Shown here one piece after another: positions 1 through 64,000 of a stretch of 64,000 bases of DNA. The position numbers and the translations under genes were made by a program. The notes under the pieces were generated by a model. The model was not told the DNA's origin. It did no database searches and saw only the letters and a list, made by a program, of their open reading frames with translations. How positions within the stretch are numbered: the stretch's first letter is position 1; the number at the start of each line of letters is the position of its first letter. The DNA comes from an uncultured Candidatus Saccharibacteria bacterium (lineage in GTDB: Bacteria > Patescibacteriota > WWE3 > UBA101185 > UBA10185). Location of the stretch: positions 8,606-72,605 of the forward strand of contig CAZXUJ010000004.1 in NCBI GenBank assembly GCA_964643995.1. The letters are read 5' to 3'.

Positions 1-789
1 GGTTAATGCGTCATAAGCGGCACGAGTGTCAAGCTCATTTACCAGATTGCTATATTGTTCCAACTGAGCAAAGTGCTTTTTTGAGACCATTTCCGGAGTA
101 ACCCCTACATCAGCCTGCGCCCACATTAGACCCAAGATATCGCTAAAATGGTCAATGTTATCGGCAGTACCTAATGCAGCACCAGCACGAACTATGCCTT
201 CTTCACCACTACGAACTGTTAATAGCAACGCAAGGCGACGAAATTCCTCCCAAGCTGTTGGTGGGAGAGATTGATTGATTTCCTCAAAATGATCCTTGTT
301 ATAAACCAAAACTAAGCCATCGTAATAAGCAGGCAAGGCTTTGATTTCATTACCAACAACACCACTAGCAGTAACAACTGGAAAATATTTGGTTTCGTAG
401 GCGGCTACATCCATTAGGTCAGCGGGCATAGGGGACAATGTAGAACTCAACCTTGATACCCAACTGTTATGAATCAAGGCAATGTCAACTTCAGCGGTAG
501 GATCTTGGAAACGGGCAAAAACACGTTCTTTGTATTCAGGGAGTGTCATAATAGATCTATCCTCATAGGAGATAGTGACATTCGGGTGCTGCTCTTGATA
601 TTTGTTTATAAGACTTTGGATAACTGCTGGATCTTCCCAAAGACCCCACACCTTAAGAGTCACAGGTTCGGTTGAAACATCTTTACCACCAAAATATTTT
701 CCAATAACCGGAAGATCTTGCAAGGTACATGCAGTAAGTACCACAGAAAGTATAGGTAATAGGGCAAGTACTCTGATTTTTTTATTCAT
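1..789 (-). CDS. extracellular solute-binding lipoprotein (ABC transporter substrate-binding protein). Partial: the C-terminus lies beyond the window start
   Basis: Minus-strand ORF starting ATG at 787-789 (MNKKIRVLALLPILSVVLTAC..., lipoprotein signal with lipobox LTAC). It stays open for 263 codons to position 1. Composition and length are typical of family 1 solute-binding proteins. It is not in the ORF track because there is no stop in the window. Confidence 0.5.
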   Translation of the reverse strand, partial: MNKKIRVLALLPILSVVLTACTLQDLPVIGKYFGGKDVSTEPVTLKVWGLWEDPAVIQSLINKYQEQHPNVTISYEDRSIMTLPEYKERVFARFQDPTAEVDIALIHNSWVSRLSSTLSPMPADLMDVAAYETKYFPVVTASGVVGNEIKALPAYYDGLVLVYNKDHFEEINQSLPPTAWEEFRRLALLLTVRSGEEGIVRAGAALGTADNIDHFSDILGLMWAQADVGVTPEMVSKKHFAQLEQYSNLVNELDTRAAYDALT

Positions 790-808
790 ATTCAGGCAGA
801 CCTGTAAA

Positions 809-2053
809 TCAACTGGTGTAATTATATGCGAAATAAAAACCTAGAGTCAACCAAAACAATAAAAACGTTTGGTGCATAGTTAAAAGATAATGATCAAATA
901 AACCCAGAACTACAAATTGCACAAAGCTAATCTGAAAAATAAGTATAGATTTTTTGTAAGACAAAAACACAAAAACATATATAAACACATAAAAGACGAA
1001 TGCAAATAAACCACCTTCAATGAACATTAGTACAAATATATTGTGAACGGGTTGTGGATATTTTATAGCATCAAAATATCTAAAGTGGTCCGCGGATATT
1101 CCTGTGCTAGCGGCCAAACCAGTACCAAACCAAAAATAATCATTGAGGTTATCATTTACCACCTGATATAAACCAATTCTTCTATATATTGAGGGGTTGT
1201 TAGGAACAAGTTTATTAAGATAAGGCAATGTGTTCGCCAACAAAAGAGCCGATACTACAAAAATTAGGTATATCTTTATGTGATGCTTTGAATCTAGGCG
1301 AGGCAACAAAAATGTCAAAAAAGCACCAATGGAAAGTGCCAGAATTGCGGTAAGGCTAGTTGTCAGAATAATAACTAATATGCTCAAAACAATTGTGATT
1401 GTGGTTAAGTTCCTCAAACGTGAAGATAGTGAAGTTTTTGCAGAAAATAACCAAAGAATAACCACACTTAAATAACCAGCAAGGACATTAGGATGGCGAA
1501 AAGTACCATAGGGAGGCACTATAGTTTTACCAAAAAACGATTCTCGAGAAATACCATAGGTTGAAAAATTGTAGGGCTGTTCACCAAAAAAAAGATAATT
1601 ATCAAAAACAGAACCTTGTTGAAAAAATTGTAAAAGCGATAATACCGAAATAAATAAGGTGCTAAATAGAATTAACTTTATGAGGACAGGCCACAAATCA
1701 CTTATACGAAGTGAAAACCCAATGATCAAAGAAGTAAAAACATATAAACAGATACGTAAAAGAAATACTACGGAAATTGAATAATTGATGGAGACGAGCG
1801 TGGATAAAAACAAAGAAAAAACTAAAAACAGTAATAATCTTGGAAACCACACCAATCGAAACTCTGGGCGAAAAGTTCTCCCAGAAAGTAACCATGAAAA
1901 CACCAAAAATAAAACACACAAATCTTGCAAATAAACTGTAGGAATCAAATAATCTACTAACAAGCCATTGATATAGCTTGAAGCTAATACAAAGTGATAG
2001 CCTAAATTGAAAGGCATAACCAACAACAATGAGTATAGAAATAGCAAATACAT
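809..2053 (-). CDS. polytopic membrane protein, possibly O-antigen ligase/Wzy-like
   Basis: 414-aa ORF, about 10-12 hydrophobic helices with a larger loop in the C-terminal third. The family assignment is by topology only. Confidence 0.45.
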   Translation of the reverse strand: MYLLFLYSLLLVMPFNLGYHFVLASSYINGLLVDYLIPTVYLQDLCVLFLVFSWLLSGRTFRPEFRLVWFPRLLLFLVFSLFLSTLVSINYSISVVFLLRICLYVFTSLIIGFSLRISDLWPVLIKLILFSTLFISVLSLLQFFQQGSVFDNYLFFGEQPYNFSTYGISRESFFGKTIVPPYGTFRHPNVLAGYLSVVILWLFSAKTSLSSRLRNLTTITIVLSILVIILTTSLTAILALSIGAFLTFLLPRLDSKHHIKIYLIFVVSALLLANTLPYLNKLVPNNPSIYRRIGLYQVVNDNLNDYFWFGTGLAASTGISADHFRYFDAIKYPQPVHNIFVLMFIEGGLFAFVFYVFIYVFVFLSYKKSILIFQISFVQFVVLGLFDHYLLTMHQTFLLFWLTLGFYFAYNYTS

Positions 2054-2081
2054 AACTTATTTTTTGTGGGCAGGGTACAAA

Positions 2082-2831
2082 CTAGATGCAAAGCTTTTTA
2101 GCTTGATCATGTGCAATATGAATTAAATTGTCCTCTAAAATTGGTAGTTCTTCAACACCTAGACTTTTTTTTAGCAAGTAATCTGCAAAGTGTGGGTTTT
2201 TTGAAAGTATGGGACCATGTAGATAAGTTCCTATAGCGTTTTTGTACATGGCGCCTTCAGTAAAATCCTCACCATTATTCCCAAAACCTCCTAGAACTCT
2301 TCCAAAAGGCTTTGTCCCAGAGTCTAAGTATGTACGACCTCCGTGGTTCTCGAAACCAACCAAGGTATTGCCAAAGGTAGCATCATCTAAATTTAGGGAG
2401 GATTCAATACAGATGTTACCTATACAGCGAGATTTGTGATTACCAAAATGTTCAGTATGAAGACGAAATATACCAAGGCCTCCTAGAATACTTTGGTCAG
2501 CAGCTTTATAATAGTGGCCAAATAACTGATAAGAACCACAAATAAACAAGCCAACACCGCCCTGTTCAACATAGTCCCGAATATACGGGCCTTTGTTTTC
2601 TACAAGATCTTGATAGAGGTTCTGCTGACTTGCGTCCGGTCCACCACCCATGAAAATAAGGTTGATACCAGACATAACACTTGAATCCAACTTAGTGTCT
2701 AGGCCTACATATACTAGCTCAGTAGCATAGCCACGCCTTAATGCACGATATAATAAAATCTCTACATTTCCGTTATCACCATATAAGTTAAGTAAATCCG
2801 AATAAAAGTAACCTATTTTTAGCTTTTTCAT
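2082..2831 (-). CDS. gatD: lipid II isoglutaminyl synthase glutamine amidotransferase subunit GatD (CobB/CobQ-like GATase)
   Basis: 249 aa, class-I GATase-like core (…LFICGSYQLFG…, …HGPILSKN…). Overlaps the upstream Mur-ligase-family gene by 4 nt, which is the canonical murT-gatD pair. Confidence 0.75.
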   Translation of the reverse strand: MKKLKIGYFYSDLLNLYGDNGNVEILLYRALRRGYATELVYVGLDTKLDSSVMSGINLIFMGGGPDASQQNLYQDLVENKGPYIRDYVEQGGVGLFICGSYQLFGHYYKAADQSILGGLGIFRLHTEHFGNHKSRCIGNICIESSLNLDDATFGNTLVGFENHGGRTYLDSGTKPFGRVLGGFGNNGEDFTEGAMYKNAIGTYLHGPILSKNPHFADYLLKKSLGVEELPILEDNLIHIAHDQAKKLCI

Positions 2832-3964
2832 AATATTGACCTGCCTAACAGTAATTTTCGCAACGCAAGCATTGCAGAATAATTGGGAAATGTGACGACT
2901 TGGCGAATGTTATCTAGAGCACTCATCTTAGCAACAATCTCAGAAATGTTAACACTTATGTTTTCTAGAGGGAGCGTAATTCCGACATAGTGCAAACGAA
3001 CTGCCAAATCATAACAACGCGTACCAGAAATAAATATATGCTTGAAAGGTTTAAGACTCTTCGATAAAGCATCGGAGTCTATGTCATAAATCCATGAGAC
3101 ATCCCGACCATCAGGGATATTATCGTTTAATAGTAGGAAAACGGCAGTGTTTATAGGATTAAAATCAGCCAACAACGAAAGGTTATGGTTAAAACTGGAT
3201 GGGTTCTTTGCAAGATAGATATGCTGATTTGCAATACGCTCCCCACGCCCATAGGCAAACTCAAATGTTGCTAGAGTAGGAAGTAAAAAATCCTCAGCAA
3301 AACCAAATAAGCGCAGAGTATACAAAGCTGCATTTAAATTGTTAGCATTAAAATCCCCTTTAAGCTTAGTTTTTAATAAGTAATCCTTGGAGTCATCAAA
3401 ATAGTGCACATTACTGAAATTGCTAAGCATGTCTATGAAATCAGGAGTTCCTGAATATGCAACAATGTTGCCTGGGGTGTCACGCACTATTGAGTATCCC
3501 CATTTTTCAGCAATGATATCGGTTTCACCATAACGATCAAGTTGATCACGGGAAAGGTTTAACAGCACAAGCACATTAGGACACAAATAAGGTAATAGGT
3601 TAGGCAAAGTGAACTCGTCCACTTCAAAAACACCGTAATCTGCGACTAAATGCCCACGCAAAGAAGTCGCTAAAAGTATTGATGAAGTAATGCCACCTAA
3701 TAAATTGGCACCAGTGTTATTAGTTAACACGGAATGTCCGGTTTTTTCCAACATGTGCGCGATAAGTTTAGCTGTAGTTGTTTTACCATTGGTACCCGTG
3801 ATAAAAACTACGCCTTTATTGAATTTGATGTGCGGGTCTTTTAATACATGAGCATTAATTTTTAATGCTAAATAACCAGGTAGCGTATAACCAGCCCCAG
3901 TATTAAATATTTTAATTGTCCAATAAATAAATTTTGCAAACAGTGTTGTAAATAAAAATTTCAT
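2828..3964 (-). CDS. murT: lipid II isoglutaminyl synthase, Mur ligase-family subunit MurT
   Basis: 378 aa, P-loop GTNGKTTT (Mur ligase central domain), with a C-terminal DUF1727-like region. Translationally coupled to gatD. Confidence 0.75.
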   Translation of the reverse strand: MKFLFTTLFAKFIYWTIKIFNTGAGYTLPGYLALKINAHVLKDPHIKFNKGVVFITGTNGKTTTAKLIAHMLEKTGHSVLTNNTGANLLGGITSSILLATSLRGHLVADYGVFEVDEFTLPNLLPYLCPNVLVLLNLSRDQLDRYGETDIIAEKWGYSIVRDTPGNIVAYSGTPDFIDMLSNFSNVHYFDDSKDYLLKTKLKGDFNANNLNAALYTLRLFGFAEDFLLPTLATFEFAYGRGERIANQHIYLAKNPSSFNHNLSLLADFNPINTAVFLLLNDNIPDGRDVSWIYDIDSDALSKSLKPFKHIFISGTRCYDLAVRLHYVGITLPLENISVNISEIVAKMSALDNIRQVVTFPNYSAMLALRKLLLGRSIL

Positions 3965-4388
3965 TATTTAGTTCTTAACATTCAATTAATATATTGTATA
4001 TATAAAAACAGTAGTAATAGTAGTATACATTGTTGATATATAGAATAACTTCTTTACATGCATTTGTTTAGCCTTTATTACGTCATGTGCCTTGTTGAAA
4101 AACTCTTTTAGTTTTTGTACCTGCTTTTTATGATGCTTTAATTACCTTTGTCTTTATCAAATCAGCTTTTTGGACTGTGTATAAATTGGCCTTTTGTGTG
4201 GATAACTTTGTAGATAAGGTACCTAGTTATCCTTTGTGCCTATAGTATTTGGCTTGTTGCCCCCAACTGCCTTTTAAATTTCCACGTATTCTCTACATTT
4301 TGTCCACTTTGTTATTTGTTACGTTTTTGACTGCTTTCCTTCCTTATTTCTCTAATCCGCCAATATTAGTTGTTCTTTTGTGTATAAC
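3965..4388. promoter_or_regulatory. putative oriC: AT-rich region with a DnaA-box cluster
   Basis: 424-bp non-coding, very AT-rich stretch (3965-4070 is nearly pure A/T, a DUE-like segment). Perfect DnaA box TGTGGATAA at 4197-4205. One-mismatch boxes TGTGTATAA at 4176-4184 and 4379-4387. Two-mismatch boxes at 4227-4235 and 4300-4308. Lies immediately 3' of dnaA. Confidence 0.5.
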
Positions 4389-5786
4389 TTAATTGTGGTA
4401 TATAAATTGTTTGATGTTATGAATGTCTTTTTTTGCTTCCATTGTTTTCTCAATATCCTCCTCGACCTTTCTCACACCATGCATTATTGTTGTATGGTCT
4501 CGCCCTCCAAGTAGTTCTCCAATGCTCATGTATGGTGTTTGGGTCATCTCATACATTAGGTACATAGCTACTTGCCTAGGTATTACAAGATCCTTAGTGC
4601 GGCGTTTTCCTTTGATATCGGTCATACGTACTGAATAGTATGAGCATACCGCTTTGAGTATTTGATTTACGTTTACAGGTTTGTTCCTATCTGATTTCAC
4701 GATGTTTGAAAGCGCTTGTTGGGCAACACTTACGGATATTTCCTCTCCCAAAGCGTTAGCCATGGTAACTACTTGCATATACGAGCCTTCTAACTCGCGA
4801 ATGTTTGTAGGAACATTTTCAGCTATAAAATCTATTACATCATTTGGAAAGTTGTGTCCGCTTCTGTCTCTTTTTGCTCTTAGGATTGCTGCACGTAGTT
4901 CATAATCTGGTTTTTGAATGTCTGCCATGATCCCACTTCTGAACCTCGACGTTATGCGCTCCTCGATGTTTTTAAACTCTTCCGCTGGACGATCCGAGGC
5001 CAATACTATCTGTTTTTGTTTCATATGTAGGTCATTAAATGTATGGAAGAACTCCTCTTGAGTTTGCTCTTTACCAGATATGAACTGAATATCATCGATT
5101 ATAAGCACGTCTGCACTTCTGTATTTTTTTCTAAATTCTGCATTGTATTTACCCTTACCGCTTTTTTTTTGGATGAATTCAATTAATTCATTTGCAAAAC
5201 GTTCTCCTGTACAGTAAATTACGCTCGCACTGGGCTTAAGGTCCAGAACTCTGTTACCGATCGCTTGTATAAGGTGTGTTTTACCGAGTCCAACTCCTGC
5301 GTAAAGAAAAAATGGATTGTACATAGTACCAGGACTATTAGCTATTGAGTCTGCTATAGCATAGGCTAATCGGTTTGTATTACCCATAATATAGTTTTCA
5401 AAAGTGTAATTGGGGTTTAGCCCTGCTTGTATTCTGGAATTGGCATCAGCACCATTTTTCGTAGAATCTTTGCTTAATGGTTTAAATAAGGGCTCTTTAA
5501 ATTCCTGCGGTTCTTCAGTTTCTATGGAATTGCTAACCTTAAATACTAGTTCATAGGTTCCCTTACCAATCTGATTCACTTTTTCTTGGATCATTGACCT
5601 GCAGAACCCTTCCAGTTGTTTTTTTGCGTGTTCATTCACACAGGCGATCTCTAGTATATTATCTTCAAATGATAGAGCTTCGGTTTTTTTTACCCATGTG
5701 TTGTATATAGTCTCTGAAAGGGTAACCTCAAGAGATCCTTTAACCGCTTTCCAAAGTTCTTTTGCATGTATACTTGTAGGTGTCAT
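4389..5786 (-). CDS. dnaA: chromosomal replication initiator DnaA
   Basis: 465 aa. AAA+ Walker A GVGLGKTHL, Walker B LIIDDIQF, and a C-terminal DnaA-box-binding domain (…VAMYLMYEMTQTPYMSIGELLGGRDHTTIMHGVRKV…). Confidence 0.95.
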   Translation of the reverse strand: MTPTSIHAKELWKAVKGSLEVTLSETIYNTWVKKTEALSFEDNILEIACVNEHAKKQLEGFCRSMIQEKVNQIGKGTYELVFKVSNSIETEEPQEFKEPLFKPLSKDSTKNGADANSRIQAGLNPNYTFENYIMGNTNRLAYAIADSIANSPGTMYNPFFLYAGVGLGKTHLIQAIGNRVLDLKPSASVIYCTGERFANELIEFIQKKSGKGKYNAEFRKKYRSADVLIIDDIQFISGKEQTQEEFFHTFNDLHMKQKQIVLASDRPAEEFKNIEERITSRFRSGIMADIQKPDYELRAAILRAKRDRSGHNFPNDVIDFIAENVPTNIRELEGSYMQVVTMANALGEEISVSVAQQALSNIVKSDRNKPVNVNQILKAVCSYYSVRMTDIKGKRRTKDLVIPRQVAMYLMYEMTQTPYMSIGELLGGRDHTTIMHGVRKVEEDIEKTMEAKKDIHNIKQFIYHN

Positions 5787-5806
5787 TGTGTATAAGTTTA
5801 CAAAAG

Positions 5807-5815
5807 TTATCCACA
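5807..5815 (+). promoter_or_regulatory. perfect DnaA box (TTATCCACA) in the dnaA/rpmH divergent promoter region
   Basis: Exact 9-mer consensus 21 nt upstream of the dnaA start, in the 130-bp dnaA-rpmH intergenic region. A plausible autoregulatory site. Confidence 0.45.
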
Positions 5816-5916
5816 GTAATAAAGCAACTTTAATTGCACCAATTGCTTGGTTTGCATTATTTGACTATTTGACCGCGATGTATTAACATTCCTCTTGTAT
5901 TTCTACGTGATTTTAT

Positions 5917-6072
5917 ATGACTAAAAGAACCTATCAACCAAAAAAACGTAAAAGAGTAAAGAAGCATGGCTTCTTGAAGAGAATGTCCACAGTTGGAGGG
6001 AGACGTGTTCTTAAGAGTCGTCGGGCAAAAGGTCGTGTATTACTAGCTAGACCTTTAAAGAAAAAAAGCTAG
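5917..6072 (+). CDS. rpmH: 50S ribosomal protein L34
   Basis: 51-aa [54 protein letters not shown]. Translated by hand; below the ORF-track size cutoff. Confidence 0.9.
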
Positions 6073-6091
6073 CTTTTTAGAACACTTAACT

Positions 6092-6451
6092 ATGGTCCCC
6101 AAAGAAAACCGTTTGACCAGCAGGTATGAATTTAATAAGGTCAAATTTCTCTCTGATAAGTTGAATTCAAGATTTAATGGTAAATTTTTTAATCTAATAT
6201 TTGCTAGACCCCTAAATTATGTAGGGTCAAGTAAATTTGGTATTGTCGTTTCAAAAAAAAGTGTTGCGTCTGCCGTACTGAGAAATACCTTAAAACGAAA
6301 GTATAGAGAACTGCTGAGAGGTAAACTTTCTGATTTGAACGAGGGTGTTTGGGTGGTAATCTACCCCAAATCGCGTAGTATAGAAGCAAGTTATGAAGAG
6401 CTTAGTTCTAGCCTTACTCAAGTTTTACAGGCTAACAATATCTCCAAATAG
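6092..6451 (+). CDS. rnpA: ribonuclease P protein component
   Basis: 119 aa, basic, with an RnpA-like core (…FGIVVSKKSVASAVLRNTLKRKYRE…). Canonical position after rpmH. Confidence 0.8.
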   Translation: MVPKENRLTSRYEFNKVKFLSDKLNSRFNGKFFNLIFARPLNYVGSSKFGIVVSKKSVASAVLRNTLKRKYRELLRGKLSDLNEGVWVVIYPKSRSIEASYEELSSSLTQVLQANNISK

Positions 6452-6608
6452 ATTGGGCTTAAAGGTATGTAGGTTCGAACCTAGTTGTTCGAAATACACT
6501 TATGAAGCGGTGTCCAAATATGGTATTTTAAAGGGTGGCTTGTTAGGCTTTTGGAGAATCTGTCGTTGTAATCCATTTAGTAAGGGAGGTTACGATCCGG
6601 TAAAATGA
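6393..6608 (+). CDS. yidD: membrane protein insertion efficiency factor YidD
   Basis: 71 aa with the conserved YidD core (…YRLTISP…CRFEPSCSKY…KGGLLGFWRICRCNPFSKGGYDP). It overlaps the rnpA 3' end by 59 nt in another frame, so the true start may be further downstream. Confidence 0.7.
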   Translation: MKSLVLALLKFYRLTISPNRLGLKVCRFEPSCSKYTYEAVSKYGILKGGLLGFWRICRCNPFSKGGYDPVK

Positions 6609-7360
6609 GCTTTATTTGGCATACATTATTGGTAAATCCAATTCTTAATATCTTGGTAGTACTTTATGATTTAACTGGTAGCTTAGGTACCGGTATCATT
6701 TTAGTAACTTTACTTGTTCGTACGTTATTGCTTCCGGTGATTATTCCCTCTATGCGTCAAATGAAAAAGCAAAAGGCCTTACAACCTGAACTCGAAAAGC
6801 TCAAGAAAAAGTATAAGGATGATAAGAAGAAAATGGCAGAGGCGCAGATGGAGTTGTTTAAGAAACATGGCCTAAACCCTGTGTCTGGTTGTTTAACCCA
6901 AATACCTATGCTTATCGTGCTTATTGCTGTTTATAATGTCATTAAAACAATTTCTAAAGCCCCTGATTTTGCTACTATTAACTCCCTCCTTTATTTTGAT
7001 TCAATCAAATTGGTTGAACCCGTTCACACTAATTTTTTGTACATGGACTTGTCTCATCCTGATCCTTACTACATCCTTGGTGTTTTATCAGGTATTCTTC
7101 AGTACTTTACTTCTAAACTTTCTTTTGGTTTTACAAAAAAAGCAGAAAAAGTTGCTCATAAAACATCTGACAAAACTGATGACATAGCGTATAATGTCCA
7201 AGAGCAAATGCTTTATATAATGCCTATAATGACAGTAGTTATAGGCTTAACACTCCCCGCAGGTGTCGTTCTTTATATAGTGACAACTACACTATTTTCG
7301 TTAGTGCAAACTTATTTTACTTTGGGTAAGACCGAGTTTCTTCCCAAGAAGGAAGAGTAA
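6605..7360 (+). CDS. yidC: membrane protein insertase YidC (short Gram-positive/CPR type)
   Basis: 251 aa, 5 TM segments, a K-rich cytoplasmic loop, and the conserved GCLTQIPMLI-type TM2. Follows yidD with a 4-nt overlap. Confidence 0.8.
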   Translation: MSFIWHTLLVNPILNILVVLYDLTGSLGTGIILVTLLVRTLLLPVIIPSMRQMKKQKALQPELEKLKKKYKDDKKKMAEAQMELFKKHGLNPVSGCLTQIPMLIVLIAVYNVIKTISKAPDFATINSLLYFDSIKLVEPVHTNFLYMDLSHPDPYYILGVLSGILQYFTSKLSFGFTKKAEKVAHKTSDKTDDIAYNVQEQMLYIMPIMTVVIGLTLPAGVVLYIVTTTLFSLVQTYFTLGKTEFLPKKEE

Positions 7361-7362
7361 TC

Positions 7363-7827
7363 ATGAAGGAAATGACAACTTTTATTGAGCAATACATAAA
7401 TAAAGTAGCTAGATCATTGGGTATCAAGCCAATTATTGATGTTACTGCAACTAAGGCTAACGATGATGAAGTTCTTAATGTAGCTATTACAGGTGATAAT
7501 CTTAGCTTTCTAATCGGGTATCGGGGCACTTCGCTTGATGGTTTACAGCACTTACTTTCTCTTGCTGTTTTTAAAGAATTTGATAAATGGCCTATCTTAG
7601 TAGTGGACGTAAACGACTATCGTTCTAAAAAGAAAGAGGGTCTTGAGGAATTAGCTAAAAGTTTTATAGATCGTGTGCGCTTTTTTAAAACGGAAGTGGA
7701 AATGTCTCCTATGTCTTCGTACGATCGCAAACAAATTCATGAATTCGTTGCTGGTTATGATGACGTAACTTCTTTTAGTGTTGGAGAGGGCGCAGATAGA
7801 CGTGTGGTTATTAAACCTGCTCTATGA
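7363..7827 (+). CDS. jag: Jag/KhpB-like RNA-binding protein (KH plus R3H)
   Basis: 154 aa. C-terminal R3H signature (…SPMSSYDRKQIHEFVAGYDDVTSFSVGEGADRRVVIKP). Canonical position after yidC. Confidence 0.7.
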   Translation: MKEMTTFIEQYINKVARSLGIKPIIDVTATKANDDEVLNVAITGDNLSFLIGYRGTSLDGLQHLLSLAVFKEFDKWPILVVDVNDYRSKKKEGLEELAKSFIDRVRFFKTEVEMSPMSSYDRKQIHEFVAGYDDVTSFSVGEGADRRVVIKPAL

Positions 7828-8939
7828 AATTTACCTGCCGTAAAGACAACTTATTAAAAAGCCTCTCTATAGTATCTAAAGCTATTCCTATTAAGCATTC
7901 GTTTCCTATTTTGACGAATGTTCTAATAACTGCTAAAGATGGTCGTCTAAGTTTATCAGGCACTAATCTGGACACTGCTATAGTTACCTACGTAGGAGCT
8001 GATATTGAAGAGGAAGGTTCCTTTACAGTACCTGCTAGAGAATTGGCCGAATTTCTTTCCCACCTTGTTTCTTCTGAAACTCTTACCATTTCTTTAACGA
8101 AAGATACTTTGCATATTTCGTCTGGTACTACTAAATCTAAGTTTAATGGAATTACTGCACAGGATTACCCTGAACTTCCCTTATTGGACGAAAGTTTGGC
8201 TTGTATTGAGTTGTCTCCAAAAGAGTTTAGTTCTGCCGTTTCTCAGGTAGGCTTTTCGGTGGCTCTTGATGATTCTAGACCAGTGTTCTCGGGCATTCTC
8301 ATCAAGTATGACGACAATAAACTTTACTTTGTGGCGTCTGATGGCTTCAGATTAACTGAAAAAGTTTTAGCTGTTGTATCAGATGTTGCAGACTTCACAG
8401 TGATATTACCTGCCAGAACTCTCTTGGAAGTTGCTAGGATATTCGGTTCCTGTGATGAAAAGGTTAAAATCTTCTTGAGTCAGAATAAAAATCTTTGTCT
8501 ATTACAATGTGAGGATATCTTGGTTTCATCTAGAGTGATTGATGGAGCTTATCCTGATTATCGCAGAATAATTCCTAAGGACACTAAAATAAATGCTACT
8601 TTTGAATCAGCTAAACTACACGAGGCCGTTAAACTTACGAATGTATTTACTAAGAATTCAAGTAATTCACTTAGATTGTTGTTTGATCCTAGTGGTGTTT
8701 TGAAAGTTTATTCCACTTCAGAGGAAGTGGGCGAAAATAATACTGAAATTAATGCAGAAATCGAAGGCGACTCTTTAGAGATAATGTTTAATTCAAAATA
8801 CATGTTAGATTTTCTTTCTAACAATAAATTTCAAACCTTACACTTTGGTGCCAATGATCATGGATCTCCCTGTATCATTCGTTCTGTAGACGACGACACT
8901 TTTCTCCACGTTATGGCTCCTATGCAATCTAATGAGTAA
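7824..8939 (+). CDS. dnaN: DNA polymerase III beta sliding clamp
   Basis: 371 aa, three-domain clamp architecture, N-terminal MKFTCRKDNLLKSLSIVSKAI…FPILTNVLI typical of DnaN. 4-nt overlap with jag. Confidence 0.9.
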   Translation: MKFTCRKDNLLKSLSIVSKAIPIKHSFPILTNVLITAKDGRLSLSGTNLDTAIVTYVGADIEEEGSFTVPARELAEFLSHLVSSETLTISLTKDTLHISSGTTKSKFNGITAQDYPELPLLDESLACIELSPKEFSSAVSQVGFSVALDDSRPVFSGILIKYDDNKLYFVASDGFRLTEKVLAVVSDVADFTVILPARTLLEVARIFGSCDEKVKIFLSQNKNLCLLQCEDILVSSRVIDGAYPDYRRIIPKDTKINATFESAKLHEAVKLTNVFTKNSSNSLRLLFDPSGVLKVYSTSEEVGENNTEINAEIEGDSLEIMFNSKYMLDFLSNNKFQTLHFGANDHGSPCIIRSVDDDTFLHVMAPMQSNE

Positions 8940-8946
8940 ATTATTG

Positions 8947-11178
8947 TTATCTCAGATCGAGGTTTAGGTTAAGATTATCTTTCAAATCATTCCCATTTTT
9001 AAAATCAGGCTGTGCTGTTTCCTGTACATTCTTTAAGATCTGCTCACTTAGTTTGGCTGGGTCTATTTCTTCTGGGATTACAGGCTCATTTACAGGGCGG
9101 GGAGTTGCATCGGTTTGTGTTGTTTGTTGTGTCACTGGTGTTTGAGGCGGTTCTGCTCTAATTGGCTCATTCTCTTTTGCTATTGTAGGGTTTACGAAAG
9201 GACTTGCGGTCGGTGCTGTAGCCTCCGGTTGCTTTTTTGGCATTTCAAAACGCTCTGCAGGTCTGTAGATCGTTCCTGCTGGTGGTGTTGGAGGTTGTTG
9301 ACCTGCGGCTTTGCGCGCATCTTCCTCTCGCATTTTTAGCAATTCCTCAGGGTTTGTTGTAATTAGACGATGTTCTTTATCCGAAGCTTTAATCTTGATA
9401 GATACGTGGTTGGCTCCTGCAAAGAACAATCCTTCACCTTTGTCTGCAGAGAGTAACAATCGTTTTTCACCTTCAGAAAGATAAAATGTTTCAGCTACTT
9501 TATCTATTGCCGCAGGATGTTGCTTAAGTAGTATTTGTATAGACGAGTTTGTAACAATAGCCTTACCAAAATCTGATCCTAAAAAGTCATCTACGTCTTG
9601 GGATATGGTTGTTAGTCCAAGATAATACTTTCTACATCTTTTAGCTACTCCATAAATGAATCTGGCACTATCATCATTTTGTAATAATGACCAGGCTTCT
9701 TCTACAATCAGCACACGTCGCTTTAAGTCCTTCTTTATTCGTGTCCATATGAAATCAAGAATTATATAGTAGGCAATTGGCCTTAGCACATCCTCAAGTG
9801 TTTGGGTAGAAAATACTATCATTTTGTTGTTTATATCTACGGTAGATTGTTGATCGAAAATACCCGCTAGAGAACCACGAATATATTTCTCTAATCTTTC
9901 AGCCATACCTCTCGCTTCTGGTTCTTCTGCTCCACGCAAAACCTTGTATAAATCTTCCATAACTGGTGGTTCTTGTTTCAGTTGGGTATCTGGATCTGTT
10001 GTTATACCTTTTATTCTGTACGTTTCAATAAGTGCCCTGTCTAGGATGGCCTCCTCAGTGGGGCTAAGTTCTCCCAGCATTAACTTAAAAAGTGTATGTA
10101 GCGATAGTAATTTTTGTCCTAACTCATTTTCACCTTCTGTAACAATCCCTGATAGGTCAAATGGATTCACTTTGTCTGGAGATGTAGCTGAAAAGCTTAT
10201 ATAGTTACCTCCTACGGCATCGCATAGCATTTTATATTCTTTTTCAGGGTCAATAATAAACACATCTGCCCCAAAAACCATCAGCCTCAACGCCTCTAAC
10301 TTAACAAGATATGATTTACCTGATCCAGACTTAGCGAATACTACGCTGTTTGCGTTTTCAAGAGAGAATCGATCAAAAATAACCAACGAACCATTGTGCC
10401 TGTTTATTCCATACATAATTCCTTCATCAGAGGTTAAATCGGACGATGTAAATGGAAAAGTTGTTGCCAAACTTGTCGTATCCATATTACGTGTAATAAG
10501 TAGTTTGTCAGTACCTGCAGGTATTGTGGCTTGAAAGGCCTCTTCCATTTGGAGAGTTGCACTTTTTGACAATAACAGTAGTGATCCTAAGGTTGATTCC
10601 AGTTTTTTGGTTGTATCTTCTAGTTCATCTATTGTGTCGGCTGGAATTGTTATGTAAAAGGAAAATTGAAAAAATTTCTCCACACCTTTTACCAGTTGTT
10701 CTTGTAGGGCCTTAGCATCTCCAAGCGCAATCTCAACAGTAGGGTCATTGATTTTGCCTTTTTCCCTATTTGACATCATGGTGGCTTCCATTTCAGTTAT
10801 TTTTCTTCGTAAGTCGTCTAGTACCCCTTTTGATTCCACAGGGTAGTAAAACATAGCGATATCTAGGGAGTGCTCAAAATTTATTACCGGTGCTAACCAG
10901 TTTGCACCTACAAAACGGGGGTATCCAGAAACGAACAGAGTTCTATAATGTTTGTTTCCTATTTTGACAACATTAAAATCAACCTCAATGGCAGGAGGAG
11001 CTATTATATCGCGTACGTTAATCATGCCTTCTGCTAAAACCTCTGCTGGTTTCTTTTGTGTTTTAGCATCTTTTGCAGCTAAAGTTGCTTGTGTTTTAGC
11101 ATCTAAGGCACTAGCTTCTGCAGCGGTCTTAGGTACAGTGCTTTTCTTTTTAAATAGCGTTAGTGCAGGTAATTTCAT
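8947..11178 (-). CDS. virB4: VirB4/TraC/CagE-family type IV secretion ATPase with disordered N- and C-terminal tails
   Basis: 743 aa. Walker A FAKSGSGKSY followed by FIIDPEKEY. Walker B VLIVEEAWSLL, a DEAW-type motif diagnostic of VirB4-family ATPases. N-terminal A/K/T-rich and C-terminal P/Q/T-rich low-complexity extensions. Confidence 0.7.
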   Translation of the reverse strand: MKLPALTLFKKKSTVPKTAAEASALDAKTQATLAAKDAKTQKKPAEVLAEGMINVRDIIAPPAIEVDFNVVKIGNKHYRTLFVSGYPRFVGANWLAPVINFEHSLDIAMFYYPVESKGVLDDLRRKITEMEATMMSNREKGKINDPTVEIALGDAKALQEQLVKGVEKFFQFSFYITIPADTIDELEDTTKKLESTLGSLLLLSKSATLQMEEAFQATIPAGTDKLLITRNMDTTSLATTFPFTSSDLTSDEGIMYGINRHNGSLVIFDRFSLENANSVVFAKSGSGKSYLVKLEALRLMVFGADVFIIDPEKEYKMLCDAVGGNYISFSATSPDKVNPFDLSGIVTEGENELGQKLLSLHTLFKLMLGELSPTEEAILDRALIETYRIKGITTDPDTQLKQEPPVMEDLYKVLRGAEEPEARGMAERLEKYIRGSLAGIFDQQSTVDINNKMIVFSTQTLEDVLRPIAYYIILDFIWTRIKKDLKRRVLIVEEAWSLLQNDDSARFIYGVAKRCRKYYLGLTTISQDVDDFLGSDFGKAIVTNSSIQILLKQHPAAIDKVAETFYLSEGEKRLLLSADKGEGLFFAGANHVSIKIKASDKEHRLITTNPEELLKMREEDARKAAGQQPPTPPAGTIYRPAERFEMPKKQPEATAPTASPFVNPTIAKENEPIRAEPPQTPVTQQTTQTDATPRPVNEPVIPEEIDPAKLSEQILKNVQETAQPDFKNGNDLKDNLNLNLDLR

Positions 11179-11180
11179 AA

Positions 11181-11876
11181 TTATTCTATAATCGCAGGAT
11201 TTACAATTGCTGTCTTATAATCCTCTACACTTGTTCTAATTCTTTGACCATGCATGGAGCTTGGATTGTAAATGTCAAAGTATAATTCTACCAGTTCTTG
11301 TGTCGTAAGCTGTCGTGTTTTTACTCCTAGTCTGTTAAATTCCGCTGAGAGATGGTCGATTTTTGGCTGTATATCTCGTATGGAATCTTTTATAGCTTGA
11401 TCAACATTAACATTCACTCGTTTATTATGCGCTCCTAATAGCACCATGAACCATCCAAATGGGTTGGAGCTTTTGTTTACTTGATTAGTTCCTCCAGAAG
11501 ACACCACCACATAAAACTTCTTGTCTAATACGTCATTCCTTTCTATAACATCCTGAACGAATTCTCTATATGAAGTTGCTTGTTCTCGAAACAATGGGTC
11601 CGTAATTTTTCTTTCTAAGCGGTGAATTTTTTCAAGATATTTAGTAATATCTAACTTTTTTGATCTGATAACAATTTGAACAGGAAAGGTTATAGAATTG
11701 AGTAGCATTGCAAATGCCGAAATCATAGCATCTTGCTCAATCTCTGACAGTAAATCGAAATTAACAGCTGTTGTCTGCATCAATGCACTTACGGCTCCAC
11801 TTTTAAGCACCACTAAATTTTGTTTGATATCTAGAATATCTAAGTGTTCTTGGGTTGTTGCTTCAATAAATGACAT
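11181..11876 (-). CDS. hypothetical T4SS-associated protein, possibly a separately encoded VirB4 N-terminal-domain-like module
   Basis: 231-aa soluble ORF, translationally coupled: it stops 2 nt before the virB4-like start and starts 2 nt after the upstream membrane protein stop. No recognisable catalytic motif. Confidence 0.4.
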   Translation of the reverse strand: MSFIEATTQEHLDILDIKQNLVVLKSGAVSALMQTTAVNFDLLSEIEQDAMISAFAMLLNSITFPVQIVIRSKKLDITKYLEKIHRLERKITDPLFREQATSYREFVQDVIERNDVLDKKFYVVVSSGGTNQVNKSSNPFGWFMVLLGAHNKRVNVNVDQAIKDSIRDIQPKIDHLSAEFNRLGVKTRQLTTQELVELYFDIYNPSSMHGQRIRTSVEDYKTAIVNPAIIE

Positions 11877-11878
11877 GA

Positions 11879-13318
11879 TTACGCTCTTCCAACTATATCT
11901 ACAGGTGCCAGTACAGTTCCCGTAGCTTCAAAATTAATTATATCAAAGGTAAGATTAGTCTTGTTAGCTTTATCTGTCAGTATTGTATAAGATCCGTTGG
12001 ATAATGCTGTCGATATAACAAATTGTCCCAATTGATTTGTTTTTAGTCCTCTTACAGGTTCTTCCTTATCGTTTTTAATTATTACCACTACGCCATCTAG
12101 GGGGTTGCCTGCATAATCCTTAACAACACCAGAAATTATATTTGGCTTATTACTCAAGGGGTTAATGTTTGCAGTTTGTGCTGGTACAGAAGGTTCAGGT
12201 GGAGGGGGTTCTATCTTTGTTGTTTGGTTTGTTTTAGGTTCTGGTTCTGTAGCAAGCACTGGGGTTTCTACGGTTTGTTTTGTTTCTTGTGCCTTAGGTT
12301 GCATAGCAGGTGGTGTTTCTATCTTATCCGAATACTGTTCATCCGTTTTTATTTGATTGAGTAGTTTCCTTAATTGTTCTGCTTTATCCTCTATATCTCC
12401 TTGAATTTTTTCTTCATCTGCAGTCTTTAGTATTCTTTCGCCTCGTATAGGCAGAATTATTTCTCCTTGTTGTGGCAGTAAGTTCGTGAATTTTCTTCCT
12501 GAATGTCTGTCTGGTGTGATAGCTCTGGTCTTATACGATTGTTTATCTTCTTTTCTGCTCGGCATCAGTGCTGTCATTAGTTTCTTACGTTGTGGTTCTT
12601 TTTTTGGTTCCAGCGGTTTCGGTTGTTGAGGTGTTTCCTGTGCCTTAGGGGTTATCTCCATAGGTTTTTGCTCTTCTTTGTTTTTGTTTTCCTCAGGGTT
12701 TGTTGGTGTTGGAACTATTGGAGGTGGTGCTATCACGGGAGGTGCCGCTACAGGTATTTCTTGCACTTCCACTAATGGTTCCTCTACTAAAGTAGTAGTG
12801 GTTGTTGTTGTGCTAGTGCTTTGGAAAACACTTCTTAGTTTTTCTACGTATTCGTACTCGGATATGTCTAGCGGATCCGCAGGAGCCTCGAGTTCCTGAT
12901 GTTCCAAAAAATCCTCTAATTTTCTACGGCTGGAGGTTGGTGTTAGTGTAATAAGTTCCTGCTTTACAACTGCTAAATTTTCCATAGAGAGTGCTGCAGG
13001 AATCTCGGCCTCCTTTTTCCAGATTCTTTGAGTTGGTGCGTACATTGATTTAAAAAAGTTTATAAACCACTCATCAAGTCCGCGTTCTTGTAACGGAATA
13101 AATGCAAAGCCTATTCCCATTAACACAATTAGAATAACTAATGGCCACTTAAGTAAATTATTAATTCCTACAAATGTTCCATAGGCCATAGCACCAAACA
13201 CCATCAAATATATGAATTGTCGCATTGTTAAATCACCTATGATCTTGAACTCAACGTCCATTATGTTTTGTGGAACAGCATGTTGTCGATTTGTAGTTTG
13301 TACGTCATTTATAGGCAT
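11879..13318 (-). CDS. T4SS membrane protein: VirB3/TcpE-like TM hairpin, Pro/Thr/Lys-rich linker, and a CarboxypepD_reg-like beta-sandwich C-terminus
   Basis: 479 aa. Two N-terminal TM helices (…FIYLMVFGAMAYGTFV…WPLVILIVLMGIGFAFIPL) typical of VirB3/TcpE-like proteins. Long low-complexity linker (poly-T, PPPEP). C-terminal …VVKDYAGNPLDGVVVIIKND…GSYTILTD resembles a carboxypeptidase-regulatory-like fold. Confidence 0.4.
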   Translation of the reverse strand: MPINDVQTTNRQHAVPQNIMDVEFKIIGDLTMRQFIYLMVFGAMAYGTFVGINNLLKWPLVILIVLMGIGFAFIPLQERGLDEWFINFFKSMYAPTQRIWKKEAEIPAALSMENLAVVKQELITLTPTSSRRKLEDFLEHQELEAPADPLDISEYEYVEKLRSVFQSTSTTTTTTTLVEEPLVEVQEIPVAAPPVIAPPPIVPTPTNPEENKNKEEQKPMEITPKAQETPQQPKPLEPKKEPQRKKLMTALMPSRKEDKQSYKTRAITPDRHSGRKFTNLLPQQGEIILPIRGERILKTADEEKIQGDIEDKAEQLRKLLNQIKTDEQYSDKIETPPAMQPKAQETKQTVETPVLATEPEPKTNQTTKIEPPPPEPSVPAQTANINPLSNKPNIISGVVKDYAGNPLDGVVVIIKNDKEEPVRGLKTNQLGQFVISTALSNGSYTILTDKANKTNLTFDIINFEATGTVLAPVDIVGRA

Positions 13319-13363
13319 ACGATCTCCCTAATTATGCACTATCGAGATTAGTTTTAATAGGAA

Positions 13364-14782
13364 TTATTTTCTAACGTCTTTTTTACCAAGTAACGCTGTT
13401 TCTAGCTGCTTAGGTAACTTCCATGCTTGGCGGTACCCATAAGCAAATGTGAATGGAACTACAAAAGGCATCAACATTATTGCAAAGCCTAGGTCTGCAG
13501 CGGCAGGTATGTCATTACTTGTAAATTCGAACCCTACACTACATGCATTTGATATAGCATCCCCTATAACCAGAGCTACAACCAAATTCGTAAATGCAAT
13601 TAAAGCTCTCATACCTAACATTGCCAATACTAACACACCTATCTCTTTAAACCAGTCGGTAGTTTTGGTTTCATTACCTGGAATTGCACCTATTGCAAAA
13701 GTAAATGGTGCCCCAATTGTCTTTACGATAATCTTCAAATAGATCATTAATACTTTTATTTGTATTGCAATATATGTTACTAACGCCGCTATGAAACCTA
13801 ATGAACTAAGTATCATAATAGATAATCCAGGGCCACCAGTTGCCGCTAGAATTATGAATGTACCTACAATTGCTAATATTCCAAACCCTGTGACTTCTGC
13901 CGCGGAAGTGCCTGCTAATGAATGTACTATCTCTATAGCACTTCCTCTTAGGGCGTAACCAATACTTGCGAATGTAGCTCCAATAGCGTAACTAAAGGTA
14001 ATTAAGAATAGTGCGATTACAATTCTTGGAATAGCATACTGTACTGTTACCATAGCTTGTGCACTTACTTTCTTGCGAGTCATTATCATGACGCCAGTGA
14101 CTATCATTATTAAGGCAATAAAGCCGTAGGAGGCATCCCTAACTATTTTCCACAGTTCAAAAGTAATGTTTAAAAGTGGTATACTACTATAGTCGGCTGC
14201 TGTAGAAGGATTTATCTGAGCATAGGCGGTTCCTACCAAAGGTACATCTTCAACTTGACGCTTAACATAGTACGCTAAATTTAGTGGCAATGGCTCACGA
14301 TTAAATTTTGTTAATTGCCCTCCAATATAAGCAAGGCTTCCTCCTGCCTGTATGCTGCTTCCTGGAGCTTGTACAACGCCACAGTTAGGATCGTCTCTAC
14401 AGTCCACATCATCAACATAAGAGTTTAGTAGCCCGGCGCAATATGCAGCATCTTCGTCGCGCATTTGACAAGCTGCTGGTAATTCACATGAAAATAATGT
14501 AGAGGATTCTTGAATGTAGTCCACACATCTAAAGACATTTGCAGGAGAGCCTCCGGTTGCTATCAAGAAAGGTAAATCTACAGCTAATGTTGTGCCTGCA
14601 TTTACCATTGTTCTTCTAATACTGATATCCTCTAATGCATCTCTAATTCTTTCAAACAGTCCTCTGTCTGGTTGGCAAAGCTCTTCAAGTGATATCGCAT
14701 GGGACTTAGGAGCATATACCGCAACGGACATAGTTAAAACTAAAATTGTTATTAAAGACTTTATGCTAAGTTTAGACATCAT
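13364..14782 (-). CDS. VirB6/TrbL-like polytopic T4SS channel protein with an N-terminal Cys-containing ectodomain
   Basis: 472 aa. Signal peptide (…VAVYAPKSHA), about a 200-aa ectodomain with 8 Cys, then 6-7 TM helices. This architecture matches VirB6-like proteins of Gram-positive T4SSs. Confidence 0.45.
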   Translation of the reverse strand: MMSKLSIKSLITILVLTMSVAVYAPKSHAISLEELCQPDRGLFERIRDALEDISIRRTMVNAGTTLAVDLPFLIATGGSPANVFRCVDYIQESSTLFSCELPAACQMRDEDAAYCAGLLNSYVDDVDCRDDPNCGVVQAPGSSIQAGGSLAYIGGQLTKFNREPLPLNLAYYVKRQVEDVPLVGTAYAQINPSTAADYSSIPLLNITFELWKIVRDASYGFIALIMIVTGVMIMTRKKVSAQAMVTVQYAIPRIVIALFLITFSYAIGATFASIGYALRGSAIEIVHSLAGTSAAEVTGFGILAIVGTFIILAATGGPGLSIMILSSLGFIAALVTYIAIQIKVLMIYLKIIVKTIGAPFTFAIGAIPGNETKTTDWFKEIGVLVLAMLGMRALIAFTNLVVALVIGDAISNACSVGFEFTSNDIPAAADLGFAIMLMPFVVPFTFAYGYRQAWKLPKQLETALLGKKDVRK

Positions 14783-14897
14783 AAATACGTTTCAAGTAAA
14801 ATTCTAGAATATAAATTACAACCTTACAATACTGACTTTTTTCGAATAGCCCAAGAGAGTTGGTGATTCTATTCAATTTTTATTATAGAATATAATT

Positions 14898-17800
14898 ATG
14901 GCGGATTCAAACCCCAATCCATTTTATTTCGGATATTACCCTGGAGAGCGCCCTGTTTACAGGGGCGGTGGTGGTAAACCAACTGGTCCTCTTTTTGATA
15001 TGCCTGCAGGAATGGATCTGTTGGGTGGTATAAATCAACTAGAGTATCAACTGGAGCGTGCTTTAGATACCGTTAACTTGCCTGGTTGGCTAAAGGAGAG
15101 ATATGTAAAAGATCTTACTGGTAGTTTAACCATTGGTGTTACTCCTGAAAAAAGAATAGACATGGAGGAGTTTGAGCGTCGTGGTACTGAGGCCTTAGAG
15201 GATATGCCTGGTGTGGCGGTTAAGATTTCTATCAATCCTGCGGATTGGGCAAAAGACCCTGGTGGAATGGCAAAAAAGACTGTGCAGGGTTGGGTAAGTG
15301 GTGTCTTTGATTTTGATGACTTTGATAGACGTTCTCGTTATAAGCTCTGGGCGACCATGCTCAGCGATGATAAACCTGATAACACACCATCAAATGGATC
15401 TTTCATAGATGATACGGTCAGAAGCTGGGAAACAAAATCACGCAAGGCTGCTGTGGCTGAAATGGAAAAAGCAGCCTTACGTTATGCAAATGGCCGTGGA
15501 ATGACCCCTGGGGTCGGTGACGATATAAGAGCAATCCGCAAAGATGTTCAACTAATAGGACGTGGTAAAAATCCCGATGATTATACCTCTACTATTCTCA
15601 GTCTGGATGATCCGATGTACTCGGGTGTTAAACAAGCCGTATTGGACTTTGAGCTGCATTCCACTAGCGTTAGGAAAAGGGAAGAATCTTATGATAATTT
15701 CGTGAAGAAGTCTCTTTATGCCATGGACGAGGACATAAAGAGTCAAGTTTTTCTTGCTAATGCAATGCAGACGCTCGACTTTAGCGATAGGCGTAATTGG
15801 GATGAGGATTTTGCTGCCAATGTTGATGCGCTAATGAAAAAACAAGTCCATGGTATGGATTGGGATGGTGCCAATGGTAGCTATTACTGGGAATCCGCAA
15901 ATTATGAGGAAAGTATTCGAAATCTTTATAGACGTAATGGTATTACTGATGCTGCAACACTAGATAGATATGTAGATCATGTTCAAGGATTACACTCCCA
16001 GGCAGAGTTATCACGTTATTTTGATAACTTACAGGCACAGATTGGGCAGGCTAGTAGAAATCTTGACGAGCTTTTAGTCTCAGAAAATCCCTTAAAAGCT
16101 ATAGATGCACAGGTTAATATGTTAGGGTTTCAAAAAACCTTAGGTCACGTAGATCAGAACGATATCAACTCATATATGACCACTTTGGATAGGTCTTTGC
16201 GCGCAGCTTATAGTGGTGATGGTGTCGCAAGAACTCAAACTGAACTGGATGCTTTAGTAAACAAGCGTATTTCTGAAATAAAGTCTTCTTTAGAAAATGT
16301 TAAAAGTTACTCTCCGGATCAGATAGAACACCTTATTAGTAAATTGCCGCTTGATCAACAGAAAAAAGTGCGTTCGGATATGCAACGCCATTTGGAATCT
16401 AGACGCGGATTAATAGGTACTAGACGAGAATTGGACAATATCTTGGGTGGTTTTGATGTAACCCAAATAAAAAATCTAAGTGTAGCTGAACGAAAAAAGT
16501 TGAAGAGGCAATTGAAGGAGCAACTTGATGGTGTAACTAAAGTTGGTCTAATAGGTGAAACTATTACAGGTGGTGATGTTCCATTGTGGGGGTACAGTGC
16601 TCAGAGAAAATATCTCCGCAACATTAATAATAGTTGGTTCAAGTATGACGAACATGAAAAGGCACTCGGTGGGATAACATCTAAAGGTAATGTACTTTTT
16701 TCGTTAATACCAAGATTAGAGGAAGAGCGTGCCCAACAAGAATGGGATGAGTTTTTTAATGCAATAGAAAAGGACGGCTTACTAAAGGGAATGTTAAACA
16801 CCTATGGTTGGAGTAGGTTGAAGGCTAAGTACAAATATCTTACTCCGAGTTATTACGTAGAAAAGGCACTCAGGAGTGTAAATAATTTTGGTTTGAAGAT
16901 TGAAGAAGCCCATAAAATCACTCGAAACATTAATGGTGTAAATGTAGATATGGATTATCTGTTCAAGATTGGAGGTGCCGGTGTTGGATTCCTTGGAGAT
17001 AGTACCGGAAAGACAACCAGGATTTTTGCCAATAGTTTTAAGGTTGAGTTTGATCTTCCAAGTGGTGTAAAAAAAGCCACTTTAATTGGTGGAGATCACT
17101 TTAATTTTCTAACCAACCATAAGTTCAAATCACAACTTAAAGAGTTGCGTGCTAGAAATCTTTTTAATCCAGATTCCTTTAAAGATCTGTTGATGTCAGG
17201 TTCTGAAGCAGAATTTTTACAAAAGCTACGTGCCGTGGGCTTTAAGATCCATGGGGATGCTGCAGCTGATCTGTTCAAGGAGTTTACTGCTTATAAACGT
17301 TGGTTGGATAAGCAGGCCGCCAAGTTAGGTGGCAACGCTAATGATCCAGCTTTTGCGTTTTCGATCTTCATGGGAGTTCATAACTATGACTTGATGCAAG
17401 ATCATTGGGGAGTATCAAGTGTTGTGGGCATAACAAAGAGATATGCCGGGCCGTTGCAGAAAGTCTACAAATATCTGAATGCCTTTCAAACAAGGTTATT
17501 CGAAACAACCTTAGGGCGTGTGCTCAATGTCGCCGTAAATTATAAAACACTTTTAGCACAAAAAATTGCACGTGGCTCATTAAGAATGTTTATTGAGCGT
17601 GCTATAACTAAATTACTTTCTTGGTTTGGACAGGCTGCTGCTTCAGAAACCGTAGTTGGCTCTTATCTTGTAAAAGCTATTGAGCCTGCTATTAGATATG
17701 TTGTAAAGAAAGTACTGGATGTTGGAGAGGCCGTTTTTAAAGCAGCATTAAAGTGGGACTTTTCAGGGATATTTGAGGAATTTGGTGCCGCCGTTAATGC

Positions 17801-18554
17801 CGCGTTCAAAATGATTTTAGGTGCTCTTGCGATACCAATTATAGTTATGGTTGGGGCAACGATTGTTATCACACATGTGCTTGGTGGTTTTGCTCCCGTC
17901 AATCCTGCTGTTATGGGTGGTGGTGAGTACACTTATGGGGGTCCTCCAGGTGGCGGTGTAAATGCAGCACCTCCTTGCCCAGAGGCAACCATAACACCAA
18001 GTAGTTGTATTTTTCGTGATGGTGGTGTCGTAAGCACAGGATCTTATACATCGAGTAATGAGACGGGACACGGATCAAATACCTACTGGAACAGTCTTGT
18101 AAACTGGGGTTATGTAAATGATCCTTGTGACTTTAATATACCAACCTCTGCCTCGGGTACGCCAGCAAGGGGTAGTTTGGTAGCAAGTAATGTTTGCAAT
18201 GGTTTGGATCCTGCAAGGAGTTACTATGGTTATGCTTCTGATAATGTTTCTAACAGTTGTTGGACTGTATATTTGCCAAATATTGCGGACAGTTGGTCTG
18301 TGGGTAATGTAGGGTCTGCTAACTTTGGTGGTTTAGCGGTAGCTACTGGTTATAATTCAGCCGGTGATGAAATATACAAAATGACTTTGTTACATATAGC
18401 TGTTGGTTCTGCTGTAACAGGCACCCTCGAACCTGGAGCCAAAGTAGCCGAAACAGCAGAATGGGGAGAAAACACTCATGTACATGTAGAGCTGGCAGAG
18501 TGGACTGGGAACGCATGGCAGGGGATACCCCCAGAAAGTGTTATTTGTAATTAG
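14898..18554 (+). CDS. large T4SS-associated protein with a degenerate C-terminal LytM/M23-like peptidoglycan hydrolase domain
   Basis: 1218 aa. N-terminal Gly-rich segment, a long alpha-helical charged region, and a TM helix near aa 970 (ILGALAIPIIVMVGATIVI). The Cys-rich C-terminal domain ends in …YKMTLLHIAVGS…GENTHVHVEL, resembling the M23 HxH motif. This is analogous to the large cell-wall hydrolases (PrgK/TcpG/CwlT) of Gram-positive conjugation systems. Confidence 0.45.
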   Translation: MADSNPNPFYFGYYPGERPVYRGGGGKPTGPLFDMPAGMDLLGGINQLEYQLERALDTVNLPGWLKERYVKDLTGSLTIGVTPEKRIDMEEFERRGTEALEDMPGVAVKISINPADWAKDPGGMAKKTVQGWVSGVFDFDDFDRRSRYKLWATMLSDDKPDNTPSNGSFIDDTVRSWETKSRKAAVAEMEKAALRYANGRGMTPGVGDDIRAIRKDVQLIGRGKNPDDYTSTILSLDDPMYSGVKQAVLDFELHSTSVRKREESYDNFVKKSLYAMDEDIKSQVFLANAMQTLDFSDRRNWDEDFAANVDALMKKQVHGMDWDGANGSYYWESANYEESIRNLYRRNGITDAATLDRYVDHVQGLHSQAELSRYFDNLQAQIGQASRNLDELLVSENPLKAIDAQVNMLGFQKTLGHVDQNDINSYMTTLDRSLRAAYSGDGVARTQTELDALVNKRISEIKSSLENVKSYSPDQIEHLISKLPLDQQKKVRSDMQRHLESRRGLIGTRRELDNILGGFDVTQIKNLSVAERKKLKRQLKEQLDGVTKVGLIGETITGGDVPLWGYSAQRKYLRNINNSWFKYDEHEKALGGITSKGNVLFSLIPRLEEERAQQEWDEFFNAIEKDGLLKGMLNTYGWSRLKAKYKYLTPSYYVEKALRSVNNFGLKIEEAHKITRNINGVNVDMDYLFKIGGAGVGFLGDSTGKTTRIFANSFKVEFDLPSGVKKATLIGGDHFNFLTNHKFKSQLKELRARNLFNPDSFKDLLMSGSEAEFLQKLRAVGFKIHGDAAADLFKEFTAYKRWLDKQAAKLGGNANDPAFAFSIFMGVHNYDLMQDHWGVSSVVGITKRYAGPLQKVYKYLNAFQTRLFETTLGRVLNVAVNYKTLLAQKIARGSLRMFIERAITKLLSWFGQAAASETVVGSYLVKAIEPAIRYVVKKVLDVGEAVFKAALKWDFSGIFEEFGAAVNAAFKMILGALAIPIIVMVGATIVITHVLGGFAPVNPAVMGGGEYTYGGPPGGGVNAAPPCPEATITPSSCIFRDGGVVSTGSYTSSNETGHGSNTYWNSLVNWGYVNDPCDFNIPTSASGTPARGSLVASNVCNGLDPARSYYGYASDNVSNSCWTVYLPNIADSWSVGNVGSANFGGLAVATGYNSAGDEIYKMTLLHIAVGSAVTGTLEPGAKVAETAEWGENTHVHVELAEWTGNAWQGIPPESVICN

Positions 18555-18569
18555 TTTGAAAGTGCAAAG

Positions 18570-19079
18570 TTGATGTCTTCATTTATAAACAAGCTAAAAG
18601 CAAACAAAGGACTGTTGTTGATAATATTTGGGTTGTTAATAATAGTACTGATTTTTATATTCGACCTAGCTCGTCTTAATGAAAAGTCTACTACACAAAC
18701 TCCCAAGATTGTAACTCAGGAAGATGCTCTAAAACCGGGAGATATTGTTCAATTGATAAAAATGACCCCTGCTGAAGGATTAAAGCATCAAACATTGGAT
18801 CCTTTCCAGGTGATTACTTTTGAATTTAGTGATCCGGTAGATTTGTCTACCATAGAAATCTCTGTATTGCCGGCTATTGATCATAACGTACGCGTTTTGG
18901 AAAATGATAAGTCTAAGGTTGTGGTATTACCAAAAGCCTCAGGTTGGCTCCCATACACAGAATATCAGATAAGAATAACAAATCTTAGATCAACTGACGG
19001 TAAGGGGTTATCTGCAACAGCGAGCTATAAATACAAAAATACTCCTCCGGAAATAAAGTTTAACGAATTACCCTACTAA
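18570..19079 (+). CDS. membrane-anchored protein with an Ig-like ectodomain (hypothetical)
   Basis: 169 aa, one N-terminal TM (LLLIIFGLLIIVLIFIF), then a beta-rich domain. Confidence 0.4.
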   Translation: MMSSFINKLKANKGLLLIIFGLLIIVLIFIFDLARLNEKSTTQTPKIVTQEDALKPGDIVQLIKMTPAEGLKHQTLDPFQVITFEFSDPVDLSTIEISVLPAIDHNVRVLENDKSKVVVLPKASGWLPYTEYQIRITNLRSTDGKGLSATASYKYKNTPPEIKFNELPY

Positions 19080-19083
19080 AGTA

Positions 19084-19554
19084 TTAGTTACACCCTGAAA
19101 TACCACTAAGTATTGGAGGTCCGCTTACCGTGGAGTTCGTTAAAAATTCGCAAAATCTTTCCTGCATAAGTCCAAAAACTCCGCCTCCAACCAGTTCTAT
19201 ATTGAAGCCAAATGCACCAGCTATTATCGAAAACATTGTGTAAAGCCCAGTCACTGCAACCAGTCCCCACACAGCATATGTTAAAGTGTTTTTTGCTCCC
19301 AGTGCTCCCTTAGGATCACCCAATGAAGTTGAATATTTGTAGGAAGCGAAACCTACAATCGCAACAAATACTGCCCCCGCGGATAAAATTAGCATGTTTA
19401 TAACACCGATAAACGGACATACTATTTGTACGATTGAAGGATCATCATAGTTTACGTTGTTACAATTTTGTGCAAAAGAAATCCTTGGAAAAGTAAAGGT
19501 TGTTAGAACAAATACTCCCAGTACTAATAAAGTTTTAAAACGTTGGAATACCAT
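19084..19554 (-). CDS. VirB2/TrbC-like pilin paralog with extra N- and C-terminal Cys-containing extensions
   Basis: 156 aa. Signal peptide, then a two-helix hairpin with the family loop motif KYSTSLGDPKGALGAKNTL (compare ITSRGDAKAAEQARGAL, MESLGDPKAVDSAKNAL in the neighbours). Confidence 0.5.
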   Translation of the reverse strand: MVFQRFKTLLVLGVFVLTTFTFPRISFAQNCNNVNYDDPSIVQIVCPFIGVINMLILSAGAVFVAIVGFASYKYSTSLGDPKGALGAKNTLTYAVWGLVAVTGLYTMFSIIAGAFGFNIELVGGGVFGLMQERFCEFLTNSTVSGPPILSGISGCN

Positions 19555-19864
19555 TCTGTAAGTCCGTGTTTGACACGCCTATTGAATTAAATACCACTGC
19601 CTTTATGGTTAATGCTCCTCCGCAAAGAAGAAATGCCAGTATACTATACTTGAGTGCATTTTTTGCACTGTCTACTGCTTTTGGATCACCAAGGCTTTCC
19701 ATAAATTTTATTCCCGAAATAATAATAACTATTAATGATATTGCTATACCTGATCCTATTATATAGTTAAGCACTACAGACATAATTGCACCTAAACTCT
19801 CATACTGAGTTCCCGTAATATTAGATTCTTCTGCAATTAAATTAGTTAAAATACCCACAATCAC
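19535..19864 (-). CDS. VirB2/TrbC-like pilin paralog
   Basis: 109 aa, two hydrophobic helices flanking FMESLGDPKAVDSAKNALKYS. C-terminus …NGIPTF similar to …NNVTPF of the next paralog. Confidence 0.5.
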   Translation of the reverse strand: MIVGILTNLIAEESNITGTQYESLGAIMSVVLNYIIGSGIAISLIVIIISGIKFMESLGDPKAVDSAKNALKYSILAFLLCGGALTIKAVVFNSIGVSNTDLQNGIPTF

Positions 19865-19885
19865 CTACCTTTATCACTGAAGCCT

Positions 19886-19909
19886 CACCCCTCGGGGTGA
19901 GGCATAAAA
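19886..19909. terminator. perfect GC-rich hairpin (GCCTCACCCC-TCGG-GGTGAGGC) between pilin paralogs
   Basis: 10-bp inverted repeat seen directly. On the minus (coding) strand it is preceded, rather than followed, by a U-run. It may therefore act as an attenuator or mRNA-stability element rather than a full intrinsic terminator. Confidence 0.4.
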
Positions 19910-19927
19910 TAAGTTCAAATTCAGAGT

Positions 19928-20269
19928 CTAGAACGGAGTTACGTTGTTTAAGCCTGCTGTATTTGTACCACCTGTTAATACGTTTGCTACAACATATCTG
20001 ATTGTTACTGCTGCTATAACAACTATGAAACCGATAACTGCGTTTGTTAATGCACCTCTAGCTTGTTCAGCTGCTTTGGCATCACCTCTAGAAGTTATGT
20101 ACTGTATACCTCCTAAAATCAAGAATACAACTGTCAAAGCTATACCAATACCCAACACGATATTTGTTATTATCGTAAAGATCTGTGCTAAAGTAACTTT
20201 TGTACCAAGAGCTAAAGGATTCACAACAGTGCTTGTCGAAACTGCTTGTGCTAATACTTCTCTTAACAT
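19928..20269 (-). CDS. VirB2/TrbC-like pilin (candidate major pilin)
   Basis: 113 aa. Long leader, two hydrophobic helices separated by QYITSRGDAKAAEQARGALTNA. Strong SD GGAGGTG 7 nt upstream. Its own AT-rich upstream region (20270-20381) and a downstream hairpin. Confidence 0.55.
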   Translation of the reverse strand: MLREVLAQAVSTSTVVNPLALGTKVTLAQIFTIITNIVLGIGIALTVVFLILGGIQYITSRGDAKAAEQARGALTNAVIGFIVVIAAVTIRYVVANVLTGGTNTAGLNNVTPF

Positions 20270-20381
20270 TTTCCTACACCTCCTTCTATAGATTACTAAA
20301 AAAATTTACATACTGATGCTTATAAATAAGCTATATATATTATAGCAAATTTATTACTTTGATATTGAACTAATCATTCTC

Positions 20382-21254
20382 CTACTGTCCTAGGAAGTTT
20401 TTCAGAATAATTCTCAAAATGGATAGTGCTAAAAGTAAGAATAATAGTCCGGATATAGCTGCTGTAAGTTCTTCTATTCCTCTCTTTACTTTCATTGGAT
20501 CGCCTTGACTGGTCATTATGGTGTAACTGGCAATTGCAACTGTAGGTATACCTAGCAATCCTATAGCTATGGGTAACATAAGGCGGTACATGTTTTGTAA
20601 GAAGCTCTCATAGTCCACGATTGATCCATCATATTCATTCGGAGTTATAGGTTCGTCAAAGATAGCAAAGGGATCGCCACAGTAACTGTTACCATCGGTG
20701 TATTGTGTGCAGTTAACGCCACCGCAACATCCTCCTGGTACCGGTGTCCCCCCTGAAACGCAGACATTCCCGTATGGTATACAGCCCTGGCCACCACAAA
20801 TACCTCCTCCGTTTTGTTGCACAGTACAGGACCCCCCTGCACACTGATAGTCATACGTACATGGAGACCCATCTGGTAACACATTTCCACAGGAGCCTAG
20901 TGGTGGTGTTATACATTGCCAGTTCCCGCCAACATCCTGACCACACTGTTGTCCTTGGCTACAACCCCCTTCCTCATCACATTCATTGAAAGTTCCGGAA
21001 TCTCCACATGTTATGGTACATGCCGCACTTGGTTGACATGTTCCAGGTTGTGGTGGTGCTGGAGGTGTTTCCGCCGGATTAACACAGACATATCCCGCCG
21101 CACAATCGACATCAGACCATGGTCCTCCACATGAGCCATCACCATCATCACATGAACTGCCTGTAGTTCCATCTCCTGCGTAAGTTTTATTGGAACTTAA
21201 GGTAGCCACGAGCAAGAACAATATTGAAATTTTCATTATGTCTTTAATGATCAC
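20382..21254 (-). CDS. secreted Cys/Gly-rich protein with a C-terminal VirB2-like pilin domain
   Basis: 290 aa. Signal peptide (probable start at MKISILF…, about 21236). About 180 aa with 36 Cys. C-terminal …YESFLQNMYRLMLPIAIGLLGIPTVAIASYTIMTSQGDPMKVKRGIEELTAAISGLLFLLLALSILRIILKNFLGQ is homologous to the small pilins. Confidence 0.5.
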   Translation of the reverse strand: MIIKDIMKISILFLLVATLSSNKTYAGDGTTGSSCDDGDGSCGGPWSDVDCAAGYVCVNPAETPPAPPQPGTCQPSAACTITCGDSGTFNECDEEGGCSQGQQCGQDVGGNWQCITPPLGSCGNVLPDGSPCTYDYQCAGGSCTVQQNGGGICGGQGCIPYGNVCVSGGTPVPGGCCGGVNCTQYTDGNSYCGDPFAIFDEPITPNEYDGSIVDYESFLQNMYRLMLPIAIGLLGIPTVAIASYTIMTSQGDPMKVKRGIEELTAAISGLLFLLLALSILRIILKNFLGQ

Positions 21255-21259
21255 TTTAT

Positions 21260-22825
21260 CTAATTTCCAAGAAAGTTATTTAATACTATTCTAAGTATTG
21301 TCAAAGCTAATAGCAAATATAATATTCCTGCTCCAGTGGCAGTTAAGTCTTCTGTGCCTTCTTTTAATTGGTCTGGGTTGCCTCGACTTGTCATAATTCT
21401 ATAGCCAGCAAGCGTGACTAGAGGTATTCCAGCTATCCCTATGGCTAGAGGAAGCAACAGTTTATATAAGTTTGACAGCATGCTTTCAAAGTCCACTATG
21501 GCTCCTACATAGGTGGGTGGTATGGCCTCCTCATCTTCATATGTAGTTTCGTCTGAAATTCCTCCGCTACCTGCTGTACAGTCGCAAGTGCCTCCATTAT
21601 CAGGTTCGTTAGGATTTATTGGTATACAGGTACCTCCAAAAGTACATATATCTTGACATATTTGGTCTCCTGCAACACCCACATCGCAAATAGGTTCGGC
21701 ACTAATGCATATCTGTGTGTTTGCCCATGCGTTAAACGCGCATGTTTGGCTGCTATCACAGCATGGTGTGTTTATTTGATTACACTCCTCTCCGACAGTA
21801 GCACAATTTGGTCCTGGGCCACTTCCACATACCGTATGATCAGCACATATTGGGTTTGATCCGGCCTGACAGTATTGTGTGCTTGGGCATCCGCCTATAC
21901 CACAGTCTGTGGCTTCGGGTGTACCAGTTACGGGACTAGTACAAGGTGTGCCTGTGGGGATACATTGTGCTCTATTATTGCAGGTAGGCTCTCCCCCATT
22001 ACTTTCGCATCGTTGCCCTGCGGTACACCCGCCGTCGCCACAGGTGTCGGGATCTACTGTTGTTGTATACCAGTATACTGGAGGTCCGCATGATGCCGTA
22101 CATTCTTCACGCGTATTGCATATGCCACCACCACCTAAAGTTTCACATCTTTGTGAGTCGCCACAAACGCCTTGTCCACATTGTGTAGAATCCACGGGTG
22201 ACTGGTACCAGTATGCCGGTGAACATGCTTGTTGAGCGTAGCATGCGCTTCTTGAAACACATTGGGGTGTGCCACTTCCGTTAGACTCACACCTTTGACC
22301 GGCTGCACAAGTATCCTCGCCGCATGTATCCGGTTCTACTGCCGTTTGATACCAATAAACATTAGGTCCGCATGGATTTGGTGGGGGAGGGGCGGGAGTT
22401 TGGCAGTTGGCTGCGGCTGATACAGTCTCAGTAGTGCAGTTGCCACTAGTATTACAGTACTCCCAAGTGTAGGTTATGTTTGCAACAATATCGGCTGAGT
22501 GTGTGTTCACTGTGGTTGAAAAATTCCAACCCGGTGGGCATGGTGACCCCCAGTCGCAAGTGCATCCGAAATTGGTACATGTAGCATTTCCTCCCCATCC
22601 GTCTGATTCAGAGTAGATAACACTTCCATTTCTTGTAACAACCTCTTCTACGTCTATATCGCTGTAGTAGCCCTCCTCTGGTACTAGAACGTAGTCAACA
22701 TCTATGCCACTTGCCCCTAAAGTACACTCCGTAATCTGTACGCTAACACTGCCTGCGGCATGTGCGCTTCCTAAACCATGAAACCAGAAAGTTATAAAAA
22801 ATAGAAAAATAAATAAATATTTCAT
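21260..22825 (-). CDS. secreted modular Cys-rich repeat protein with a C-terminal VirB2-like pilin domain
   Basis: 521 aa. Signal peptide, about a 120-aa N-terminal domain shared with the 436-aa paralog (…CDWGSPCP…), three ~45-aa repeats YWYxxxVxPDTCGxxxCxxGQRCESNG…C, more Cys-rich modules, then the pilin-like C-terminus (…IMTSRGNPDQLKEGTEDLTATGAGILYLLLALTILRIVLNNFLGN). Confidence 0.5.
   Translation of the reverse strand: MKYLFIFLFFITFWFHGLGSAHAAGSVSVQITECTLGASGIDVDYVLVPEEGYYSDIDVEEVVTRNGSVIYSESDGWGGNATCTNFGCTCDWGSPCPPGWNFSTTVNTHSADIVANITYTWEYCNTSGNCTTETVSAAANCQTPAPPPPNPCGPNVYWYQTAVEPDTCGEDTCAAGQRCESNGSGTPQCVSRSACYAQQACSPAYWYQSPVDSTQCGQGVCGDSQRCETLGGGGICNTREECTASCGPPVYWYTTTVDPDTCGDGGCTAGQRCESNGGEPTCNNRAQCIPTGTPCTSPVTGTPEATDCGIGGCPSTQYCQAGSNPICADHTVCGSGPGPNCATVGEECNQINTPCCDSSQTCAFNAWANTQICISAEPICDVGVAGDQICQDICTFGGTCIPINPNEPDNGGTCDCTAGSGGISDETTYEDEEAIPPTYVGAIVDFESMLSNLYKLLLPLAIGIAGIPLVTLAGYRIMTSRGNPDQLKEGTEDLTATGAGILYLLLALTILRIVLNNFLGN
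21970..22378 (-). repeat. three tandem ~135-bp coding repeats (Cys-rich module) inside the 521-aa gene
   Basis: Protein-level triple repeat PxYWYxxxVxPDTCG…GQRCESNG…C at about aa 150-285. Coordinates approximate. Confidence 0.45.
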
Positions 22826-24132
22826 AAACCTCCTAGAAAATTACGTAGGATTATTCTAAGTATAGAAAGTGCTAACAATATGTACAAAATACCTTTAACT
22901 GCTTCAGTCATATCTTCTTTACCTTCTTTTACTGCTTTAGGGTCACCTTGGCTTGTAAGAATCCTGTAGGCACCTAGTATTACTATCGGTATTCCGCCTA
23001 AACCAATTGTAAGTGGTAGCATCAACCTGTATACGTTTTGTAAAAAGCTTTCATAGTCAATAATTGGCCCCGTGTATGTTGGAGGTTCAGCAGATTCGTC
23101 CGCAATGTTTATCAAGGATCCTGGAGGAAGTGTTGCATCTGTGTTACACACGCATGTACCTCCTGCATCGGGGTTGTTTATGTCTAGTATTTCACAGCGT
23201 CCTCCTAGTGAACAGGTGCTGTTGCACTGGGAGTGTTGCCCTGGTTCGCACATGTTTCCTGAAGTGCACACCTTTGTTCCAGCATAGGGAATAAAGCTAC
23301 ATGATTGTGAAGTATCACAACAAGGTCTTGTGTTTACGTTGCAAACCTGACCAATTACAGCGCACTGGCCACCATTACATACGCTGGAAGGTACGCATGT
23401 TGGCGTCCAATTTGGTGGCCCTATTACACAGTAATCCCCGCTGCCACATCCCCCAATTCCGCAATCATCAGCTGTAGGTTGTTGTGTATATGAAACAGGA
23501 TTTGAGCATTGTCCTGGATTTCCCGCGCATACAGCAGCTGATATGCATCTTGGTTCCCAATCCGGGGCACCAATCACACAGTATGAATCAGAGGCACATT
23601 CTCCACCGCAATCGTCTATAGTAGGTGTCTGGCTATAGGGGATTGGATCTCCGCATTCATCAGGGTTAATAGGTGTTGTGCAAACCGCACTCCCCGTATA
23701 TTGCTCTGTAATAGTCGTTCCGTTTACATCGGTAAAGTCCCATGTCATTTGTACAATAGCGGTAATAGTCGCATCTTCCTCGGTTGCAGTCTCTGTAAAA
23801 TCCTGTGTGATAGGGCAAGGGGATCCCCAATCGCAAATACACCCTTGACTATCGCATATTACTGTTCCTCCCCATGCGTCTGGATAGCTGTATATTTGTG
23901 CGCCATTTTGTAGTATGGTTTCTTGGACTTGTATATCAGCATAATTGCCTGGTATTGTAACCATTTCGTAACTGATACCTAAGTTGTCTAGTCCCGTTTC
24001 ACAAGTTGTAATGTCCACATTAACACCTCCGGCAGCAAAACTGGCTCGGGGTAGAGCAACAAATAAAGAAACAAAAAATATTGATAATAGATAAAGTTTT
24101 GTGAAATTTCTCACTTTAGTAAAGTATATCAA
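22822..24132 (-). CDS. secreted modular Cys-rich repeat protein with a C-terminal VirB2-like pilin domain
   Basis: 436 aa. Signal peptide, a paralogous N-terminal domain (…CDWGSPCP…), two ~42-aa repeats (…DDCGxxxCxSGDYCVIGxPxWxPxC…), and the pilin-like C-terminus (…ILTSQGDPKAVKEGKEDMTEAVKGILYILLALSILRIILRNFLGGL). Confidence 0.5.
   Translation of the reverse strand: MIYFTKVRNFTKLYLLSIFFVSLFVALPRASFAAGGVNVDITTCETGLDNLGISYEMVTIPGNYADIQVQETILQNGAQIYSYPDAWGGTVICDSQGCICDWGSPCPITQDFTETATEEDATITAIVQMTWDFTDVNGTTITEQYTGSAVCTTPINPDECGDPIPYSQTPTIDDCGGECASDSYCVIGAPDWEPRCISAAVCAGNPGQCSNPVSYTQQPTADDCGIGGCGSGDYCVIGPPNWTPTCVPSSVCNGGQCAVIGQVCNVNTRPCCDTSQSCSFIPYAGTKVCTSGNMCEPGQHSQCNSTCSLGGRCEILDINNPDAGGTCVCNTDATLPPGSLINIADESAEPPTYTGPIIDYESFLQNVYRLMLPLTIGLGGIPIVILGAYRILTSQGDPKAVKEGKEDMTEAVKGILYILLALSILRIILRNFLGGL
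23382..23646 (-). repeat. two tandem ~130-bp coding repeats inside the 436-aa gene
   Basis: Protein-level duplicate PxxYxQxPTxDDCGxxxCxSxxYCVIGxPxWxPxCxxxxVC at about aa 163-250. Coordinates approximate. Confidence 0.4.
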
Positions 24133-24150
24133 GAACGAAACCAGACTGCG

Positions 24151-25974
24151 ATGATATGTTATTATTCACTTATGCTCAAGGTTACTAAGATAGTGCCGTT
24201 ATTTTTCGTTTTATTTTTTTCGCTAATCTTGATGGCAATAGTACCTCTGACTACAGTGTTTGCGGATGACCCTTGTAAAAACATATCTGACCTTGACGAT
24301 AAAGCAGAGTGCTACGAAAAAGAGATAGAAGAACGTGAAGAAAAGTACGAGTCTACTAGCAAAAAACTTGAGGATGTGCGCAACCAAAAAAACTCTGTTA
24401 CTTCAAAGATAAGCAATTTATTAGGTCAACTAAGTGTCACCCAGGAAGAACTGACCGGAATCCAGAATGAGATCAACGACATGAACAAAACCCTTGAGGA
24501 GATAAAATCTAACCTTCAGGACAAAAACGTTCAATTAGACAAAAAGGTTGATCTTAGAAACAGAATAGTTAGAAACTATACTAAACGTGGTGTTCTAAAT
24601 GAACTTGAAACCTACTTTGCCCAACGCAAAGAAGCTGGACTTAATGGTTTTCAATATTCCACGGTTTCCTATATTTTTCAAAAGACCCTTAACGAGGAAT
24701 CTATACGTCTGATAAACATACTAAACACCGAAATATCCAATTTTGAAAAAGATAAAAAAGAAGCTGAAGATCTCAAAAAGGAACTGGAAACAGCTCAGGC
24801 TAGTTTGATTTCTGCAAAAAACCAATTGGAAAATCAGAAGAATCAGGAAGAGGGAACTTTGGATGTTTTGTCTGACAAAGAAGGTGACTACGAAGGTGAA
24901 TTAAAGAGTTTATCTGCTCGAATAGCTGAACTATCCTCCAAACAACAAGAAGTGCTATCTGCAAAAAATGGCGGCGATAATGGTTCTGTTGGTGACTACG
25001 AGTCGCCTAGTTGGAAAACACCTGATCCACCTTTCAAACCAGCATTCGCTGCTTTTAGCTATGGCGCATACACTCACTATCGAGGAATGAGCCAGTATGG
25101 TGCAAAAGGTCGTGCAGAAGACGGACAAAGTTATGAGGATATTATTAAGTTTTATTACAAAAAAGATGTCGAAGAGAAAGATGACTTTCCTGACGAAGTT
25201 AATGTCGATGGTTACGGTGAGTTGGATTTTCAGTATTATCTTTACGGCTTGGCCGAAATGCCAAGTGATTGGCCTGAAGAAGCTCTTAAAGCTCAGGCTA
25301 TTGCCGGCAGAACGTATGCCTATAGGTACGTAAAACAAGGCAAATCTATTTGCACATCTCAAAGTTGTCAGGTTTTTCTTAAGAGTAAAGCCGACAACCC
25401 CCCAAGTCGTTGGAAAGAAGCTGTTGATGACACTGAGGGCATGATTATTGAAGGAGATACTCATGCTATGTATTCATCAACCACAGGTGGCTATATTGAT
25501 GATGGCGTAGGTTGGGATGGTAAGTGGCCCAGCGACTCATATGAAAACAAAGCAGACTCACCTTGGTTTTATTGGGCGTGGTATTCCAAGAGTTACACTT
25601 TTAATTCTGATACTTGCGGTCATGCACATCCTTGGCTATCAGAAAAAGAGATGGCGGACATCCTAAACGCTTATGTGGTGTTGAATGATCACTCCGATAG
25701 TAAAGTTTCCCCATTAACCACCAATTGTTGGGGAGGTGACCCATACTCCATGGATGAACTACGCGAAAAAGCTGACGATATTTCAACAGGTTACTCAAAG
25801 GTCACGAATATAGATGTTAATGTAGGTAATAACGGCCAAACGACTCAAGTAACCCTTTCAACTGATAAAGGTACCATCACTGTGGATGGGCAAACTTTTA
25901 AAAAAGCATTTAATTTACGTGCTCCTGCATACGTTTCAATAAGAAGCAGACTCTACGATTTTCAAGTCAAATAA
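24151..25974 (+). CDS. membrane-anchored coiled-coil protein with a SpoIID/LytB-domain peptidoglycan-remodelling C-terminus
   Basis: 607 aa. N-terminal TM, about 250 aa of heptad-rich charged coiled coil, then the SpoIID/LytB signature (…AQAIAGRTYAYRY…SQSCQVF…). Confidence 0.65.
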   Translation: MICYYSLMLKVTKIVPLFFVLFFSLILMAIVPLTTVFADDPCKNISDLDDKAECYEKEIEEREEKYESTSKKLEDVRNQKNSVTSKISNLLGQLSVTQEELTGIQNEINDMNKTLEEIKSNLQDKNVQLDKKVDLRNRIVRNYTKRGVLNELETYFAQRKEAGLNGFQYSTVSYIFQKTLNEESIRLINILNTEISNFEKDKKEAEDLKKELETAQASLISAKNQLENQKNQEEGTLDVLSDKEGDYEGELKSLSARIAELSSKQQEVLSAKNGGDNGSVGDYESPSWKTPDPPFKPAFAAFSYGAYTHYRGMSQYGAKGRAEDGQSYEDIIKFYYKKDVEEKDDFPDEVNVDGYGELDFQYYLYGLAEMPSDWPEEALKAQAIAGRTYAYRYVKQGKSICTSQSCQVFLKSKADNPPSRWKEAVDDTEGMIIEGDTHAMYSSTTGGYIDDGVGWDGKWPSDSYENKADSPWFYWAWYSKSYTFNSDTCGHAHPWLSEKEMADILNAYVVLNDHSDSKVSPLTTNCWGGDPYSMDELREKADDISTGYSKVTNIDVNVGNNGQTTQVTLSTDKGTITVDGQTFKKAFNLRAPAYVSIRSRLYDFQVK

Positions 25975-27672
25975 GCTGGGAGCTTTATCAGATGCAATTC
26001 CAGTCTCAACCTTCGTAGTATATTTCTCCAAAAACCCCTTTAAAACATGATTATTTTCTTTTGGACACCCAACGTACCATTCGTGATCTAGGGCACCTTC
26101 AAAGACAGTAATATATCTAATCCCTTGGCTAAGCAACTCGTTTTTCATTTCATCATTGTTCTTTCCACTTGTTCCAAAGTAATAGTTAGAATTGATGACA
26201 TGCGTATCGTTGTCTTTCATAAACAAGAAAAAGATTTGATGGCCTTTTTCACTTGCATTTAATATTTTGCCGTTTTGGGCTACCTTCTCAAGTATTTTGT
26301 TGTATTCGTAAGTGTCTTTGAGAAACGTTTTCTTGATATTTTCTTCGGCAAAAGACTCAATAGGCGTAAAGGCTATTTTTGTTGCGTAACCAACTGTTGT
26401 CACGTTATGTACCAGACTTGCTACTACAAGAATATAAACCACTTTTTTAAATTTCTCGTTGGTTATCTGTTCGACTAGTGTAAAAAAAGCTAAAGCGAAA
26501 AGAGGGAATAAGTAAAACAAATACCAATATGGTGCAGCTACAAAAACGTAAAACGGTATTAGTGTTCCCAGTCCTACCCAATATAATTTTCCGAACTTGC
26601 GCCCGAAGATAGCAAAAACAAAAATCCCAGCATATAAAAATATTCCGAGGCTTTGCAAGGGTATTTCAGCGAATCCATAATTGTTATAGCTGGTTATGAA
26701 AAACAGTGGTTGCAGTAAAACAAGTTGTGTACGTGAGCCATATATAAACGAGCCATAATCGCGCGCAAGCTTGTCATTTATACATTGCTCTAGTTTCTGC
26801 TCGTTACGTTGTAGATAGGTCACATTGTTGGGTTTTCCAAGAGTTCTATCAAAATGGGGGACTGTAATCCCCAAACTTAAAACCCAAAAAAGTATAGGGA
26901 TTAAAAAAGCAGCTCCTCCAAGTAGAAATAAAGGTAGATTTTTTCTAAAGCTAGTTTTCGCTAGATATATAAATGCTAATAAACCTAGCATTATCACTGT
27001 CGGTATCACCGAACTTTTAATCAAAACACACAAACCTAGAGTCAACGCAAAAAAAGGGAACAATTTTGCTTTTGAGTTTTCCGTGATCTCTAAAAACAGT
27101 ATTAATGCGCCAGTAACTAGAGCATACAAAATCATATCCATCTTAAATTCCAAGAACGCTAAGGCTAAAAAGGGTTGTGACAAAATAACGAGTAACCAGC
27201 TAGCTTTTTGTACTCTCGTATCCTTGGACAAGTGTTGTAACAATTTGAAAGTTAAAACTGCAGATATAATAGCCCAGAGCCCCATTGTTAAATTCACTAC
27301 TCTTAAACTGCTCAATCGCAAAATTATGCCTAACAAAAATTCAGCTAAATACGGTTTTTCAGGAAAATTTACTTGACCATGATCTGCAACAAGCAACACC
27401 ATTCGCCAATGGTTGTTCAACCCATCATAAGAATAAAGCCGAGTGTTAAAGTAAGAAAAAACTAAAAAGCTAACTAGTGATAACGCCAAAAATGGCTTAG
27501 CATATTTTCTCCACGTAATAGTCGCCAGTTTTGGTTTGAACCACATTACCAAGAGACCAGCACTTAGGCACAAAAGTACAATTAACAGACCAACCGGTCG
27601 AAAAAAGTAATATACCGTGATAGTGCTTACAAGAAAAATAAAAAGTAATAGATCTTTGGTTTTAGTTGTCAT
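25936..27672 (-). CDS. polytopic membrane protein, putative GT-C-fold glycosyltransferase (ArnT/PMT-like)
   Basis: 578 aa, about 11 TM helices followed by about a 190-aa soluble C-terminal domain. The family is inferred from architecture only. Confidence 0.35.
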   Translation of the reverse strand: MTTKTKDLLLFIFLVSTITVYYFFRPVGLLIVLLCLSAGLLVMWFKPKLATITWRKYAKPFLALSLVSFLVFSYFNTRLYSYDGLNNHWRMVLLVADHGQVNFPEKPYLAEFLLGIILRLSSLRVVNLTMGLWAIISAVLTFKLLQHLSKDTRVQKASWLLVILSQPFLALAFLEFKMDMILYALVTGALILFLEITENSKAKLFPFFALTLGLCVLIKSSVIPTVIMLGLLAFIYLAKTSFRKNLPLFLLGGAAFLIPILFWVLSLGITVPHFDRTLGKPNNVTYLQRNEQKLEQCINDKLARDYGSFIYGSRTQLVLLQPLFFITSYNNYGFAEIPLQSLGIFLYAGIFVFAIFGRKFGKLYWVGLGTLIPFYVFVAAPYWYLFYLFPLFALAFFTLVEQITNEKFKKVVYILVVASLVHNVTTVGYATKIAFTPIESFAEENIKKTFLKDTYEYNKILEKVAQNGKILNASEKGHQIFFLFMKDNDTHVINSNYYFGTSGKNNDEMKNELLSQGIRYITVFEGALDHEWYVGCPKENNHVLKGFLEKYTTKVETGIASDKAPSLFDLKIVESASY

Positions 27673-27678
27673 ATACAG

Positions 27679-28380
27679 TTAATATAACTGGGCGTATTTC
27701 ACTAATTTTTGGTAAAGCCCAACCCTATGGTCGGCCCCTACTGGGAATACAGCACAAGTAAACTTTTTTAGATGTTTTATAATCTGTGCAGCCATATAAT
27801 TTTCTCGTTTTTCGAACCACTCTTCATAATTCTTCCAATAAATAGCAAGATTTTTGTCTGCTGAATACTTTTCCAATATTGGAATGCACGTACCGATAGC
27901 TGTCGTGTGTTTTATTGTGATTAGTTTGTCCATGTCATTACTGTTAATTTCTCTTATGGTGCCCTTGTTTGCCATTTCCCGTTGTCGCTCAACTGTTGCA
28001 AAGTACAATTTCAACTTATCTCGCTCATCCTTCGTAGGTTTGGATGAAGTCAATATATTATGTAAAAATGAGAAGGCTTTTCCATACCCATCACTAGAGA
28101 TTTTCTTTGCGAATATCTTGCTTCTATTAGGTAAGTCTACGGGTATAACAGTACAAGTATGTTCTTGATGGTACCAATTAATTGCAGATCCCTCCTGCCC
28201 TTCAAGTTCCTCCCCAAAGGGTATACTCTTTTGCATTGTATTTTTGTGCATTTCTGGAGGTAACTCTTCAAAGATTACTTCAGGTCGAATTTGCTCTATC
28301 GCTTTGTAAAGGTCCAGCGCAGTATATCGCTGTGTGCTTTGATGAATTGTTCCTATAATTATCAGTTTTGTCATTTTCAC
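27679..28380 (-). CDS. TraB/PrgY/GumN/TIKI-family protein
   Basis: 233 aa. N-terminal IIGTIHQS (GTxH motif) and C-terminal VFPVGADHRVGL (GAxH motif), characteristic of the TraB/TIKI superfamily. Confidence 0.45.
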   Translation of the reverse strand: MKMTKLIIIGTIHQSTQRYTALDLYKAIEQIRPEVIFEELPPEMHKNTMQKSIPFGEELEGQEGSAINWYHQEHTCTVIPVDLPNRSKIFAKKISSDGYGKAFSFLHNILTSSKPTKDERDKLKLYFATVERQREMANKGTIREINSNDMDKLITIKHTTAIGTCIPILEKYSADKNLAIYWKNYEEWFEKRENYMAAQIIKHLKKFTCAVFPVGADHRVGLYQKLVKYAQLY

Positions 28381-28500
28381 GATTTCCTATATGCCTTTTA
28401 AAAGTTTTCCAATGGCGGAGGGCATGGGGCGATATTGGAAAATATCTATCCATGTATCCAATGAGTATTTTATCAAAAGAAAATATATTTAGAAAAAACT

Positions 28501-28545
28501 AAACCCCCTCTTGGTCAACTTGCTTTTTGTTAACCATTTGGGGGT
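28501..28545 (-). terminator. stem-loop (AAACCCCC…GGGGGTTT) plus U-run downstream of the small membrane gene
   Basis: 8-bp GC-rich inverted repeat with a long loop, followed on the minus strand by AGTTTTTTC. Confidence 0.3.
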
Positions 28546-28563
28546 TTTGGGCAGGGGGTTGTT

Positions 28564-28746
28564 TTAATCCTCTTTATCCTTGCCTTTGCTTTTCAGATAG
28601 AGGCTGAACAGATTCAGGAGGAAAGCAACAAACCAAAGCCCTGCGATTACCAGATTAAACACATTCTTTTCTGGGTTCATCATGTACAAACCAAAGTTCA
28701 TGATGACCAGAATGACATTCAAGATGACCAGAATGACTTTCAACAT
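28564..28746 (-). CDS. small two-TM membrane protein (hypothetical, holin-like size)
   Basis: 60 aa, two hydrophobic helices, K/D/E-rich C-terminus, followed by a terminator-like hairpin. Confidence 0.35.
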   Translation of the reverse strand: MLKVILVILNVILVIMNFGLYMMNPEKNVFNLVIAGLWFVAFLLNLFSLYLKSKGKDKED

Positions 28747-28981
28747 TTTCTCAGCTCCTTATTTAGATTGGCGCTTGGATTTAAGCGCAAGGATTACAGT
28801 TTTCTATACCCTATAGTATATTACAGGATAATAGATTTGTCAATGTAGATTAGTCTTTTCTACTTATAGGATAGGCACAGAGTATCATATTCTTCATATT
28901 TTGGCACTTCTTAAGACAACTATCCCACCACATTAAAAGAAAACAACCACGCCCAAAGGGTGTGGTAAAATTCCAAGTTTT

Positions 28982-29959
28982 GTGGTGGGGAGTTGGCGGA
29001 AATGCGCTGTTGCTTGTACAATGCTGATTAGGAAACTGCCCTACTCTAAACATATGTACCAAGAAAAGGCTAGTTTCTTAGATAAGTTAATAAACACTCT
29101 TTTATCCCCTTTTGACAGATTTATTTTCAAATCAAAGCATAATATTGGTGATGATAGTTACATGCAGATTTTGAATGGTGGAAAAGATATAACTAAACTT
29201 AGTGAAAAGTGGCTTAAATACTACTATTTACATATCCACTCAAAGCTATATGAAATTATGTGTGGCGTTTATGATGGTTATGATAACCAGCCAGATTATG
29301 TATTTGTCTCAGTAGATACTGAACTAGATGACTTATACCAAGAATTGTGGAATACATGGAGAGTAATTGATAGATACCCCTTTATTGACGCATTAAAACT
29401 TGGTCAATATAACTATTTCAAATCTCTAAATTATGACACTTCATATAGGGTTAAAATGTGGCGAGGAGTTAAAAAGGGATTTGTTGGAGATATTGAAAGT
29501 ATTGGAAAGGAATTATCACTAGAACCCCTACCAAATGACTTGAAACTAGCCTTTACAAAGATTGATAAACTGCTTTTAGAACATATAACCAAAAAGAATT
29601 TAGTACTTTTTGGCAACATCATAAAACACAAAAAAGTTACCCTAAACAAAGACCAAAATACAATAACAATTGAGGGTAGGAAGCCAATAAATATAACATC
29701 AAATGAGTTAAGGCTACTTAGGCTTATGCTAGAAAGTATTGATAGCACAGTTACATATAAACAAATAGCCGAAACCCTTAATATAACCGCATATTTTGGT
29801 AAAGTTGATAAAGCCTTAAAAGATAATATTCAACAAATCAAAAGGGATATTTTTGAGACACTGGTTTCCAATAATGTAGACAAAGCAACTGCAAATGAGA
29901 TAAGAGACTACTTAGAACCAGTAAGAAATACAGGCTATATAGTGCGCAGTAACAACTAA
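28982..29959 (+). CDS. element-encoded protein with a C-terminal OmpR/PhoB-like winged-helix DNA-binding domain
   Basis: 325 aa. C-terminal …TIEGRKPINITSNELRLLRLMLESIDSTVTYKQIAETL… resembles trans_reg_C. The N-terminal domain is unknown. The true start may be at a downstream Met (for example MYQEK…, about 29054). Confidence 0.4.
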   Translation: MVGSWRKCAVACTMLIRKLPYSKHMYQEKASFLDKLINTLLSPFDRFIFKSKHNIGDDSYMQILNGGKDITKLSEKWLKYYYLHIHSKLYEIMCGVYDGYDNQPDYVFVSVDTELDDLYQELWNTWRVIDRYPFIDALKLGQYNYFKSLNYDTSYRVKMWRGVKKGFVGDIESIGKELSLEPLPNDLKLAFTKIDKLLLEHITKKNLVLFGNIIKHKKVTLNKDQNTITIEGRKPINITSNELRLLRLMLESIDSTVTYKQIAETLNITAYFGKVDKALKDNIQQIKRDIFETLVSNNVDKATANEIRDYLEPVRNTGYIVRSNN

Positions 29960-30214
29960 ACACAAATTTCCCCATAAAATTCCCCATCATTTTCACATGT
30001 AAATAACTTGCTAAAAACCCTATTGTCAGCCCATGCAGGAAGCAAGTGGGCAGAAACTCAAGCCAAAAAAAGAACAACTAAACAAAATCAAAGAAGTCTT
30101 TAATCAAGATTACAACTTAAATCTTTCTGATAAAGAAGTTTTGGATTGCTATATCTCATTTTTCTACTTAGGCAGGGCAATTTTTAACTTCAACTTACAG
30201 AAAGGCAGTGCTAT

Positions 30215-31144
30215 ATGAAAAATGTGGTTAATCCCCATGGTCGCCAAAACGGCGGTAGCCGTGGCGACCATATTAAACTAGATAATACCGTTTTTTATGA
30301 CCGCAAAAAATTAAGGGGTGAAAAAGTGCTTCATAATGGCAAAACTTATGAAGTAAGTAGACTCAAAGTAATAAAATCCAAAGACACAATAGAAGTGTAT
30401 GACTATGAAAAGCCCGTTATCCTAAACCAGCCACATTTTAAGACCAAATTAGACAAGCCCTTGGATGAACTACCCCCTGAACTTAGGGCAAAGATTGAAA
30501 AGGAAAAGCAAAGCAGAAAAGCTGAATACAAAAAGCGAAGTGCAATAAACGCTATCAATAACATAAGGCGACTTGTTGATTGTAACTTTAACAGCAAAAG
30601 CAAATTTGTAACCCTAACTTTTGCAGATACAAACAAAATTGATATCAGGGATATTAAACAAACTCATGGGGTTTTTAAGCGATTTATTCAACGCCTTAAA
30701 ACATATTTTCCTAAACTTAAATATGTCGCGATTCCAGAGTTTCAAGACAAAAAGCAAAGGGGTGCAATTCATTACCACATGATTAGTAATCTTTTATATA
30801 CTCCAAATGAGACATTAGCCAAAATCTGGCGATATGGTTTTGTAAACATTAAATCCATTGAACATGTATCAAATATTGGTGCATATTTAGCAAAGTATCT
30901 CGCTAAAGATATTGATGATAATCGCTTTGGTAGTGCTAAAAAAGTATTAAGAAGTAAGTATCTTGAACACCCACAAGTGGAATACAGTAAAAACGCTTTA
31001 AAGATAATTAACAAATATAACTTAAGAAATCGCCAGCCAATTTATGTTAAAAAGTACAAAAGTGAAATGCATGGTGGTAATATATCCATAAGTTTGTTTG
31101 ATTTAAAAAACCCTATCCTGCCCACTAAGGATAGTAATGACTGA
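30215..31144 (+). CDS. rep: rolling-circle replication initiator (HUH endonuclease, pC194/Rep_1-like)
   Basis: 309 aa. Motif I FVTLTF, motif II AIHYHMIS (HUH), and motif III GAYLAKYLAKDIDD with the catalytic Tyr, matching the pC194-family pattern. Confidence 0.7.
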   Translation: MKNVVNPHGRQNGGSRGDHIKLDNTVFYDRKKLRGEKVLHNGKTYEVSRLKVIKSKDTIEVYDYEKPVILNQPHFKTKLDKPLDELPPELRAKIEKEKQSRKAEYKKRSAINAINNIRRLVDCNFNSKSKFVTLTFADTNKIDIRDIKQTHGVFKRFIQRLKTYFPKLKYVAIPEFQDKKQRGAIHYHMISNLLYTPNETLAKIWRYGFVNIKSIEHVSNIGAYLAKYLAKDIDDNRFGSAKKVLRSKYLEHPQVEYSKNALKIINKYNLRNRQPIYVKKYKSEMHGGNISISLFDLKNPILPTKDSND

Positions 31145-32666
31145 AAATAATCAACTTAAATATTTTATTTATACTAGAAAATCCTCTGATGAAGGCAATA
31201 AGCAAGTTCAATCTTTAGAGACTCAAGAAAGGCTTTGTTTTGAACTGGCTAAAAATAATAACTTAACTGTTGTTGATATTCTTAAAGAGTCAAAATCTGC
31301 TATGGATGATGGTAATAGACCAACTTTTGATTTGTTAATTTCAAGAATTAAATCAGGCGAAGCGGATGCATTAATTGTTGTTGATATTGATAGACTAGCA
31401 AGAAATCTTGTTGAAGCAGGATTTTTATACAAGTTAATGGAAACAGGGTTTATCAAAGAAATTAGAACTCTTAGCAAGAATTTTAATGCTGTATCAGACT
31501 TGTTTTACATGGGATTTGAGTTTTTGAGGGCAACACAATATTCAAGGGATTTATCAGTTAAAGTTAAGCGTGGTGTTCAAACTAAACTCTTAAATGGGGA
31601 ATATCCAAGTTATGCCCCTATTGGTTATGTAAATATTGATAGAAAGATTTATCCCGACCCTATCAGAAGTGTGTATATCAAAAAGGCTTATGAACTATAC
31701 GCCACAAATACTTATTCAGAAAAAGCACTTGCTAATATTCTTTTTGAAGATGGCTTTAGAACGCGTGTAGGAAATATAAAAGTTGTTAAGGCAGTAATTC
31801 ATAGAATATTAACTGACCCTGTATATCGTGGAGATATTAAACGCAGTGGAGTGATTTATGAGGGTATACATGAGGGAATTGTTAGCCGAGAACTGTTTGA
31901 ACGAGTACAAGCTGTTTTAAAGGGCAAGAATAGGGCTAAAAAGCGTACACATGACTTTTTGTATAGGGGTTATCTAACATGTGCTGTCTGTGGTTGTAAT
32001 ATTACTGCTACTCAAAAGGGAGATAAATACAAATATTATTACTGTACCAATGGCAAAGGACTGTGTAGTGAACACAAAGACTACTTAGATGAAACTGATA
32101 TACAAGACTTAGTAGCATCGTCTTTTACTGGCATTATCAAAGATAAAAAACTAGCTGATTTATCTTTAGAAACTTATGGCAAAGAACTGTTAGAACAAGG
32201 AGGAAACCAAATAACCATAAAACAAAACTTAGAAAGCCAACTTAAAAACATTGAAAACAAGCTTTCTAACTTACTAGACGCATTTATTGATAATTCCATT
32301 GATAAAACTACATATAACAACAAACAAAACACATTAAAGTCAGAAAAATTGCTTATCCAAGAACAACTCGCCAAGCTTCCAAAAGAAACCCCACAAACAA
32401 CTTTGGAAAAACTGAAAACCCTTAAAGAATACTGTTATGACTTGCCAAACATGTTTATTGAGGGTGAAGAACCAGTTAAATCTGATTTATTGAAATCTGT
32501 ACTTTGGAAAATATCTATTCAAAACAAACAAATAGCGTCAGTACAATATAATTTGCCCTATCAAAGACTGGCAGAAGCCTCTAAAAGTGGTGATTTTGAC
32601 AACTGGCGGAGAGGGAGGGATTCGAACCCTCGTGCGAGTTACCCCGCGCATAGTTTTCGAGACTAG
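31137..32666 (+). CDS. large serine recombinase (integrase)
   Basis: 509 aa. N-terminal resolvase catalytic domain (YTRKSSDEG… with the Ser nucleophile, …DIDRLARN…), a recombinase domain, a zinc-ribbon (CAVCGC…CTNGKGLC), and a coiled-coil C-terminus. The ORF reads 63 nt into the tRNA gene. Confidence 0.8.
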   Translation: MTENNQLKYFIYTRKSSDEGNKQVQSLETQERLCFELAKNNNLTVVDILKESKSAMDDGNRPTFDLLISRIKSGEADALIVVDIDRLARNLVEAGFLYKLMETGFIKEIRTLSKNFNAVSDLFYMGFEFLRATQYSRDLSVKVKRGVQTKLLNGEYPSYAPIGYVNIDRKIYPDPIRSVYIKKAYELYATNTYSEKALANILFEDGFRTRVGNIKVVKAVIHRILTDPVYRGDIKRSGVIYEGIHEGIVSRELFERVQAVLKGKNRAKKRTHDFLYRGYLTCAVCGCNITATQKGDKYKYYYCTNGKGLCSEHKDYLDETDIQDLVASSFTGIIKDKKLADLSLETYGKELLEQGGNQITIKQNLESQLKNIENKLSNLLDAFIDNSIDKTTYNNKQNTLKSEKLLIQEQLAKLPKETPQTTLEKLKTLKEYCYDLPNMFIEGEEPVKSDLLKSVLWKISIQNKQIASVQYNLPYQRLAEASKSGDFDNWRRGRDSNPRASYPAHSFRD

Positions 32667-32693
32667 CCAATTAGACCACTCTTGCACCTCTCC
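32604..32693 (-). tRNA. tRNA-Ser (anticodon CGA), type II with a long variable arm, CCA encoded
   Basis: Hand-folded: acceptor GGAGAGG/CCTCTCC, discriminator G plus CCA. D-stem CAA/TTG with a GG in the loop. Anticodon loop CTCGAAA. Variable arm TGCGCG…CTCGCA. T-arm GAGGG-TTCGAAT-CCCTC. Confidence 0.7.
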
Positions 32694-32725
32694 AGTTGGC
32701 AAACAGATTAAATCACCAAAAGTAC

Positions 32726-34429
32726 TTAATGGGAAGCTTTGATCGGGTGTAATTGTCCCAACGACAACCTATTCCTAAGGTACCTAATGTGTTTTGCACG
32801 TTCTAGAGAGAATTTTTCTGTGTCTTCGCCGTATTCTTTTGCAAATTCTGAGACTAGCTTTCCCCCAATGAGTTGTGGTAGGAGCACATATGACGCTCCA
32901 GCATCATACAGTGCCAGTGCATCATGTATTCTAAATGAAACTACAACAACAATAGAATCTTTGTTTATGCTTCTTACTTTGGTTAAAATTCCTAGGTTAG
33001 TTTCGTGGTCAGGGATTGTCGAATAAATCATTTTTGCTTCCCCAATGTTTATGTCATCCAAAAAGTTTACGTCTTCTGCATTCCCATAAACAACCTCTAA
33101 GCCCTGTCCTTTAAGCTTTGAAATTAAGCGAGGATCAAAATCTACAATTAAAAATTTTTCCTTCAGTTCTCGATAGTGTTCCAGGAAATCAAATGAACTT
33201 CTACTGCAACCAAACAGTATAACCTCATATGATCCAAGAAAAGCAAGTTCTTGTACAGCATTTTTTCTTTCCAAAAAGCTGATAAATCTTTCCATTTTTG
33301 ACCAAAGCGCATCTGCGCCCATTATTAGGTATGTTGACCCGGCTATGGTAATCAATCCCACAATCGTAATCATTGACACCACCGCACTATCTATGTGTCC
33401 CATTTCAAGACCTACTAAAATAAGAATTAACGAAAACTCGCTTATCTGTGCAACAGTCAGTCCCGACATGAATCCGGTTTTACTGTTGTACCCCAACGCC
33501 CCCATCAGAATAAAAACTATAAATGGGTTTCCAAACAGTACAAAGATAGAGAATATACCTGCGTGAGTCAGAATTGAGCTAAAATTGTCAAAAGTCATTT
33601 CAGAGCCGAGCAAAACAAAGAACATTATTATAAAAAACTCACGTAATGGTTTGAGCTTTGATTCTACATCTTTACCGTATGGGGAGACTGATAACGTTAC
33701 ACCTGCAACTAAAGCACCTATCTCAATAGAAAACCCAACATAGTGAAACAACCACGCCAAACCAAGCCCCCAGCCGATCGTGAATAAGAAAAGAAATTCT
33801 TGCGAACTTGCAAAAAAATCCTCAAGTTTCGGTAGTATATACTTACTTATTGCCCCAAAGATAAGCACCAATACAATTCCTTTTGCCAGCGTAACTAATA
33901 GAGTCAGGGCCAAAGTGTCGCTTTCTGCTAGAGAAGTTACCACAATCAAAATACCCATTGCGATCAAATCTTGCACTACCAAAAACCCTATTGAGATTCG
34001 GCCATAAAGTTTGTGTATATCTCGTTTCTCAGTCAAAAGTGTCAAAATAATGATGGTGCTACTGAAAGTTAGTGCTACTGCAATATACAAAGAACTGACA
34101 ACAGAATAATCCATGAAACGTGCAATAATGAAACCAAACAAGCTAGTGAAGAGTACCTGACCAATACCGGTTAGCAATGAGATTTTTCCGACTTCGCGTA
34201 TAACTACTGGACTCAATCCAATTCCAACTATGTATAAGAGAATAGCAATTCCAATTTTGGCGAAAGCCTCTATAGCCTCGTGCGCATGTGTAATATTAAA
34301 AAATTGTGGGCCTACCAAAAGTCCTGTGATAATATGCCCGAGTATTAAAGGTTGCTTGAGAAGACGCATTACACTTGCTGCAAGTGTCGCGATTACGATT
34401 ATTAAACTAATTTCAACAAATATTTCCAT
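32726..34429 (-). CDS. monovalent cation:proton antiporter-2 (CPA2/Kef-type) with a C-terminal RCK/TrkA-N domain
   Basis: 567 aa. About 12 TM helices, then a Rossmann-type RCK domain (…ILFGCSRSSFDFLEH…VVYGNAEDVNFL…). Confidence 0.7.
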   Translation of the reverse strand: MEIFVEISLIIVIATLAASVMRLLKQPLILGHIITGLLVGPQFFNITHAHEAIEAFAKIGIAILLYIVGIGLSPVVIREVGKISLLTGIGQVLFTSLFGFIIARFMDYSVVSSLYIAVALTFSSTIIILTLLTEKRDIHKLYGRISIGFLVVQDLIAMGILIVVTSLAESDTLALTLLVTLAKGIVLVLIFGAISKYILPKLEDFFASSQEFLFLFTIGWGLGLAWLFHYVGFSIEIGALVAGVTLSVSPYGKDVESKLKPLREFFIIMFFVLLGSEMTFDNFSSILTHAGIFSIFVLFGNPFIVFILMGALGYNSKTGFMSGLTVAQISEFSLILILVGLEMGHIDSAVVSMITIVGLITIAGSTYLIMGADALWSKMERFISFLERKNAVQELAFLGSYEVILFGCSRSSFDFLEHYRELKEKFLIVDFDPRLISKLKGQGLEVVYGNAEDVNFLDDINIGEAKMIYSTIPDHETNLGILTKVRSINKDSIVVVVSFRIHDALALYDAGASYVLLPQLIGGKLVSEFAKEYGEDTEKFSLERAKHIRYLRNRLSLGQLHPIKASH

Positions 34430-34543
34430 TGGGCAGACAGCAATCTATATATAAGTCTAGCAGTTTAAATTGATTTTGTTTATACAAAGGTATATTTTAT
34501 AGGGGATTGAACATCTGAGCATGCACAAAAAGGAGAGTGCACA

Positions 34544-34858
34544 ATGTATGCTTCCCATATCTTTTGGTTTTTTGTTGCAGTTGGTGGTATTGCTCTTTCG
34601 GTAAATAAACTGAAGTCACCTGTCGAGGTAAAGGTCATAATAGGCTGTATTGTAGCCTTATTTGGTCTGACAGCGGCGGATACCATCCTAAGTCATTTCA
34701 CCGTGGGGCACTTTATGTCACTCAATGGAATTGCCATTGCAGTAGGCGTTCTATGGATTTTTCGTAAGATTGGTCTGGCTTTTGCCGGGTGGTATATAGT
34801 TGCGCGTATTGCAGTTTTTTTAGTACTACTGGCATTGACTTGGGGTTTTGTATTTTGA
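34544..34858 (+). CDS. small 3-TM membrane protein (hypothetical)
   Basis: 104-aa hydrophobic ORF. Weak support. Confidence 0.3.
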   Translation: MYASHIFWFFVAVGGIALSVNKLKSPVEVKVIIGCIVALFGLTAADTILSHFTVGHFMSLNGIAIAVGVLWIFRKIGLAFAGWYIVARIAVFLVLLALTWGFVF

Positions 34859-34955
34859 AATCTTTTTGTTGGTGCCAAAAAAAGTTTGAGGGCGAAACAT
34901 TAAATCTAAATAAAAGATAGAATGTTTCACCCTCACTAGGTGTCAGGAAAATTCG

Positions 34956-35594
34956 TTATGCGTATTGTTCAGTCAGACGACCGTTACCTGCATTGCGCAT
35001 AAATAATCCCCAGACGATGTTTAACAGAACCAGCACTATTGCGGCGGCCATGGCGGAGGTTGGAATCAGTTCAGGCAACCCAAAGGGTGGTTGCAGGCTG
35101 ATCTGGCTCTGGGCATTGGGATTAAACCCATGTTCGCCAAAAAGCGCTTTGATAGCCGCTATGCCCGTTACTAGGACCAGTTTTCCCCCTGGGTCGTTGA
35201 CCCAGAAACATGGGGGTAAATGGCTTTTCCAGCGGGCGGGGCCAGTATACCCAATGCTAAAAAACGTCTGATCCGCTGGTGACAGTGAGAATACCGGGCA
35301 AACTTTGTATGATACAGCCATGCTCGTGGCTTGCCATGCCAGTTCGTGGTTACCCATGGTGTCATAACGGAATTGAATTTGTTCTGCTACCACTACACCG
35401 GTAGTGGTCCAGACTGAGATACTGCCCCACGGCTTCTCAAACAGCAGAGTGCCTGGGGGGAGGGCCGTATAGACCCGGTTGGTTTCGCCCTTAAAAGCGA
35501 TTTTGTACCAGGAGAAACCGGTTGTCGCCACCAACAGTATTACGTACAGGATCAAATTCAATTTGATCCAAAAGCCGATACCTCTCTTAAACAT
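34956..35594 (-). CDS. membrane protein (hypothetical) in a GC-rich islet
   Basis: 212 aa, N- and C-terminal TM helices with an extracytoplasmic domain between them. Local GC is clearly higher than the flanks. Confidence 0.4.
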   Translation of the reverse strand: MFKRGIGFWIKLNLILYVILLVATTGFSWYKIAFKGETNRVYTALPPGTLLFEKPWGSISVWTTTGVVVAEQIQFRYDTMGNHELAWQATSMAVSYKVCPVFSLSPADQTFFSIGYTGPARWKSHLPPCFWVNDPGGKLVLVTGIAAIKALFGEHGFNPNAQSQISLQPPFGLPELIPTSAMAAAIVLVLLNIVWGLFMRNAGNGRLTEQYA

Positions 35595-35813
35595 TGTATT
35601 ACCTCCGAAAATATTGTTGTTCCACGAAATCCGTGTAACCCTATAGTGTACAGCCTGTTTGCCAAATTAGCAACCACATAGGTCCTCAAAAAGCTGTCAT
35701 GAAAGGTTCCTTGCCTTGTATTTGTTTATTGATATCTTGAGGTAAATGGGTAGGTTGTGTAGTGTTATCACTTGAATGAAATTTGATTTAAATCTCAACC
35801 ACAACCCGTTGTT

Positions 35814-35993
35814 TTAGCTTTTTGCCTGTGTTTGGTTAACATGATTAGGGCAGTCCCCAAGGGTAACTTGCCACATTTTGCATGATCCGCACACAGGTGT
35901 TTTGCATTTACTACATCTGTTCAGAAGCTCTCCTCTGAATGTTCGACTACAATGGCCACACATGTGGCCGGAGCTGGTACTCTTTTTCGCCAT
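35814..35993 (-). CDS. small basic zinc-ribbon protein (paralog 1)
   Basis: ORF 35814-36068; the likely start is MAKKSTSSGHMCGHC… at 35993. Cys pattern CGHC-x11-CSKC-x4-CGSC-x9-CPN. Confidence 0.4.
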   Translation of the reverse strand: MAKKSTSSGHMCGHCSRTFRGELLNRCSKCKTPVCGSCKMWQVTLGDCPNHVNQTQAKS

Positions 35994-36154
35994 TGCTGGC
36001 CTCCTTTTATAAACTCTAACGGATAAGATAATCTCGGGTGATTCTATATTAAATAGTAGTTTTTGCAAAATTTTGAAAAGGTGTTGCGTGATCTATACAG
36101 ATCTAAATGAGAAAAAATAATTTGTTCTCAACCGCAACTAAACTTGTCTAAAAA

Positions 36155-36322
36155 TTATCCGTTGGGGCAAATTCCCAGAAGACTGGCCGCTTTGCACACT
36201 CCGCACACCACTTGGCCACACTTACGACAAGAATTACTTCCTCTAACGCCTTTGCCGCAGTGGCCGCATGTTTCAGAGCTTTCTTGTGACCTGCGTCGCC
36301 GCATCCATCTGGGTTGATTCAT
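36155..36322 (-). CDS. small basic zinc-ribbon protein (paralog 2)
   Basis: 55-aa ORF translated by hand: MNQPRWMRRRRSQESSETCGHCGKGVRGSNSCRKCGQVVCGVCKAASLLGICPNG. Same CGHC…CxKC…VCGxC…CPN pattern as the neighbour. Below the ORF-track cutoff. Confidence 0.4.
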   Translation of the reverse strand: MNQPRWMRRRRSQESSETCGHCGKGVRGSNSCRKCGQVVCGVCKAASLLGICPNG

Positions 36323-36413
36323 GTACAACATTGTTGACCTCCAAAAAAGTGATTTGTGAGTAAAACAACACTATTCTAGTACTTTTTATTGATTTTGCAA
36401 GTTTACAAGTTGT

Positions 36414-37364
36414 TTAGGGTTTTTCAACCTCACTCTTACCCAACATCCCCGCCAAAGCTCCGGTACCTTTTACCACGTTTGCTGAGTTTTTCGCAGACCA
36501 GTCCATGGCTACTTCAAGAGTTTTCCCATAGTTCAGTGCTGATACAAATGTTGTGGCGTAGGTGTCTCCAGCACCGGTTTTGTTTACGATTTTGTCCACA
36601 GTTAGGGCCGGTTTTACTACAACTTTGGAACCATCGTATGCGCTTGCGCCTTTAGCACCATCTGTGATTACAGTTAGTTTGGCGCCAAGTTTATGTAAGC
36701 CTTCATGTAGCAAGCGCCCTTCAACATCATCTTTTATTTCCAAGATTTTCTTAGCTTCTTCTTTGTTTACAAATAAAACATCTACTATTTGCAAGAACTC
36801 TTTAACTTTGTTTAGATTTGTAAGTTGTATCGAGCCAGGGTTATATGCGACACCTATATCATCAGAGGCTTTTATGTATTTAACTAGATTATTTTGAAAT
36901 TCTTCGTATCCATGGGCTAAAGAAGTGTAGTAAATCCATTTAGGCTTTTCTGCTCCTTTGAGGTGTTCAAAATCCAGATGGTATTTTCGAGGTTCGTGAT
37001 AAGAAAAGATCGTTCTTTCTCCAGCATGCAAAATTATTGTATGCACGTTTGTATTTGTGTTTTTTGCTTGTCTACATAGTTTTGTATCAATTCCTTCGGT
37101 TTTGAATGTTTTTATAAATTTATCTCCATAGTCATCGTCTCCTAGTTCTGTGTAAATTCCTACTTTTAGTCCAAGACGTGCAGCTCCTACTCCAACATGA
37201 CAAGAGTTTCCAGCGAGATTTGCATAGAATTTATCAACCACAATTTTGCTTCCATGTAGAAAGCATATTCTTTGTTCTTGGGTGCTTGGGTCGTTTAAAA
37301 CCGCAGAATCTTCAATATCCATGTATTGATCTACTGAGCAGTCACCGATTACTAATAAATCCAT
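36414..37364 (-). CDS. PfkB-family carbohydrate/nucleoside kinase (ribokinase-like)
   Basis: 316 aa. N-terminal GG motif region, C-terminal …TGAGDTYATTFV… (PfkB signature 2). Confidence 0.75.
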   Translation of the reverse strand: MDLLVIGDCSVDQYMDIEDSAVLNDPSTQEQRICFLHGSKIVVDKFYANLAGNSCHVGVGAARLGLKVGIYTELGDDDYGDKFIKTFKTEGIDTKLCRQAKNTNTNVHTIILHAGERTIFSYHEPRKYHLDFEHLKGAEKPKWIYYTSLAHGYEEFQNNLVKYIKASDDIGVAYNPGSIQLTNLNKVKEFLQIVDVLFVNKEEAKKILEIKDDVEGRLLHEGLHKLGAKLTVITDGAKGASAYDGSKVVVKPALTVDKIVNKTGAGDTYATTFVSALNYGKTLEVAMDWSAKNSANVVKGTGALAGMLGKSEVEKP

Positions 37365-37366
37365 AT

Positions 37367-37642
37367 TTAAAAAGGTTGTATGTAAGTACTTTCGAGCAAA
37401 GGATCCAGAAACATAGCCACTATAACTATTTTAGACATTGTATAGGTTACTGTTCCTACCAACATAGACAGCATGACTTTGGTCGACGGTTGTACGTGTT
37501 TAAAAACGCGATGCATGGCAAAGTAGGTGCCTGCAACGATAAATGTGATTGTGAAAAATTCTATTATTGTCACGAGCGGGGAGTTTACAAGAACTTGTAT
37601 GAGTTTTGCGTCAAATATTTCCATGAAACAATTATTGCACAA
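37367..37642 (-). CDS. small membrane protein (hypothetical)
   Basis: 91-aa hydrophobic ORF overlapping the tktC 3' end by 11 nt. Weak. Confidence 0.25.
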   Translation of the reverse strand: MCNNCFMEIFDAKLIQVLVNSPLVTIIEFFTITFIVAGTYFAMHRVFKHVQPSTKVMLSMLVGTVTYTMSKIVIVAMFLDPLLESTYIQPF

Positions 37643-38606
37643 TTTTTTCTAAAATATTATGTTGTGCTATACCGTACTTATCCTTAAGCTGATTGTATTC
37701 TCCTGATTTGGTAAACACGTCGTCAACACCAAGTATAGTTAATGGCGTTGGGAGTTGTTGTGATAGTAGCTCTGCCACCGCGCTACCTAAGCCCCCGATT
37801 TTATGATGTTCTTCAACTGTTAAGACTTTTTTGGTTTTTCTAACTGACTCGAGAATTGTTTTGGTGTCTAAGGGCTTGATAGTCGAACAATTAATAACTT
37901 CACAACTTATTTTATGTTTTTCAAATGCTTGGTTAGCGGCACCAAGTGCATCATATACGCTTGGTCCTGTGGCAATAATTGTTAAATCAGTACCCTCAGC
38001 TAGGATTTGCGCCTTTCCTATTTCAAAAGGTGTTTCATTAGTTGTGAAAATTGGAAGATCTACTTTGGAATATCTTAGATAAACTGGTCCATCGTGAGCA
38101 GCCGCGGCAAATACTGCTTTTTTCGTCTCTAGTGCGTCTGCTGGAGATAAAATCAATAAATTAGGTAGTGAGCGCATCATTGCTAAGTCTTCGAGAGCAT
38201 GATGTGTTGCGCCATCAGGTCCATTACTTAAACCTAAATGAGATGAACATATTTTGACGTTTGAATGTGAGTAGCATATCGAAACTTTTATTTGATCCCA
38301 ATTACGTCCTGGGCTAAAAACGCCAAAAGAAGTCATAAATGGTATTTTTCCGCTCAATCCTAGCCCCGCGGCAATTCCTGCCATGTTCTGTTCGGCGACG
38401 CCTACTTGGAAAAATCTTTTTGGGAATTTCTTGGCAAATTTAATGGCTTTTGTTGATTCTGACAGGTCGGCACTTAAAACAACTACATCTTCGTTTTGTC
38501 CGCCTAATTCGGCCAAGGCTTCTCCAAAGGCGTCTCTACCTGTACCAGTATCAATAGTTGGCATAAAAAGTTTATGGGCAAGCTTCAGGTTTTTATTTAG
38601 GTTCAT
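37632..38606 (-). CDS. transketolase, C-terminal (pyrimidine-binding) subunit
   Basis: 324 aa. …TRDAFGEAL…, …FQVGVAEQNM…, …HLGLSNGPDGATHHALEDLAMMR…. Confidence 0.85.
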   Translation of the reverse strand: MNLNKNLKLAHKLFMPTIDTGTGRDAFGEALAELGGQNEDVVVLSADLSESTKAIKFAKKFPKRFFQVGVAEQNMAGIAAGLGLSGKIPFMTSFGVFSPGRNWDQIKVSICYSHSNVKICSSHLGLSNGPDGATHHALEDLAMMRSLPNLLILSPADALETKKAVFAAAAHDGPVYLRYSKVDLPIFTTNETPFEIGKAQILAEGTDLTIIATGPSVYDALGAANQAFEKHKISCEVINCSTIKPLDTKTILESVRKTKKVLTVEEHHKIGGLGSAVAELLSQQLPTPLTILGVDDVFTKSGEYNQLKDKYGIAQHNILEKIVQ

Positions 38607-38608
38607 CT

Positions 38609-39196
38609 TTACTCAGTAACGCTTGGTGTCGCTTCTTCAGTTTCGCATTCTACGTTATTTTTAACTCTTTCAAAATCCAGAACTTTATCGGTCTTTGATA
38701 TAACCGCTAAGTCTACTGCCACATTGGCGACTGTATCATACTCATCTAAGCATTCGTCGTCAGGCTCGGTTTCCTCTACCAAAATCTTAAAATTACCAGA
38801 TTCTTCATCTTCGGTAACTTTTTTTATCTTTATTTCGTACCCATATGTCGCATTTGTCTCAGTGGAAACACCAATCAGATACTCCTTGTCAAAGTTTACA
38901 TTTTCTTTGAGGGTTAATTTTCTAGCAGGATCTACCTTATTTAAAAACTCACTAAGTTGGGTTTCGTTAGTGATGATAACTCTTTGCTTTTCCATCACCC
39001 CTACGTCACTTACTATGGTAGGGAAGCCTTCCAAACGTGTGAGTTCGGTGGCATCTCTTCTAAATTTAGGAAGTTTAATTTCGCCTCTCAACAAAAAGTA
39101 TCCTGCCCCTATAAGCACAGCTACCAAAGCCAAAATTGGAAGTATAGTTGCATATAAAATTTTCCCATCTTCTTTGTTAGTTTTATTCATAGTCAT
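38609..39196 (-). CDS. single-TM membrane-anchored protein (hypothetical) interposed between the transketolase subunit genes
   Basis: The ORF extends to 39331, but the likely start is MTMNKTNKEDGKILYATILPILALVAVLIGAGYFLL at 39196. Acidic C-terminal domain with CxxxxxxxxC. Confidence 0.4.
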   Translation of the reverse strand: MTMNKTNKEDGKILYATILPILALVAVLIGAGYFLLRGEIKLPKFRRDATELTRLEGFPTIVSDVGVMEKQRVIITNETQLSEFLNKVDPARKLTLKENVNFDKEYLIGVSTETNATYGYEIKIKKVTEDEESGNFKILVEETEPDDECLDEYDTVANVAVDLAVISKTDKVLDFERVKNNVECETEEATPSVTE

Positions 39197-40070
39197 GCCA
39201 TTTAATTCTGCCTTCCAGTGTCCTAAGTTGTTTAAGAGCCTCTGCCGCCTGCTCTTTGTTAGGAGACCTTCCGTGCCATTCAAATTTATACTGCATAAAG
39301 GGCACATCTTTGCCAGGAATCGTGTGTGCAATTATTGCTGTTGGCCTTTCGAAAATGGTTTTGGCCATATTGCATGCATTAATAATCTCTTCTATGTTGT
39401 GTCCATCAACCTCCAGAACATACCACTGAAAAGCTTCGAGCTTTTCGCGTAAAGGTTCCAAAGGCATAATATCCTCGGTATAACCGTCAATTTGAATATT
39501 ATTTCTGTCAATAATCCAGGTTAAATTATTTAACCTTCTATTACCTGCGAACATTGCTGCTTCCCAGGTTTGTCCTTCATTTAACTCGCCATCACTTCCC
39601 AAACAATAAACTCTATTTTGTAAATCGTCTAACTTTGATGCAAGTGCAATGCCTATTGCTTGTGACAAACCTTGCCCCAAAGGTCCGCCGCTATTTTCTA
39701 TACCGGGGAGCCTTTTAGCATGGGGATGTCCCTGCAAGCGGGAGTCCAGTTTTCTCAGAGACCTAAGCTCTTTTTCTGGAAAAAATCCCTTCATTGCCAA
39801 AGTTGCATACCAAATTGGACAAATATGCCCATTAGACAAAACTACCCTGTCTCTATCAGGGTATTCAGGTCTGCTTGGGTCAATATTTAAAATGTGAAAG
39901 TATAATGCTGCGAAAACGTCGGCCATGCCAAGTGATCCAGCACTGTGCCCAGACTTTGCCTCGAGTAACATGTCAATCACGTTTTCCCTTAGTTTTGTAG
40001 CAATAATCTGTAAATTAGCTACCTCATCGTTCTTACAATAAGAAATAGTCTCTTTATTCTGGGGCATCAT
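39183..40070 (-). CDS. transketolase, N-terminal (TPP-binding) subunit
   Basis: 295 aa. …SGHSAGSLGMADVFAALY…, …GSDGELNEGQTWEA…. Confidence 0.85.
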   Translation of the reverse strand: MMPQNKETISYCKNDEVANLQIIATKLRENVIDMLLEAKSGHSAGSLGMADVFAALYFHILNIDPSRPEYPDRDRVVLSNGHICPIWYATLAMKGFFPEKELRSLRKLDSRLQGHPHAKRLPGIENSGGPLGQGLSQAIGIALASKLDDLQNRVYCLGSDGELNEGQTWEAAMFAGNRRLNNLTWIIDRNNIQIDGYTEDIMPLEPLREKLEAFQWYVLEVDGHNIEEIINACNMAKTIFERPTAIIAHTIPGKDVPFMQYKFEWHGRSPNKEQAAEALKQLRTLEGRIKWHDYE

Positions 40071-40354
40071 CGTTCAGTATATGACGTTTCACACAGCATC
40101 GCAACTTTCGGAGTTTGTTCGGGTACAATCTGTGATCTAACTGTTAACACATTTTACTATTGATGTTAGGTCCCATAGTGTGCTATGTTAGAGGTGTTTT
40201 ACTTACCCAATTCAGAAGTACCTACATAACTGGAGGCAAGCAATGAGTGATAGCACCAGGCGACAACGGCATCGAGCAAAATCTCGTATGCATGATTTGG
40301 TTAAGGCAATAAACTATACACTGTGGTATCTAGGGCTACGCCCATACCCTGTGT

Positions 40355-40573
40355 ATGAAGAGGACGAAAATGCCTGATGTAACTTGGATTATGTATGTTC
40401 CGTGTGGGCTTTTGATTTTGTTAGGTTTTCCTGTGCTCTTTTTCACTTCGAAAACGAAGCGAAAGCGGCAAGGACGCAACCATGCAGTGAAAGAACACCA
40501 GCGTGGTGGACCTGTAGATGGCACCCACCGTGGTCAAGGTTCTCCTGATCGTGGTGGTCCTGGTTCCCGCTAG
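40355..40573 (+). CDS. small ORF (hypothetical) in a GC-rich patch
   Basis: 72 aa, one TM, then a Gly/Arg-rich tail. Very weak support. Confidence 0.2.
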   Translation: MKRTKMPDVTWIMYVPCGLLILLGFPVLFFTSKTKRKRQGRNHAVKEHQRGGPVDGTHRGQGSPDRGGPGSR

Positions 40574-40687
40574 AAATTTTTTTGAGACAGACTCGCTTGG
40601 GTGTGTAACACCTAGTTTTAATTTAAATGACCATTTTTAAGTTAAAGCAATTTGTTGCACACCCAAACATCATCGGCTTAGGTGTTG

Positions 40688-41896
40688 CTAAACTATAGTT
40701 TCTATTTTTTCCAAAGATTTTATGTAGTCCAGAACTTCTTGTGGAGTGGTGCAAATACGCAAAATATGTTCTTCACCGTTTTTGAGGTACATATAGTTTT
40801 TCATATAGTCTACAAAGTGTTTCCAAAAATCCCCATATAAAACCACAGGCTTATTGTTAGGTTCGTGAATCCATGAACTAACCCAACTCATACCAAGTTC
40901 ACTCAATGTTCCAATGCTTCCATTAAAAACTATATGCATATCTACAGCTTGTAACATGACTTTTGTTCTATCGAAGTAGTCTAAAGTTTTCACCTCTTCA
41001 TCAAAGGTATTTTCAAGGTCTACACCTTCATAATGTCTCTTAGGCTTATTTGGGTGGTAAGTTATTGCAAGAGATTTCCCTCCTCCCGCATGCGCTCCCT
41101 TTGTTGAAGCTCTCATTACACCCGGGCCGCCTCCGTTAACTACTTGATATCCGTTTTCGGCTAAAAGTTTGGCAACATCGAAAGCATCTTTGTATGCTTG
41201 ATCGGTATCTTTCCACGCGGCGCCACCTAGAAACGCTATCTTTTTGATCTTTTGCATTTTGTTAAGGGATAAGTGCACTGCTTGTATAAGGTCTCGGTAG
41301 GCTTGCTTTGGGTCTGGTGTGCCAAATATTGCTGATCCTACAACCATATCGTCTACCCCTGCATCTAAAATACTGTCTAGCGTTTGAATCGTTACACCAC
41401 CATCGACTTTACACATCATGCTAGGAAAGGCAACCTTAAACTTTTTAATTTTGGGAAGTACCTCGCTAATAAATCTTTGTCCCTGTTTACCGGGATTTAT
41501 TGTCATGAATTGTACATAATCTATACGATGTGCATGCGGCCAAAGTGCATCAATATCAGTTTCAGGGTTAATGGCAATTCCAACCTGATAACTATTTCTC
41601 CTGCAATTTTCAATAAAAGCATCAATTTCATCTTTTCTTTCGATATGGGCAATAACTGCAGTGACATTTTTGATTTTGTCTTCAACAAACCTGGCCGGAT
41701 GCTCGACCATGAGGTGTAGCTCTACGTGAGCTCTAGTCTCTACATTATTTAACTGCTTTACGTCTAGAAAGGTTTTTCCTTCTACAAAATGTCCATCCGT
41801 AATATCTATCTGAACATTTTCTGCAACATCATCTATCACATCCAGCTTTTTTCGTACTTCTTCAAAATCTTTTTCGAGAATTCCGGGGAAAATCAT
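40688..41896 (-). CDS. rpe: fusion protein: ribulose-phosphate 3-epimerase (N-terminal) plus LOG-family nucleotide 5'-monophosphate nucleosidase domain (C-terminal)
   Basis: 402 aa. Rpe motifs …DITDGHFV… and …KVDGGVTIQT…. Then LOG/TIGR00730 motifs …VVNGGGPGVMRA… and …VFNGSIGTLSEL…. Confidence 0.7.
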   Translation of the reverse strand: MIFPGILEKDFEEVRKKLDVIDDVAENVQIDITDGHFVEGKTFLDVKQLNNVETRAHVELHLMVEHPARFVEDKIKNVTAVIAHIERKDEIDAFIENCRRNSYQVGIAINPETDIDALWPHAHRIDYVQFMTINPGKQGQRFISEVLPKIKKFKVAFPSMMCKVDGGVTIQTLDSILDAGVDDMVVGSAIFGTPDPKQAYRDLIQAVHLSLNKMQKIKKIAFLGGAAWKDTDQAYKDAFDVAKLLAENGYQVVNGGGPGVMRASTKGAHAGGGKSLAITYHPNKPKRHYEGVDLENTFDEEVKTLDYFDRTKVMLQAVDMHIVFNGSIGTLSELGMSWVSSWIHEPNNKPVVLYGDFWKHFVDYMKNYMYLKNGEEHILRICTTPQEVLDYIKSLEKIETIV

Positions 41897-42333
41897 TGGT
41901 CAATTTCATCAATTTTTTTAAGTCGTCTAACGTGTCTTTCATCGCCACTAAAGTCTGTTGACAACCAGCCATGGACAACGTTTAGGGCTTCTTCTCTTGT
42001 CAAAAAGTCTGCAGGAATAGCAAGTACATTTGCTGCGTCGTCGTTTCGGCTCGACTGTGCATGTTCTTTCGACCATGATAGTGCGCAACGTATGCCTTTA
42101 AACTTATTTGCGAGCACACTTACTCCGACGCCGTTTCTACAAATCAATATTGCCATGTTTTCAGGATTTTTCTGAACTTCCTGCATTGTTGGAACAACAT
42201 AATCAGGGTAATCATCATCGGGAATTAACTCTGTAGGTCCCATATCTTTGACCTCGATACCTTTTCGTTCTAAATAGGTAATGATGTCACCTTTGTACTT
42301 GAAACCACCGTGATCTGAGGCAATGTAGAGCAT
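41893..42333 (-). CDS. rpiB: ribose-5-phosphate isomerase B
   Basis: The ORF extends to 42351, but the likely start is MLYIASDHGGF… at 42333. …ICRNGVGVSVLANK… is typical of RpiB/LacAB. 4-nt overlap with the rpe-LOG start. Confidence 0.7.
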   Translation of the reverse strand: MLYIASDHGGFKYKGDIITYLERKGIEVKDMGPTELIPDDDYPDYVVPTMQEVQKNPENMAILICRNGVGVSVLANKFKGIRCALSWSKEHAQSSRNDDAANVLAIPADFLTREEALNVVHGWLSTDFSGDERHVRRLKKIDEIDQ

Positions 42334-42943
42334 ATGCAATAAGTATACCAATTATCAAGGCTAAGGAAAGTGTCTGTGTTACATTCAGCCCATTTATAGT
42401 CCAATGTTCTTGTCGTGTATTTTCAAGAAGTATTCTAACTAGGGCATATCCACCGACATATACTGCAAATATAACCCCGTTAGGGTTGAACCATTTCTTT
42501 ATGTAACCTATCTGTATTACAGCGAACAGCATCAGATTTAACCACATCTCATAATAAGCAAATGGAAGCAGCTCATTGTTAAAAATATTACCTATACGGC
42601 CGATTGCTTGCCCAAGTGGTAGATACAGCACTGCTAAGTCCAACCATATAAAAATGTTTTGCTTTTTTACCTTAAGAAAAATACTCACAGCCAATGTTGC
42701 ACAAATCAATCCTCCAAGTATCCCAAGGCCTCCTTGCCACACATAAAAAACTTCCAAAAGATGCAGTTGATAATAGTCCCAGTAATCAATCACATGATAG
42801 GTGCGTGCACCGAAAACACCAAAACATATAACAATCAGCAATCCATCCCAAAAGACTTCAGAAGATAACTTTTTGTGTTTAAGTTGTTTTTCTGTGAGAA
42901 GTGCCCCGACTAGGATACCTAGGGAGATCATTATTCCGTACAT
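42287..42943 (-). CDS. lgt: prolipoprotein diacylglyceryl transferase
   Basis: 218 aa. Lgt signatures …GARTYHVI…, …GGLGILGGLI…, …GQAIGRIGNIFNNEL…. Confidence 0.7.
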   Translation of the reverse strand: MYGIMISLGILVGALLTEKQLKHKKLSSEVFWDGLLIVICFGVFGARTYHVIDYWDYYQLHLLEVFYVWQGGLGILGGLICATLAVSIFLKVKKQNIFIWLDLAVLYLPLGQAIGRIGNIFNNELLPFAYYEMWLNLMLFAVIQIGYIKKWFNPNGVIFAVYVGGYALVRILLENTRQEHWTINGLNVTQTLSLALIIGILIAYALHCLRSRWFQVQR

Positions 42944-43492
42944 CTAGATTAGACTGAGGCCGAAAAGCAAAACTACGACAAGTCCACAAGCATACAAATA
43001 AAAAGTATTTTTGTCGGGCTTCTTTTTAAATGCCCAAAACCAATTGTCTGTTCGATTTTCAAAATGTTCTTCAGCCATACGATACATTGAGTTTACAAAC
43101 GCTGAAATTGTTACTGCTTTGATAAGCATACTAGTTGGAGTACCTGCTACAACAATTACGAGACCTGCTAGAGCAATTTGAAAAAGTGCGCTATTTAGTA
43201 CGGCGTCTTTAATCTCACCTTTGTGATAGTAAATATAGTTCCATGCTCCAATGTAATCTTTGTGTTTTGTATATCCACGAACTTGTGTTGAGAAATCTCT
43301 CTCTGGTTCAAAAAAATAGGCATATATGAAATAGTCCAAATCAAGTATGAAAGTTCCAATGATAGTGCCAAGGGCGATCAAAAATATTTGGAAAACACTT
43401 CTTTCTACAGTTAAAGCAAGAATCACCACGAAAAGTGTAAGAGCTAGCAGAATGGGTAACTTATAGGCATCAAAAATCTTTTTACCTGTCAT
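42944..43492 (-). CDS. polytopic membrane protein (hypothetical)
   Basis: 182 aa, 4-5 TM helices. Confidence 0.4.
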   Translation of the reverse strand: MTGKKIFDAYKLPILLALTLFVVILALTVERSVFQIFLIALGTIIGTFILDLDYFIYAYFFEPERDFSTQVRGYTKHKDYIGAWNYIYYHKGEIKDAVLNSALFQIALAGLVIVVAGTPTSMLIKAVTISAFVNSMYRMAEEHFENRTDNWFWAFKKKPDKNTFYLYACGLVVVLLFGLSLI

Positions 43493-43535
43493 ATATTAAT
43501 TAAATTCTAGATGATATAAGTCTTGGGGTAAAGGC

Positions 43536-43811
43536 TTAATTATTGTTCTTAAGTTGTTCTTTTTTGAGCTCACTCAACTTCCACATAAAAAGTCGTCCCT
43601 TTGTTGTTGCTTTATCTTGTCCCATCACAAATTCCCTTGCCCTCTCAAGTAATACACGGCTCTCAGTTTTGGCTAGTTTGATATAAAGTGCTCGATGCTT
43701 AATGTCCCCAAATTCTTCGGCTAATCTGTTGCCATAGGCTTGGAATTCATTTTTATTACGGAAATCAGCTGATTTGTTTTTGTTTTTGATGATCTCTTCG
43801 ATTTTTCTCAT
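43536..43811 (-). CDS. small charged protein (hypothetical)
   Basis: 91 aa, K/E-rich, no motif recognised. Confidence 0.3.
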   Translation of the reverse strand: MRKIEEIIKNKNKSADFRNKNEFQAYGNRLAEEFGDIKHRALYIKLAKTESRVLLERAREFVMGQDKATTKGRLFMWKLSELKKEQLKNNN

Positions 43812-44916
43812 TAGGATACTTGTAATTTAAGATGTACAAAATTGCAAGGGACAGAAGTGGTGCAGTGAAGAGAGGTGACTTGAAGTAGAACAAAGTTAGT
43901 AACACAAACCCTCCCATAATAGCCAAGTTGTACTTTTTTTCTTCTATTAGCAATAGGGCAGGGATTATCAAGAGAATTTGGTCATGAATATGTACATGAA
44001 ATCCAAAAAGTAAGCTTGCAAGTATTGCTATGGTATAAAGTTCCTCTCTAAGAAGTGCATCTTTTTTCATATAAAGAGCTACTAGAAATGAGGTATAGAA
44101 AATCAGTGCGATTAGTACGGATGTCACTTCTGTTATGTTTAGTGCATTCTGCAAATAGGCTTGGCTAGATATATAAATTTCAGTATTTATAAGTTCCTTA
44201 GAGGTTTCTACAGTTTGTATCATCTTTATGAACCCTAGCAACCCTCCATATGGTAGGGTTGCGCTCAGAATACCCAAGATAGTTAGTGGTAGTAACCCTT
44301 GAACAAATTGCTTTTTTTCCTTTATAGATAAAAGCACAAACGGTATACCTACGATAAACTGCAATTTGAACAAACACAATGAATACCATAATCCTGCTTG
44401 GAAGGGCTTGTTCTTTTCAAGTGAAATGTACGCCAGGCACATCCCTAGAAGTACAAAAATTGCAGTTTGGCCTTGCGCCAAAGAAAAAGCTGCTGGAGAA
44501 AAAGCTAGAGCTAAAAGTCCCAAATAGGGACGTCTTAATTGTTTACCTACGATAGTTATAATTATGAACCCTATACCTATATAAATGAGATAGGCTTGTT
44601 GCACAGTAAAAAAACTCAGTGGTATGAAAATTGAGAGTGTCCCCGGTAATGCCATAAATGGGAGCTCGTGACTGAATTTAGAGATATCGTTATAGTATTG
44701 CTTTTGCAATTCAAGATTATACAACTCTCTCCATCGATCATCTCTTACTAATGTTCCCGCGGTATAATAACTTAAGAAATCTCTTCTATTTAAAATGGTT
44801 GGGTTTGCCCAAGCATGTATAAGTTTATATGAATTAACAATTACCATGCTCAACAGGAAAGTTGCTAGGATAGCCTGTTTTACTGTCCTAGTTGTGTCAC
44901 GATTTGCTTTGATCAT
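43765..44916 (-). CDS. polytopic membrane protein, paralog A of a DUF2029/GT87-like family (putative glycosyltransferase)
   Basis: 383 aa, about 10 TM helices. Shares the motif …ELPFMALPGT…/…FFLPFRALPPL… with the next gene. Confidence 0.4.
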   Translation of the reverse strand: MIKANRDTTRTVKQAILATFLLSMVIVNSYKLIHAWANPTILNRRDFLSYYTAGTLVRDDRWRELYNLELQKQYYNDISKFSHELPFMALPGTLSIFIPLSFFTVQQAYLIYIGIGFIIITIVGKQLRRPYLGLLALAFSPAAFSLAQGQTAIFVLLGMCLAYISLEKNKPFQAGLWYSLCLFKLQFIVGIPFVLLSIKEKKQFVQGLLPLTILGILSATLPYGGLLGFIKMIQTVETSKELINTEIYISSQAYLQNALNITEVTSVLIALIFYTSFLVALYMKKDALLREELYTIAILASLLFGFHVHIHDQILLIIPALLLIEEKKYNLAIMGGFVLLTLFYFKSPLFTAPLLSLAILYILNYKYPNEKNRRDHQKQKQIS

Positions 44917-46126
44917 TTTGAATTAGTTGTGGAAATGTGAGAAAAATAATTCCAACAATGATATACAACGAAGTGCTAAGCATATGTATTTTTATATAGG
45001 TTGCGGTTAATAGTAACAGTAAACATGCATATGTCAGAATGTTGCTATTGGTATAGCCCTTTTGACTGCTTGTTGCTAACAGCGCTATGGAAACGTAGAT
45101 TATGAGCAAATCCTGACCAAACACGTGTAAGGAGAATAATATCCCAAATAGTACTGCCATACTAAATAAGTATTCCAGAGAATATTTTTTGGTTTGTTTA
45201 TACAGGATACCTCCTGTCAAAGCATACAGAATCATGGACACAAAAATTATGGGACTAGTTGTGGTATTAAGTCCTGCTAAATTTGTTAAATAACTTTGAA
45301 TTGAGGCTAGCCTTGTTGGGGGGCTAAAATATTCTGTATTCTCAGTATAGACTATAAATTCTGGGTATTTTACAAGGACGTCTGGGCCGACCAAGACTAG
45401 ACTGAAAATGAAGAAGCCTATCATAGATATTAAGAGTCCAACTAGATATCTTCTATCTAATTTAGTTATGATCCATATAAATGGTGTTATCACGATGTAA
45501 TGTGTTTTTAGAAGATAAAGTCCGCTGACTAGCCCCGCATAAAAAAGTCGTTCTCCCTTTATTAACCTATATACCACTACTGTTACTAACATCAGCAGAA
45601 TGGTAGGTTGCCCCTGCCCTAAAGCTATGAATGTTGCCTCATATGCTAGTAAACCAACAAAAGTCACAATCTTTTGCTTTGTAGTATGGGTCTTGTAAGT
45701 GAGTAGGTAGCTTGCTATAAGAAGTGTGCCGAAATTAATTAACCAAAATGTCCAAAATGCATTGCTATAGGAGAGGTAGGATAACGGAAGCATCAAAAAT
45801 GCTAATGGAGGTAACGCTCTGAACGGTAGAAAGAATTCAGTTATCAATCCAACATATTTGTTCTCGGTATATTCGTGATATTTATTAATATCTATCCCGG
45901 TTATGTCCCGATAATAGTCAGCCTGTACCTGCAAATCGTATAAATTCTGCTTATTTTCCCGTAAGAGCTTAGCCCCCATATAATAGTTTGGAAAATCAAC
46001 CCTTTTTATGAGCTCTTCAGATAATAGGTAGGGAGTAAAATAAACAATATTTCTTATAGCTACGGCTACTAGAAAAATGACGATCAACGTGTGCAATGTT
46101 TGTCTTTGTTTTGGCTTTAAGCTCAC
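44897..46126 (-). CDS. polytopic membrane protein, paralog B of the same family
   Basis: 409 aa, same topology and motifs as paralog A. Confidence 0.4.
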   Translation of the reverse strand: MSLKPKQRQTLHTLIVIFLVAVAIRNIVYFTPYLLSEELIKRVDFPNYYMGAKLLRENKQNLYDLQVQADYYRDITGIDINKYHEYTENKYVGLITEFFLPFRALPPLAFLMLPLSYLSYSNAFWTFWLINFGTLLIASYLLTYKTHTTKQKIVTFVGLLAYEATFIALGQGQPTILLMLVTVVVYRLIKGERLFYAGLVSGLYLLKTHYIVITPFIWIITKLDRRYLVGLLISMIGFFIFSLVLVGPDVLVKYPEFIVYTENTEYFSPPTRLASIQSYLTNLAGLNTTTSPIIFVSMILYALTGGILYKQTKKYSLEYLFSMAVLFGILFSLHVFGQDLLIIYVSIALLATSSQKGYTNSNILTYACLLLLLTATYIKIHMLSTSLYIIVGIIFLTFPQLIQNDQSKS

Positions 46127-46479
46127 TTGTTGAGTTGGTCTCTTACGAGTTTACCGAGATATGGAATTTCCCACTCCTCATTATTGTAGGCTTTCCACAT
46201 AAGTATTAGCCACAAGATAAAGGATCCGATTGAGACTATTGGAGTCAGTAAAACCCCGATTAGAATAGCCGTGCTCATAACTGCAATATTCCACGCGAGA
46301 AAAACTGCTACACCGAAGAAGATTGACTGCAGTGCGTGAAAGCGCACGAATTTATTTTCTTTTTCGAGCATGAATACTACTATTCCTGTAATAGGTGAAA
46401 TGAGATATGCAAGTGCAGCTTCTACGTTAGGATCTAGATTATAAGGTTTGGTGCTTGTATTAGTTTTATTTTCTTTCAT
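46123..46479 (-). CDS. small membrane protein, DUF4870-like
   Basis: 118 aa, with …RFHALQSIFFG… and two further TM helices. Confidence 0.35.
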   Translation of the reverse strand: MKENKTNTSTKPYNLDPNVEAALAYLISPITGIVVFMLEKENKFVRFHALQSIFFGVAVFLAWNIAVMSTAILIGVLLTPIVSIGSFILWLILMWKAYNNEEWEIPYLGKLVRDQLNK

Positions 46480-47178
46480 ACTTCTATACTACTCTTTCGT
46501 GGTAGGTTTTGGTAGTGTAAGAGCAGTATAAGGACAACGACGTAGCAGGCAGTGGTAAAAACTGTAGTTTCAACAAAGGTTAATGCCGTGAGTGCCCCCC
46601 ACAGAAGCTTTGGAACATTAATTTTAGTTAACAATACCAATGCAACAAACAAAATTATCTTGTCGTACCGATAAGCATGTGCGGTAAAAACTACCCCTGC
46701 TACTAGTGCTGTGCTAAATAAGTACTCCAACGTTGACGTTTTAGATAATATGCCCAGTTTTAAAATGAGCAGAAGGTATCCCAAACCTGATGCAATCAAT
46801 ACAGGAGTACTAAAAATCGGCATTTGTAAAACCTCTGCTAGATAGGCCTGTACGGTTATCATATGCGGTAACAAGCAGTAATCCTATATATACTCCAGCA
46901 GCAATTAAATAGGCATCATATAAACCCACCCTAGTGAGAGGGGCAAAAAGTATTGCAAGTACAGGCAATCCCCTAAATGGCAGATAATATGGTCTTGCAG
47001 CTGCTGGCACCTCAATTTCTTGTATGGTATAGTACGCGGCGGTTCTTATACCTCCAATGCTTTGATAGGACTGATATTGAGTAGCTGAGTCGTATAGGAG
47101 CCGAGGGGTTGTTTTTACCAGATTTCCTGCAGAGTAATATCCCGGAAAATCTCCTTGACGAATACTTTGCTCTCGCAA
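46476..47178 (-). pseudogene. frameshifted or truncated third paralog of the DUF2029/GT87-like membrane protein family
   Basis: Two overlapping ORFs in different frames (46810-47178 and 46476-46874). The upstream piece, …FPGYYSAGNLVK…YYLPFRGLPVLAILFAPLT…, matches the N-terminal region of paralog B. The start is TTG and the total length is shorter than the intact paralogs. Confidence 0.35.
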
Positions 47179-47275
47179 GATATGTGGTCAATAAAAGAAG
47201 ATGTTTTTGCCTGTAAACACAAGTAATATGGCGTAACCAGTCGTGAGTATTATTCTCCTTATGTTGGGTTGTTTG

Positions 47276-49072
47276 CTATTGGTAATTTCCACGTTTTTGC
47301 ATGTTTAAAAGGTCTATTATTTCTTGAGGGGTTGTGGTGTCACTTGCACGTTTATCATCCCGAAATTTCAATAGTCGTGGAAATCTCAATGCATACCCCA
47401 AGGAATGTGTTTGTGAAACTGACACCTCGTCTGCCCCTAACTCTACGACTATCTCAGGCGCAGTCCAGACATCAGGTTTATAAAGTTTGTTAACAACATA
47501 ATTTTTCGGTTGTTCCTTTACAGCGACTTTGTCGGCTTTCTGCTTTAAAGTGATCCAATCCTCATCCTTGAGGCCCGTACCAACCTTGGTTATGGTTTTG
47601 TACACACCTTCATCCGGATCGAATATTCCTACTAAAAATCCACCAATTCCAAATTTTGATCTCACGCCTCGCCCAAAATAGTAACCCAAAACAACTACGT
47701 CTACGCTATCGTCAAGCAACTTCGTATCCGCAACTTTTATCTTTACCCAATTAAAAGACCTTGCTCCTGCTTGGTATTCAACCTCAGGCTTTTTCAAAAT
47801 TAACCCTTCAAGCCCTTTTTCTCGTGCTTCCGCAAAATATGACTTTAATCCCTCAACCGTTCTAATTTCTGGATAGTCATCTACCAAAATAACATCGCCC
47901 TCTTTAACTATCTTTTTGAGAAGCTCTTTACGTTTAATCAAAGGCTCTGTAGTCAACGATTTTCCATTGAGGTAAAGCAAATCAAAAACAAAATACTTCA
48001 ACGGAATCTTTTCGGCTATTTCTTTGACATTGTGCTTACGTTTTCTTTGCATAATCTGTTGAAACGGTAAAAATTCCATAGTTTCAGGATCATATCCAAC
48101 CGCCTCACCATCGATAATCACACTTGTTGCATCGATTTGACCTAATGCAGCCTCAACAATGTCAGGATACTGATATGTCACTTCCTCAAGATTTCGAGTA
48201 AAAGTCTTCACAAAGGTTCTCTCAGGAGTTTCTTCTGCAAATAGATTTTTTTGTTCGAGTTCTGTCGTCTCCAGCTTTTTAGACTTATCCATGTGAAGTT
48301 GAACACGTGTACCATCAAACTTGTACTCAGCCCAAACACACTCCATTTTTTCGATAATCTCTTCAAAAGTTGGTATCCTTTGACACTTTTGCGGCAGAAT
48401 GGGCACGCCGACTTCAATACCAATTTTATCTACTCCGGTATCACCAAGCTCTTTAATCTTTTTAGCAATCAAGCCGATATCAGGGTGCAAATTGTAAATT
48501 TCTTCGAGTTTAGCTTTAAAATCCTTTTTCGCTTCTTTTTCGGTCTTGCCTACGTACTGCACCAAAGCATCCAAAACAGTCAACTCAGTGAAGCCAAGTC
48601 GCATAGTACCCAAAATAATTCTCACTACATATTTTGCGGACAGCGCGTCAACGCTTTGCAAAAGCTCGGAAGTTTTGGCAATTTTCAAATCTTGTGAACC
48701 GGCTCCGTCGGAATCTGCTATTTCCCAGAGCTTTTTGTAGGTATCGGGGATGTTTAGACCCTTATGGCTGTTTTCACCAACTATACTCTCTACGACTCCG
48801 CCTAGATCTCCTTTTTCAGAATAAAGCCTCATAAGTTCCTCGGGGCTTTTGTGAAACGCTTGTTCTAAAGCTCGTAAAATCATCTTGTCGGCAATATTAA
48901 ACTTTTTGTTCTTATATTGAGCTTGCAGCTCACCAAGAGCCAAATACACAGCCAAGTCAGTTTCTTCCTTGTCCAGCTCGTTTAATAGAGAGGTCAAAAT
49001 ATCAGTGATTTCTAGCCTCTTTGAGGTCTCTGCAAGCTTTTGAAGGTATATAGCGAAATTACGGAATTGCAT
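47276..49072 (-). CDS. ATP-dependent DNA ligase (Lig I/archaeal-type)
   Basis: 598 aa. N-terminal DNA-binding domain, the adenylation motif I EYKFDGTRVQ (KxDG), and the OB-fold C-terminus. Confidence 0.85.
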   Translation of the reverse strand: MQFRNFAIYLQKLAETSKRLEITDILTSLLNELDKEETDLAVYLALGELQAQYKNKKFNIADKMILRALEQAFHKSPEELMRLYSEKGDLGGVVESIVGENSHKGLNIPDTYKKLWEIADSDGAGSQDLKIAKTSELLQSVDALSAKYVVRIILGTMRLGFTELTVLDALVQYVGKTEKEAKKDFKAKLEEIYNLHPDIGLIAKKIKELGDTGVDKIGIEVGVPILPQKCQRIPTFEEIIEKMECVWAEYKFDGTRVQLHMDKSKKLETTELEQKNLFAEETPERTFVKTFTRNLEEVTYQYPDIVEAALGQIDATSVIIDGEAVGYDPETMEFLPFQQIMQRKRKHNVKEIAEKIPLKYFVFDLLYLNGKSLTTEPLIKRKELLKKIVKEGDVILVDDYPEIRTVEGLKSYFAEAREKGLEGLILKKPEVEYQAGARSFNWVKIKVADTKLLDDSVDVVVLGYYFGRGVRSKFGIGGFLVGIFDPDEGVYKTITKVGTGLKDEDWITLKQKADKVAVKEQPKNYVVNKLYKPDVWTAPEIVVELGADEVSVSQTHSLGYALRFPRLLKFRDDKRASDTTTPQEIIDLLNMQKRGNYQ

Positions 49073-49239
49073 ACCTAAAGTATACCTTATAGTGAGTTTT
49101 TGGCCTTATACCAACACTTTTGTAGGTAGGCTATACCCTGTAGTAGCAACGATACCTAGCGTTTGAGCGCTGAAACTTTGACACACTGCGGTATAATTAA
49201 CTTATTGTCGGAAGGCAAACCAATATATAAGGAGAGCAC

Positions 49240-49431
49240 ATGAACCCGATTACATGGTTGTTCGGTACAGAAGATGATGATGCAGTTGTTCCGTTTGAGG
49301 TGTCCGAGGAAGTTCCTGCGTGGTTAAAGGAAGAAGATATTCATGATGCAGGGACTCACCAAGAGACTTCTGAGGACAATAGCTGGGTGAGACTCGGTTT
49401 AGCCAAGCTGCACAAGCGCCGTCAAGGTTAG
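49240..49431 (+). CDS. small acidic protein (hypothetical)
   Basis: 63 aa, strong SD AAGGAGAG 5 nt upstream of the ATG. Confidence 0.35.
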   Translation: MNPITWLFGTEDDDAVVPFEVSEEVPAWLKEEDIHDAGTHQETSEDNSWVRLGLAKLHKRRQG

Positions 49432-49607
49432 TTCTATCGGATGGAGAGTTACAGCTTAATAAATGAAATTCTTTTTATTATTCTGTCCTTGTCTATATGA
49501 CACTCCATCCAAATTTTTTCTTTTTACCTTACCCTCAAGTTATCCACAATTCTTTATTTATTCTATTAGCAACTAAAAATGTTCACCCGTAAACTATAGG
49601 GCTTTAC

Positions 49608-50606
49608 CTATATTTCACTTATTACGTCAAACCCTTTATAGCTTCCCACAATCGCTAGTCCGAATACTTTTTTGGCGACGCCTTCATCTTTTAGTTTTTT
49701 GGCAACTTCATTCATTGATGCTCCAGATCCAACTGCATCATCAAGTAGTAGAACGTTTTTAAACTTTACTGATGCGTCTTTGATGTGAATAGATGAACGT
49801 GCATTTTGTATTCTTTCCTCAAGTTTGCTGAGTGTTTTTTGTGCTACTGGAAAATCACCTTTGTATGCTTTAACCAAAGTTATTTTAGGTATTTTGATAG
49901 TTAGATTTTTTTCGAGTTCTTTCAGAAATTGAATCTTTCTCGGTATTGTAGGTGGGATTATGCCTAACGCATTAATCTTATGTTTTTTAATGATTTCGTG
50001 TACCTTATCGTTTACTTCTGTTGAAATACCTTTTATTAATTTTGGTTGTTGTCCTTGTTTGGAGTATAGAACAAGTTGCCCCAGTCGTGTTTTCCCAAAT
50101 TTTGGCAGACTATAAAAATCCATAAAATAAACTTCATCTATTGCCAGATTTTCATCGAATGTACTGTTTAACTTTTGCGTTGCATTTATCAGCCCAATTG
50201 AATTTCTATGCCTCCCTACATCCTTCATTATCTTCACGTATTCATTCATTAAGGTGTGTATACGAGGGGACATTTTTATATTAGCTACCCATTTTTGAAA
50301 ACCCTCAAAGCCATATAGTAACTCTCCAGAAGGGGACACCCACAAGTAGTTATCATCGATAAAGCTACTTGCTTTTGATTGAGGTGCATCTTGTACAGTA
50401 ATGGCGGTATCACTTTCATTAATTTCATAAAAAACCAGCGGTGCTTTGCCTAGTTTTGTCACGGCCTCTTCTTCTTGAAGATTTTTGAGGTGTCTATGTA
50501 TGATTTGCCTGCTTAGCCCAAACTCTCTACTTAGCTCTTCTATACGAGCTTTTTTGTGCTTTGCAAGGTAATCTATCAGTTTGGATTTGGTATTTCGAAA
50601 CCCCAT
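49608..50606 (-). CDS. winged-HTH domain plus phosphoribosyltransferase (ComF-like PRTase) domain protein
   Basis: 332 aa. N-terminal HTH (…ARIEELSREFGLSRQIIHRHLKNL…). C-terminal PRTase motif VLLLDDAVGSGASM. Confidence 0.5.
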   Translation of the reverse strand: MGFRNTKSKLIDYLAKHKKARIEELSREFGLSRQIIHRHLKNLQEEEAVTKLGKAPLVFYEINESDTAITVQDAPQSKASSFIDDNYLWVSPSGELLYGFEGFQKWVANIKMSPRIHTLMNEYVKIMKDVGRHRNSIGLINATQKLNSTFDENLAIDEVYFMDFYSLPKFGKTRLGQLVLYSKQGQQPKLIKGISTEVNDKVHEIIKKHKINALGIIPPTIPRKIQFLKELEKNLTIKIPKITLVKAYKGDFPVAQKTLSKLEERIQNARSSIHIKDASVKFKNVLLLDDAVGSGASMNEVAKKLKDEGVAKKVFGLAIVGSYKGFDVISEI

Positions 50607-50655
50607 ATGTTTACAGTTTACAGTCTACTGTAAACTCTGTGATTTGTAAACATTT

Positions 50656-51627
50656 TCAAGTTAGTTCGTAATGTGAGCTTTTGGTTTTACCTTTTTTAAC
50701 TACAATGTTTTTATCCATCAATCCCTTAAGTTCTCTCAAAACTGTATCTTCGGAAATGCTTGGAAATAGTTTAGGGAAGTCGGTGTTTTGAAGCATGCCA
50801 AAGTCCTGTAGGTATTCAATAATTTTTTCTTGTCTTTGAGATAATCTTGCTTCGTCCCCTGCGGCACGTGCAATCTTAATGTCGCGGGCTAGCATCTTAA
50901 CGTTTTCGGCTATGCTAGTAATTTCCCTACTAAAACCTTCTGTGAAGTAGTCTATCCATCTGGTGAAGTCGTCATTTTTGTTGGCGTCGTAGAGTGTATC
51001 AAGGTAAGTTCTACGTGTTTGCATGAAGTATTCTTCCATGGCGTAAAAGCCTTTGATGTTGTAATTGAAAGTTTTTAGACATAGATTGGCCAATAGATCA
51101 GAGAGTATGCTGTTACCCACCTCAAATGGGGCAATGTACTCAATGCGCGCTTTAAAGATGGCTATTGATACCAGTGGATGAGTTTCTTTGGCGTCCAGGC
51201 TGTTGTACCAATCTATAACTGCGCTAAGCTCTGCCAATATTTCTGGGGCAGGGAGTTTACGTTCCATATGAGCACTACGATAGGTTAAATTTTTGTTAAA
51301 GCAAAGATAAATGGCTTTTATGTCAGCTTCGTTTATTTCCATATGCCTTGAAAGTGTTGTGGCTACATCTAAAGCTTTTTGATAGTTTTTCATTTCAACT
51401 GTAGGTGAAGTTGGCAAGCCTGAAACAAATCTTTTCACAATATCAAAATTAATGTTTAGGCCTTCTCGCATAAGTGAAAAGTAAATTGTTCTTGTTGTGG
51501 CATCTTTTTCTAGTTGTGTAGTCCAGTTGGGTAGTAAAGTAGTAGTCTCAATTATTGCCCGCGCGTATTCGCTGCTCGCTATGTTTTTTAGAGTATTTCC
51601 AGTGATTGCGTATTCTGGGAGGAACAT
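50656..51627 (-). CDS. Fic/DOC-family-like protein with a degenerate active-site motif and a C-terminal winged helix
   Basis: 323 aa. The position of the Fic motif reads APFEVGNSI instead of HPFx[DE]GNGR, so the catalytic His is absent. C-terminal wHTH-like segment. Confidence 0.45.
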   Translation of the reverse strand: MFLPEYAITGNTLKNIASSEYARAIIETTTLLPNWTTQLEKDATTRTIYFSLMREGLNINFDIVKRFVSGLPTSPTVEMKNYQKALDVATTLSRHMEINEADIKAIYLCFNKNLTYRSAHMERKLPAPEILAELSAVIDWYNSLDAKETHPLVSIAIFKARIEYIAPFEVGNSILSDLLANLCLKTFNYNIKGFYAMEEYFMQTRRTYLDTLYDANKNDDFTRWIDYFTEGFSREITSIAENVKMLARDIKIARAAGDEARLSQRQEKIIEYLQDFGMLQNTDFPKLFPSISEDTVLRELKGLMDKNIVVKKGKTKSSHYELT

Positions 51628-51668
51628 TTGATTTATTCTCGCATATTTCCCGCAGAAACTCTATACTT

Positions 51669-53678
51669 ATGAGGAAAGGTTATAATACAAACATGTGGCT
51701 AGAGTTACTCCAGGTGACTTTGTTTTATCTAAACATATTTTCCATCGGTCTGTTTGGTACTGTGTTTATTCGCAAGTTTTTTGGATATTCCGTAGAAACT
51801 TCTTACGTTTTTGGAAGGCTCGCAGGGCTACTTATTTTGGCTTATATAACTTGGTTTCTTGGCACAGTTGGTGTTGTTTCGTTTTCGAGTCGTTTTATTT
51901 GGGTTATATATCTTATTCTTATTTTCACGGCTTTGTGTTTTTCTCGGGATCTTTCATTACGTGAAAGCTTAGGGAAGTTATTAAAATTAGAGCTGGTATA
52001 TTTTTTACCTTTTGCTTTTATAACCATCTACTTGTTTGTGTTTCCAGACATTATAAATGCTGAAAAATACATGAATTTTGGTATTTTTAATTCATTGTTG
52101 AATTTCGATGTGTTGCCTCCCAAAGATATGTGGTTAGCGCCCTATAGCTTGAACTATTACTACTTTGGACATTTAGTTTATGCGATACCTGCTAAAATGT
52201 TCTCATACCAGCCTGAAGTAGTATTCAATATTGTTTTATCCACTATTTTTGGTCTAGTGTTTCTTCAAGTTTATTACTTCGTTTACGAACTCACCGCAAA
52301 AGCTAAGTACGCATTTCTTGGAAGTTTTCTTGTATGTTTCGCAGGCAATCTTTTTCCGGTGTTGTACTTTTTATTAAACCCAGCAGGAGATGTGAGTGTT
52401 ATCCAGCGCTCGGTGCGTTTTATTCCAGATGCTATTAACGACTTCCCAAGTTATAGTTTTTTTCTGGGGGGGCTCCATTCCCACGTTTTTGACCTCCCTA
52501 TAGTGATACTGTTTCTGTACCTACTTTACAAGCTATATGTTAGTGGAACCAAGCTAAAGTTACATTTGTTTGTTTTGTCCTTTTTGTTAGGTGCTATGTA
52601 TGTGACTAACAGTTGGGATTTTCTTGTTTATGCTTTTTTTCTTGGTTTTGTCTTGGCGGCATTTATGAAATTGCGTGTTTTGTTGCTGACTTACACCATA
52701 ATTATTTTTGGGTCTTTTTTGTTTTTTGTGCCTTATCATTTGACTGTCGTGTCCTCTGCCATATATGGAATTGGCTATGTTGGAACGCCTTCTGGTACGA
52801 TACGTCTAGTAGCGATGTTTGGTGTTTTTTTCCTCTTGGGAATACCTTGGATGCTTCAAAGGTTACCTATAGTGTTCAGAAGGGGATTTCGCACTTTAGA
52901 TAAGACCGATAGTTACATTTTCTTGATGATTCTAGCGAGTTTACTGATTGTTTTTAGTACAGAAATTTTATACATAAAAGACTTGCTTGCTGTGGAGAAT
53001 TTTTCGCAACGCAGATCAAACACTGTATATAAGTTTTGGTATGAGGCTTGGATTATGTTTAGTATTGCTATACCTTACGTGCTGTATAAAGTTTTGTCAT
53101 TTCGGAATAGCTTTTATAAACCTACTCTGCTTGTTGTACTGGGAGTTTTGTCTTTAACGGTCATTTATCCTACTTATAATTTTGTAGCAACTTACTACAA
53201 TCGTGTGCATACGGTAGAAAATCCTATCATAACGCTCGACGGCACCAAATACTTACTTATGGATTTCCCTGATATTTATAATGGAATAGCTTACCTAAAA
53301 ACCCTGGACCGCGATGTTGTTTTGCTAGAGCCTCCGGGAGAGCAATATGGTGAAAATCATTCCATTTTTTCATCTTATACTGGCGTCCCATCCGTTTTGG
53401 GTTGGTACAATCATGAGCGTGTTTGGAGAGGTGCGCCCCCAGAAATTTATGATCGTCTGTATGATATAAAAGCTATTTATACTGCAACTGAAACCGACAA
53501 AATTGCTGAGTTGTTACAAAAATACAAAGTAAATTACGTAATAATAAATGACCATGCACGCGAGCTTTATGGTGATGGTGCAGGTGATGGGGTACGCGTG
53601 TTTTCAACAACAGTCTATAAAAACGACTCTATTGAATTTTTGAAAATCTCAACCCTTCCTGACCACTCCCAACAGTAG
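51669..53678 (+). CDS. large polytopic membrane protein with a C-terminal soluble domain (putative GT-C-like glycosyltransferase or oligosaccharyltransferase-like)
   Basis: The ORF runs from 51606. The start is moved to MRKGYN… to avoid overlapping the divergent Fic-like start. About 16 TM helices plus about a 160-aa C-terminal domain. Confidence 0.35.
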   Translation: MRKGYNTNMWLELLQVTLFYLNIFSIGLFGTVFIRKFFGYSVETSYVFGRLAGLLILAYITWFLGTVGVVSFSSRFIWVIYLILIFTALCFSRDLSLRESLGKLLKLELVYFLPFAFITIYLFVFPDIINAEKYMNFGIFNSLLNFDVLPPKDMWLAPYSLNYYYFGHLVYAIPAKMFSYQPEVVFNIVLSTIFGLVFLQVYYFVYELTAKAKYAFLGSFLVCFAGNLFPVLYFLLNPAGDVSVIQRSVRFIPDAINDFPSYSFFLGGLHSHVFDLPIVILFLYLLYKLYVSGTKLKLHLFVLSFLLGAMYVTNSWDFLVYAFFLGFVLAAFMKLRVLLLTYTIIIFGSFLFFVPYHLTVVSSAIYGIGYVGTPSGTIRLVAMFGVFFLLGIPWMLQRLPIVFRRGFRTLDKTDSYIFLMILASLLIVFSTEILYIKDLLAVENFSQRRSNTVYKFWYEAWIMFSIAIPYVLYKVLSFRNSFYKPTLLVVLGVLSLTVIYPTYNFVATYYNRVHTVENPIITLDGTKYLLMDFPDIYNGIAYLKTLDRDVVLLEPPGEQYGENHSIFSSYTGVPSVLGWYNHERVWRGAPPEIYDRLYDIKAIYTATETDKIAELLQKYKVNYVIINDHARELYGDGAGDGVRVFSTTVYKNDSIEFLKISTLPDHSQQ

Positions 53679-54678
53679 TGATAATGGTTTGTTGTAGGGG
53701 AATGATGTTTTCAATTGCAGTTCTATGTTCTTTATCAAGTTCTGAGTAAATATCGTCTAGCAATAAAACAGGCCTCATACCTACCATTTTTTCAATGTAA
53801 TCGAGTTCACAAAGTTTTAAAATTAACACCAGTACTCTTTGTTGTCCTCTTGAGCCAAATCCAGCTAAATCATGCGTATTGAATACAAACTCTATATCAT
53901 CACGGTGTGGCCCCATTAAGGTCGACTTTGCTGCTATTTCGCGAGGTTGATATTCTATAAGCTTTTCGGGTGTAACTTCTTTTTTTATATATTTTGCGTG
54001 GTAATCATTTTTCTGTTCGGTTAGTTTAGCCGCATATTTGTGTATGTTGTCATTAAGAAAATCCAGAAAATCCTGGCGCCGCAGTTGGATCTTGGTTCCA
54101 TGCATCAAAATCTGTTCGTCCCAAAAATCTAACTGTTTCAAGCCTACATGTTCCTCTCGGATTTTTTCCAATAATCTGTTTCGTTGACGTAGCGCTTTAG
54201 TATAGGCCGTGTGGGCCTTTTTATATTCGCGATCAATTTGAAAAAATACTGTGTCCAAGTATTTTCTTCTTAGGCTAGGGGAACCTATTACGAGTTCGAT
54301 GCTTTCTGGTGTAAATAGCACGGTGTTTAACTGCCCAGCAAAAATGCTAAGACTTTTGGTTGTTTTGTCTATTTTTGCTAATTTTTTTGACATGTTTTCG
54401 AAATTTGGGTTTCTTTGGATTGCCAACTGTAGGTTTATGGTGTCCTCGTCTCTGATAATATTTGCTACTACGTTAGCTGTATCGTTTTCGTGATTGATCA
54501 TTTCTTTGTCATATTGTGCCTTCATTGATTTAGTTGTAGATAGTAGGTGAATTGCTTCTAAAATATTGCTTTTTCCACACCCGTTCGGCCCTTCTATTAG
54601 AAATGAGTCGCCATTGAATTCAATTAGTAGTTTTTTGTGGTTCCTAAAGTTTTTAAGCTCGAGTTTTGTGATTTTCAT
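53629..54678 (-). CDS. recF: DNA replication and repair protein RecF
   Basis: Likely start MKITKLELKNFRNH… (the ORF extends to 54723). Walker A GPNGCGKSN and an SMC-like signature region. The start overlaps the fpg stop by 4 nt. Confidence 0.8.
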   Translation of the reverse strand: MKITKLELKNFRNHKKLLIEFNGDSFLIEGPNGCGKSNILEAIHLLSTTKSMKAQYDKEMINHENDTANVVANIIRDEDTINLQLAIQRNPNFENMSKKLAKIDKTTKSLSIFAGQLNTVLFTPESIELVIGSPSLRRKYLDTVFFQIDREYKKAHTAYTKALRQRNRLLEKIREEHVGLKQLDFWDEQILMHGTKIQLRRQDFLDFLNDNIHKYAAKLTEQKNDYHAKYIKKEVTPEKLIEYQPREIAAKSTLMGPHRDDIEFVFNTHDLAGFGSRGQQRVLVLILKLCELDYIEKMVGMRPVLLLDDIYSELDKEHRTAIENIIPLQQTIITTVGSGQEGLRFSKIQ

Positions 54679-55529
54679 ATATCGTTTGCGAATAAGGTAG
54701 GGATATCGCTTTTGAATTGGCACCTGCTACAAAAATATGTTCCTCTTCCATTCAATTGTTTGAATTCAATCTTGCTAGAACATCTGGTGCAAATTTCTTT
54801 TCGATATACCCTAAAGTAGTTTTGTTGTTGGCCTTTTTTACCAAATAGATCAACGTAGTCACTCATACTTATGCCACGATTTTGTATTCCTTCTTGAAGG
54901 ACATCCTTGCTGGCGTCTAGCAATCTAGCCGCCATAGTGAGGCTGATCTGTTTTGTCTGAGTTTCAGGATGTATCTGAGCTATCCAAAGTGCATCTGTTG
55001 CATAGACATTTCCCAGGCCGGATATCAGATTTTGATCCAAAAGTGCATTTTTTATTGTTGTTCTCTTGGATTGAACAATCTGATGAAATTCCTGTGGCCT
55101 TAGTTTTGTATCCAGAGGTTCTGGTCCGTATTTTTCTTTTATCAGTCCTAACTCTTTGCTATTTAATAGTTTTACCTTACCAAACATTCTCATATCACAG
55201 AATCTTAATTCAAAGCTTTTACGGTTCTTTTCTAGATCGAAAACCACTCTTTCCCATTTATCACTTGCTTGCTCAGGTTTTCGAAGTAATAACCGTCCAG
55301 TCATCGCAAGATGCATAACAATCCAATTGCCAGAAGATAGTTGAACCACAATATTCTTTGCAACTCTTTGTACATCCTCAACAACATAGTTTTTTGCTGC
55401 CTTTTCTAAGGTTTCATTATCGGGAAGAGCGCTATATCCATCTCTGATGTGAACGTTTTTTATTTTAGCCCCAAGAGCGTATCTCTTAAGGTCTGTGGTT
55501 ATTGTGTGTACTTCGGGTAGTTCCGGCAT
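54675..55529 (-). CDS. fpg: formamidopyrimidine-DNA glycosylase (Fpg/MutM)
   Basis: 284 aa. N-terminal MPELPEV with the catalytic Pro2. H2TH region. C-terminal zinc finger CTRCSSKIEF…YFCSRCQ. Confidence 0.8.
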   Translation of the reverse strand: MPELPEVHTITTDLKRYALGAKIKNVHIRDGYSALPDNETLEKAAKNYVVEDVQRVAKNIVVQLSSGNWIVMHLAMTGRLLLRKPEQASDKWERVVFDLEKNRKSFELRFCDMRMFGKVKLLNSKELGLIKEKYGPEPLDTKLRPQEFHQIVQSKRTTIKNALLDQNLISGLGNVYATDALWIAQIHPETQTKQISLTMAARLLDASKDVLQEGIQNRGISMSDYVDLFGKKGQQQNYFRVYRKEICTRCSSKIEFKQLNGRGTYFCSRCQFKSDIPTLFANDI

Positions 55530-56637
55530 TAAAAGCCTCCCATTCTTTATCTACTACTTGTCTGAGTTCTTGTTTAAATCTTTCCTTATCAAATTTTTTG
55601 ATCGAGTTCTTTATTTTAGTGGAGTCAAATTGTTTTGTTGTAATCATGTCATCAAACTTCTTAAATTTTTCCAGAAAGCTGGCAACATCAAACTCTTCAA
55701 AAAATGTTCCGCTAACGGCATCAATGATAGTTTCTAAATGACCGCCCGATTTATGAGCAAAGACAGGTTTACCATGTGCCATTGCTTCGATAGGTACGAT
55801 GCCTAAATCTTCATCTTGAACAGAGTTGATTACCCCAAGGCAATTTTCCAGCAGTACGCTTTTTCGTTTTTCAGAAACTTGTCCTTCAAATTTGATGTTA
55901 TTGTTTGCCAGTAGTTTTAATTTATCCTCTTCGCCACCGGTCCCAGCAATAACTAGTGTTTTGCCCAGCTCGTTGAAGGCATTTACCAAAAAGTCGAAGT
56001 TTTTGTATGCCGACAATCTTCCAAGTGCAACGTAATAGTCCTTATATGTAACTTTTTCATTTTTATCTTTTTCGTAGGTGGTTTCTACTGGGGGATAGAT
56101 CACTTGTGCCTCACGTCTGTAAAACTTTCGAATACGTTTTTGTGTTTCTTGTGAGTTTGTTAGCAGTACGTTTGGTCTTTGTGCAGCATAGAAATCCCAA
56201 ATTCTGAGACCAAAATCTATCACCTTAACGAAAGGCTTGAAATACCAAATATTACGTTTCTGACTTTCTACGGAGTATCCATAAAGAAATCTTGGAGGTG
56301 TGTGAATATAACTTATATGCAGTTGGTCTGGCGTTGTTAGTACACCTTTTGGCCAAGCTGTTCCGTCTGAAATTATAATGTCATATTCCCGTAAATCGAA
56401 GCTCTCAAAAACTAGTGGCATTAGAAAGGTTAAAAATTTTTGAAATTTGCTAAGAAGTTTATTTTTAGGCGCAATTATCTTTTGTTTGTTAAGAAAATCT
56501 GAAAGCCTATCTGGACTATATATCCCAGTGTAAATAGGCGCGTCAGGGAAGACTTCGAGTATTGCTTCTAGAGTTTTTTCCGCGCCACCATACTGTACCA
56601 AATATTCATGTACCAAAGCTATTTTTGGTTTTTTCAT
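55486..56637 (-). CDS. glycosyltransferase family 4 (GT-B fold)
   Basis: 383 aa. …IALVHEYLVQYGGAEK… N-terminal domain. C-terminal …GIVPIEAMAHGKPV… (EX7E-like region). Confidence 0.7.
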   Translation of the reverse strand: MKKPKIALVHEYLVQYGGAEKTLEAILEVFPDAPIYTGIYSPDRLSDFLNKQKIIAPKNKLLSKFQKFLTFLMPLVFESFDLREYDIIISDGTAWPKGVLTTPDQLHISYIHTPPRFLYGYSVESQKRNIWYFKPFVKVIDFGLRIWDFYAAQRPNVLLTNSQETQKRIRKFYRREAQVIYPPVETTYEKDKNEKVTYKDYYVALGRLSAYKNFDFLVNAFNELGKTLVIAGTGGEEDKLKLLANNNIKFEGQVSEKRKSVLLENCLGVINSVQDEDLGIVPIEAMAHGKPVFAHKSGGHLETIIDAVSGTFFEEFDVASFLEKFKKFDDMITTKQFDSTKIKNSIKKFDKERFKQELRQVVDKEWEAFNAGTTRSTHNNHRP

Positions 56638-56702
56638 GAGTGTATTATACAGTCCATCAGTCTTTTCTTGTATGAAACATAATTTTGTGAGTTAATATAC
56701 CC

Positions 56703-57251
56703 ATGCGCCCAAATGAGAATGGCTTCTCTGCCGTATTAACACTTTTAGTAATCTTTTCTGTTATTGCTGTACCGACCTATTTTATTTATTACACCAATAC
56801 CGTACAAAACCCTCGCAATCTTGAAACCAATGTCAGAGGTGTCTCTACTTCACGTCAGCTTTCTACAAAGCCGGGGTTTGGGGTTTCTGTTACCTCAGGG
56901 GCAGCAACCTGGAATTTGGTGGAATATTTGTGCAACGACTTGGATGAATGTCTTTCTTCGTTAAATTCCGGTCGTCGGTTAGGCACAGTTAGCGGTGGGG
57001 AAACTGATCTACATGAGGTTGTCGTTGAATACTCTGCCGACTGGGCTGAATATGACTACATTAAATATTTTGTTCGTTCCGGCTGGTATACATCGAGTGG
57101 TGCCTTTAAGGTTACCTCTCTTGGGGACGTCCCAGGTTCCGAAAAGCATATTATAGAAGATAATGGTGAGGTTTTCGAAGTAGTTGTTTCTCCAATCGTA
57201 AACGTAACTAATTCATTTTATTCTTCAGCTACATTTTCTGACGTAAACTGA
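56703..57251 (+). CDS. membrane-anchored/secreted protein (hypothetical)
   Basis: 182 aa, N-terminal TM helix, then a beta-rich domain. Confidence 0.4.
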   Translation: MRPNENGFSAVLTLLVIFSVIAVPTYFIYYTNTVQNPRNLETNVRGVSTSRQLSTKPGFGVSVTSGAATWNLVEYLCNDLDECLSSLNSGRRLGTVSGGETDLHEVVVEYSADWAEYDYIKYFVRSGWYTSSGAFKVTSLGDVPGSEKHIIEDNGEVFEVVVSPIVNVTNSFYSSATFSDVN

Positions 57252-59886
57252 TTTTATATAGTTCTATCCCAAATAGGGGTAGCAGTGCCATTGTGACCGA
57301 AAGCACTAAAAAGTCACCCGTTAATGGTTGTGTATTGAGTAATGTGTTTCCTGCCTTTGTAAACACTGCTAACAGTTGTAAGGCAATTGAGCCAATAATT
57401 ACCCAGTATAGAAAAAAGTTCGGTCGCAGTTCGTTTGAAAAGACCGAATGTCTCTCAGATCTATTGTTTAATGAACGAATCATTTCGGACAATGCAAGGG
57501 TAGTAAATGCAGCGGTTTGTGCAATTGCCACAGAGACTTGAAGTCCTAAAAGAAACATCGCAAGAGTGCCCGTGGTTATTAAAACAGACTGGATTATAAT
57601 CATTGTCCAACGGTCCTTCGTAAGAAGATGTCCTCGCGGACGAGGTTTTCTTTTCATGATATCCTTTTCGCCTGGTTCCATACTTAGTGCTAGGGCAGGA
57701 GCTCCATCGGTAACAAGATTAATCCATAAAATCTGAATGGGTAGTAATGGTGTTGCAGGTGTTAATACCATAGCTACAGCTACGATCATAATTTCGGCAA
57801 TGTTGCATGAAATCAGATAGGTTATGAATTTCACCAGATTATCGTAGATTATTCTTCCTTGTTCTACTGCTTTTACTATGGTTGCATAATTGTCGTCTTG
57901 TAATATCATATCTGAGACTGCTTTTGAAACATCTGTGCCTGTGATACCCATTGAAATGCCAATGTCCGCAGTTTTGATAGCTGGGGCGTCGTTAACACCG
58001 TCCCCTGTTACTGCTACTGTTAGCTTTTGTTTCTGTAATGCTCTTACTATGTTTAATTTTTGTTGTGGCGATACTCTCGCAAATACCGTTTTGTGCTTTA
58101 AAATCTGTACTAGTTTATCGCCGGTGGCATCACCAAGTTCCATACCATCCATAGCTTCATCATCAGATGTTATTAGGCCAAGTTCTCTTGCGATGCTTGT
58201 TGCGGTTAGTCTGTGGTCTCCTGTTAGCATAATAGTATCTATCCCTGCTCTTCTCGCCAGATTCATTGCATCTTTGACCTCTGGTCGTAAGGGGTCTTTC
58301 TGTGAGATCATTCCGAGATAAACATGTTCGGTCGTAAGGATTTCATCTAGTATGTTGGCGCTCTTAGCCTCGTCAAAGGTTTTCTTCGACATTTCGCGAT
58401 AACTAAATGCCAGATTGCGTAGTCCTTTTTTTGCATAAATCTCATTGATTTCTTCAATAGATTCACTAAAGTCAGTAACCATTGTGGATACCATTTCTGC
58501 GGCACCCTTAGCAAATACCATGACTCCATCTTCATTTTGAGGGTTCTTTGTCACTACTATCATTCTTTTCGTCTCAGAAGAAAAGGGTACTTCATAAAGT
58601 CTCTTATATTGTGTTGTAAGTTCAACGATGTTCATCTCAGCGAAATGCACAAGTTCAACAAGGGCTGTCTCTGTAGGATCACCTAATGTCTCGAGCTCTT
58701 TATTCTTGATACTAAACTCGGAATTATTGCACAGTAATGCGTTAAGCAACAATTTATGTAATCTTTCGTCCTCCCTTGGTGTTATGGCGCGCTGTTTCTG
58801 TGTTAAGAATGTTTTGGTATTACTTTTTGAAGTTATAACTTCGTATGCGTCTGACGGGGTTAAAACATTGGTTGCGGTCATTTTGTTTTGTGTTAATGTG
58901 CCAGTTTTATCTGTACATACAAAATTTGTTGAACCAAGTGTTTCAACTGCTTGTAACTTTCTTACAATTGCTTTATGTTTTGCCATTCGTGAAACACCTA
59001 TAGCTAAGGTTATAGTTACAACCGCAGGCAATCCTTCTGGAATGGCGGCTACAGCTAGACTTATAGTTGTTAAAATTGTTTCTTCGAGTGCTAGCCCTTT
59101 AACAAAGCGCCCAATTACAAAAATTGCAACTATTACAAGTATTGCTGCTCCGCTTAATCTTTTTCCAACTATGTTAAGCTCTTTTCCTAATGGGGTTTCT
59201 TCATTTGAATTATCCGACAGCATGGCGGATATCTTTCCGATTTCAGTGTTTTTTCCTGTAGCTACAACTAGTGCTTTGCCCCGACCGAAAACCACACTTG
59301 TGTCTTTGTAAACCATGTTGGTCTGATCACCAATGGCCAAGCCCTCTTGTGCCAGTCTCTCAACTTTCTTAACTATTGGACTAGATTCACCAGTAAGTAT
59401 GGCTTCTGATACTTGCATTGCTACAACCTCTATCAAACGTGCATCCGCAGGAATTTTATCGCCACTTTCCAGTGTGATAATATCCCCAGGCACGAGCTCA
59501 GTTACCTCGATTTGCCTTACTTCTCCGTCACGCAATACATGCGCATATTGTGTCGAAAGCCCCTTAAGTGCTTCAATAGCACGCTCAGCACGGACCTCCT
59601 GTATATAACCCAAAACACCATTGACTACTACAATACCTAAAATGACACTAGCATCTAGAACTTCCCCTAGAGCAAATGATACTGTGGCTGCAATTATTAG
59701 TATTAAAACTAAAATGTCAGTAAATTGTTTAAAAATTTTATGAAATGTAGATTCTCGCTTAGGTTCTGGAAGTTTGTTTTTACCGTATTTCTTGTATCTG
59801 TTTTGAACTTCCTCGGTTTTTAAACCACTATCTAAAGAGGTGGAAAACTCATCTGCTATCTCTTGTACATTTTTTAGATAATACAC
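57229..59886 (-). CDS. P-type ATPase, calcium-transporting (P2A/SERCA-PMCA-like)
   Basis: 885 aa. Phosphorylation motif CTDKTGTLTQN, a TGES-like actuator region, MLTGDH and GDGVNDAPA motifs, and 10 TM helices. Confidence 0.85.
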   Translation of the reverse strand: MYYLKNVQEIADEFSTSLDSGLKTEEVQNRYKKYGKNKLPEPKRESTFHKIFKQFTDILVLILIIAATVSFALGEVLDASVILGIVVVNGVLGYIQEVRAERAIEALKGLSTQYAHVLRDGEVRQIEVTELVPGDIITLESGDKIPADARLIEVVAMQVSEAILTGESSPIVKKVERLAQEGLAIGDQTNMVYKDTSVVFGRGKALVVATGKNTEIGKISAMLSDNSNEETPLGKELNIVGKRLSGAAILVIVAIFVIGRFVKGLALEETILTTISLAVAAIPEGLPAVVTITLAIGVSRMAKHKAIVRKLQAVETLGSTNFVCTDKTGTLTQNKMTATNVLTPSDAYEVITSKSNTKTFLTQKQRAITPREDERLHKLLLNALLCNNSEFSIKNKELETLGDPTETALVELVHFAEMNIVELTTQYKRLYEVPFSSETKRMIVVTKNPQNEDGVMVFAKGAAEMVSTMVTDFSESIEEINEIYAKKGLRNLAFSYREMSKKTFDEAKSANILDEILTTEHVYLGMISQKDPLRPEVKDAMNLARRAGIDTIMLTGDHRLTATSIARELGLITSDDEAMDGMELGDATGDKLVQILKHKTVFARVSPQQKLNIVRALQKQKLTVAVTGDGVNDAPAIKTADIGISMGITGTDVSKAVSDMILQDDNYATIVKAVEQGRIIYDNLVKFITYLISCNIAEIMIVAVAMVLTPATPLLPIQILWINLVTDGAPALALSMEPGEKDIMKRKPRPRGHLLTKDRWTMIIIQSVLITTGTLAMFLLGLQVSVAIAQTAAFTTLALSEMIRSLNNRSERHSVFSNELRPNFFLYWVIIGSIALQLLAVFTKAGNTLLNTQPLTGDFLVLSVTMALLPLFGIELYKISLRQKM

Positions 59887-59893
59887 GCTTGAA

Positions 59894-60385
59894 TTATACC
59901 AGTGCAGTCGTTGTTTGTTCTAATATGTTAGTGTTCCAAAACTCCAAAAGTTTTATGTTGAGATACTCGCACCTCTGTTTTCTTTGTAAATAAAACAAGT
60001 CAGCAATTGGATTTGTGATTACATGTGTAGGTTTCAGTTTCATTAGCAGTTTAGTTTGAAATTCTTCCAGTTCTACATCCGAAGCAAAGTTTCCAGGATG
60101 GTTTATTGGGAACAGTACGTCAATGGTGCTGATATTTTCTAGTACTTCCAGACGGTTTTTCAGAGGGTTAAACAACCATTCAGCATGTTTCCTATAAGCG
60201 CGGGACATTTCGTCACTATCTAAACCTACGGCTAAAAAATCTACATTAGCTTTTGCAAACTTGAAGAGACGGGTATGTCCAATGTGCAAGACATCAAAAT
60301 TACCTGTGATAAGTCCTACACTTCTGCCGTCTTTTCGATGTCTAGCAATTTTTCTAGACGCAAAGTTAATGGAACTAACTCTCAT
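59894..60385 (-). CDS. cytidylyl-/adenylyltransferase-like nucleotidyltransferase (HIGH-motif family)
   Basis: The ORF extends to 60421, but the probable start is MRVSSINF…. …GLITGNFDVLHIGHTRLF… is a HxGH class nucleotidyltransferase signature. Confidence 0.55.
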   Translation of the reverse strand: MRVSSINFASRKIARHRKDGRSVGLITGNFDVLHIGHTRLFKFAKANVDFLAVGLDSDEMSRAYRKHAEWLFNPLKNRLEVLENISTIDVLFPINHPGNFASDVELEEFQTKLLMKLKPTHVITNPIADLFYLQRKQRCEYLNIKLLEFWNTNILEQTTTALV

Positions 60386-60415
60386 AAGTGCATTGTATTT
60401 GATACAATCTAGAGC

Positions 60416-60901
60416 ATGCAAGTAATTGATCGAGATTCTAAACTTTGGACTTATTTATCTGAGGACATTCGTGGTCTGTTGATTGATGGTGAGGATCTTA
60501 TAGACCATGCTATGAAACACGGGGGCGAGGCAGCTTCTGATTTTTCTTATTTAGTGTTTCCTTTTGCCAAATCTTATGAGGGGTTTCTTAAGAAACTTTT
60601 TTTGGACCTAGATCTGATACAAGAGGACGAGTATTACGGTGACGACATAAGAATTGGCCGAATTCTAAACCCCCACTTTATGAAAGAGAACAAAAATATT
60701 TTTGGAAGACTTTCAGAATCCAAACATGCAGGACATGATACTGCGAATTTGATGTGGGACGTTTGGAAAAAAGGTCGTAATCAGGTTTTTCATTACTTCC
60801 CTCATAATTTTCGAAGACTATCCTATGGTGAGTCAATAGAGCTCATCCAGCAGTTTGTTCAGGCAATGCACGCAGCTGTAGCAAGTTGCCCCATTTGTTA
60901 A
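60416..60901 (+). CDS. hypothetical protein
   Basis: 161 aa, soluble, contains an Rx4H segment (GRNQVFH) that could be HEPN-like. No confident assignment. Confidence 0.35.
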   Translation: MQVIDRDSKLWTYLSEDIRGLLIDGEDLIDHAMKHGGEAASDFSYLVFPFAKSYEGFLKKLFLDLDLIQEDEYYGDDIRIGRILNPHFMKENKNIFGRLSESKHAGHDTANLMWDVWKKGRNQVFHYFPHNFRRLSYGESIELIQQFVQAMHAAVASCPIC

Positions 60902-61168
60902 CATTTCATTAATTTTGTTTTTTTTCAGCTAAAGTGCTAGATTATCTCTGCAACGAACGACAAGTATGCAGGTGATACACTAATACTTGTTGTAGCACCG
61001 TCAGGAATTTTTTCGGTGGCGTTGCCGTTTTGGAACCCATTGAACTTTCCAATGACAGGGGTGCCGGTATCACATATTTGTTTGCTTGTTTTCGCAGGGG
61101 TCATTTACCGTCGCTTCGCGGAATAAAAAATAAATTTAACCGAATCTCAGCACCTCACTTATAGCCTT

Positions 61169-62236
61169 ATGAACAAAACTAATTTTCAAAACAAAAAAAT
61201 AGCCTTGGGTATGAGTGGTGGTGTGGATTCCTCTGTTGCCGCATATTTGCTTAAGGAACAAGGTTATGAGGTCATGGGTGTTTTTATGCAATGTTGGGAT
61301 TTTAGGGCTGATGGTTGTCGTGCAGATGAAGATCGTGCGGATGCGGTCAAAATTGCCTCTCAGCTCGAAATACCATTTGTATCGCTAGATTTTGTTAAGG
61401 AGTACAAAAGCAAGGTTATTGAGCATTTCTATTCTGAGTATCGTCTGGGTAGGACTCCAAATCCAGATGTTTGGTGTAACAAAGAGATAAAATTCGGGAT
61501 GTTTCTTGAGTGGGCTTTAGTCAATAACTTTGATTATGTTGCTACCGGCCACTATGCACGGGTCGAAAAAATTGCTTACGAATTTAAATTGCTAAAGGGA
61601 TTAGATGAATCTAAGGACCAGTCATACTTTTTATACCTTTTGGACCAAGAAAAACTTTCACGTACACTCTTTCCTTTGGGAGGTTTGCGAAAGACTGAGA
61701 TTAGGAAAATCGCAAAAGAACAAAACTTCGACAACGCTTCAAAGCCTGATAGTGTAGGCATTTGTTTTATTGGTGAGGTCGACATTAAGGAATTCTTAAA
61801 AAAAGAAATTTCCCCGAAAATCGGTAATGTAGTTAATAGTTTGGGAGAAGTGCTGGGCGAGCATGATGGGGTTTGGTACTATACCGTTGGTCAAAGGCAT
61901 GGCTTTAGGGTTAAAAAGTATGTTGGGCTACCTTTATATGTTATTGGGAAAAATGTTGAGAAAAATGAGCTTATAGTCGGTTTTGTTGGTGAGGTCAATA
62001 AAAATGTGTTTGAGGTTGAAAATCCTCATTGGGTAGGTAGCATGCCGACGTTACCTCTAACGTGTGATGTTCGCATCAGACATTTAGGGGAGTTGTTTAG
62101 CTGTGTGGTCTCAAAAGTTGGTAAATCAGGGGATTTAGTCGTAACTATGGATGATGAGGTGTTTGGGGTAGCTCCTGGGCAAAGTGCGGTTTTCTATGTT
62201 GGAGATGTGCTTGTAGGCGGGGGAGTTATTAAATAG
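61169..62236 (+). CDS. mnmA: tRNA-specific 2-thiouridylase MnmA
   Basis: 355 aa. PP-loop IALGMSGGVDSSVAA. Catalytic Cys region …DSVGICFIGE…. Confidence 0.85.
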   Translation: MNKTNFQNKKIALGMSGGVDSSVAAYLLKEQGYEVMGVFMQCWDFRADGCRADEDRADAVKIASQLEIPFVSLDFVKEYKSKVIEHFYSEYRLGRTPNPDVWCNKEIKFGMFLEWALVNNFDYVATGHYARVEKIAYEFKLLKGLDESKDQSYFLYLLDQEKLSRTLFPLGGLRKTEIRKIAKEQNFDNASKPDSVGICFIGEVDIKEFLKKEISPKIGNVVNSLGEVLGEHDGVWYYTVGQRHGFRVKKYVGLPLYVIGKNVEKNELIVGFVGEVNKNVFEVENPHWVGSMPTLPLTCDVRIRHLGELFSCVVSKVGKSGDLVVTMDDEVFGVAPGQSAVFYVGDVLVGGGVIK

Positions 62237-62344
62237 GGTTTCATAAGGTTCAAGCTCCTATGGCTACAATATACGCCTAAACAGGCTTCATGTAAAACTG
62301 CCTGAATTAACCTGTAGGAGTATAGTAAGAGGCCTATTACTTCA

Positions 62345-62686
62345 TTGAGTTTGGTGTTTAAACGGAGGTTTCCCATGAAGTTTTGGACTACGAAGACGAA
62401 ACATTGGCAGACAACCCTTACGGTGGTTGAAGATCATGAAGCAGAGGTGATTGATTACCACGAGACCTTCCAGTATTGGTTGCCAAAGGTCATTGTGGTA
62501 GCAGTCTCCGGTTTGGGAATATATTTAACCCATTCCGTGTATTTTCTGCTAATTCCGTTGGGTGTTGGTTTGGCGATTGCTATAGATTGGGCGATTGGTC
62601 GTTGGGGCAAGTGGATTCGTATAGGAAAGTGGCTCCTTATACTTTTCTATACAATACCCCAATACCCCCGCAATAAGGGCATCTAA
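62345..62686 (+). CDS. small membrane protein (hypothetical)
   Basis: 113 aa, 2-3 TM helices. Confidence 0.3.
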   Translation: MSLVFKRRFPMKFWTTKTKHWQTTLTVVEDHEAEVIDYHETFQYWLPKVIVVAVSGLGIYLTHSVYFLLIPLGVGLAIAIDWAIGRWGKWIRIGKWLLILFYTIPQYPRNKGI

Positions 62687-62687
62687 C

Positions 62688-64000
62688 TTATAAATCCGAG
62701 ATTTGGAGCTCACTTTCTACCACCATTACTGTATCCACATATTTTCCATTACTAACCTTTAATAGTGCCGATTCCTTAGTTGTTTCCCACATCCCATTTT
62801 CGTTAACAGCCTTATAATCAATCCCAAAAACACCTTCTCGGGTTATCTCAATTGGCTCTTTGTATTCAATCCAGTCGATATCATTGCCAATTTTGTAGTA
62901 GATGGTTCCCGTGCCAGTAAAGCTTATTGTTGGAGCAGTGGTGTACCATCCCTGATTGTCTTTTTCTCCCTCAATAAGTATTGTTGTGGATGGGAGTACG
63001 CTATCTTCTATCTCTCCAAATAGTGCAAATCTTGAAAACATACTCGTTGCTGCTGTTATTTTTTTGTTTTCCAAATCTAGCAATAAAGTCTCCAGTGGTT
63101 CCCATTGCTGTGTTTCCTCGTTGAAGTGATAAATCTTTAAAGAAGGTAAGATTACTCCTTCCATCTCTATAGCGCTGAAATCTATGGAAAGTACAACAGG
63201 TTCATACGTTTGCTTAATTGGTTTGCCTAAGAAGTTTATCAGTTTGATAAGGAATGAACTATTTTCTATATATTTTAGTGCTGGTCCAGCTAAAAAAGTT
63301 TCATCGATTTTTGGTCTGGCATAATTATATATTTCTACCACTGCATCAACCACTAGAGCACCTTCTGGGAAAAAGAGACTTTTATTTTGATTTTCAACTG
63401 TGCCAGAGTTGCCAGATTTGATTACTTGTTGTGCTTTTGGGACTCCTACATCCCATAAATATTTGCTTGTAGTTCCGGTATGGGTACCCAACGTGTCCTG
63501 CCAATCATAATTTGTCCAAGGGTCTTCCAAGTTGCTGTTCTGCCATCCGAATGGATCTACTAGGCCGGATGGAAAACTGTTTATATGCCCATTATTGTTT
63601 AGATCTTTCGTAATGTTTATGTGCAGGTGAGGCCCGGTGGTATTTCCAGTCATCCCAACCTTGCCAATGACATCTCCTGTGCCTACCAGTACAGGCACTT
63701 GCTCTGTATTAACCAAACCCGCACCCTGCAAATGCATGAAAGTGGATTCATACCCGTTTAGATGGTCAATTTTTATTGAGTGTCCACATTTATCACAGTA
63801 GTGGTAGGTTGCGTACCCAGAAGCTGGCGCTATTACAGGTGTCCCATATTCTAGTTCAAAATCTATACCGTTGTGTGAGCTGTAATACTGGGTTGGTTCA
63901 CCAGATTCAATCCCCATAAAGTTCATGGTGGTCTTGCTAAATTCAGTAGGTTCAGAAAAATATCTATATCCAAGTAATGGATACCTGTGATCGAAGTAGG
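62688..64000 (-). CDS. M23/LytM-family peptidase with a C-terminal beta-rich domain. Partial: the N-terminus lies beyond the window end
   Basis: M23 motifs …HNGIDF…GTPVIAP… and …GMTGNTTGPHLHINI…. The reading frame stays open from 63926 to the window end (…YFDHRYPLLGYRYFSEPTEFSKTT-MNFMG…), so the listed Met is probably internal. Confidence 0.65.
   Translation of the reverse strand, partial: YFDHRYPLLGYRYFSEPTEFSKTTMNFMGIESGEPTQYYSSHNGIDFELEYGTPVIAPASGYATYHYCDKCGHSIKIDHLNGYESTFMHLQGAGLVNTEQVPVLVGTGDVIGKVGMTGNTTGPHLHINITKDLNNNGHINSFPSGLVDPFGWQNSNLEDPWTNYDWQDTLGTHTGTTSKYLWDVGVPKAQQVIKSGNSGTVENQNKSLFFPEGALVVDAVVEIYNYARPKIDETFLAGPALKYIENSSFLIKLINFLGKPIKQTYEPVVLSIDFSAIEMEGVILPSLKIYHFNEETQQWEPLETLLLDLENKKITAATSMFSRFALFGEIEDSVLPSTTILIEGEKDNQGWYTTAPTISFTGTGTIYYKIGNDIDWIEYKEPIEITREGVFGIDYKAVNENGMWETTKESALLKVSNGKYVDTVMVVESELQISDL

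Follow-up and report, generated by a model that had tools for sequence, protein, structure and literature searches.

Monoderm-type type IV secretion systems (T4SSs) with pilin arrays, without a relaxase and near dnaA/dnaN have been described from Patescibacteria (PMC10633639, PMC12102498 and PMC12857230, the last a 2025 FEMS review). The T4SS of Southlakia epibionticum, SEML1_0006-0019 (Wang et al. 2023, Cell; PMC10633639), has a gene set matching the one described here, with relaxase and coupling protein absent and an essential pilin array; it is essential for epibiotic growth, and in the model proposed it may deliver DNA or protein. Quinonero-Coronel et al. (2025, Microb Genom; PMC12102498) reported the phylum-wide distribution and MPF_FATA origin of such systems, their TrsD/PrgI/VirB6/VirB2 arrays and their location close to dnaA/dnaN, and found that most Patescibacteria genomes encode VirD4 homologues at other sites.

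The window analysed here, the whole 64-kb stretch of DNA from a WWE3-lineage bacterium, very probably contains a Patescibacteria (CPR)-type chromosomal type IV secretion and pilus locus of this identity and architecture, with a non-conjugative role. It is a further instance of the system published in 2023-2025, not a discovery, and descends from monoderm (MPF_FATA) conjugation machinery whose DNA-processing parts have since been lost. All ORFs of the original prediction are present where it had placed them (Table 1), and the T4SS spans 8947 to about 25974.

Like the Saccharibacteria/Patescibacteria T4SSs (PMC10633639, PMC12102498), the locus encodes an MPF_FATA-type VirB4 whose neighbours include TrsD, PrgI/VirB3 and a VirB6-like protein. 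In both, six VirB2-like pilins of divergent sequence form an array and genes for peptidases and glycosidases adjoin virB4; the cluster lacks relaxase and coupling protein and lies beside dnaA/dnaN in a CPR organism. It differs in lineage (WWE3, not Saccharimonadia), in the 200-450-aa Cys-rich N-terminal ectodomains on 3/6 pilins, in the M23 domain, which here ends a 1218-aa protein whose cytoplasmic part is large, and in having a SpoIID coiled-coil protein as a conserved member. We found no description of these three features in PMC10633639 and PMC12102498, taken short of their full supplements; the large ectodomains on three pilins are possibly new, as is the 970-aa cytoplasmic domain of the M23 protein.

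Table 1. Features of the locus and its neighbours, in window coordinates
Feature	Length (aa)	Position	Strand	Evidence
dnaA		4389-5786	-	Pfam
rnpA, yidD-sized ORF, yidC, jag/KhpB, dnaN		6092-8939	+	Pfam
VirB4-family T4SS ATPase, MPF_FATA/CD1110 type	743	8947..11178	-	NF045971, P-loop_TraG, 4ag5
TrsD-like protein, free-standing homologue of VirB4 N-terminal domain	231	11181..11876	-	NCBIfam/Pfam
PrgI/VirB3-like membrane protein	479	11879..13318	-	Pfam PrgI 5.3e-13, above gathering score
Probable VirB6/PrgH-like polytopic membrane protein	472	13364..14782	-	Topology, position, weak fold match
Bitopic M23/LytM-fold protein	1218	14898..18554	+	TM scan, AF2, Foldseek
N-terminally anchored protein with Ig-like (Big_5) ectodomain	169	18570..19079	+	Pfam Big_5
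Pilin-like protein with signal peptide, 4 Cys and C-terminal extension	156	19084..19554	-	Transitive BLAST
Short VirB2-like pilin	109	19535..19864	-	Pfam T4SS_pilin 9.5e-7, above gathering score
Short VirB2-like pilin	113	19928..20269	-	Pfam T4SS_pilin 5.2e-11, above gathering score
Long pilin	290	20382..21254	-	Pfam T4SS_pilin 1.1e-3, residues 218-282
Long pilin	521	21260..22825	-	Pfam T4SS_pilin 2e-4, residues 449-513
Long pilin	436	22822..24132	-	Pfam T4SS_pilin 3.8e-4, residues 363-427
Membrane-anchored coiled-coil and SpoIID (lytic transglycosylase family) protein	607	24151..25974	+	Pfam SpoIID 7e-18
PMT_2-type polytopic glycosyltransferase	578	25936..27672	-	Pfam PMT_2 1e-5
Soluble protein, sub-threshold TraB/PrgY/GumN similarity	233	27679..28380	-	Pfam 22.4 bits

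The membrane core operon

The operon reads VirB6-like, PrgI/VirB3, TrsD, VirB4 and converges on dnaN. VirB4, the only Walker-A protein of the locus, carries AKSGSGKS (Walker A) and VLIVEEAW (Walker B) in its translation and ends in a disordered, Pro/Gln/Thr-rich tail. HMM searches agreed with its predicted identity: it passes NCBIfam NF045971 ('VirB4-like conjugal transfer ATPase, CD1110 family') with 377 bits against a cutoff of 325 and matches Pfam P-loop_TraG at 1.3e-31, and its top PDB match is the Thermoanaerobacter VirB4 4ag5 (1.3e-53). The nearest VirB4 loci, at 48-80% identity, are almost all from 'candidate division WWE3' or other Patescibacteria MAGs, in keeping with the CPR-like organism supposed originally; these neighbours would place the protein inside the published 'Patescibacteria clade'.

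The TrsD-like protein matches NCBIfam TrsD at 2.2e-8, under that model's cutoff, the N-terminal part of the NCBIfam Mbov_0397 VirB4 model at 5.2e-12, and Pfam TraC_F_IV at 5.8e-4. Its 231-aa orthologues in related loci L036, L038 and L044 have a precomputed PF26593 TraC-like match, and it is 97% identical to its counterpart in the close relative L044. In nearly all related loci prgI adjoins trsD; its product, which had been foreseen as VirB3-like with a beta-sandwich tail, carries a carboxypeptidase-regulatory-like beta-sandwich at its C-terminus (CarboxypepD_reg 1.5e-7, 32.1 bits vs the gathering score of 32.3) and a long linker of low complexity.

For the VirB6-like claim, the Cys ectodomain and polytopic topology stand, while HMM support was not obtained. 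The TM scan gives the 472-aa protein a signal peptide, an 8-Cys ectodomain and about 6-7 TM helices; Pfam, NCBIfam and PDB sequence searches, including profile searches, returned no match. Its AF2 model (pLDDT 68.5) was compared with the PDB by Foldseek, and the best five matches were R388 T4SS stalk chains (TrwJ/VirB5-TrwI/VirB6), with non-significant E of 0.08-0.23, probability up to 0.93 and TM 0.2-0.4. The gene lies upstream of prgI, as in prgH-prgI-prgJ. This weak but specific TrwI/VirB6 fold match, together with position and topology, makes it a probable VirB6.

The pilin array and the putative wall-active proteins

All six VirB2-like domains originally counted were recovered: two pilins score above the Pfam T4SS_pilin gathering score, three below, and one was added by transitive BLAST. 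Two are short, one is Cys-containing and three are fused to large Cys-rich ectodomains. The Cys-containing 156-aa protein matches T4SS_pilin at only 0.089; its homologue (L001:1216-1713) also matches the 109-aa and 113-aa pilins by BLASTP, and aligned with the short pilins it has their TM1-(S/T)xGDPK-TM2 pattern. By these two criteria only, we regard it as pilin-like. The 113-aa pilin also matches the NCBIfam Mbov_0395 pilin-like model at 1e-5.

The 290-aa pilin has a signal peptide, a 22-Cys ectodomain and the pilin hairpin at its C-terminus. A signal peptide and a beta-rich N-domain precede the C-terminal hairpin in the 521-aa pilin, which has four 6-Cys units of about 45 aa each and 44 Cys in total; the 436-aa pilin is built likewise, with two Cys repeats and 30 Cys, and the two are paralogues (33-44% identity). 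Relatives encode long Cys-rich pilins at the position of the 436-aa pilin. Alignment shows the hairpin at the end of the Cys-rich proteins to be common to the short pilins.

A divergent unit encodes the M23/LytM-fold protein and then the Ig-like protein. By TM scan the former has a cytoplasmic domain of about 970 aa, one TM helix (about 973-991) and a Gly/Pro linker; residues 1025-1218 form an extracellular M23/LytM-fold domain with conserved Cys. A Pfam search with the protein gave no match, and 13 of 50 relatives match Peptidase_M23. The predicted LytM/M23-like end was recovered in the AF2 model of the domain (pLDDT 96.2, from a 21-sequence alignment), whose top 33 Foldseek matches in the PDB all belong to M23/LytM, with PrgK's LytM domain (8s0u_A) among them. 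Residues H1058, D1115, H1166, H1194 and H1196 are invariant, and on the modelled fold the protein is likely a VirB1/PrgK-type wall hydrolase.

The TM and Ig-like protein was overlooked originally. It matches Big_5 at 7.3e-5 (23.9 bits vs the gathering score of 23.6), its gene also lies 3' of the 1218-aa gene in L001, L002, L036, L037, L039 and L044, and it is a conserved member of the locus. The 607-aa protein, rightly called a SpoIID coiled-coil protein, also passes NCBIfam SpoIID_LytB (93 bits, cutoff 83), and its gene adjoins the pilin array in L038-L042 and L044.

Origin context and gene order

The dnaA gene lies between two clusters of DnaA-box-like 9-mers, one of four (4176-4387) and one of two (5787-5815). 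GC skew across the window gave no decisive origin signal; gene content and box clustering suggest an origin-type context near dnaA/dnaN. Of the claim that the locus starts 8 nt after dnaN, the adjacency holds, and dnaN and virB4 proved to be convergent, with stop codons 7 nt apart.

The order rnpA-yidC-jag-dnaN / virB4-trsD-prgI is kept in about 28/35 related loci, nearly all from WWE3 or other Patescibacteria MAGs. Relatives retain the full gene order through the pilins and SpoIID at 25-95% protein identity (VirB6-like to SpoIID in L001, L002, L036-L041 and L044), and in one whose DnaA is 94% identical all locus genes are intact, at 76-97% identity. Because the dnaN-virB4-trsD-prgI order recurs so widely, the locus is vertically inherited and not an ICE; the earlier view of a core locus thus stood up to comparison of the dnaN flank.

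Of the 19 kb first assigned to the locus, the part from VirB4 through SpoIID stands, and membership of the non-syntenic PMT_2/TraB-like end is doubtful. No homologue of the PMT_2 glycosyltransferase, another gene missed originally, lies beside SpoIID in L039-L042. The TraB/TIKI-family call for the 233-aa protein was not sustained (22.4 bits vs the Pfam gathering score of 26.8; NCBIfam TraB 21 vs 178); a PDB sequence search gave no match, and synteny of its gene is not kept in relatives. From gene order, both genes probably lie outside the T4SS.

The locus has no relaxase, coupling ATPase or integrase. A Pfam scan of 43 ORFs of the window likewise gave neither T4CP nor relaxase; it covered all ORFs of at least 500 aa and all but about 13 of the 110-240-aa ORFs that lie elsewhere in the window. 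The predicted lack of a coupling ATPase and relaxase therefore holds for the locus and the scanned ORFs, not genome-wide: the genome probably measures close to 0.9 Mb, and the absence of a coupling protein applies to 64 kb of it.

Related systems and function

The order VirB6-like (PrgH), VirB3-like (PrgI/TrsC), TrsD, VirB4 (PrgJ/TrsE) is also that of the Firmicutes MPF_FATA systems of pCF10 (Prg/Pcf) and pGO1/pIP501 (Trs/Tra), and pCF10 likewise encodes a wall hydrolase, PrgK, that is anchored in the membrane and contains a LytM domain. Unlike pCF10, the locus lacks a relaxase (PcfG), a T4CP (PcfC) and a PrgB-type adhesin, and no PrgL/VirB8-like protein was identified in it; unlike these Gram-positive, plasmid-borne systems without VirB2-like pilins, it has such pilins and is chromosomal, origin-proximal and vertically inherited. 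VirB4, the TrsD-like protein and the short pilins give secondary matches, below equivalog cutoffs, to the Mbov_0397/Mbov_0395 models of Mycoplasma ICEs, which fits shared monoderm ancestry and a two-TM pilin-like protein accompanying VirB4; those ICEs, unlike the locus, are mobile and carry their own DNA-processing genes. Helicobacter pylori ComB, which imports DNA, Bordetella Ptl and Brucella VirB also use no VirD4-type ATPase, or are thought not to. Unlike the locus, all three belong to the diderm MPF_T type, with an outer-membrane core of VirB7-10, and sequence-level affiliation is absent, with VirB4 scoring far under the TIGR00929 and PRK13898 cutoffs.

A conjugative ICE or integrated plasmid of MPF_FATA type, inserted next to dnaN and transferring DNA, perhaps with the HUH Rep as relaxase, is extremely unlikely. 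VirB4 does pass a conjugal-transfer ATPase family model, TrsD and PrgI are conjugative plasmid components, and a tRNA-Ser about 2-4 kb past the right end of the region is the site of an RCR Rep and a serine recombinase. However, the Rep belongs to PF23343 (phage/plasmid replication-initiator) and not to a MOB family, as the original prediction had separated it from conjugative relaxases; the Rep/recombinase element is absent from all related loci compared; relaxase, T4CP and integrase are wanting as described; and the GC content of the locus equals that of its surroundings, except in the Gly/Cys-rich pilin genes. The conjugative-element reading is refuted by the synteny with dnaN and the origin block, which is conserved across relatives of 30-95% protein identity, the pattern of vertical inheritance. 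A minimal VirB4 operon lying by chance beside unrelated hydrolases, Cys-rich surface proteins, a glycosyltransferase and a TraB-like protein would suit the two non-syntenic genes, the spread of the region over five or more transcription units on the two strands, and the promoter and terminator scan, which was at chance level. It is nonetheless very improbable, given a VirB6-like-1218-aa-Ig-like-pilins-SpoIID order kept down to about 25-30% identity, the pCF10 T4SS hydrolase among the structural neighbours of the M23 domain, and the identical type of end hairpin in Cys-rich proteins and short pilins.

Two further readings concern what the Patescibacteria-type T4SS does. A T4CP-independent import machine like Helicobacter ComB or archaeal Ced, bringing DNA or other host macromolecules to an organism that does not make nucleotides, is conceivable though doubtful, and would be a functional sub-case of the T4SS identification, leaving identity unchanged. 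The missing coupling protein and relaxase favour it, ComB likewise having no T4CP, as does a weak VirB4-CedB similarity (7.3e-10); against this, a CedB score of 38 bits vs a cutoff of 700 places VirB4 outside the Ced family, none of the locus proteins was recognised as DNA-binding or as a nuclease, and sequence gives no transport direction. Import is also the favoured published hypothesis, ComEC being dispensable and the T4SS essential in Southlakia (PMC12102498, PMC12857230). Export of effectors or toxins into a host bacterium, as by Xanthomonas-type bactericidal T4SSs or the Streptococcus suis 89K system, agrees with the wall-degrading enzymes (M23, SpoIID), the pilus-like array and the delivery model of PMC10633639. 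It seems unlikely, with no T4CP to recruit cytoplasmic substrates, no candidate effector/immunity pairs recognised in the locus, and an M23 domain tethered by its own TM helix and no obvious secreted toxin.

We infer that the T4SS serves the epibiont-host interface rather than conjugation; the protein-secretion or cell-contact machine first proposed is supported, as an inference already published (PMC10633639, PMC12102498, PMC12857230). Pilus-mediated contact with uptake of host material is our tentative preference, ahead of effector export by the locus, which we rate as rather less likely. To our knowledge, WWE3 has no cultivated organism with a known host. VirB4 and TrsD, anchored by VirB3/VirB6, would power the extraction of the VirB2-like pilins and their polymerisation into a filament or conduit at the cell surface. 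The SpoIID-family protein, as a glycan-strand hydrolase, and the M23/LytM endopeptidase fold that the 1218-aa protein places outside the cell could breach the bacterium's own peptidoglycan and possibly the host's (cf. PrgK in pCF10). The long Cys-rich pilins may equip this filament or conduit with disulfide-stabilised binding modules that engage a host cell.

The secretion core beside dnaN

Positions 8947-28380 contain fifteen sizeable ORFs, which fall into five or more transcription units (Table). One minus-strand unit, directed towards dnaN, encodes the 472-, 479- and 231-aa proteins and a 743-aa ATPase, whose gene is convergent with dnaN, the two stop codons lying 7 nt apart. The ATPase carries both Walker motifs and is the sole Walker-A protein in the locus. 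It matches Pfam P-loop_TraG (1.3e-31), the NCBIfam equivalog NF045971 "VirB4-like conjugal transfer ATPase, CD1110 family" (377 bits vs a cutoff of 325) and, in the PDB, the solved structure of a Thermoanaerobacter VirB4 domain (4ag5, 1.3e-53). The original prediction of a VirB4-family ATPase thus held against VirB4 profiles, and on sequence the identification is unambiguous, of the MPF_FATA type.

Features of the T4SS locus and of other genes in the window (window positions)
Feature	Positions	Strand	Length (aa)	Remarks
VirB4 ATPase		-	743	Walker A AKSGSGKS, Walker B VLIVEEAW
TrsD-like protein	11181-11876	-	231
PrgI/VirB3 protein	11879-13318	-	479
Probable VirB6-like protein	13364-14782	-	472
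Divergent gap	14783-14897
M23-tipped protein	14898-18554	+	1218
C-terminal M23-fold domain of the 1218-aa protein	17970-18551
Ig-like protein	18570-19079	+	169
Pilins of 156, 109 and 113 aa	19084-20269	-	156, 109, 113
Short pilins with C-terminal motif	19535-20269	-
Long pilins	20382-24132	-	290, 521, 436
SpoIID-domain protein	24151-25974	+	607
Small integrative element	30033-32693
Rep of the small element	30215-31144			PF23343
tRNA-Ser(cga)	32604-32693
MurT/GatD-like pair	2082-3964
Envelope glycan enzymes	809-2053, 43765-46126, 51606-53678, 55486-56637
ATP-dependent DNA ligase	47276-49072		598
Sub-threshold Fic/DOC match	50656-51627		323
RecF-like ATPase	53629-54723		364
Canonical M23 peptidase	62688-63926			PF01551, 7e-20

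The adjoining 231-aa protein matches the NCBIfam TrsD/TraD model at 2.2e-8 (34 bits, under the 200-bit cutoff, the homology being significant nonetheless), the N-terminal part of the NCBIfam mycoplasma VirB4 model (5.2e-12) and, weakly, Pfam TraC_F_IV; its orthologues in three related loci (L036, L038 and L044) bear precomputed matches to the TraC-like family PF26593. Because of these matches, we regard it as the TrsD homologue adjoining virB4, a stand-alone protein homologous to the N-terminal domain of VirB4. The relationship is seen through profiles only, BLASTP finding no pairwise similarity to VirB4. A VirB3 identity for this protein was rejected in favor of the TrsD/TraD and VirB4-N profile matches. 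The VirB3-like protein is instead the 479-aa product, which matches PF12666 (PrgI/VirB3) at 5.3e-13 (49.7 bits vs a gathering score of 27) and in which the PrgI part is followed by a long linker of low complexity and then by a beta-sandwich of the carboxypeptidase-regulatory-like type, the architecture that had been described from its sequence.

The claim of a VirB6-like polytopic protein stood in part. A TM scan of the 472-aa protein gives a signal peptide, an 8-Cys ectodomain and 6-7 TM helices, in agreement with the claim; neither the protein nor its 21-member family has a sequence match in Pfam, NCBIfam or the PDB, so HMM support did not materialize. Its AlphaFold model is all-helical at moderate confidence (pLDDT 68.5), and the best five Foldseek matches in the PDB are all stalk chains of the R388 T4SS (TrwJ/VirB5-TrwI/VirB6), at weak scores (E 0.08-0.23, TM 0.2-0.4). 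Topology, place upstream of prgI and these low-scoring fold matches make a VirB6-like identity probable, not proven.

Pilins and wall-directed proteins

Five proteins match Pfam T4SS_pilin (PF18895): the 109- and 113-aa proteins lie above the gathering score, and the 290-, 521- and 436-aa proteins score 2e-4 to 1e-3 within their last ~70 residues. The 156-aa protein reaches 0.089; its homologue in the related locus L001 is matched by both short pilins in BLAST, and alignment shows a TM1-(S/T)xGDPK-TM2 hairpin common to all six. The six VirB2-like pilin domains originally proposed are therefore upheld, the sixth through transitive BLAST and the motif. Short pilins (also at 475-1232 of L001 and 213-972 of a second related locus, L002) conserve the motif (T/V)P(T)F at their C-termini, with ends such as NGIPTF, NVTPF, VVPF, ITPF and ATPTF, which might, by analogy with TrbC/VirB2, be a processing or cyclisation signal. 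Long pilins do not have this motif and end directly after TM2.

Each long pilin has a signal peptide and a Cys-rich ectodomain, with 22 (290-aa), 44 (521-aa) and 30 Cys (436-aa). Two of them, of 521 and 436 aa, are paralogous and differ in how many ~45-aa 6-Cys repeats they have, and the 521-aa ectodomain alone finds nothing in Pfam. DNA repeats in the pilin region were considered as cassettes, an idea rejected since they reflect paralogy only. Relatives encode long Cys-rich pilins at the same position (363-620 aa, up to 56 Cys); between distant relatives, these align over the C-terminal pilin anchor (~80 aa) only. GC content is 0.43-0.46 across the three long pilin genes, vs ~0.36-0.39 across most of the window, a rise that coincides with their Gly/Cys/Pro-rich ectodomains and need not be a sign of foreign origin.

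Full-length searches with the 1218-aa protein found nothing in Pfam or NCBIfam, and a PDB profile search nothing credible over its N-terminal 970 aa. It lacks a signal peptide, and its only TM helix (~973-991) leads through a Gly/Pro linker to a C-terminal domain that contains Cys; ~970 residues are therefore predicted to be cytoplasmic and the last ~200 extracellular. The C-terminus in isolation also finds nothing in Pfam (PF01551 is unmatched even at E up to 5), and a word-indexed protein search recovered a single relative for the whole protein and, when queried with the C-terminal profile, no relative at all, the rest requiring exhaustive phmmer. With the C-terminal 199 residues, phmmer recovered 67 cluster representatives, most of which carry the domain at or near the C-terminus, in proteins of up to ~1900 aa. 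Weak Pfam Peptidase_M23 matches occur in 13 of 50 relatives (best 1.1e-5), and a PDB profile search hits a lytic endopeptidase (0.014) and SpoIIQ.

The AlphaFold model of residues 1025-1218, built from a 21-sequence alignment, has a pLDDT of 96.2, and its top 33 Foldseek matches in the PDB are all M23/LytM (probability 0.94-1.00), among them lysostaphin, EnpA and ShyA; PrgK, the pCF10 T4SS wall hydrolase, is represented by its LytM domain. The LytM/M23-like module noticed at first reading is thus confirmed as a fold by the model. Across 50 sequences, H1058, D1115, H1166, H1194 and H1196 (the last two forming the HxH motif) and four Cys are invariant. Four positions before D1115, Gly stands in place of the His that is canonical for HxxxD, which leaves enzymatic activity of the predicted domain not assured; invariant H1058, within the motif GHGSNxYW, might substitute for that His. 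With its conserved Cys pairs and GHGSNxYW, the family of 67 representatives may be a distinct M23 subfamily outside the reach of PF01551. The window also encodes a canonical M23 peptidase; hhalign of that protein with a 3-sequence profile of the 1218-aa C-terminus gave no signal (probability 0.06), from profiles too shallow for the comparison.

An anchored Ig-like protein follows the 1218-aa gene, and the two are conserved together in relatives. On the other side of the pilin array, the 607-aa protein combines an anchored coiled coil with a SpoIID domain, as had been proposed (Pfam 7e-18, TIGR02669 above cutoff), and its gene adjoins the pilin array in relatives also. Beyond it, the assignment of the 233-aa protein to the TraB/TIKI family failed: it scores 22.4 bits vs a gathering score of 26.8 for TraB/PrgY/GumN (PF01963) and 21 bits vs 178 for TIGR00261, and has no PDB match. 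Neither it nor a nearby 578-aa PMT_2 glycosyltransferase, a gene passed over in the original prediction, has a syntenic counterpart in the distant relatives L039-L042; a near-identical assembly (L038) has ORFs of the sizes of both after SpoIID. We leave both genes out of the system; its right end, as far as it is conserved, is at ~25974.

Conservation beside the origin

Scanning a single genome for each species yielded 35 related virB4 loci, nearly all labelled as candidate division WWE3 or other Patescibacteria and including that of the closed genome CP006914, with VirB4 identities of 48-80%; the organism accordingly looks CPR-like, as had been surmised. The order (dnaA) rnpA-yidC-jag-dnaN / virB4-trsD-prgI is the same as in the window in ~28 of the 35. 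The further order of VirB6-like, 1218-aa, Ig-like, pilin, long pilin and SpoIID genes is kept in L001, L002, L036-L041 and L044, and cluster order is retained down to 25-30% protein identity. In a close relative (DnaA 94% identical), every gene of the locus is intact, with identities of 91% for VirB4, 97% for TrsD, 76% for PrgI, 86% for both the VirB6-like and 1218-aa proteins, and 80-82% for the long pilins. Because dnaN adjacency and gene order are conserved across relatives, not patchy, the origin-proximal locus is by these comparisons vertically inherited and not an ICE, which agrees with the earlier view of it as core rather than recently landed.

In one relative (L042; 9211-13298 of the 903-kb metagenome contig Ga0208373_1000006), pilin and SpoIID genes lie directly beside dnaA, and genes homologous to that of the 156-aa pilin and to that of the 1218-aa protein ~8-9 kb off on its other side; judged by gene order, this locus is rearranged yet wrapped around the origin. 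We place the origin here from the dnaA/rnpA/yidC/jag/dnaN block and from predicted DnaA-box clusters on either side of dnaA. The DnaA-box count of the whole window (26 vs 21.4 expected by chance) is not elevated, only the clustering around dnaA being notable, and GC skew gives no clear origin mark. Promoter-like and terminator-like sites occur at chance frequency in a window scan; that two of the four best promoter-like sites (10/12) fall in the divergent gap before the 1218-aa gene is only suggestive. The usual dnaA-dnaN-recF arrangement is not seen, the slot after dnaN being occupied by the T4SS; an SMC_N/AAA ATPase that looks like RecF is encoded ~45 kb from dnaN.

Relation to known systems and proposed function

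The locus is a WWE3 member of a published kind of Patescibacteria T4SS, and the whole of the original interpretation, a non-conjugative apparatus of the episymbiont type, is supported and already in print. The T4SS of Southlakia epibionticum (SEML1_0006-0019) most closely resembles Gram-positive conjugative systems; it has an essential pilin array and no recognisable coupling or relaxase protein, is essential for epibiotic growth by Tn-seq (shown for that species only), and was suggested by its authors to have a role other than DNA transport (Wang et al. 2023, PMC10633639). In a survey of 3,035 genomes, VirB4 was found in 2,417, forming a Patescibacteria clade nested in MPF_FATA, along with TrsD, PrgI/VirB3, VirB6, VirB2 arrays of 2-11 genes and M23-containing VirB1 surrogates; relaxases were nearly always absent, T4CP homologues were usually far from virB4, and dnaA/dnaN/rnpA were enriched beside it (Quinonero-Coronel et al. 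2025, PMC12102498). A 2025 FEMS review recognises these systems as a T4SS type (PMC12857230). Our locus shares with that clade the MPF_FATA-type VirB4, TrsD, PrgI, VirB2-like array and origin-proximal position, with no relaxase or T4CP near virB4. The closest relatives of its VirB4, almost all WWE3 or other Patescibacteria, are consistent with a branch inside the clade. WWE3 entries do not appear in the accessible part of the text-format supplement of PMC12102498, and ectodomain-bearing pilins, the 1218-aa architecture and SpoIID as a conserved partner go unmentioned in the accessible portions of the texts of PMC10633639, PMC12102498 and PMC12857230.

Two other kinds of T4SS were weighed. A conjugative system or ICE would be suggested by the CD1110-family VirB4. 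In the locus, Pfam finds no VirD4/TcpA coupling protein, VirB11, MOB relaxase or recombinase, and no integrase or recombinase anywhere in 8947-28380. Elsewhere among 43 scanned ORFs of the 64-kb window (all of at least 500 aa included, ~13 of 110-240 aa outside the locus left out), there is likewise no VirD4/TcpA, VirB11 or MOB relaxase, bearing out for the scanned ORFs the earlier statement that coupling protein and canonical relaxase are missing. With no relaxase or T4CP among the scanned ORFs, no integrase in the locus and the distribution conserved, not patchy, conjugative membership was rejected. So was membership of the Ced or ComB DNA-import systems: VirB4 scores 38 bits vs the NCBIfam CedB cutoff of 700, the CedD score is 26 vs 600, and no CedA or ComB partners are recognised.

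A separate small integrative element lies nearby. It comprises tRNA-Ser(cga), a rolling-circle (RCR) Rep (PF23343, 2e-20) and a large serine recombinase whose ORF shares its last ~60 nt with the tRNA gene, the two being encoded on opposite strands. We considered the Rep as a MOB_T-like relaxase and rejected this on its family and on the absence of the Rep/serine recombinase/tRNA-Ser element from all related loci; it belongs, as had been stated, to a class other than conjugative relaxases. An Rfam 'gathering' scan of the whole window gave no matches, and the tRNA scored 49.7 bits vs a gathering score of 29 on a 500-nt region; this is a filter artefact, so the empty whole-window result does not equate to an absence of RNA genes.

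From the parts list, topologies, folds and conservation, we infer a mechanism in which a VirB6/VirB3/TrsD/VirB4 membrane complex would pull pilins from the membrane and polymerise them, as VirB4 does elsewhere in T4SSs. Local opening of the wall, and possibly of the host wall too, would fall to the membrane-tethered M23 endopeptidase together with SpoIID as glycan-strand hydrolase; pCF10 PrgK has both wall-cutting activities in one protein, whereas here they appear to be split between the two. In known pili, both termini of VirB2-type pilins point outward, so the filament could display, along its length or at its tip, the Cys-rich N-terminal modules of the long pilins as adhesins.

As to function, we lean, tentatively and by a small margin, to host contact and uptake over effector export, because the locus has no T4CP and, to our knowledge, such organisms cannot make nucleotides. 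A bolder proposal is a long shot: the WWE3 system would work without any coupling protein, the ~970-aa cytoplasmic domain of the 1218-aa protein, joined by its one TM helix to the M23 domain outside the cell, serving with TrsD as cytoplasmic gate or receptor; separately, the three long pilins would be modular host-recognition adhesins built directly into a monoderm VirB2-type pilus, with host range determined by their Cys-rich repeats, given that only the ~80-aa C-terminal anchor is conserved between distant relatives. Few machines are known without which CPR bacteria cannot live epibiotically, and the Patescibacteria T4SS is one of them. The current picture of them is unchanged by this locus, which is a cleanly resolved WWE3 example extending the same core and origin-proximal placement to that lineage, and which supplies testable accessory parts: an M23/LytM domain near that of PrgK in structure, a conserved SpoIID partner and pilins with Cys-rich ectodomains. 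WWE3 being, as far as we know, uncultivated, the locus alone makes the open question of cargo and direction no more testable.

Among other products of the window, a 323-aa protein matches Fic/DOC below threshold (3.2e-4, 21.9 bits vs a gathering score of 24). Envelope glycan enzymes are dense (a Wzy_C O-antigen-ligase-like protein, two GT87, DUF2298 and GT1, to which the PMT_2 gene beside the T4SS adds), and this density suggests an elaborately glycosylated surface. Directly beside dnaA, a MurT/GatD-like pair (a Mur ligase with MurT_C, and a CobB/CobQ-type amidotransferase) implies, if the predicted functions hold, an amidated, Gram-positive-style peptidoglycan. The window also encodes an ATP-dependent DNA ligase of archaeal/eukaryotic type with N, adenylation and C domains (4.9e-53).

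Follow-up and report, generated by a model that had tools for sequence, protein, structure and literature searches.

A T4SS pilin array with cysteine-rich ectodomain fusions in a WWE3-like Patescibacterium

The 64-kb stretch of DNA analyzed here (the window) carries a T4SS core on the minus strand at 8947..14782, adjoining dnaA/dnaN. It includes a VirB4 ATPase (8947-11178; NCBIfam equivalog NF045971 conju_CD1110, 377 bits, cut-off 325; Pfam TraG P-loop), a split-off N-terminal part of VirB4 (11181-11876), a PrgI/VirB3-like protein with a CarboxypepD_reg domain (11879-13318; Pfam PrgI) and a VirB6-like polytopic protein of 472 aa with at least five TM blocks (13364-14782). On the plus strand, a conserved 1218-aa protein without a family match and a 169-aa Big_5 Ig-like membrane protein (together 14898..19079) lie on the T4SS side of an array of six genes. 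Divergent from this array is a gene for a SpoIID-domain protein with an N-terminal coiled coil (24151..25974, plus strand; Pfam SpoIID, E = 7e-18), a candidate cell-wall remodeling partner. The array sits within a T4SS gene cluster, and the cluster is a monoderm-type (MPF-FATA-like) chromosomal T4SS near oriC of a WWE3-like Patescibacterium. The initial annotation had named Saccharibacteria along with other CPR genomes, but the closest relatives are of the WWE3 type and not Saccharibacteria.

The six genes of the array are co-directional on the minus strand, and the ORF listing of the window places them at 19084-24132 with the sizes originally given. In the order of transcription they encode F436 (22822..24132), E521 (21260..22825), D290 (20382..21254; orthologue P0004), C113 (19928..20269; consensus SD GAAGGAGG), B109 (19535..19864) and A156 (19084..19554). 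The earlier claim that all six share one domain holds, with alignment and Pfam in agreement. This two-helix domain of ~85 aa has a loop motif S/T-x-G-D/N-P, in which S-x-G is invariant across the six proteins, and their similarity is far above chance. Hydropathy indicates two TM-length segments per pilin domain in all six proteins, and a signal-like N-terminal segment in A156, D290, E521 and F436. A156, which also has a C-terminal extension of ~40 aa, contains four cysteines, located in both predicted extracellular tails.

The Pfam family PF18895 (T4SS_pilin) matches all six proteins at the equivalent site. C113 (E = 5.2e-11) and B109 (9.5e-7) score above the gathering score. D290, E521 and F436 match at their extreme C-termini with E-values of 1e-3 to 2e-4 (F436: aa 363-427, 3.8e-4), which correspond to 19-22 bits, under the gathering score of 26.6; A156 matches at E = 0.09. 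A profile built from the C-termini of D290, E521 and F436 picks up A156, B109 and C113 at 2e-5 to 2e-8, and the NCBIfam pilin-like model NF045849 matches B109 (2.9e-7), C113 and D290.

The domain had been called VirB2-like. Its identity as a T4SS pilin is supported by Pfam, NCBIfam and the T4SS context, whereas the link to TrbC/VirB2 is transitive: relatives retrieved with a profile of the F436/E521/D290 type of hairpin (class 1, below) pass the Pfam TrbC/VirB2 model at 51-55 bits, and the Southlakia epibionticum pilins match both PF18895 and PF04956. Direct comparisons with solved VirB2/TraA pilins using hhalign were not significant, and the Pfam TrbC family gave E = 0.14. The AF2 model of C113 is a helical hairpin (H27-59/H64-98, pLDDT 74). 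Two conjugative pili were among its best Foldseek matches in the PDB (8dfu first, VirB2 8exh third), but at E ~3, which is not significant. As a fold, the helical hairpin is not specific. Like VirB2/TrbC/TraA pilins (PF04956; T-pilus 8exh, F-pilus), the proteins have two hydrophobic helices, a short polar loop, VirB3/VirB4/VirB6 partners and, in some cases, a leader. Those pilins differ in measuring ~70-120 aa without an appended domain, in that several are cyclised, and in their Gram-negative hosts, whereas the present host is monoderm.

D290, E521 and F436 are true N-terminal ectodomain fusions to the pilin domain. The initial annotation was right about their signal-like segments and cysteine-rich regions, but the cysteine counts are 22 (D290), 44 (E521) and 30 (F436) rather than 36-60; all three are even. 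In F436, a β-sandwich (aa 34-152; 23677..24033) is followed by two six-Cys modules of ~43 aa (DDCGxxxCxSxxYCVIGxPxWxPxC; 23377..23655), then by a C-x6-C-x6-CC-x5-C-x10-C segment of cystine-knot-like spacing with a terminal C-rich module (23146..23364; pLDDT <50), and finally by the VirB2-like hairpin (22825..23085). E521 has the same order of parts: a β-sandwich (22400-22756), four six-Cys modules (21827-22372), knottin-like and terminal modules (21578-21805) and the hairpin (21263-21520). D290 consists of a Cys/Gly-rich ectodomain (20655-21176) and a hairpin (20385-20645). Acidic and proline residues make up a linker ahead of the hairpin.

The repeated modules of ~45 aa in the original description correspond to one six-Cys unit of 39-44 aa (C-x13-15-C-x3-4-C-x5-C-x7-10-C-x5-C), whose copies are 25-67% identical in pairs. 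No tandem repeat was found at the DNA level. The N-terminal domains of E521 and F436 (CDWGSPCP) are paralogous, as previously proposed, with 41% identity. AF2 predicts an all-β sandwich for this domain (pLDDT ~80), and Foldseek with the F436 sandwich returned generic Ig-like matches only, none at E ≤ 1e-3. The ectodomain model as a whole is of low confidence (mean pLDDT 55). The label "EGF/knottin-like" did not survive as more than a resemblance in spacing. Units of ~40 aa with six cysteines and an ICK-compatible pattern do recall inhibitor-cystine-knot and EGF-like proteins, but the Cys-rich regions match no Pfam Cys-rich family (the best hit is Omega-atracotoxin in D290, E = 0.02, below the cut-off) and are not confidently modeled. 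No Dsb, MdbA or VKOR gene was found within the window.

A second assembly (L002) holds orthologues of all six genes with 80-90% amino acid identity (F436, 80%; C113, 90%, with the lowest dS, 0.41). Gene by gene, dN/dS was 0.03-0.16 where dS could be estimated, indicating purifying selection; for E521 dS is saturated, so that only dN (0.098) is available. Every cysteine is conserved (F436 30/30, E521 44/44, D290 22/22). Given these orthologues, the low dN/dS and the retention of all cysteines, the six ORFs are real genes. When these two closely related genomes are compared, evolution is no faster in the ectodomains than in the hairpins, which gives no sign of recent diversifying selection.

The gene order is alike in related loci: each of the 12 retains the ~1200-aa protein, the pilin array or both, and the VirB6-like gene was seen in 11. 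VirB4 and PrgI were seen only where the fetched flank extends far enough (L011 and L014; PrgI also in L002). In all related loci that extend to that flank (L002-L004, L007-L012), the SpoIID gene stands beside the first pilin gene. In each of the 11 loci that show where the array begins, its first gene encodes a signal peptide, a Cys-rich region and a hairpin, in proteins of 162-659 aa with 7-64 cysteines. Pilin domains group by array position and not by genome, which defines four classes in a fixed order. As judged from these sequences, class 1, the ectodomain pilin, is normally a single gene that has been triplicated here as F436, E521 and D290, and the fusion is a conserved component and no local oddity. 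C113 belongs to class 2, B109 to class 3 (by PF18895, NF045849 and clustering) and A156 to class 4. The duplication first suggested for E521 and F436 is part of a lineage-specific triplication of one conserved class.

These classes bear on whether the six genes are alternatives of one subunit, serving antigenic or host-range variation, rather than parts of one assembly. Such a role was proposed for Patescibacterial arrays on the basis of low identity among members (Quinonero-Coronel et al.), and likewise for Bartonella and Anaplasma VirB2 paralogues. The local triplication of D290, E521 and F436, with differing ectodomains, would also suit it. However, the four old classes cluster by position across genomes, in fixed order and with distinct architectures, and in both genomes purifying selection acts on all six genes, which makes this explanation unlikely. 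No promoter, terminator or invertible repeat was found as a switching signal. Such variation may occur within class 1 (F436, E521, D290), but not across the whole array.

The fusion architecture is also widespread beyond these loci. A class-1 profile search gave 4771 database matches; among 153 sequences examined (the best matches listed, plus earlier close homologues), the domain is C-terminal in 104 proteins of >200 aa, and 87 of these 104 contain at least 5% cysteine. Their ectodomains matched no Pfam family and are mutually unalignable except between close relatives. Receptor-binding proteins typically combine a conserved stalk and a diversifying head in this way. The ectodomains could instead be tethered Cys-rich effectors or toxins released by proteolysis, with the hairpin serving only for T4SS recognition, which would agree with the cystine-knot-like spacing, the weak atracotoxin match and the linker before the hairpin. 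We consider this very improbable, given that no toxin family matches significantly among the 104 homologues, that no conserved cleavage motif was found and that ectodomains of 40-570 aa with Ig-like domains better fit adhesins.

The expanded pilin family of the initial annotation is not in itself new, since the literature already reports Patescibacterial arrays of 2-11 VirB2-like genes (PMC12102498, PMC10633639, PMC12857230). In S. epibionticum, an essential series of six predicted PF18895 pilin genes is known (SEML1_0014-0019; PMC10633639), and Tn-seq suggests that each pilin class is individually essential. This array and those of Quinonero-Coronel et al. 2025 resemble ours in PF18895, tandem arrangement, VirB4, PrgI and VirB6-like genes, proximity to dnaA, the absence of a relaxase or coupling protein nearby, the low identity of members and, in S. 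epibionticum, the number of six genes. The published members are described as small divergent pilins, with no mention of 200-570-aa Cys-rich fusions or a four-class order, although the domain of SEML1_0015 lies at aa 115-180, which implies a modest N-terminal extension. In the literature searched, we found no account of a signal peptide and Cys-rich ectodomain fused N-terminally to a pilin hairpin. T4SS-pilin-domain proteins are among the highest-expressed unknown extracellular proteins of cultured Patescibacteria (PMC10936435).

We suggest, at a probability of about 0.5, that class-1 proteins are minor pilins through which a T4SS filament or channel presents adhesin modules. Sec would export them, the leader would be cut at an AxA-type site and the ectodomain would remain outside, presumably locked by disulfides between its even, fully conserved cysteines. 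By analogy with VirB2/TraA topology, the hairpin would be inserted with both termini outside, which makes an N-terminal fusion topologically permissible, and the S-x-G-D-P-K loop would be cytoplasmic and later lumenal. A VirB4-driven machine could then pull hairpins from the membrane, with the small pilins polymerizing across the wall into a short filament or an extension of the channel; the major subunit, and hence the candidate major pilin, is probably C113. Through the hairpin that all classes share, class-1 subunits would co-assemble in low stoichiometry or at the tip and expose the variable Cys-rich modules to the surface of the host cell as an adhesin or host-specificity element. The operon encodes, in fixed order, the ectodomain pilin, two small pilins (C113 and B109) and A156 with its C-terminal tail.

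To our knowledge, a T4SS pilus is yet to be observed in a Patescibacterium, and the filament is therefore assumed here. The hairpins of D290, E521 and F436 might accordingly be only two-pass membrane anchors or docks to the T4SS complex, in surface adhesins or wall-spanning channel parts that never enter a filament. In general, the T4SSs of monoderms lack pili and rely on surface adhesins (PMC12102498), and the SpoIID, Big_5, 1218-aa and PrgI-CarboxypepD_reg proteins of the locus suit a wall-spanning assembly. Large ectodomains are also sterically awkward: a VirB2-type helical lattice could hardly accommodate an N-terminal domain of 200-570 aa on each of its subunits, and incorporation, if any, would therefore be sparse or terminal. 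On the other hand, the class-1 hairpin, loop included, is the best conserved of all classes (mean identity 43%, against 34-39% for free pilins), which exceeds the needs of a passive anchor. It shares the YES..N.Y pre-helix and [RK]xxxxN helix-2 motifs with B109 and C113. Moreover, class 1 is always encoded in one operon with the three free-pilin classes in related loci, which suggests co-assembly. Anchoring alone is a tentative alternative that we regard as less probable than minor pilins.

D290, E521 and F436 are candidates for the missing host-binding adhesins of a T4SS that is essential in cultivated relatives, since they carry large, probably disulfide-rich, fast-diverging surface domains on a pilin stalk. 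In published work, Patescibacterial T4SS loci yielded no PrgB-type adhesin (PMC12102498). PrgB-type LPXTG proteins are likewise surface adhesins encoded with an MPF-FATA-type T4SS, but class-1 proteins lack an LPXTG/sortase signal and any homology to them, and would be anchored by the pilin-like hairpin. The proposed role resembles that of VirB5/TraC/CagL, low-abundance subunits for target-cell contact; however, VirB5 is unrelated in sequence, soluble and helical without the VirB2 fold, whereas the candidate adhesin here forms one polypeptide with a VirB2-like hairpin. Minor and adhesin-bearing pilins of type IV pili, with filamentous-phage pIII versus pVIII as an analogy, likewise combine a conserved polymerization helix with a variable, often disulfide-stabilized exposed domain, and have several pilin classes per operon and a tip adhesin, but their fold and machine are unrelated (class III signal peptide, PilB/PilC) and their hydrophobic element is at the other end of the protein.

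The ORF listing confirms that the window carries six co-directional genes on the minus strand, with intergenic gaps that are short or overlapping. Their products are the large proteins F436 (22822-24132), E521 (21260-22825) and D290 (20382-21254) and the smaller pilins C113 (19928-20269), B109 (19535-19864) and A156 (19084-19554). The two-helix domain that the initial annotation attributed to all six is common to them, as A156, B109 and C113 align with the C-terminal ~95 amino acids of D290, E521 and F436. Within this alignment of six proteins, the S and G of the loop motif S/T-x-G-D/N-P are invariant. Hydropathy reveals two TM-length segments in all six domain copies, as well as an N-terminal signal-like segment in A156, D290, E521 and F436 that closes at AxA-type sites (SFA/A, AHA/A, TYA/G and SFA/Q). 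AF2 helices span residues 27-59 and 64-98 of C113, and 360-393 and 409-433 of F436.

A156, B109 and C113 have the form of a small mature subunit (~70-120 amino acids, no extra domains), but D290, E521 and F436 do not; in these three, an ectodomain of ~175-410 amino acids lies ahead of the hairpin. The ectodomains consist of 9-11% cysteine, and the cysteine total is even in each protein. Previously, 36-60 cysteines had been reported for the three large proteins, which is wrong: we count 22 in D290, 44 in E521 and 30 in F436, with 4, 1 and 0 in A156, B109 and C113. Other than these numbers, the original observation as a whole is real. Chance or artefact as its source is excluded by HMM statistics and by the conservation of orthologues.

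C113 and B109 match the Pfam T4SS_pilin family (PF18895) with 42.9 bits (E-value 5e-11) and 29.2 bits (1e-6), above the gathering score of 26.6 bits. D290, E521 and F436 (19.4-21.8 bits, 1e-3 to 2e-4) and A156 (13.3 bits, 0.09) lie below this score. These four proteins align to the full profile at the expected position, and family-specific profiles tie them to B109 and C113 with E-values of 2e-5 to 1e-49. The NCBIfam model NF045849 (Mbov_0395 pilin-like conjugal transfer protein) matches B109, C113 and D290.

Similarity to TrbC/VirB2 pilins was examined in several ways. C113 has a weak, collinear match to the Pfam TrbC/VirB2 family (PF04956, E-value 0.14). Its AF2 model, which used 25 homologues, is a helical hairpin (pLDDT 74), and a Foldseek search of the PDB placed the A. 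pernix conjugation pilus at rank 1 and the A. tumefaciens T-pilus protein VirB2 at rank 3, with E-values of 2.6-3.0. The alignment of a small-pilin profile to A. tumefaciens VirB2 with hhalign was not significant (probability 0.7%), and sequence searches of the PDB with C113 or with a six-protein profile found only spurious matches to designed repeat proteins. A phmmer search with A. tumefaciens VirB2 has little power because it recovers no other pilin family. A transitive route is available: tandem-pilin proteins recovered with a profile of the large proteins' hairpin pass the Pfam TrbC/VirB2 model at 51-55 bits, and the S. epibionticum proteins SEML1_0018 and SEML1_0019 match both PF18895 and PF04956 (Wang et al. 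2023, Table S2). This transitive link of the hairpin family to TrbC/VirB2 is good, whereas none of the direct comparisons with solved pilins reached significance.

The ectodomains of E521 and F436 are modular, as had been proposed. A single six-cysteine module of 39-44 amino acids (C-x13-15-C-x3-4-C-x5-C-x7-10-C-x5-C) occurs in four copies in E521 and two in F436, with pairwise identities of 25-67% among copies. In both proteins, two further units follow the modules, first C-x6-C-x6-CC-x5-C-x10-C and then C-x3-C-x5-C-x13-C-x-C. Only the first of these occurs in D290, in a looser form (C-x6-C-x11-CC-x4-C-x10-C). We found no DNA tandem repeats beneath the protein modules, and the module duplications are therefore old. 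E521 and F436 also share the paralogous N-terminal domain noted earlier (~118 amino acids, 41% identity), which AF2 models as a beta-sandwich (pLDDT ~80). Foldseek searches with the F436 model retrieved only generic Ig-like sandwiches, none at E≤1e-3.

The cysteine-rich parts had been called EGF/knottin-like, and their spacing is compatible with this description. However, they have no HMM match at cut-off, the best Pfam match being Omega-atracotoxin (E-value 0.02, 15 bits versus a cut-off of 22). Because these parts also model poorly (pLDDT <50), we regard the likeness as one of spacing only. It is very improbable that the large proteins are tethered, secreted knottin-like effectors.

Searching metagenomes for the same fusion architecture was suggested in the initial annotation, and the architecture is indeed found there. 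A profile of the C-terminal domain of D290, E521 and F436, searched against 1.84 billion cluster representatives, gave 4771 matches at E≤1e-3 and 298 at E≤1e-10; a first scan of genome contigs with this profile gave no match, and a word-indexed protein search with it, in which the number of candidates was capped, yielded mainly short pilins. We examined 153 sequences, comprising 150 listed matches of the 4771 and close homologues found separately. Among these, 104 exceed 200 amino acids and have the domain at their extreme C-terminus, and in 87 of the 104 the remainder contains at least 5% cysteine. PF18895 matches 97 of the 104 long homologues with E<1e-3. Their N-terminal regions match no Pfam family, a single DUF7107 match (E-value 2.2e-4) being the sole candidate for a cysteine-rich Pfam family among the 104. 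The ectodomains are mutually unalignable except among close relatives.

Genomic look-ups of diverse members, together with eight GTDB loci, reveal a conserved order: VirB4 - VirB4N - PrgI - VirB6-like / ~1200-aa protein - (Big_5) / pilin array / SpoIID. In all 11 loci in which the array's first gene, on the SpoIID side, is visible, it encodes a signal peptide, a cysteine-rich region and the hairpin; these proteins have 162-659 amino acids and 7-64 cysteines. Moreover, 51 pilin domains cluster by array position, not by genome, into four classes. Class 1 consists of the ectodomain pilins (mean identity 43%), classes 2 and 3 are small pilins (C113 and B109, respectively, in the window), and class 4, to which A156 belongs, consists of ~150-amino-acid pilins that have both a signal peptide and a tail at the C-terminus. 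By their sequence relationships, F436, E521 and D290 are a lineage-specific triplication of class 1, common to L002, a close locus with orthologues of all six genes. In S. epibionticum, SEML1_0015 may be an N-extended counterpart of class 1.

The expansion of the pilin family is not novel in itself. Arrays of 2-11 VirB2-like genes were already reported in 383 assemblies by means of PF18895 (Quinonero-Coronel et al. 2025, PMC12102498), and a 2025 FEMS review calls such arrays unique among monoderm systems. The fixed order of four classes leads us to argue that the ‘variable pilin arrays’ of the literature are organized sets of several subunits, not antigenic variants. The latter explanation, in which the pilins are interchangeable, is improbable: the four position-specific classes contradict it for the array as a whole, although it is plausible within class 1. 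We found no mention of pilins with large cysteine-rich ectodomains in these papers or in further literature searches; the VirB2-like class that bears an ectodomain appears to be undescribed, as do its constant place at the start of the array and the organization into four classes. Pam pili of CPR, a separate Ig-fold donor-strand system, were considered as an explanation and rejected.

Building on the domain architecture, predicted topology elements, conservation classes, linkage to T4SS genes and purifying selection that we observe, we tentatively propose (probability roughly 0.4) a heteromeric filament of the VirB2 fold that is composed of all four pilin classes. The modular, disulfide-rich ectodomain of class 1 would be the host-recognition adhesin of an essential T4SS, and its rapid turnover and local duplication, with three copies here, would set the host range of obligate epibionts. 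Class-1 proteins would be exported by Sec, their leaders cleaved, and their ectodomains oxidatively folded outside the cell. Families of the MdbA/VKOR type are enriched in CPR, but the window contains no such gene. By analogy with VirB2/TraA, the hairpin would insert such that its two ends face outward and its S-x-G-D-P-K loop inward. Small pilins would then be extracted and polymerized in a VirB4-dependent manner, and class-1 subunits would join sparsely or terminally through the shared hairpin, with their cysteine-rich modules facing the host.

Alternatively, the hairpin could be a passive anchor, and class 1 would be a surface adhesin or part of a wall-spanning channel. We consider this rather unlikely and favor co-assembly, because the class-1 hairpin and loop are highly conserved, because class 1 shares the pre-helix YES..N.Y and helix-2 [RK]xxxxN motifs with B109 and C113, and because it is invariably encoded with the other three classes. 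With the VirB5/TraC tip adhesin, class 1 would have the proposed role alone in common, as none of the six proteins has a Pfam or NCBIfam match to that family.

The function of the Patescibacterial T4SS has been described as completely unknown (PMC11665869), and an adhesin was not detected for it (PMC12102498). The system is essential in the sole genetically tractable Patescibacterium, and pilins are essential in S. epibionticum (PMC10633639). Proteins with the T4SS-pilin domain are also very highly expressed in cultured Patescibacteria (PMC10936435); this expression and the essentiality in S. epibionticum mean that the pilin family matters biologically. Ectodomain pilins may act as adhesins or host-specificity determinants. 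As a conserved first gene that is widespread in metagenomes, they are a concrete candidate for host recognition or engagement by epibionts, and their ectodomains could be mined as host-specificity markers. They would also widen the VirB2 paradigm, so far one of small, bare subunits, to include subunits that bear domains.

Comparison with L002 shows strong purifying selection on each of the six genes, with dN/dS of 0.03-0.16 where estimable (E521 was not) and dS mostly saturated. Fully conserved cysteines number 30 in F436, 44 in E521, 22 in D290 and 4 in A156. At this short distance, ectodomains and hairpins diverge at similar rates, and ectodomain diversification is therefore a long-term pattern, with no demonstrable current arms race.

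C113 has the highest amino acid identity to L002 in the operon (90%) and the lowest dS (0.41, versus 1.0 to >4 for the others). Its gene has a consensus Shine-Dalgarno sequence, GAAGGAGG, and a 112-nt AT-rich upstream spacer (19928-20381, minus strand, including the gene). These properties suggest that C113 is the major subunit and is strongly expressed. Neither promoters nor terminators were more numerous than expected from shuffled sequence, and the spacer between the D290 and C113 genes has no unusual folding (z -0.48).

Each tail of A156 holds two of its four cysteines, C31 and C46 at the N-terminal end and C135 and C155 at the C-terminal end, and both tails are predicted to be extracellular. 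These cysteines are kept in L002, and not in more distant orthologues. Speculatively, they could serve as a disulfide staple, analogous to the head-to-tail cyclization of VirB2/TrbC.

The T4SS core genes adjoin dnaN, yidC and dnaA. VirB4 (8947-11876, minus strand) is encoded as a 743-amino-acid ATPase ORF (NF045971 conju_CD1110, 377 bits versus a cut-off of 325) and a split-off N-terminal part of 231 amino acids, which matches TraC_F_IV weakly and has a single TM segment. A two-ORF VirB4 also occurs at two related loci (L011 4261-7224 and L014 4187-7081). Conservation of the split among MAGs of WWE3-like and other Patescibacteria rules out a frameshift artefact. The window's VirB4 is 71% identical to a homologue from a WWE3 MAG. 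Next are a 479-amino-acid fusion of a PrgI/VirB3-like protein (PrgI E-value 5e-13) and a CarboxypepD_reg beta-sandwich (11879-13318, minus strand), and a polytopic VirB6-like protein of 472 amino acids with at least five TM segments (13364-14782, minus strand). The latter has a signal peptide and a cysteine-containing N-terminal ectodomain of ~190 amino acids ahead of its TM segments. Several T4SS parts thus carry extra extracellular domains.

With a CD1110/PrgJ-type VirB4 and PrgI, and without an outer-membrane core, the system is of the MPF-FATA (monoderm) type. No relaxase, coupling protein or VirB7/9/10 was found among the window ORFs scanned, and the system fits the published Patescibacterial type, which is chromosomal, oriC-proximal, relaxase-less and MPF-FATA-like (PMC12102498).

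The core is separated from the array by genes for a Big_5 membrane protein and a 1218-amino-acid protein (14898-18554, plus strand), the latter retained next to the array in every related locus. The 1218-amino-acid protein lacks sequence matches in Pfam, NCBIfam and the PDB, and a sequence search of the PDB with its C-terminus likewise recovered no relative. A single hydrophobic block spans residues 963-1001, and the cysteine-containing C-terminal domain ends in ...NTHVHVELAEW; the H-x-H near this end is reminiscent of LytM/M23 peptidases. Among GTDB species representatives, its relatives are in MAGs of candidate division WWE3 and other Patescibacteria.

Transcription of the array points away from the gene for a SpoIID-domain protein (24151-25974, plus strand) that also has a signal anchor and, in its N-terminal part, a long coiled coil. 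A SpoIID gene is always the divergent neighbor of the class-1 pilin gene, occupying the same place in nine related loci (L002-L004 and L007-L012). The SpoIID protein may be the cell-wall remodeling (VirB1-equivalent) factor of this T4SS.

Some homologues are single ORFs with 3-8 tandem PF18895 hairpins: P0063 (L005 9925-12387; also in L006), P0028, P0060, P0068 and P0122. These have up to 820 amino acids, 16 predicted TM helices and almost no cysteine, and come from independent JGI and ENA assemblies. P0060, P0063 and P0068 additionally pass the Pfam TrbC/VirB2 model. In L005, the tandem-hairpin ORF is followed by a 155-amino-acid pilin, a 383-amino-acid pilin-PKD fusion and a 718-amino-acid PKD-repeat protein. 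The arrangement points to poly-pilin precursors and to another type of pilin-ectodomain fusion.

Rfam and PADLOC gave no match in the window. Beyond the SpoIID gene lies a block of low GC content (0.33-0.35; 28982-32693) in which a 325-amino-acid ORF is accompanied by genes for a Rep protein (REP_ORF2-G2P, 30215-31144) and for a large serine recombinase (31137-32666). The recombinase gene abuts tRNA-Ser(cga) (32604-32693) with its 3′ end, and the block resembles a small element of plasmid or phage type that has integrated at the tRNA gene.

Follow-up and report, generated by a model that had tools for sequence, protein, structure and literature searches.

The question raised by this locus is whether the DNA abutting the only tRNA gene of the window (the whole stretch of 64,000 nucleotides that was analysed) is a mobile element or the fixed remains of one and, if mobile, of which kind. 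The 3' end of this tRNA-Ser gene is occupied by a 4,191-bp mobile element with a rolling-circle Rep gene and a serine integrase gene. A compact integrative element with a rolling-circle Rep, a large serine recombinase (LSR) and a winged-helix protein had been proposed here in the first-pass annotation, and this is borne out by comparison: related copies in other hosts have the same ends, and one host species shows the same sites occupied differently. We consider it probable that the 4,191 bp form an intact integrative replicon of the rolling-circle type, which amounts to a mini-plasmid integrated in a bacterium of the CPR/Patescibacteria type. Its features are the following.

28413 to 28420, unstranded: attL crossover core TGGCGGAG, an exact repeat of 32604-32611 at the tRNA 3' end (antisense of CTCCGCCA)
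28421 to 28502, plus strand: proposed P' arm of attP, which in the excised circle would also close the recombinase gene with its final 27 codons (...RAWGDIGKYLSMYPMSILSKENIFRKN and a stop), from the open frame in relatives
28501 to 28547, unstranded: hairpin with 19-bp arms (inverted repeat I14), between the recombinase tail ORF of the putative circle form and the convergent cargo gene
28564 to 28746, minus strand: variable cargo gene (ORF) for a 60-aa hydrophobic protein
28843 to 28815, minus strand: promoter-like site TTGACA-17-TATACT for the cargo gene, from a sequence scan
28915 to 28999, plus strand: highly conserved non-coding hairpin block, core ACCACGCCCAAAGGGTGTGGT at 28946-28966, from relatives and folding
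28993 to 29022, plus strand: weak promoter-like site TTGGCG-18-TACAAT upstream of the four-gene operon (consensus scan, 9/12 matches)
29054 to 29959, plus strand: 301-aa element-specific protein, helical N-terminal domain and C-terminal OmpR/PhoB-type winged helix
30033 to 30218, plus strand: 61-aa conserved helical-hairpin protein, stop overlapping the Rep start (ATGA)
30215 to 31144, plus strand: HUH rolling-circle replication initiator, 309 aa, PF23343 REP_ORF2-G2P, two-tyrosine type, from profiles and motifs
31137 to 32666, plus strand: LSR, 509 aa, from Pfam domains; its conserved part ends at W490-R491 (32604-32609), the att core
32604 to 32611, unstranded: attR crossover core TGGCGGAG, an exact match to 28413-28420
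32604 to 32693, minus strand: intact host tRNA-Ser(CGA), from ARAGORN and Rfam, supplying the B' half of attB

Ends of the element and the tRNA-Ser target

The minus-strand tRNA-Ser(CGA) predicted at the outset is found by ARAGORN as the sole tRNA of the window, and its Rfam score of 49.7 bits exceeds the gathering score of 29; its acceptor stem of 7 bp is intact, as is the encoded CCA. The element is bounded by the 8-bp direct repeat at 28413 and 32604. By itself, this repeat is weak evidence, because the 8-mer occurs three times in the window against 0.61 expected, and three copies were reached in 2 of 100 shuffles. The ends are supported by seven independent relatives, in which the homology starts exactly at 28413, at the core, and runs through 32604 into a tRNA-Ser; six related copies in other host contexts have both their ends precisely at the repeat. 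The length of 4,191 bp that follows replaces the approximate 4.3 kb given initially. A degenerate copy of the tRNA 3' end had also been drawn at 28413-28429; the exact copy comprises 28413-28420, whereas 28421-28429 belong to the element itself and are conserved in relatives at other tRNA-Ser genes. The G+C content is 32-34% in the element as against about 36-42% in the flanks.

At the junctions that were read closely, the att ends share 6-10 bp of identity, TGGCGG(AG)(GG), and a cruder repeat search in more distant family members gave end repeats of 8-21 bp. Short att sites with few bases in common around the crossover are what a serine integrase uses. The crossover dinucleotide could not be fixed from these junctions, the B half-site of attB in the host flank showed no conservation between hosts, and no clear dyad symmetry was found in attP. 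Four independent copies keep the frame of the P' arm open over 25-29 codons, and the nine base changes in 21 codons fall seven times at codon position 3, twice at position 1 and never at position 2. Nevertheless, a coding constraint on this arm is suggestive only, as the similarity in one relative (L098) ends after about 35 nt.

Genes of the element and the nature of its Rep

The four operon genes are tightly packed on one strand. The LSR comprises a resolvase catalytic domain with the nucleophilic serine (Resolvase PF00239, score 57.6 against a gathering score of 23.3), a Recombinase domain (PF07508, 43.6 against 21.1) and a zinc ribbon (Zn_ribbon_recom PF13408, 29.1 against 25.3). Residues R14 and S16 of YTRKSSDE, the zinc-ribbon cysteines C282, C285, C287, C303 and C310, and W490 and R491 are the same in all 15 homologues compared, and what follows R491 depends on the neighbouring DNA. 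The only match in a PDB sequence search was the catalytic domain of TnpX. The ORF overlaps the 3' part of the tRNA by 63 nt, and its last 18 codons are antisense tRNA, in agreement with the original description of a 509-aa recombinase that carries this serine motif and a zinc ribbon and reads into the tRNA.

The Rep had been described as a pC194-like HUH protein with FVTLTF and HYH motifs. The HUH assignment and the motifs stand: FVTLTF (motif I, 131-136) fits the alignment consensus, with F136 invariant in the closer set, and H186-Y-H188, Y224-xxx-Y228 and K231 do not vary in any of 19 sequences, with identities as low as 23%. As a family name, however, pC194-like is wrong, since there is no Rep_1, Rep_2 or Rep_trans match at E<=0.01. 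Reps of the pC194/Rep_1 type have a single catalytic tyrosine plus a glutamate, and the present one has two conserved tyrosines (Y-x3-Y). By sequence, it is assigned to the PF23343/PHA00330 family of the pHT926/pGTG5 plasmids and of microvirus- or inovirus-like Reps, with 73.3 bits for PF23343 REP_ORF2-G2P against a cut-off of 27.8 and with PHROG matches to phrog_3584 and phrog_3419, both replication initiation. Its identity to the Reps of pGTG5 and pHT926 is 30-35% (31-35% where about two thirds of the protein is aligned), and that to Reps of the microvirus or inovirus-like kind is 25-42%. Because its homologue is essentially the sole sizeable gene of pGTG5 and pHT926, plasmids of 1.5-1.8 kb, the Rep is of the replicase type.

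The same matches could point to an origin in a filamentous or other ssDNA phage, the element being a satellite or a defective provirus that would keep only replication and integration genes and be packaged by a helper; RS1 and TLC of Vibrio cholerae are the comparison for such satellites. PF23343 and Phage_CRI Reps are phage-type initiators, sister elements carry a Phage_CRI Rep, the best matches in phage databases are inovirus-like ('bajarodino') and Microviridae Reps, and the 60-aa cargo protein may be laid out like a small coat protein. Inoviruses have also been predicted in CPR (PMC6813254). We nevertheless regard this origin as very unlikely. Pfam and PHROG detected no morphogenesis ATPase (pI/Zot), capsid or coat in the element and three sister elements, and an inovirus or other ssDNA prophage was rejected for want of ATPase or capsid matches in these searches. 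Moreover, the small hydrophobic gene is not kept among relatives, and an IMG/VR search with the Rep gave no close relative. In neither of the two IMG/VR contigs with the recombinase do the termini overlap; the first is a fragment of an integrated copy, ending in a tRNA-Gln, and the second breaks off within the recombinase gene.

With an integrase of its own and defined ends at a specific site, the element has the attributes of an IME, and its HUH protein might mainly be a conjugative relaxase that nicks an oriT, the circle leaving through the T4SS of the host chromosome and autonomous replication being secondary. Reps of the PHA00330, pHT926-type superfamily have indeed been read as relaxases rather than replicases, this being the proposed relaxase of 21 streptococcal IMEs (PMC5357655), and a dnaA-proximal T4SS with VirB4, PrgI and pilin is present in the window. 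However, a coupling protein (TcpA or VirD4) is absent from the element and undetected among the scanned T4SS-cluster ORFs of the window, and the Rep homologues replicate tiny plasmids devoid of any transfer function. The T4SS is, besides, near-universal in Patescibacteria, so that its co-occurrence with the element is uninformative, and the roles of relaxase and replicase are not exclusive. A protein that is mainly a relaxase thus seems to us unlikely, and the integrated replicon remains the preferred reading.

A winged-helix protein had likewise been noted upstream of the Rep. Its gene encodes 301 aa according to the alignment of relatives and the product on record, and the 325-aa ORF was rejected. 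The AF2 model (pLDDT 81) has a C-terminal OmpR/PhoB-type wHTH, for which Foldseek returned the DNA-binding domains of PhoB, GlnR and OmpR (TM 0.64-0.75 to the PhoB and GlnR domains). All 22 homologues found are at least 46% identical, and every context examined is an element of the same type. This protein is likely a regulator or an origin-binding accessory. The 61-aa protein is kept even in a divergent element of L018 (E1, 43% identity); its AF2 model has two helices (pLDDT 82), and a structure search gave no structural match. The 60-aa cargo protein had no family match in Pfam and PHROG profile searches, and its slot holds unrelated genes in relatives.

The hairpin block at 28915-28999 hardly varies between relatives, although the identity of their proteins is only 53-88%. 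It has exactly one copy, at the same position, in every close relative, with none expected by chance in the window, and it folds as ssDNA at -21.1 kcal/mol (z = -4.2). It is a candidate replication origin and/or operator; no nick motif or origin similarity to pGTG5 or pHT926 was found in the element by sequence comparison. The hairpin at 28501-28547 has a counterpart with a different stem sequence at the corresponding place in L002 and L084 and, from its position, is probably a bidirectional terminator.

Relatives, site occupancy and proposed life cycle

The relatives with about 82-88% nucleotide identity (L002/L003, L084, L012/L018, L092 and L098), together with the more distant L021, begin at the core and end in tRNA-Ser, and their left flanks are unrelated. 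Their complete tRNA-Ser genes have the anticodons CGA, TGA and GCT, and sequence variants occur in cut contigs. The host flanks of L012 and L018 are 98.9% identical and represent one host species, yet an element that is 99.4% identical between the two (E3) adjoins tRNA-Ser(GGA) in one, while in the other it follows a further element (E2) at tRNA-Ser(TGA); in L018, tRNA-Ser(GGA) is occupied by a third element. As such a nearly identical element is found at two different tRNA-Ser genes, and as tRNA-Ser genes of this one host species carry elements in tandem, the family has moved recently.

These observations bear on whether the element is an ancient, immobile remnant fixed beside the tRNA, with a recombinase ORF that enters the tRNA by chance. 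For this host, neither an empty attB site nor a circular (attP) contig was found, the site being occupied in the likely source sample, and decayed remnants are present in relatives. Against these points, the Rep, LSR, 301-aa and 61-aa genes have homologue-like lengths and motifs and look intact, with the catalytic residues kept; the ends are identical in unrelated flanks; the sister element occupies different tRNA genes in one host species; and the tRNA overlap is a family-wide rule. Genes in conserved flanks and away from the tRNA had been named as the mark of a fixed remnant, whereas the relatives keep the tRNA linkage and their flanks differ. A remnant is therefore already largely refuted, and we give it hardly any weight.

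The LSR family in reference genomes was represented by 46 near-full-length homologues (at least 32% identity), nearly all from CPR/Patescibacteria, in line with the CPR-like host initially suspected. A HUH Rep lies directly upstream of the LSR in 42 of the 46, and an antisense tRNA abuts the LSR 3' end in 38; where found, direct repeats of the tRNA end (8-21 bp) lie 3.7-6.7 kb upstream. The family is widespread: elements of 4-6 kb that combine an HUH Rep of phage or plasmid type with a tRNA-targeting serine integrase occur in WWE3, Saccharibacteria, Microgenomates and Parcubacteria lineages. The pairing of Rep and serine integrase was first thought uncommon, but members of this recombinase family have it as a rule in CPR genomes.

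Taken as an integrated replicon, the element would have been inserted as a circle by the LSR at the tRNA-Ser 3' end, through recombination of attP with the tRNA acceptor end. Since the two sites would have only TGGCGG(AG) in common, which corresponds on the opposite strand to the CCA end, the discriminator and the first bases of the acceptor stem, the tRNA would stay whole. The attP would lie within the recombinase gene, with ...SKSGDFDN as the P arm, W490-R491 as the core and a further 27-residue tail as the P' arm. Because the gene would cross attP, integration would move this tail 4.2 kb away and replace it with a peptide read from antisense tRNA. Excision would probably require a directionality factor; none is recognisable in the element, and the 61-aa and 301-aa proteins are the only candidates. 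After excision, the HUH Rep would nick the origin, for which the hairpin block at 28915-28999 is proposed, and copy the circle by rolling-circle replication.

A bolder proposal, to which we attach a low probability, is that the dnaA-proximal T4SS, near-universal in Patescibacteria, has its missing mobile cargo in the Rep-LSR mini-elements, with the PF23343 or Phage_CRI HUH protein doubling as the 'very different relaxase' that has escaped surveys. If true, a chromosomal pore would serve to pass these elements of 4-6 kb from one CPR cell to another, or between CPR cells and their hosts, and the family is a concrete candidate for what, if anything, this T4SS transfers. The integration-dependent swap of the recombinase tail would be a built-in direction switch compatible with this role. 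Much of bacterial diversity lies in CPR/Patescibacteria, yet their mobile elements are barely described. The present mode is unusual in that site-specific integration at a tRNA relies on a serine and not a tyrosine recombinase, with the att core written into the integrase's own last conserved codons. A compact native replicon and a serine integrase with a conserved attB at a tRNA end are also the kind of part needed for genetic tools in organisms that are hard to manipulate.

Comparison with known systems

No description of this element class was found in the literature searched, and we rate the element as a variant of kinds already known, namely IMEs, AICEs and the Dehalococcoides ssrA islands. 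The plasmids pGTG5 (Geobacillus, 1540 bp) and pHT926 (Brevibacillus, 1786 bp) have a related Rep as their main gene and are free, without an integrase. AICEs such as pSAM2 integrate at tRNAs, are excised as circles and replicate by rolling circle with RepSA before transfer; they are 9-24 kb long, with an FtsK-like Tra and mostly tyrosine integrases. The element resembles them in its tRNA-gene integration and rolling-circle Rep, but an AICE was rejected, as no FtsK or Tra domain was found in any element ORF and the RepSA profile matched the Rep weakly (20.3 bits, below the cut-off of 34). Integration also alters a protein through an attP inside coding sequence in SSV1-type archaeal integrases and in the integration-dependent immunity of mycobacteriophages, both of which rely on tyrosine recombinases; integration of SSV1 cuts its int gene into two pieces, whereas in the present element the exchange would be limited to the last ~27 codons.

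Streptococcal IMEs with Rel_PHA00330 are likewise small, combine an integrase with a HUH protein of the pHT926 superfamily, have an outward-facing integrase at one end and accrete in tandem. They belong to Firmicutes and mostly carry TcpA, about 89% use tyrosine integrases, and the serine ones disrupt protein-coding genes (PMC5357655; Coluzzi et al. 2017), whereas the present element targets a tRNA 3' end, lacks a coupling protein and measures only 4.2 kb. The ssrA islands of Dehalococcoides differ in their tmRNA (ssrA) target, larger size and host phylum, and in a six-gene integration module that has a second small serine recombinase, DsiA, and no HUH Rep; an assignment to this type was rejected, as the target here is tRNA-Ser and the element has a single recombinase gene. 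By description, they are nonetheless like the present element in having an LSR at one end, a 3' att overlap in a structured-RNA gene and tandem accretion. The 3' end of the gene for their serine integrase DsiB always overlaps att and reads into ssrA or the next island, the far boundary is a short direct repeat of the RNA gene 3' end, and the authors suggested that the integrase is perhaps complete only on the circle (PMC3146451; McMurdie et al. 2011).

Genes of the element and its tRNA

Four plus-strand genes, overlapping or tightly packed, lie directly upstream of a minus-strand tRNA-Ser(CGA), the sole tRNA in the window. As proposed in the first-pass annotation, this tRNA was predicted by both ARAGORN and Rfam (49.7 bits), and its acceptor stem and encoded CCA can both be read as intact.

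29054-29959, plus strand: ORF, 301-aa protein
30033-30218, plus strand: ORF, 61-aa protein
30215-31144, plus strand: Rep, 309 aa, PF23343 (REP_ORF2-G2P; 73.3 bits, threshold 27.8)
31137-32666, plus strand: large serine recombinase (LSR), 509 aa, with Resolvase, Recombinase and Zn_ribbon_recom above the Pfam thresholds
32604-32693, minus strand: tRNA-Ser(CGA)

The assignment of the large serine recombinase is confirmed by these domains and by the invariance, among 15 homologues, of R14 and S16 of YTRKSSDE and of the zinc-ribbon cysteines; the protein also matches phrog_95 'integrase'. The Rep exhibits motif I (FVTLTF), an HUH motif (H186-Y-H188) and the tyrosines Y224 and Y228, the HUH and tyrosine residues being invariant among homologues down to 23% identity. 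The HUH family membership claimed for it thus stands, but "pC194-like" designates the wrong family, as Rep_1, Rep_2 and Rep_trans all gave no match. The 301-aa protein was modelled (AF2, pLDDT 81) with a helical N-terminal domain that has no structural match and a C-terminal OmpR/PhoB-type winged helix, in agreement with the expected winged-helix protein, although the gene starts at 29054 and is not the 325-aa ORF initially reported. The 61-aa protein is conserved and predicted to form a helical hairpin, for which structure comparison returned no match. The cargo slot comprises a gene for a 60-aa hydrophobic protein, in place of which relatives hold unrelated genes. The original finding is real, and its reading essentially correct.

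Ends of the element and the recombinase tail

The element measures 4,191 bp and is bounded by an 8-bp core, TGGCGGAG, at 28413-28420 (attL) and 32604-32611 (attR), the right copy being the antisense of the tRNA end CTCCGCCA. The 8-mer repeat alone is weak proof of the ends, which are settled, at the level of sequence, by comparison with relatives. In relatives from other samples (~82-88% nucleotide identity), homology starts exactly at 28413, with unrelated left flanks, and continues past the right core into tRNA-Ser genes, which are not the same in every copy: tRNA-Ser(TGA) in contigs L012 and L092, and tRNA-Ser(GCT) in L021, a more distant relative. In L002, L084 and L098, all of them cut contigs, sequence variants of the tRNA end are present at the right core. 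The bases following the left core (GGCATGGGGCGATATTGG...) are conserved among relatives irrespective of the tRNA, which identifies them as the attP arm of the element rather than the degenerate tRNA copy that had been postulated there. The junction between two tandem elements, E2 and E3 (...AACAAC-TGGCGG-GACACTG...), narrows the shared crossover region to TGGCGG. An apparent attP dyad (ATTTTGACAACTGGCG / GGCGATATTGGAAAAT) was rejected because its centre lies outside the shared core. The attP junction expected on the excised circle is ...GATTTTGACAACTGGCGGAGGGCATGGGGCGATATTGG..., and the expected empty attB is ...AAAAGTTTTCCAATGGCGGAGAGGGAGGGATTCG..., the host half-site of attB being variable.

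The insertion lies 33 nt upstream of the start codon of a TraB/GumN-like host gene (27679-28380, minus strand; gap 28381-28412), which is thereby parted from the tRNA and from any promoter previously before it.

In the alignment of the LSRs, conservation stops at W490-R491, whose codons, TGG CGG, are the att core. The residues that follow vary with the neighbour: they are usually xRDSNPR, from the antisense T arm, or, in tandem arrays, are encoded by the next element. The reading frame runs on across attP, so that the recombinase ends with ...WRRGRDSNPRASYPAHSFRD in the integrated form and would end with ...WRRAWGDIGKYLSMYPMSILSKENIFRKN on the circle. The circle frame is open for 25-29 codons in four independent copies, and of the nine base changes in the first 21 tail codons, seven affect the third codon position and none the second, a skew with a probability of roughly 0.008 under equal positions (our calculation). 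Because the tail similarity ends after about 35 nt in L098, we regard the possible coding constraint on this tail as suggestive only.

A 15-18-nt direct repeat, TTGGAAAATATCTAT(C/T)CA, is found at 28435-28452 and 32504-32521 and is partly retained in L002. On the excised circle, the distances of its copies from the att core would be about +22 and -100 nt; the recombinase coding sequence contains one of them and the recombinase tail the other, and they could be a binding site for the OmpR-type protein.

Mobility and distribution of related elements

Flanks that are 98.9% identical (NDK, phosphoesterase, ArgRS) place contigs L012 and L018 in one host species. In L012, E3, with a Phage_CRI Rep and a serine recombinase, occupies tRNA-Ser(GGA), and the window-type E2 occupies tRNA-Ser(TGA). 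In L018, E3 (99.4% identical) is at tRNA-Ser(TGA), directly behind E2, and tRNA-Ser(GGA) is occupied by a third Rep-LSR element. Given such recent movement of relatives and the intact genes of the element, it is hardly credible that the latter is a fixed remnant.

The sister types E1 and E3 (L018 245-3971 and 9570-14206; L012 1-3971) have the same layout with different parts, namely 251-aa and 55-aa proteins, a 375-aa PF23343 Rep and a 536-aa LSR in E1, and 248-aa and 182-aa proteins, a Phage_CRI Rep and a 596-619-aa recombinase in E3. This shows that the Rep type is exchanged modularly within one integration scheme. Remnants of a recombinase 3' end, 22-29 nt long, lie left of attL in L012/L018 (5033-5054), L089, L090 and L092 (7084 and 7792-7814), where the junction consequently resembles a complete attP; L092 also has an extra core, with a LigT-like gene between its two cores. 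These remnants and the extra core point to elements that accumulated in tandem and later decayed. Contigs L006-L010 (JGI 3300013122-3300013137) contain the same four-gene module with a recombinase shortened to 383 aa, homology to the window ending at 32259, followed by GT87, 2'-5' RNA ligase-like and SIR2-like genes and a second Phage_CRI Rep and resolvase pair; they may represent an element that is composite or has been rearranged. The Logan contig L003 may have a chimeric end, its first ~60 nt (1-60) being very GC-rich compared with the rest.

Neither an empty site nor a circle was found for this host. The flanking antiporter revealed no host relatives in reference genomes, and exact matches to the antiporter and glycosyltransferase occurred only in SRR8893623, the likely source sample, where attL is occupied. 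The attP junction pattern matched solely attL sites with a remnant P arm in JGI metagenomes and had zero matches in IMG/VR. The two IMG/VR contigs with the LSR lack terminal overlap and are thus not circles; one of them is a fragment of an integrated copy and ends in a tRNA-Gln. Exact look-up of the LSR, the Rep and the TraB-like flank protein returned no identical protein. The end of contig L001 at the tRNA 3' end was not counted as an assembly branch at the junction: repeats explain it equally well, as there are several tRNA-Ser 3' ends and several sibling elements.

The scored set comprised 962 LSR homologues at E<=1e-30; of the few with a source name, most carry Gottesman-, Roizman- or Woesebacteria labels. 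In species-representative genomes, a scan yielded 64 loci, most of them titled CPR/Patescibacteria (WWE3, Saccharibacteria, Levy-, Gottesman-, Ames-, Roizman-, Pace-, Moran- and Doudnabacteria); we suspect that the ~14 titled Gammaproteobacteria, Pseudomonadales, Rickettsiales or Thermococci are wrongly labelled. The closest named LSR relative (77% identity) is from a WWE3 genome.

Table. Neighbourhood of the LSR in two identity groups
Near-full-length LSR, at least 32% identity (n=46): HUH Rep directly upstream, 42/46 (37 PF23343-type, 5 Phage_CRI-type); antisense tRNA at LSR 3' end, 38/46; both, 37/46
LSR, 25-31% identity (n=9): HUH Rep directly upstream, 0/9; antisense tRNA at LSR 3' end, 6/9; both, 0/9

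The pairing of a Rep with a serine integrase, previously considered uncommon, is therefore what this clade of recombinases normally shows in CPR, as is the location at a tRNA. Of the tRNAs in the main group, 19 are Ser and 10 Gln, Ala and Pro occur twice each, and Asp, Trp, Arg, Glu and His once each; direct repeats of the tRNA end (8-21 bp) lie 3.7-6.7 kb upstream at loci where they could be found. The second group keeps the tRNA linkage without the Rep; most of its record titles name Actinobacteria and Coriobacteriia, and some name Saccharimonadales and Deltaproteobacteria. The literature searched contained no account of CPR elements that combine a Rep with an LSR and target tRNAs; as its coverage is incomplete, this is absence of evidence only.

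Replication, transfer and known systems

The Rep exhibits 31-35% identity (tblastn) to Reps of small plasmids, including pGTG5 (1540 bp), pHT926 (1786 bp) and Bacillus plasmids, and 25-42% to annotated Reps from genomes of Microviridae and inovirus-like phages. The latter would suit a helper-dependent satellite of an ssDNA phage, which is nevertheless improbable: Pfam and PHROG revealed no capsid, coat or Zot-like genes in the element or its sisters, and IMG/VR contained no relatives of the Rep.

The element is instead probably an integrated rolling-circle mini-replicon. In the proposed cycle, the recombinase and a postulated directionality factor would join attL and attR, releasing a 4,191-bp circle; serine integrases act by a 2-nt staggered cut and subunit rotation. 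The circle would bear the complete recombinase gene and its terminator, the Rep would nick the origin and copy the circle, and the recombinase would re-insert it at any tRNA-Ser 3' end carrying CTCCGCCA, leaving the tRNA intact because the crossover lies in its last bases. Excision and re-insertion are supported by the sequence comparisons; Rep-driven copying and what the accessory proteins do are inferred.

The candidate origin and/or operator is a ~85-nt non-coding block (28915-28999) upstream of the operon, nearly invariant where the proteins are ~55% identical. It is present once per element and nowhere else in the window, folds as ssDNA (z = -4.2) and is followed by a promoter-like site. 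Comparison with pGTG5 and pHT926 gave no assignable nick motif in the block and no origin similarity to the element. A hairpin at 28501-28547 is most readily interpreted as a putative terminator, lying just past the circle-form LSR stop and downstream of the cargo gene, which is convergent. Its loop region contains CAACTTG, which we take to resemble the phiX174/pC194 nick region; the hairpin was rejected as an origin on account of its position between convergent ORFs, the poor conservation of its stem and the little weight that a 7-mer carries.

Compatible with replication, though rather unlikely, is that the element is mobilizable, with the Rep acting as a relaxase and the circle travelling through the host type IV secretion system (T4SS). 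The window contains a dnaA-proximal VirB4/PrgI/pilin cluster typical of Patescibacteria (4389-22825):

4389-5786, minus strand: dnaA; yidC, khpB/jag and dnaN also belong to the cluster
8947-11178, minus strand: VirB4-like CD1110-family ATPase; a TraC-like ORF is also present
11879-13318, minus strand: PrgI/VirB3-like ORF
14898-18554: 1218-aa ORF, no family match
~19535-20269 and 21260-22825: pilin-like ORFs

This layout agrees with that reported for Patescibacteria, in a survey of whose T4SSs almost no relaxases were found (PMC12102498). In 21 IMEs of streptococci, PHA00330, the pHT926-type domain, was regarded by Coluzzi et al. as a non-canonical relaxase (PMC5357655). However, the element lacks a coupling protein, and neither a relaxase nor a coupling protein was seen in the window cluster. 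An ATP-dependent (archaeal/eukaryote-type) DNA ligase (47276-49072) and a Chlor_Arch_YYY-domain membrane protein (51606-53678) elsewhere in the window are consistent with a CPR-like host. The probable placement of the host in CPR is based on the element's named relatives and on the T4SS-dnaA layout.

Among known systems, AICEs integrate at tRNAs and then replicate by rolling circle, and possess an FtsK-like Tra. The mini-replicon proposed here would share their integration-replication cycle but differs by that Tra and by another Rep. Streptococcal IMEs have the Rep superfamily in common with the element, but their integrases are mostly tyrosine enzymes, or else serine enzymes that disrupt genes, and they have a coupling protein. 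The integration module has its nearest precedent in the ssrA islands of Dehalococcoides, in which the serine integrase gene dsiB always overlaps att and runs into ssrA or the next island in tandem arrays, and whose authors already asked whether the gene is complete only on the circle (PMC3146451). These islands differ in their tmRNA target, a second recombinase and the absence of a Rep. The element is thus a variant of already known kinds and not a new category; its value is that it exposes a large, apparently undescribed family in CPR bacteria, with leads on CPR gene transfer and genetic tools that are open to testing.
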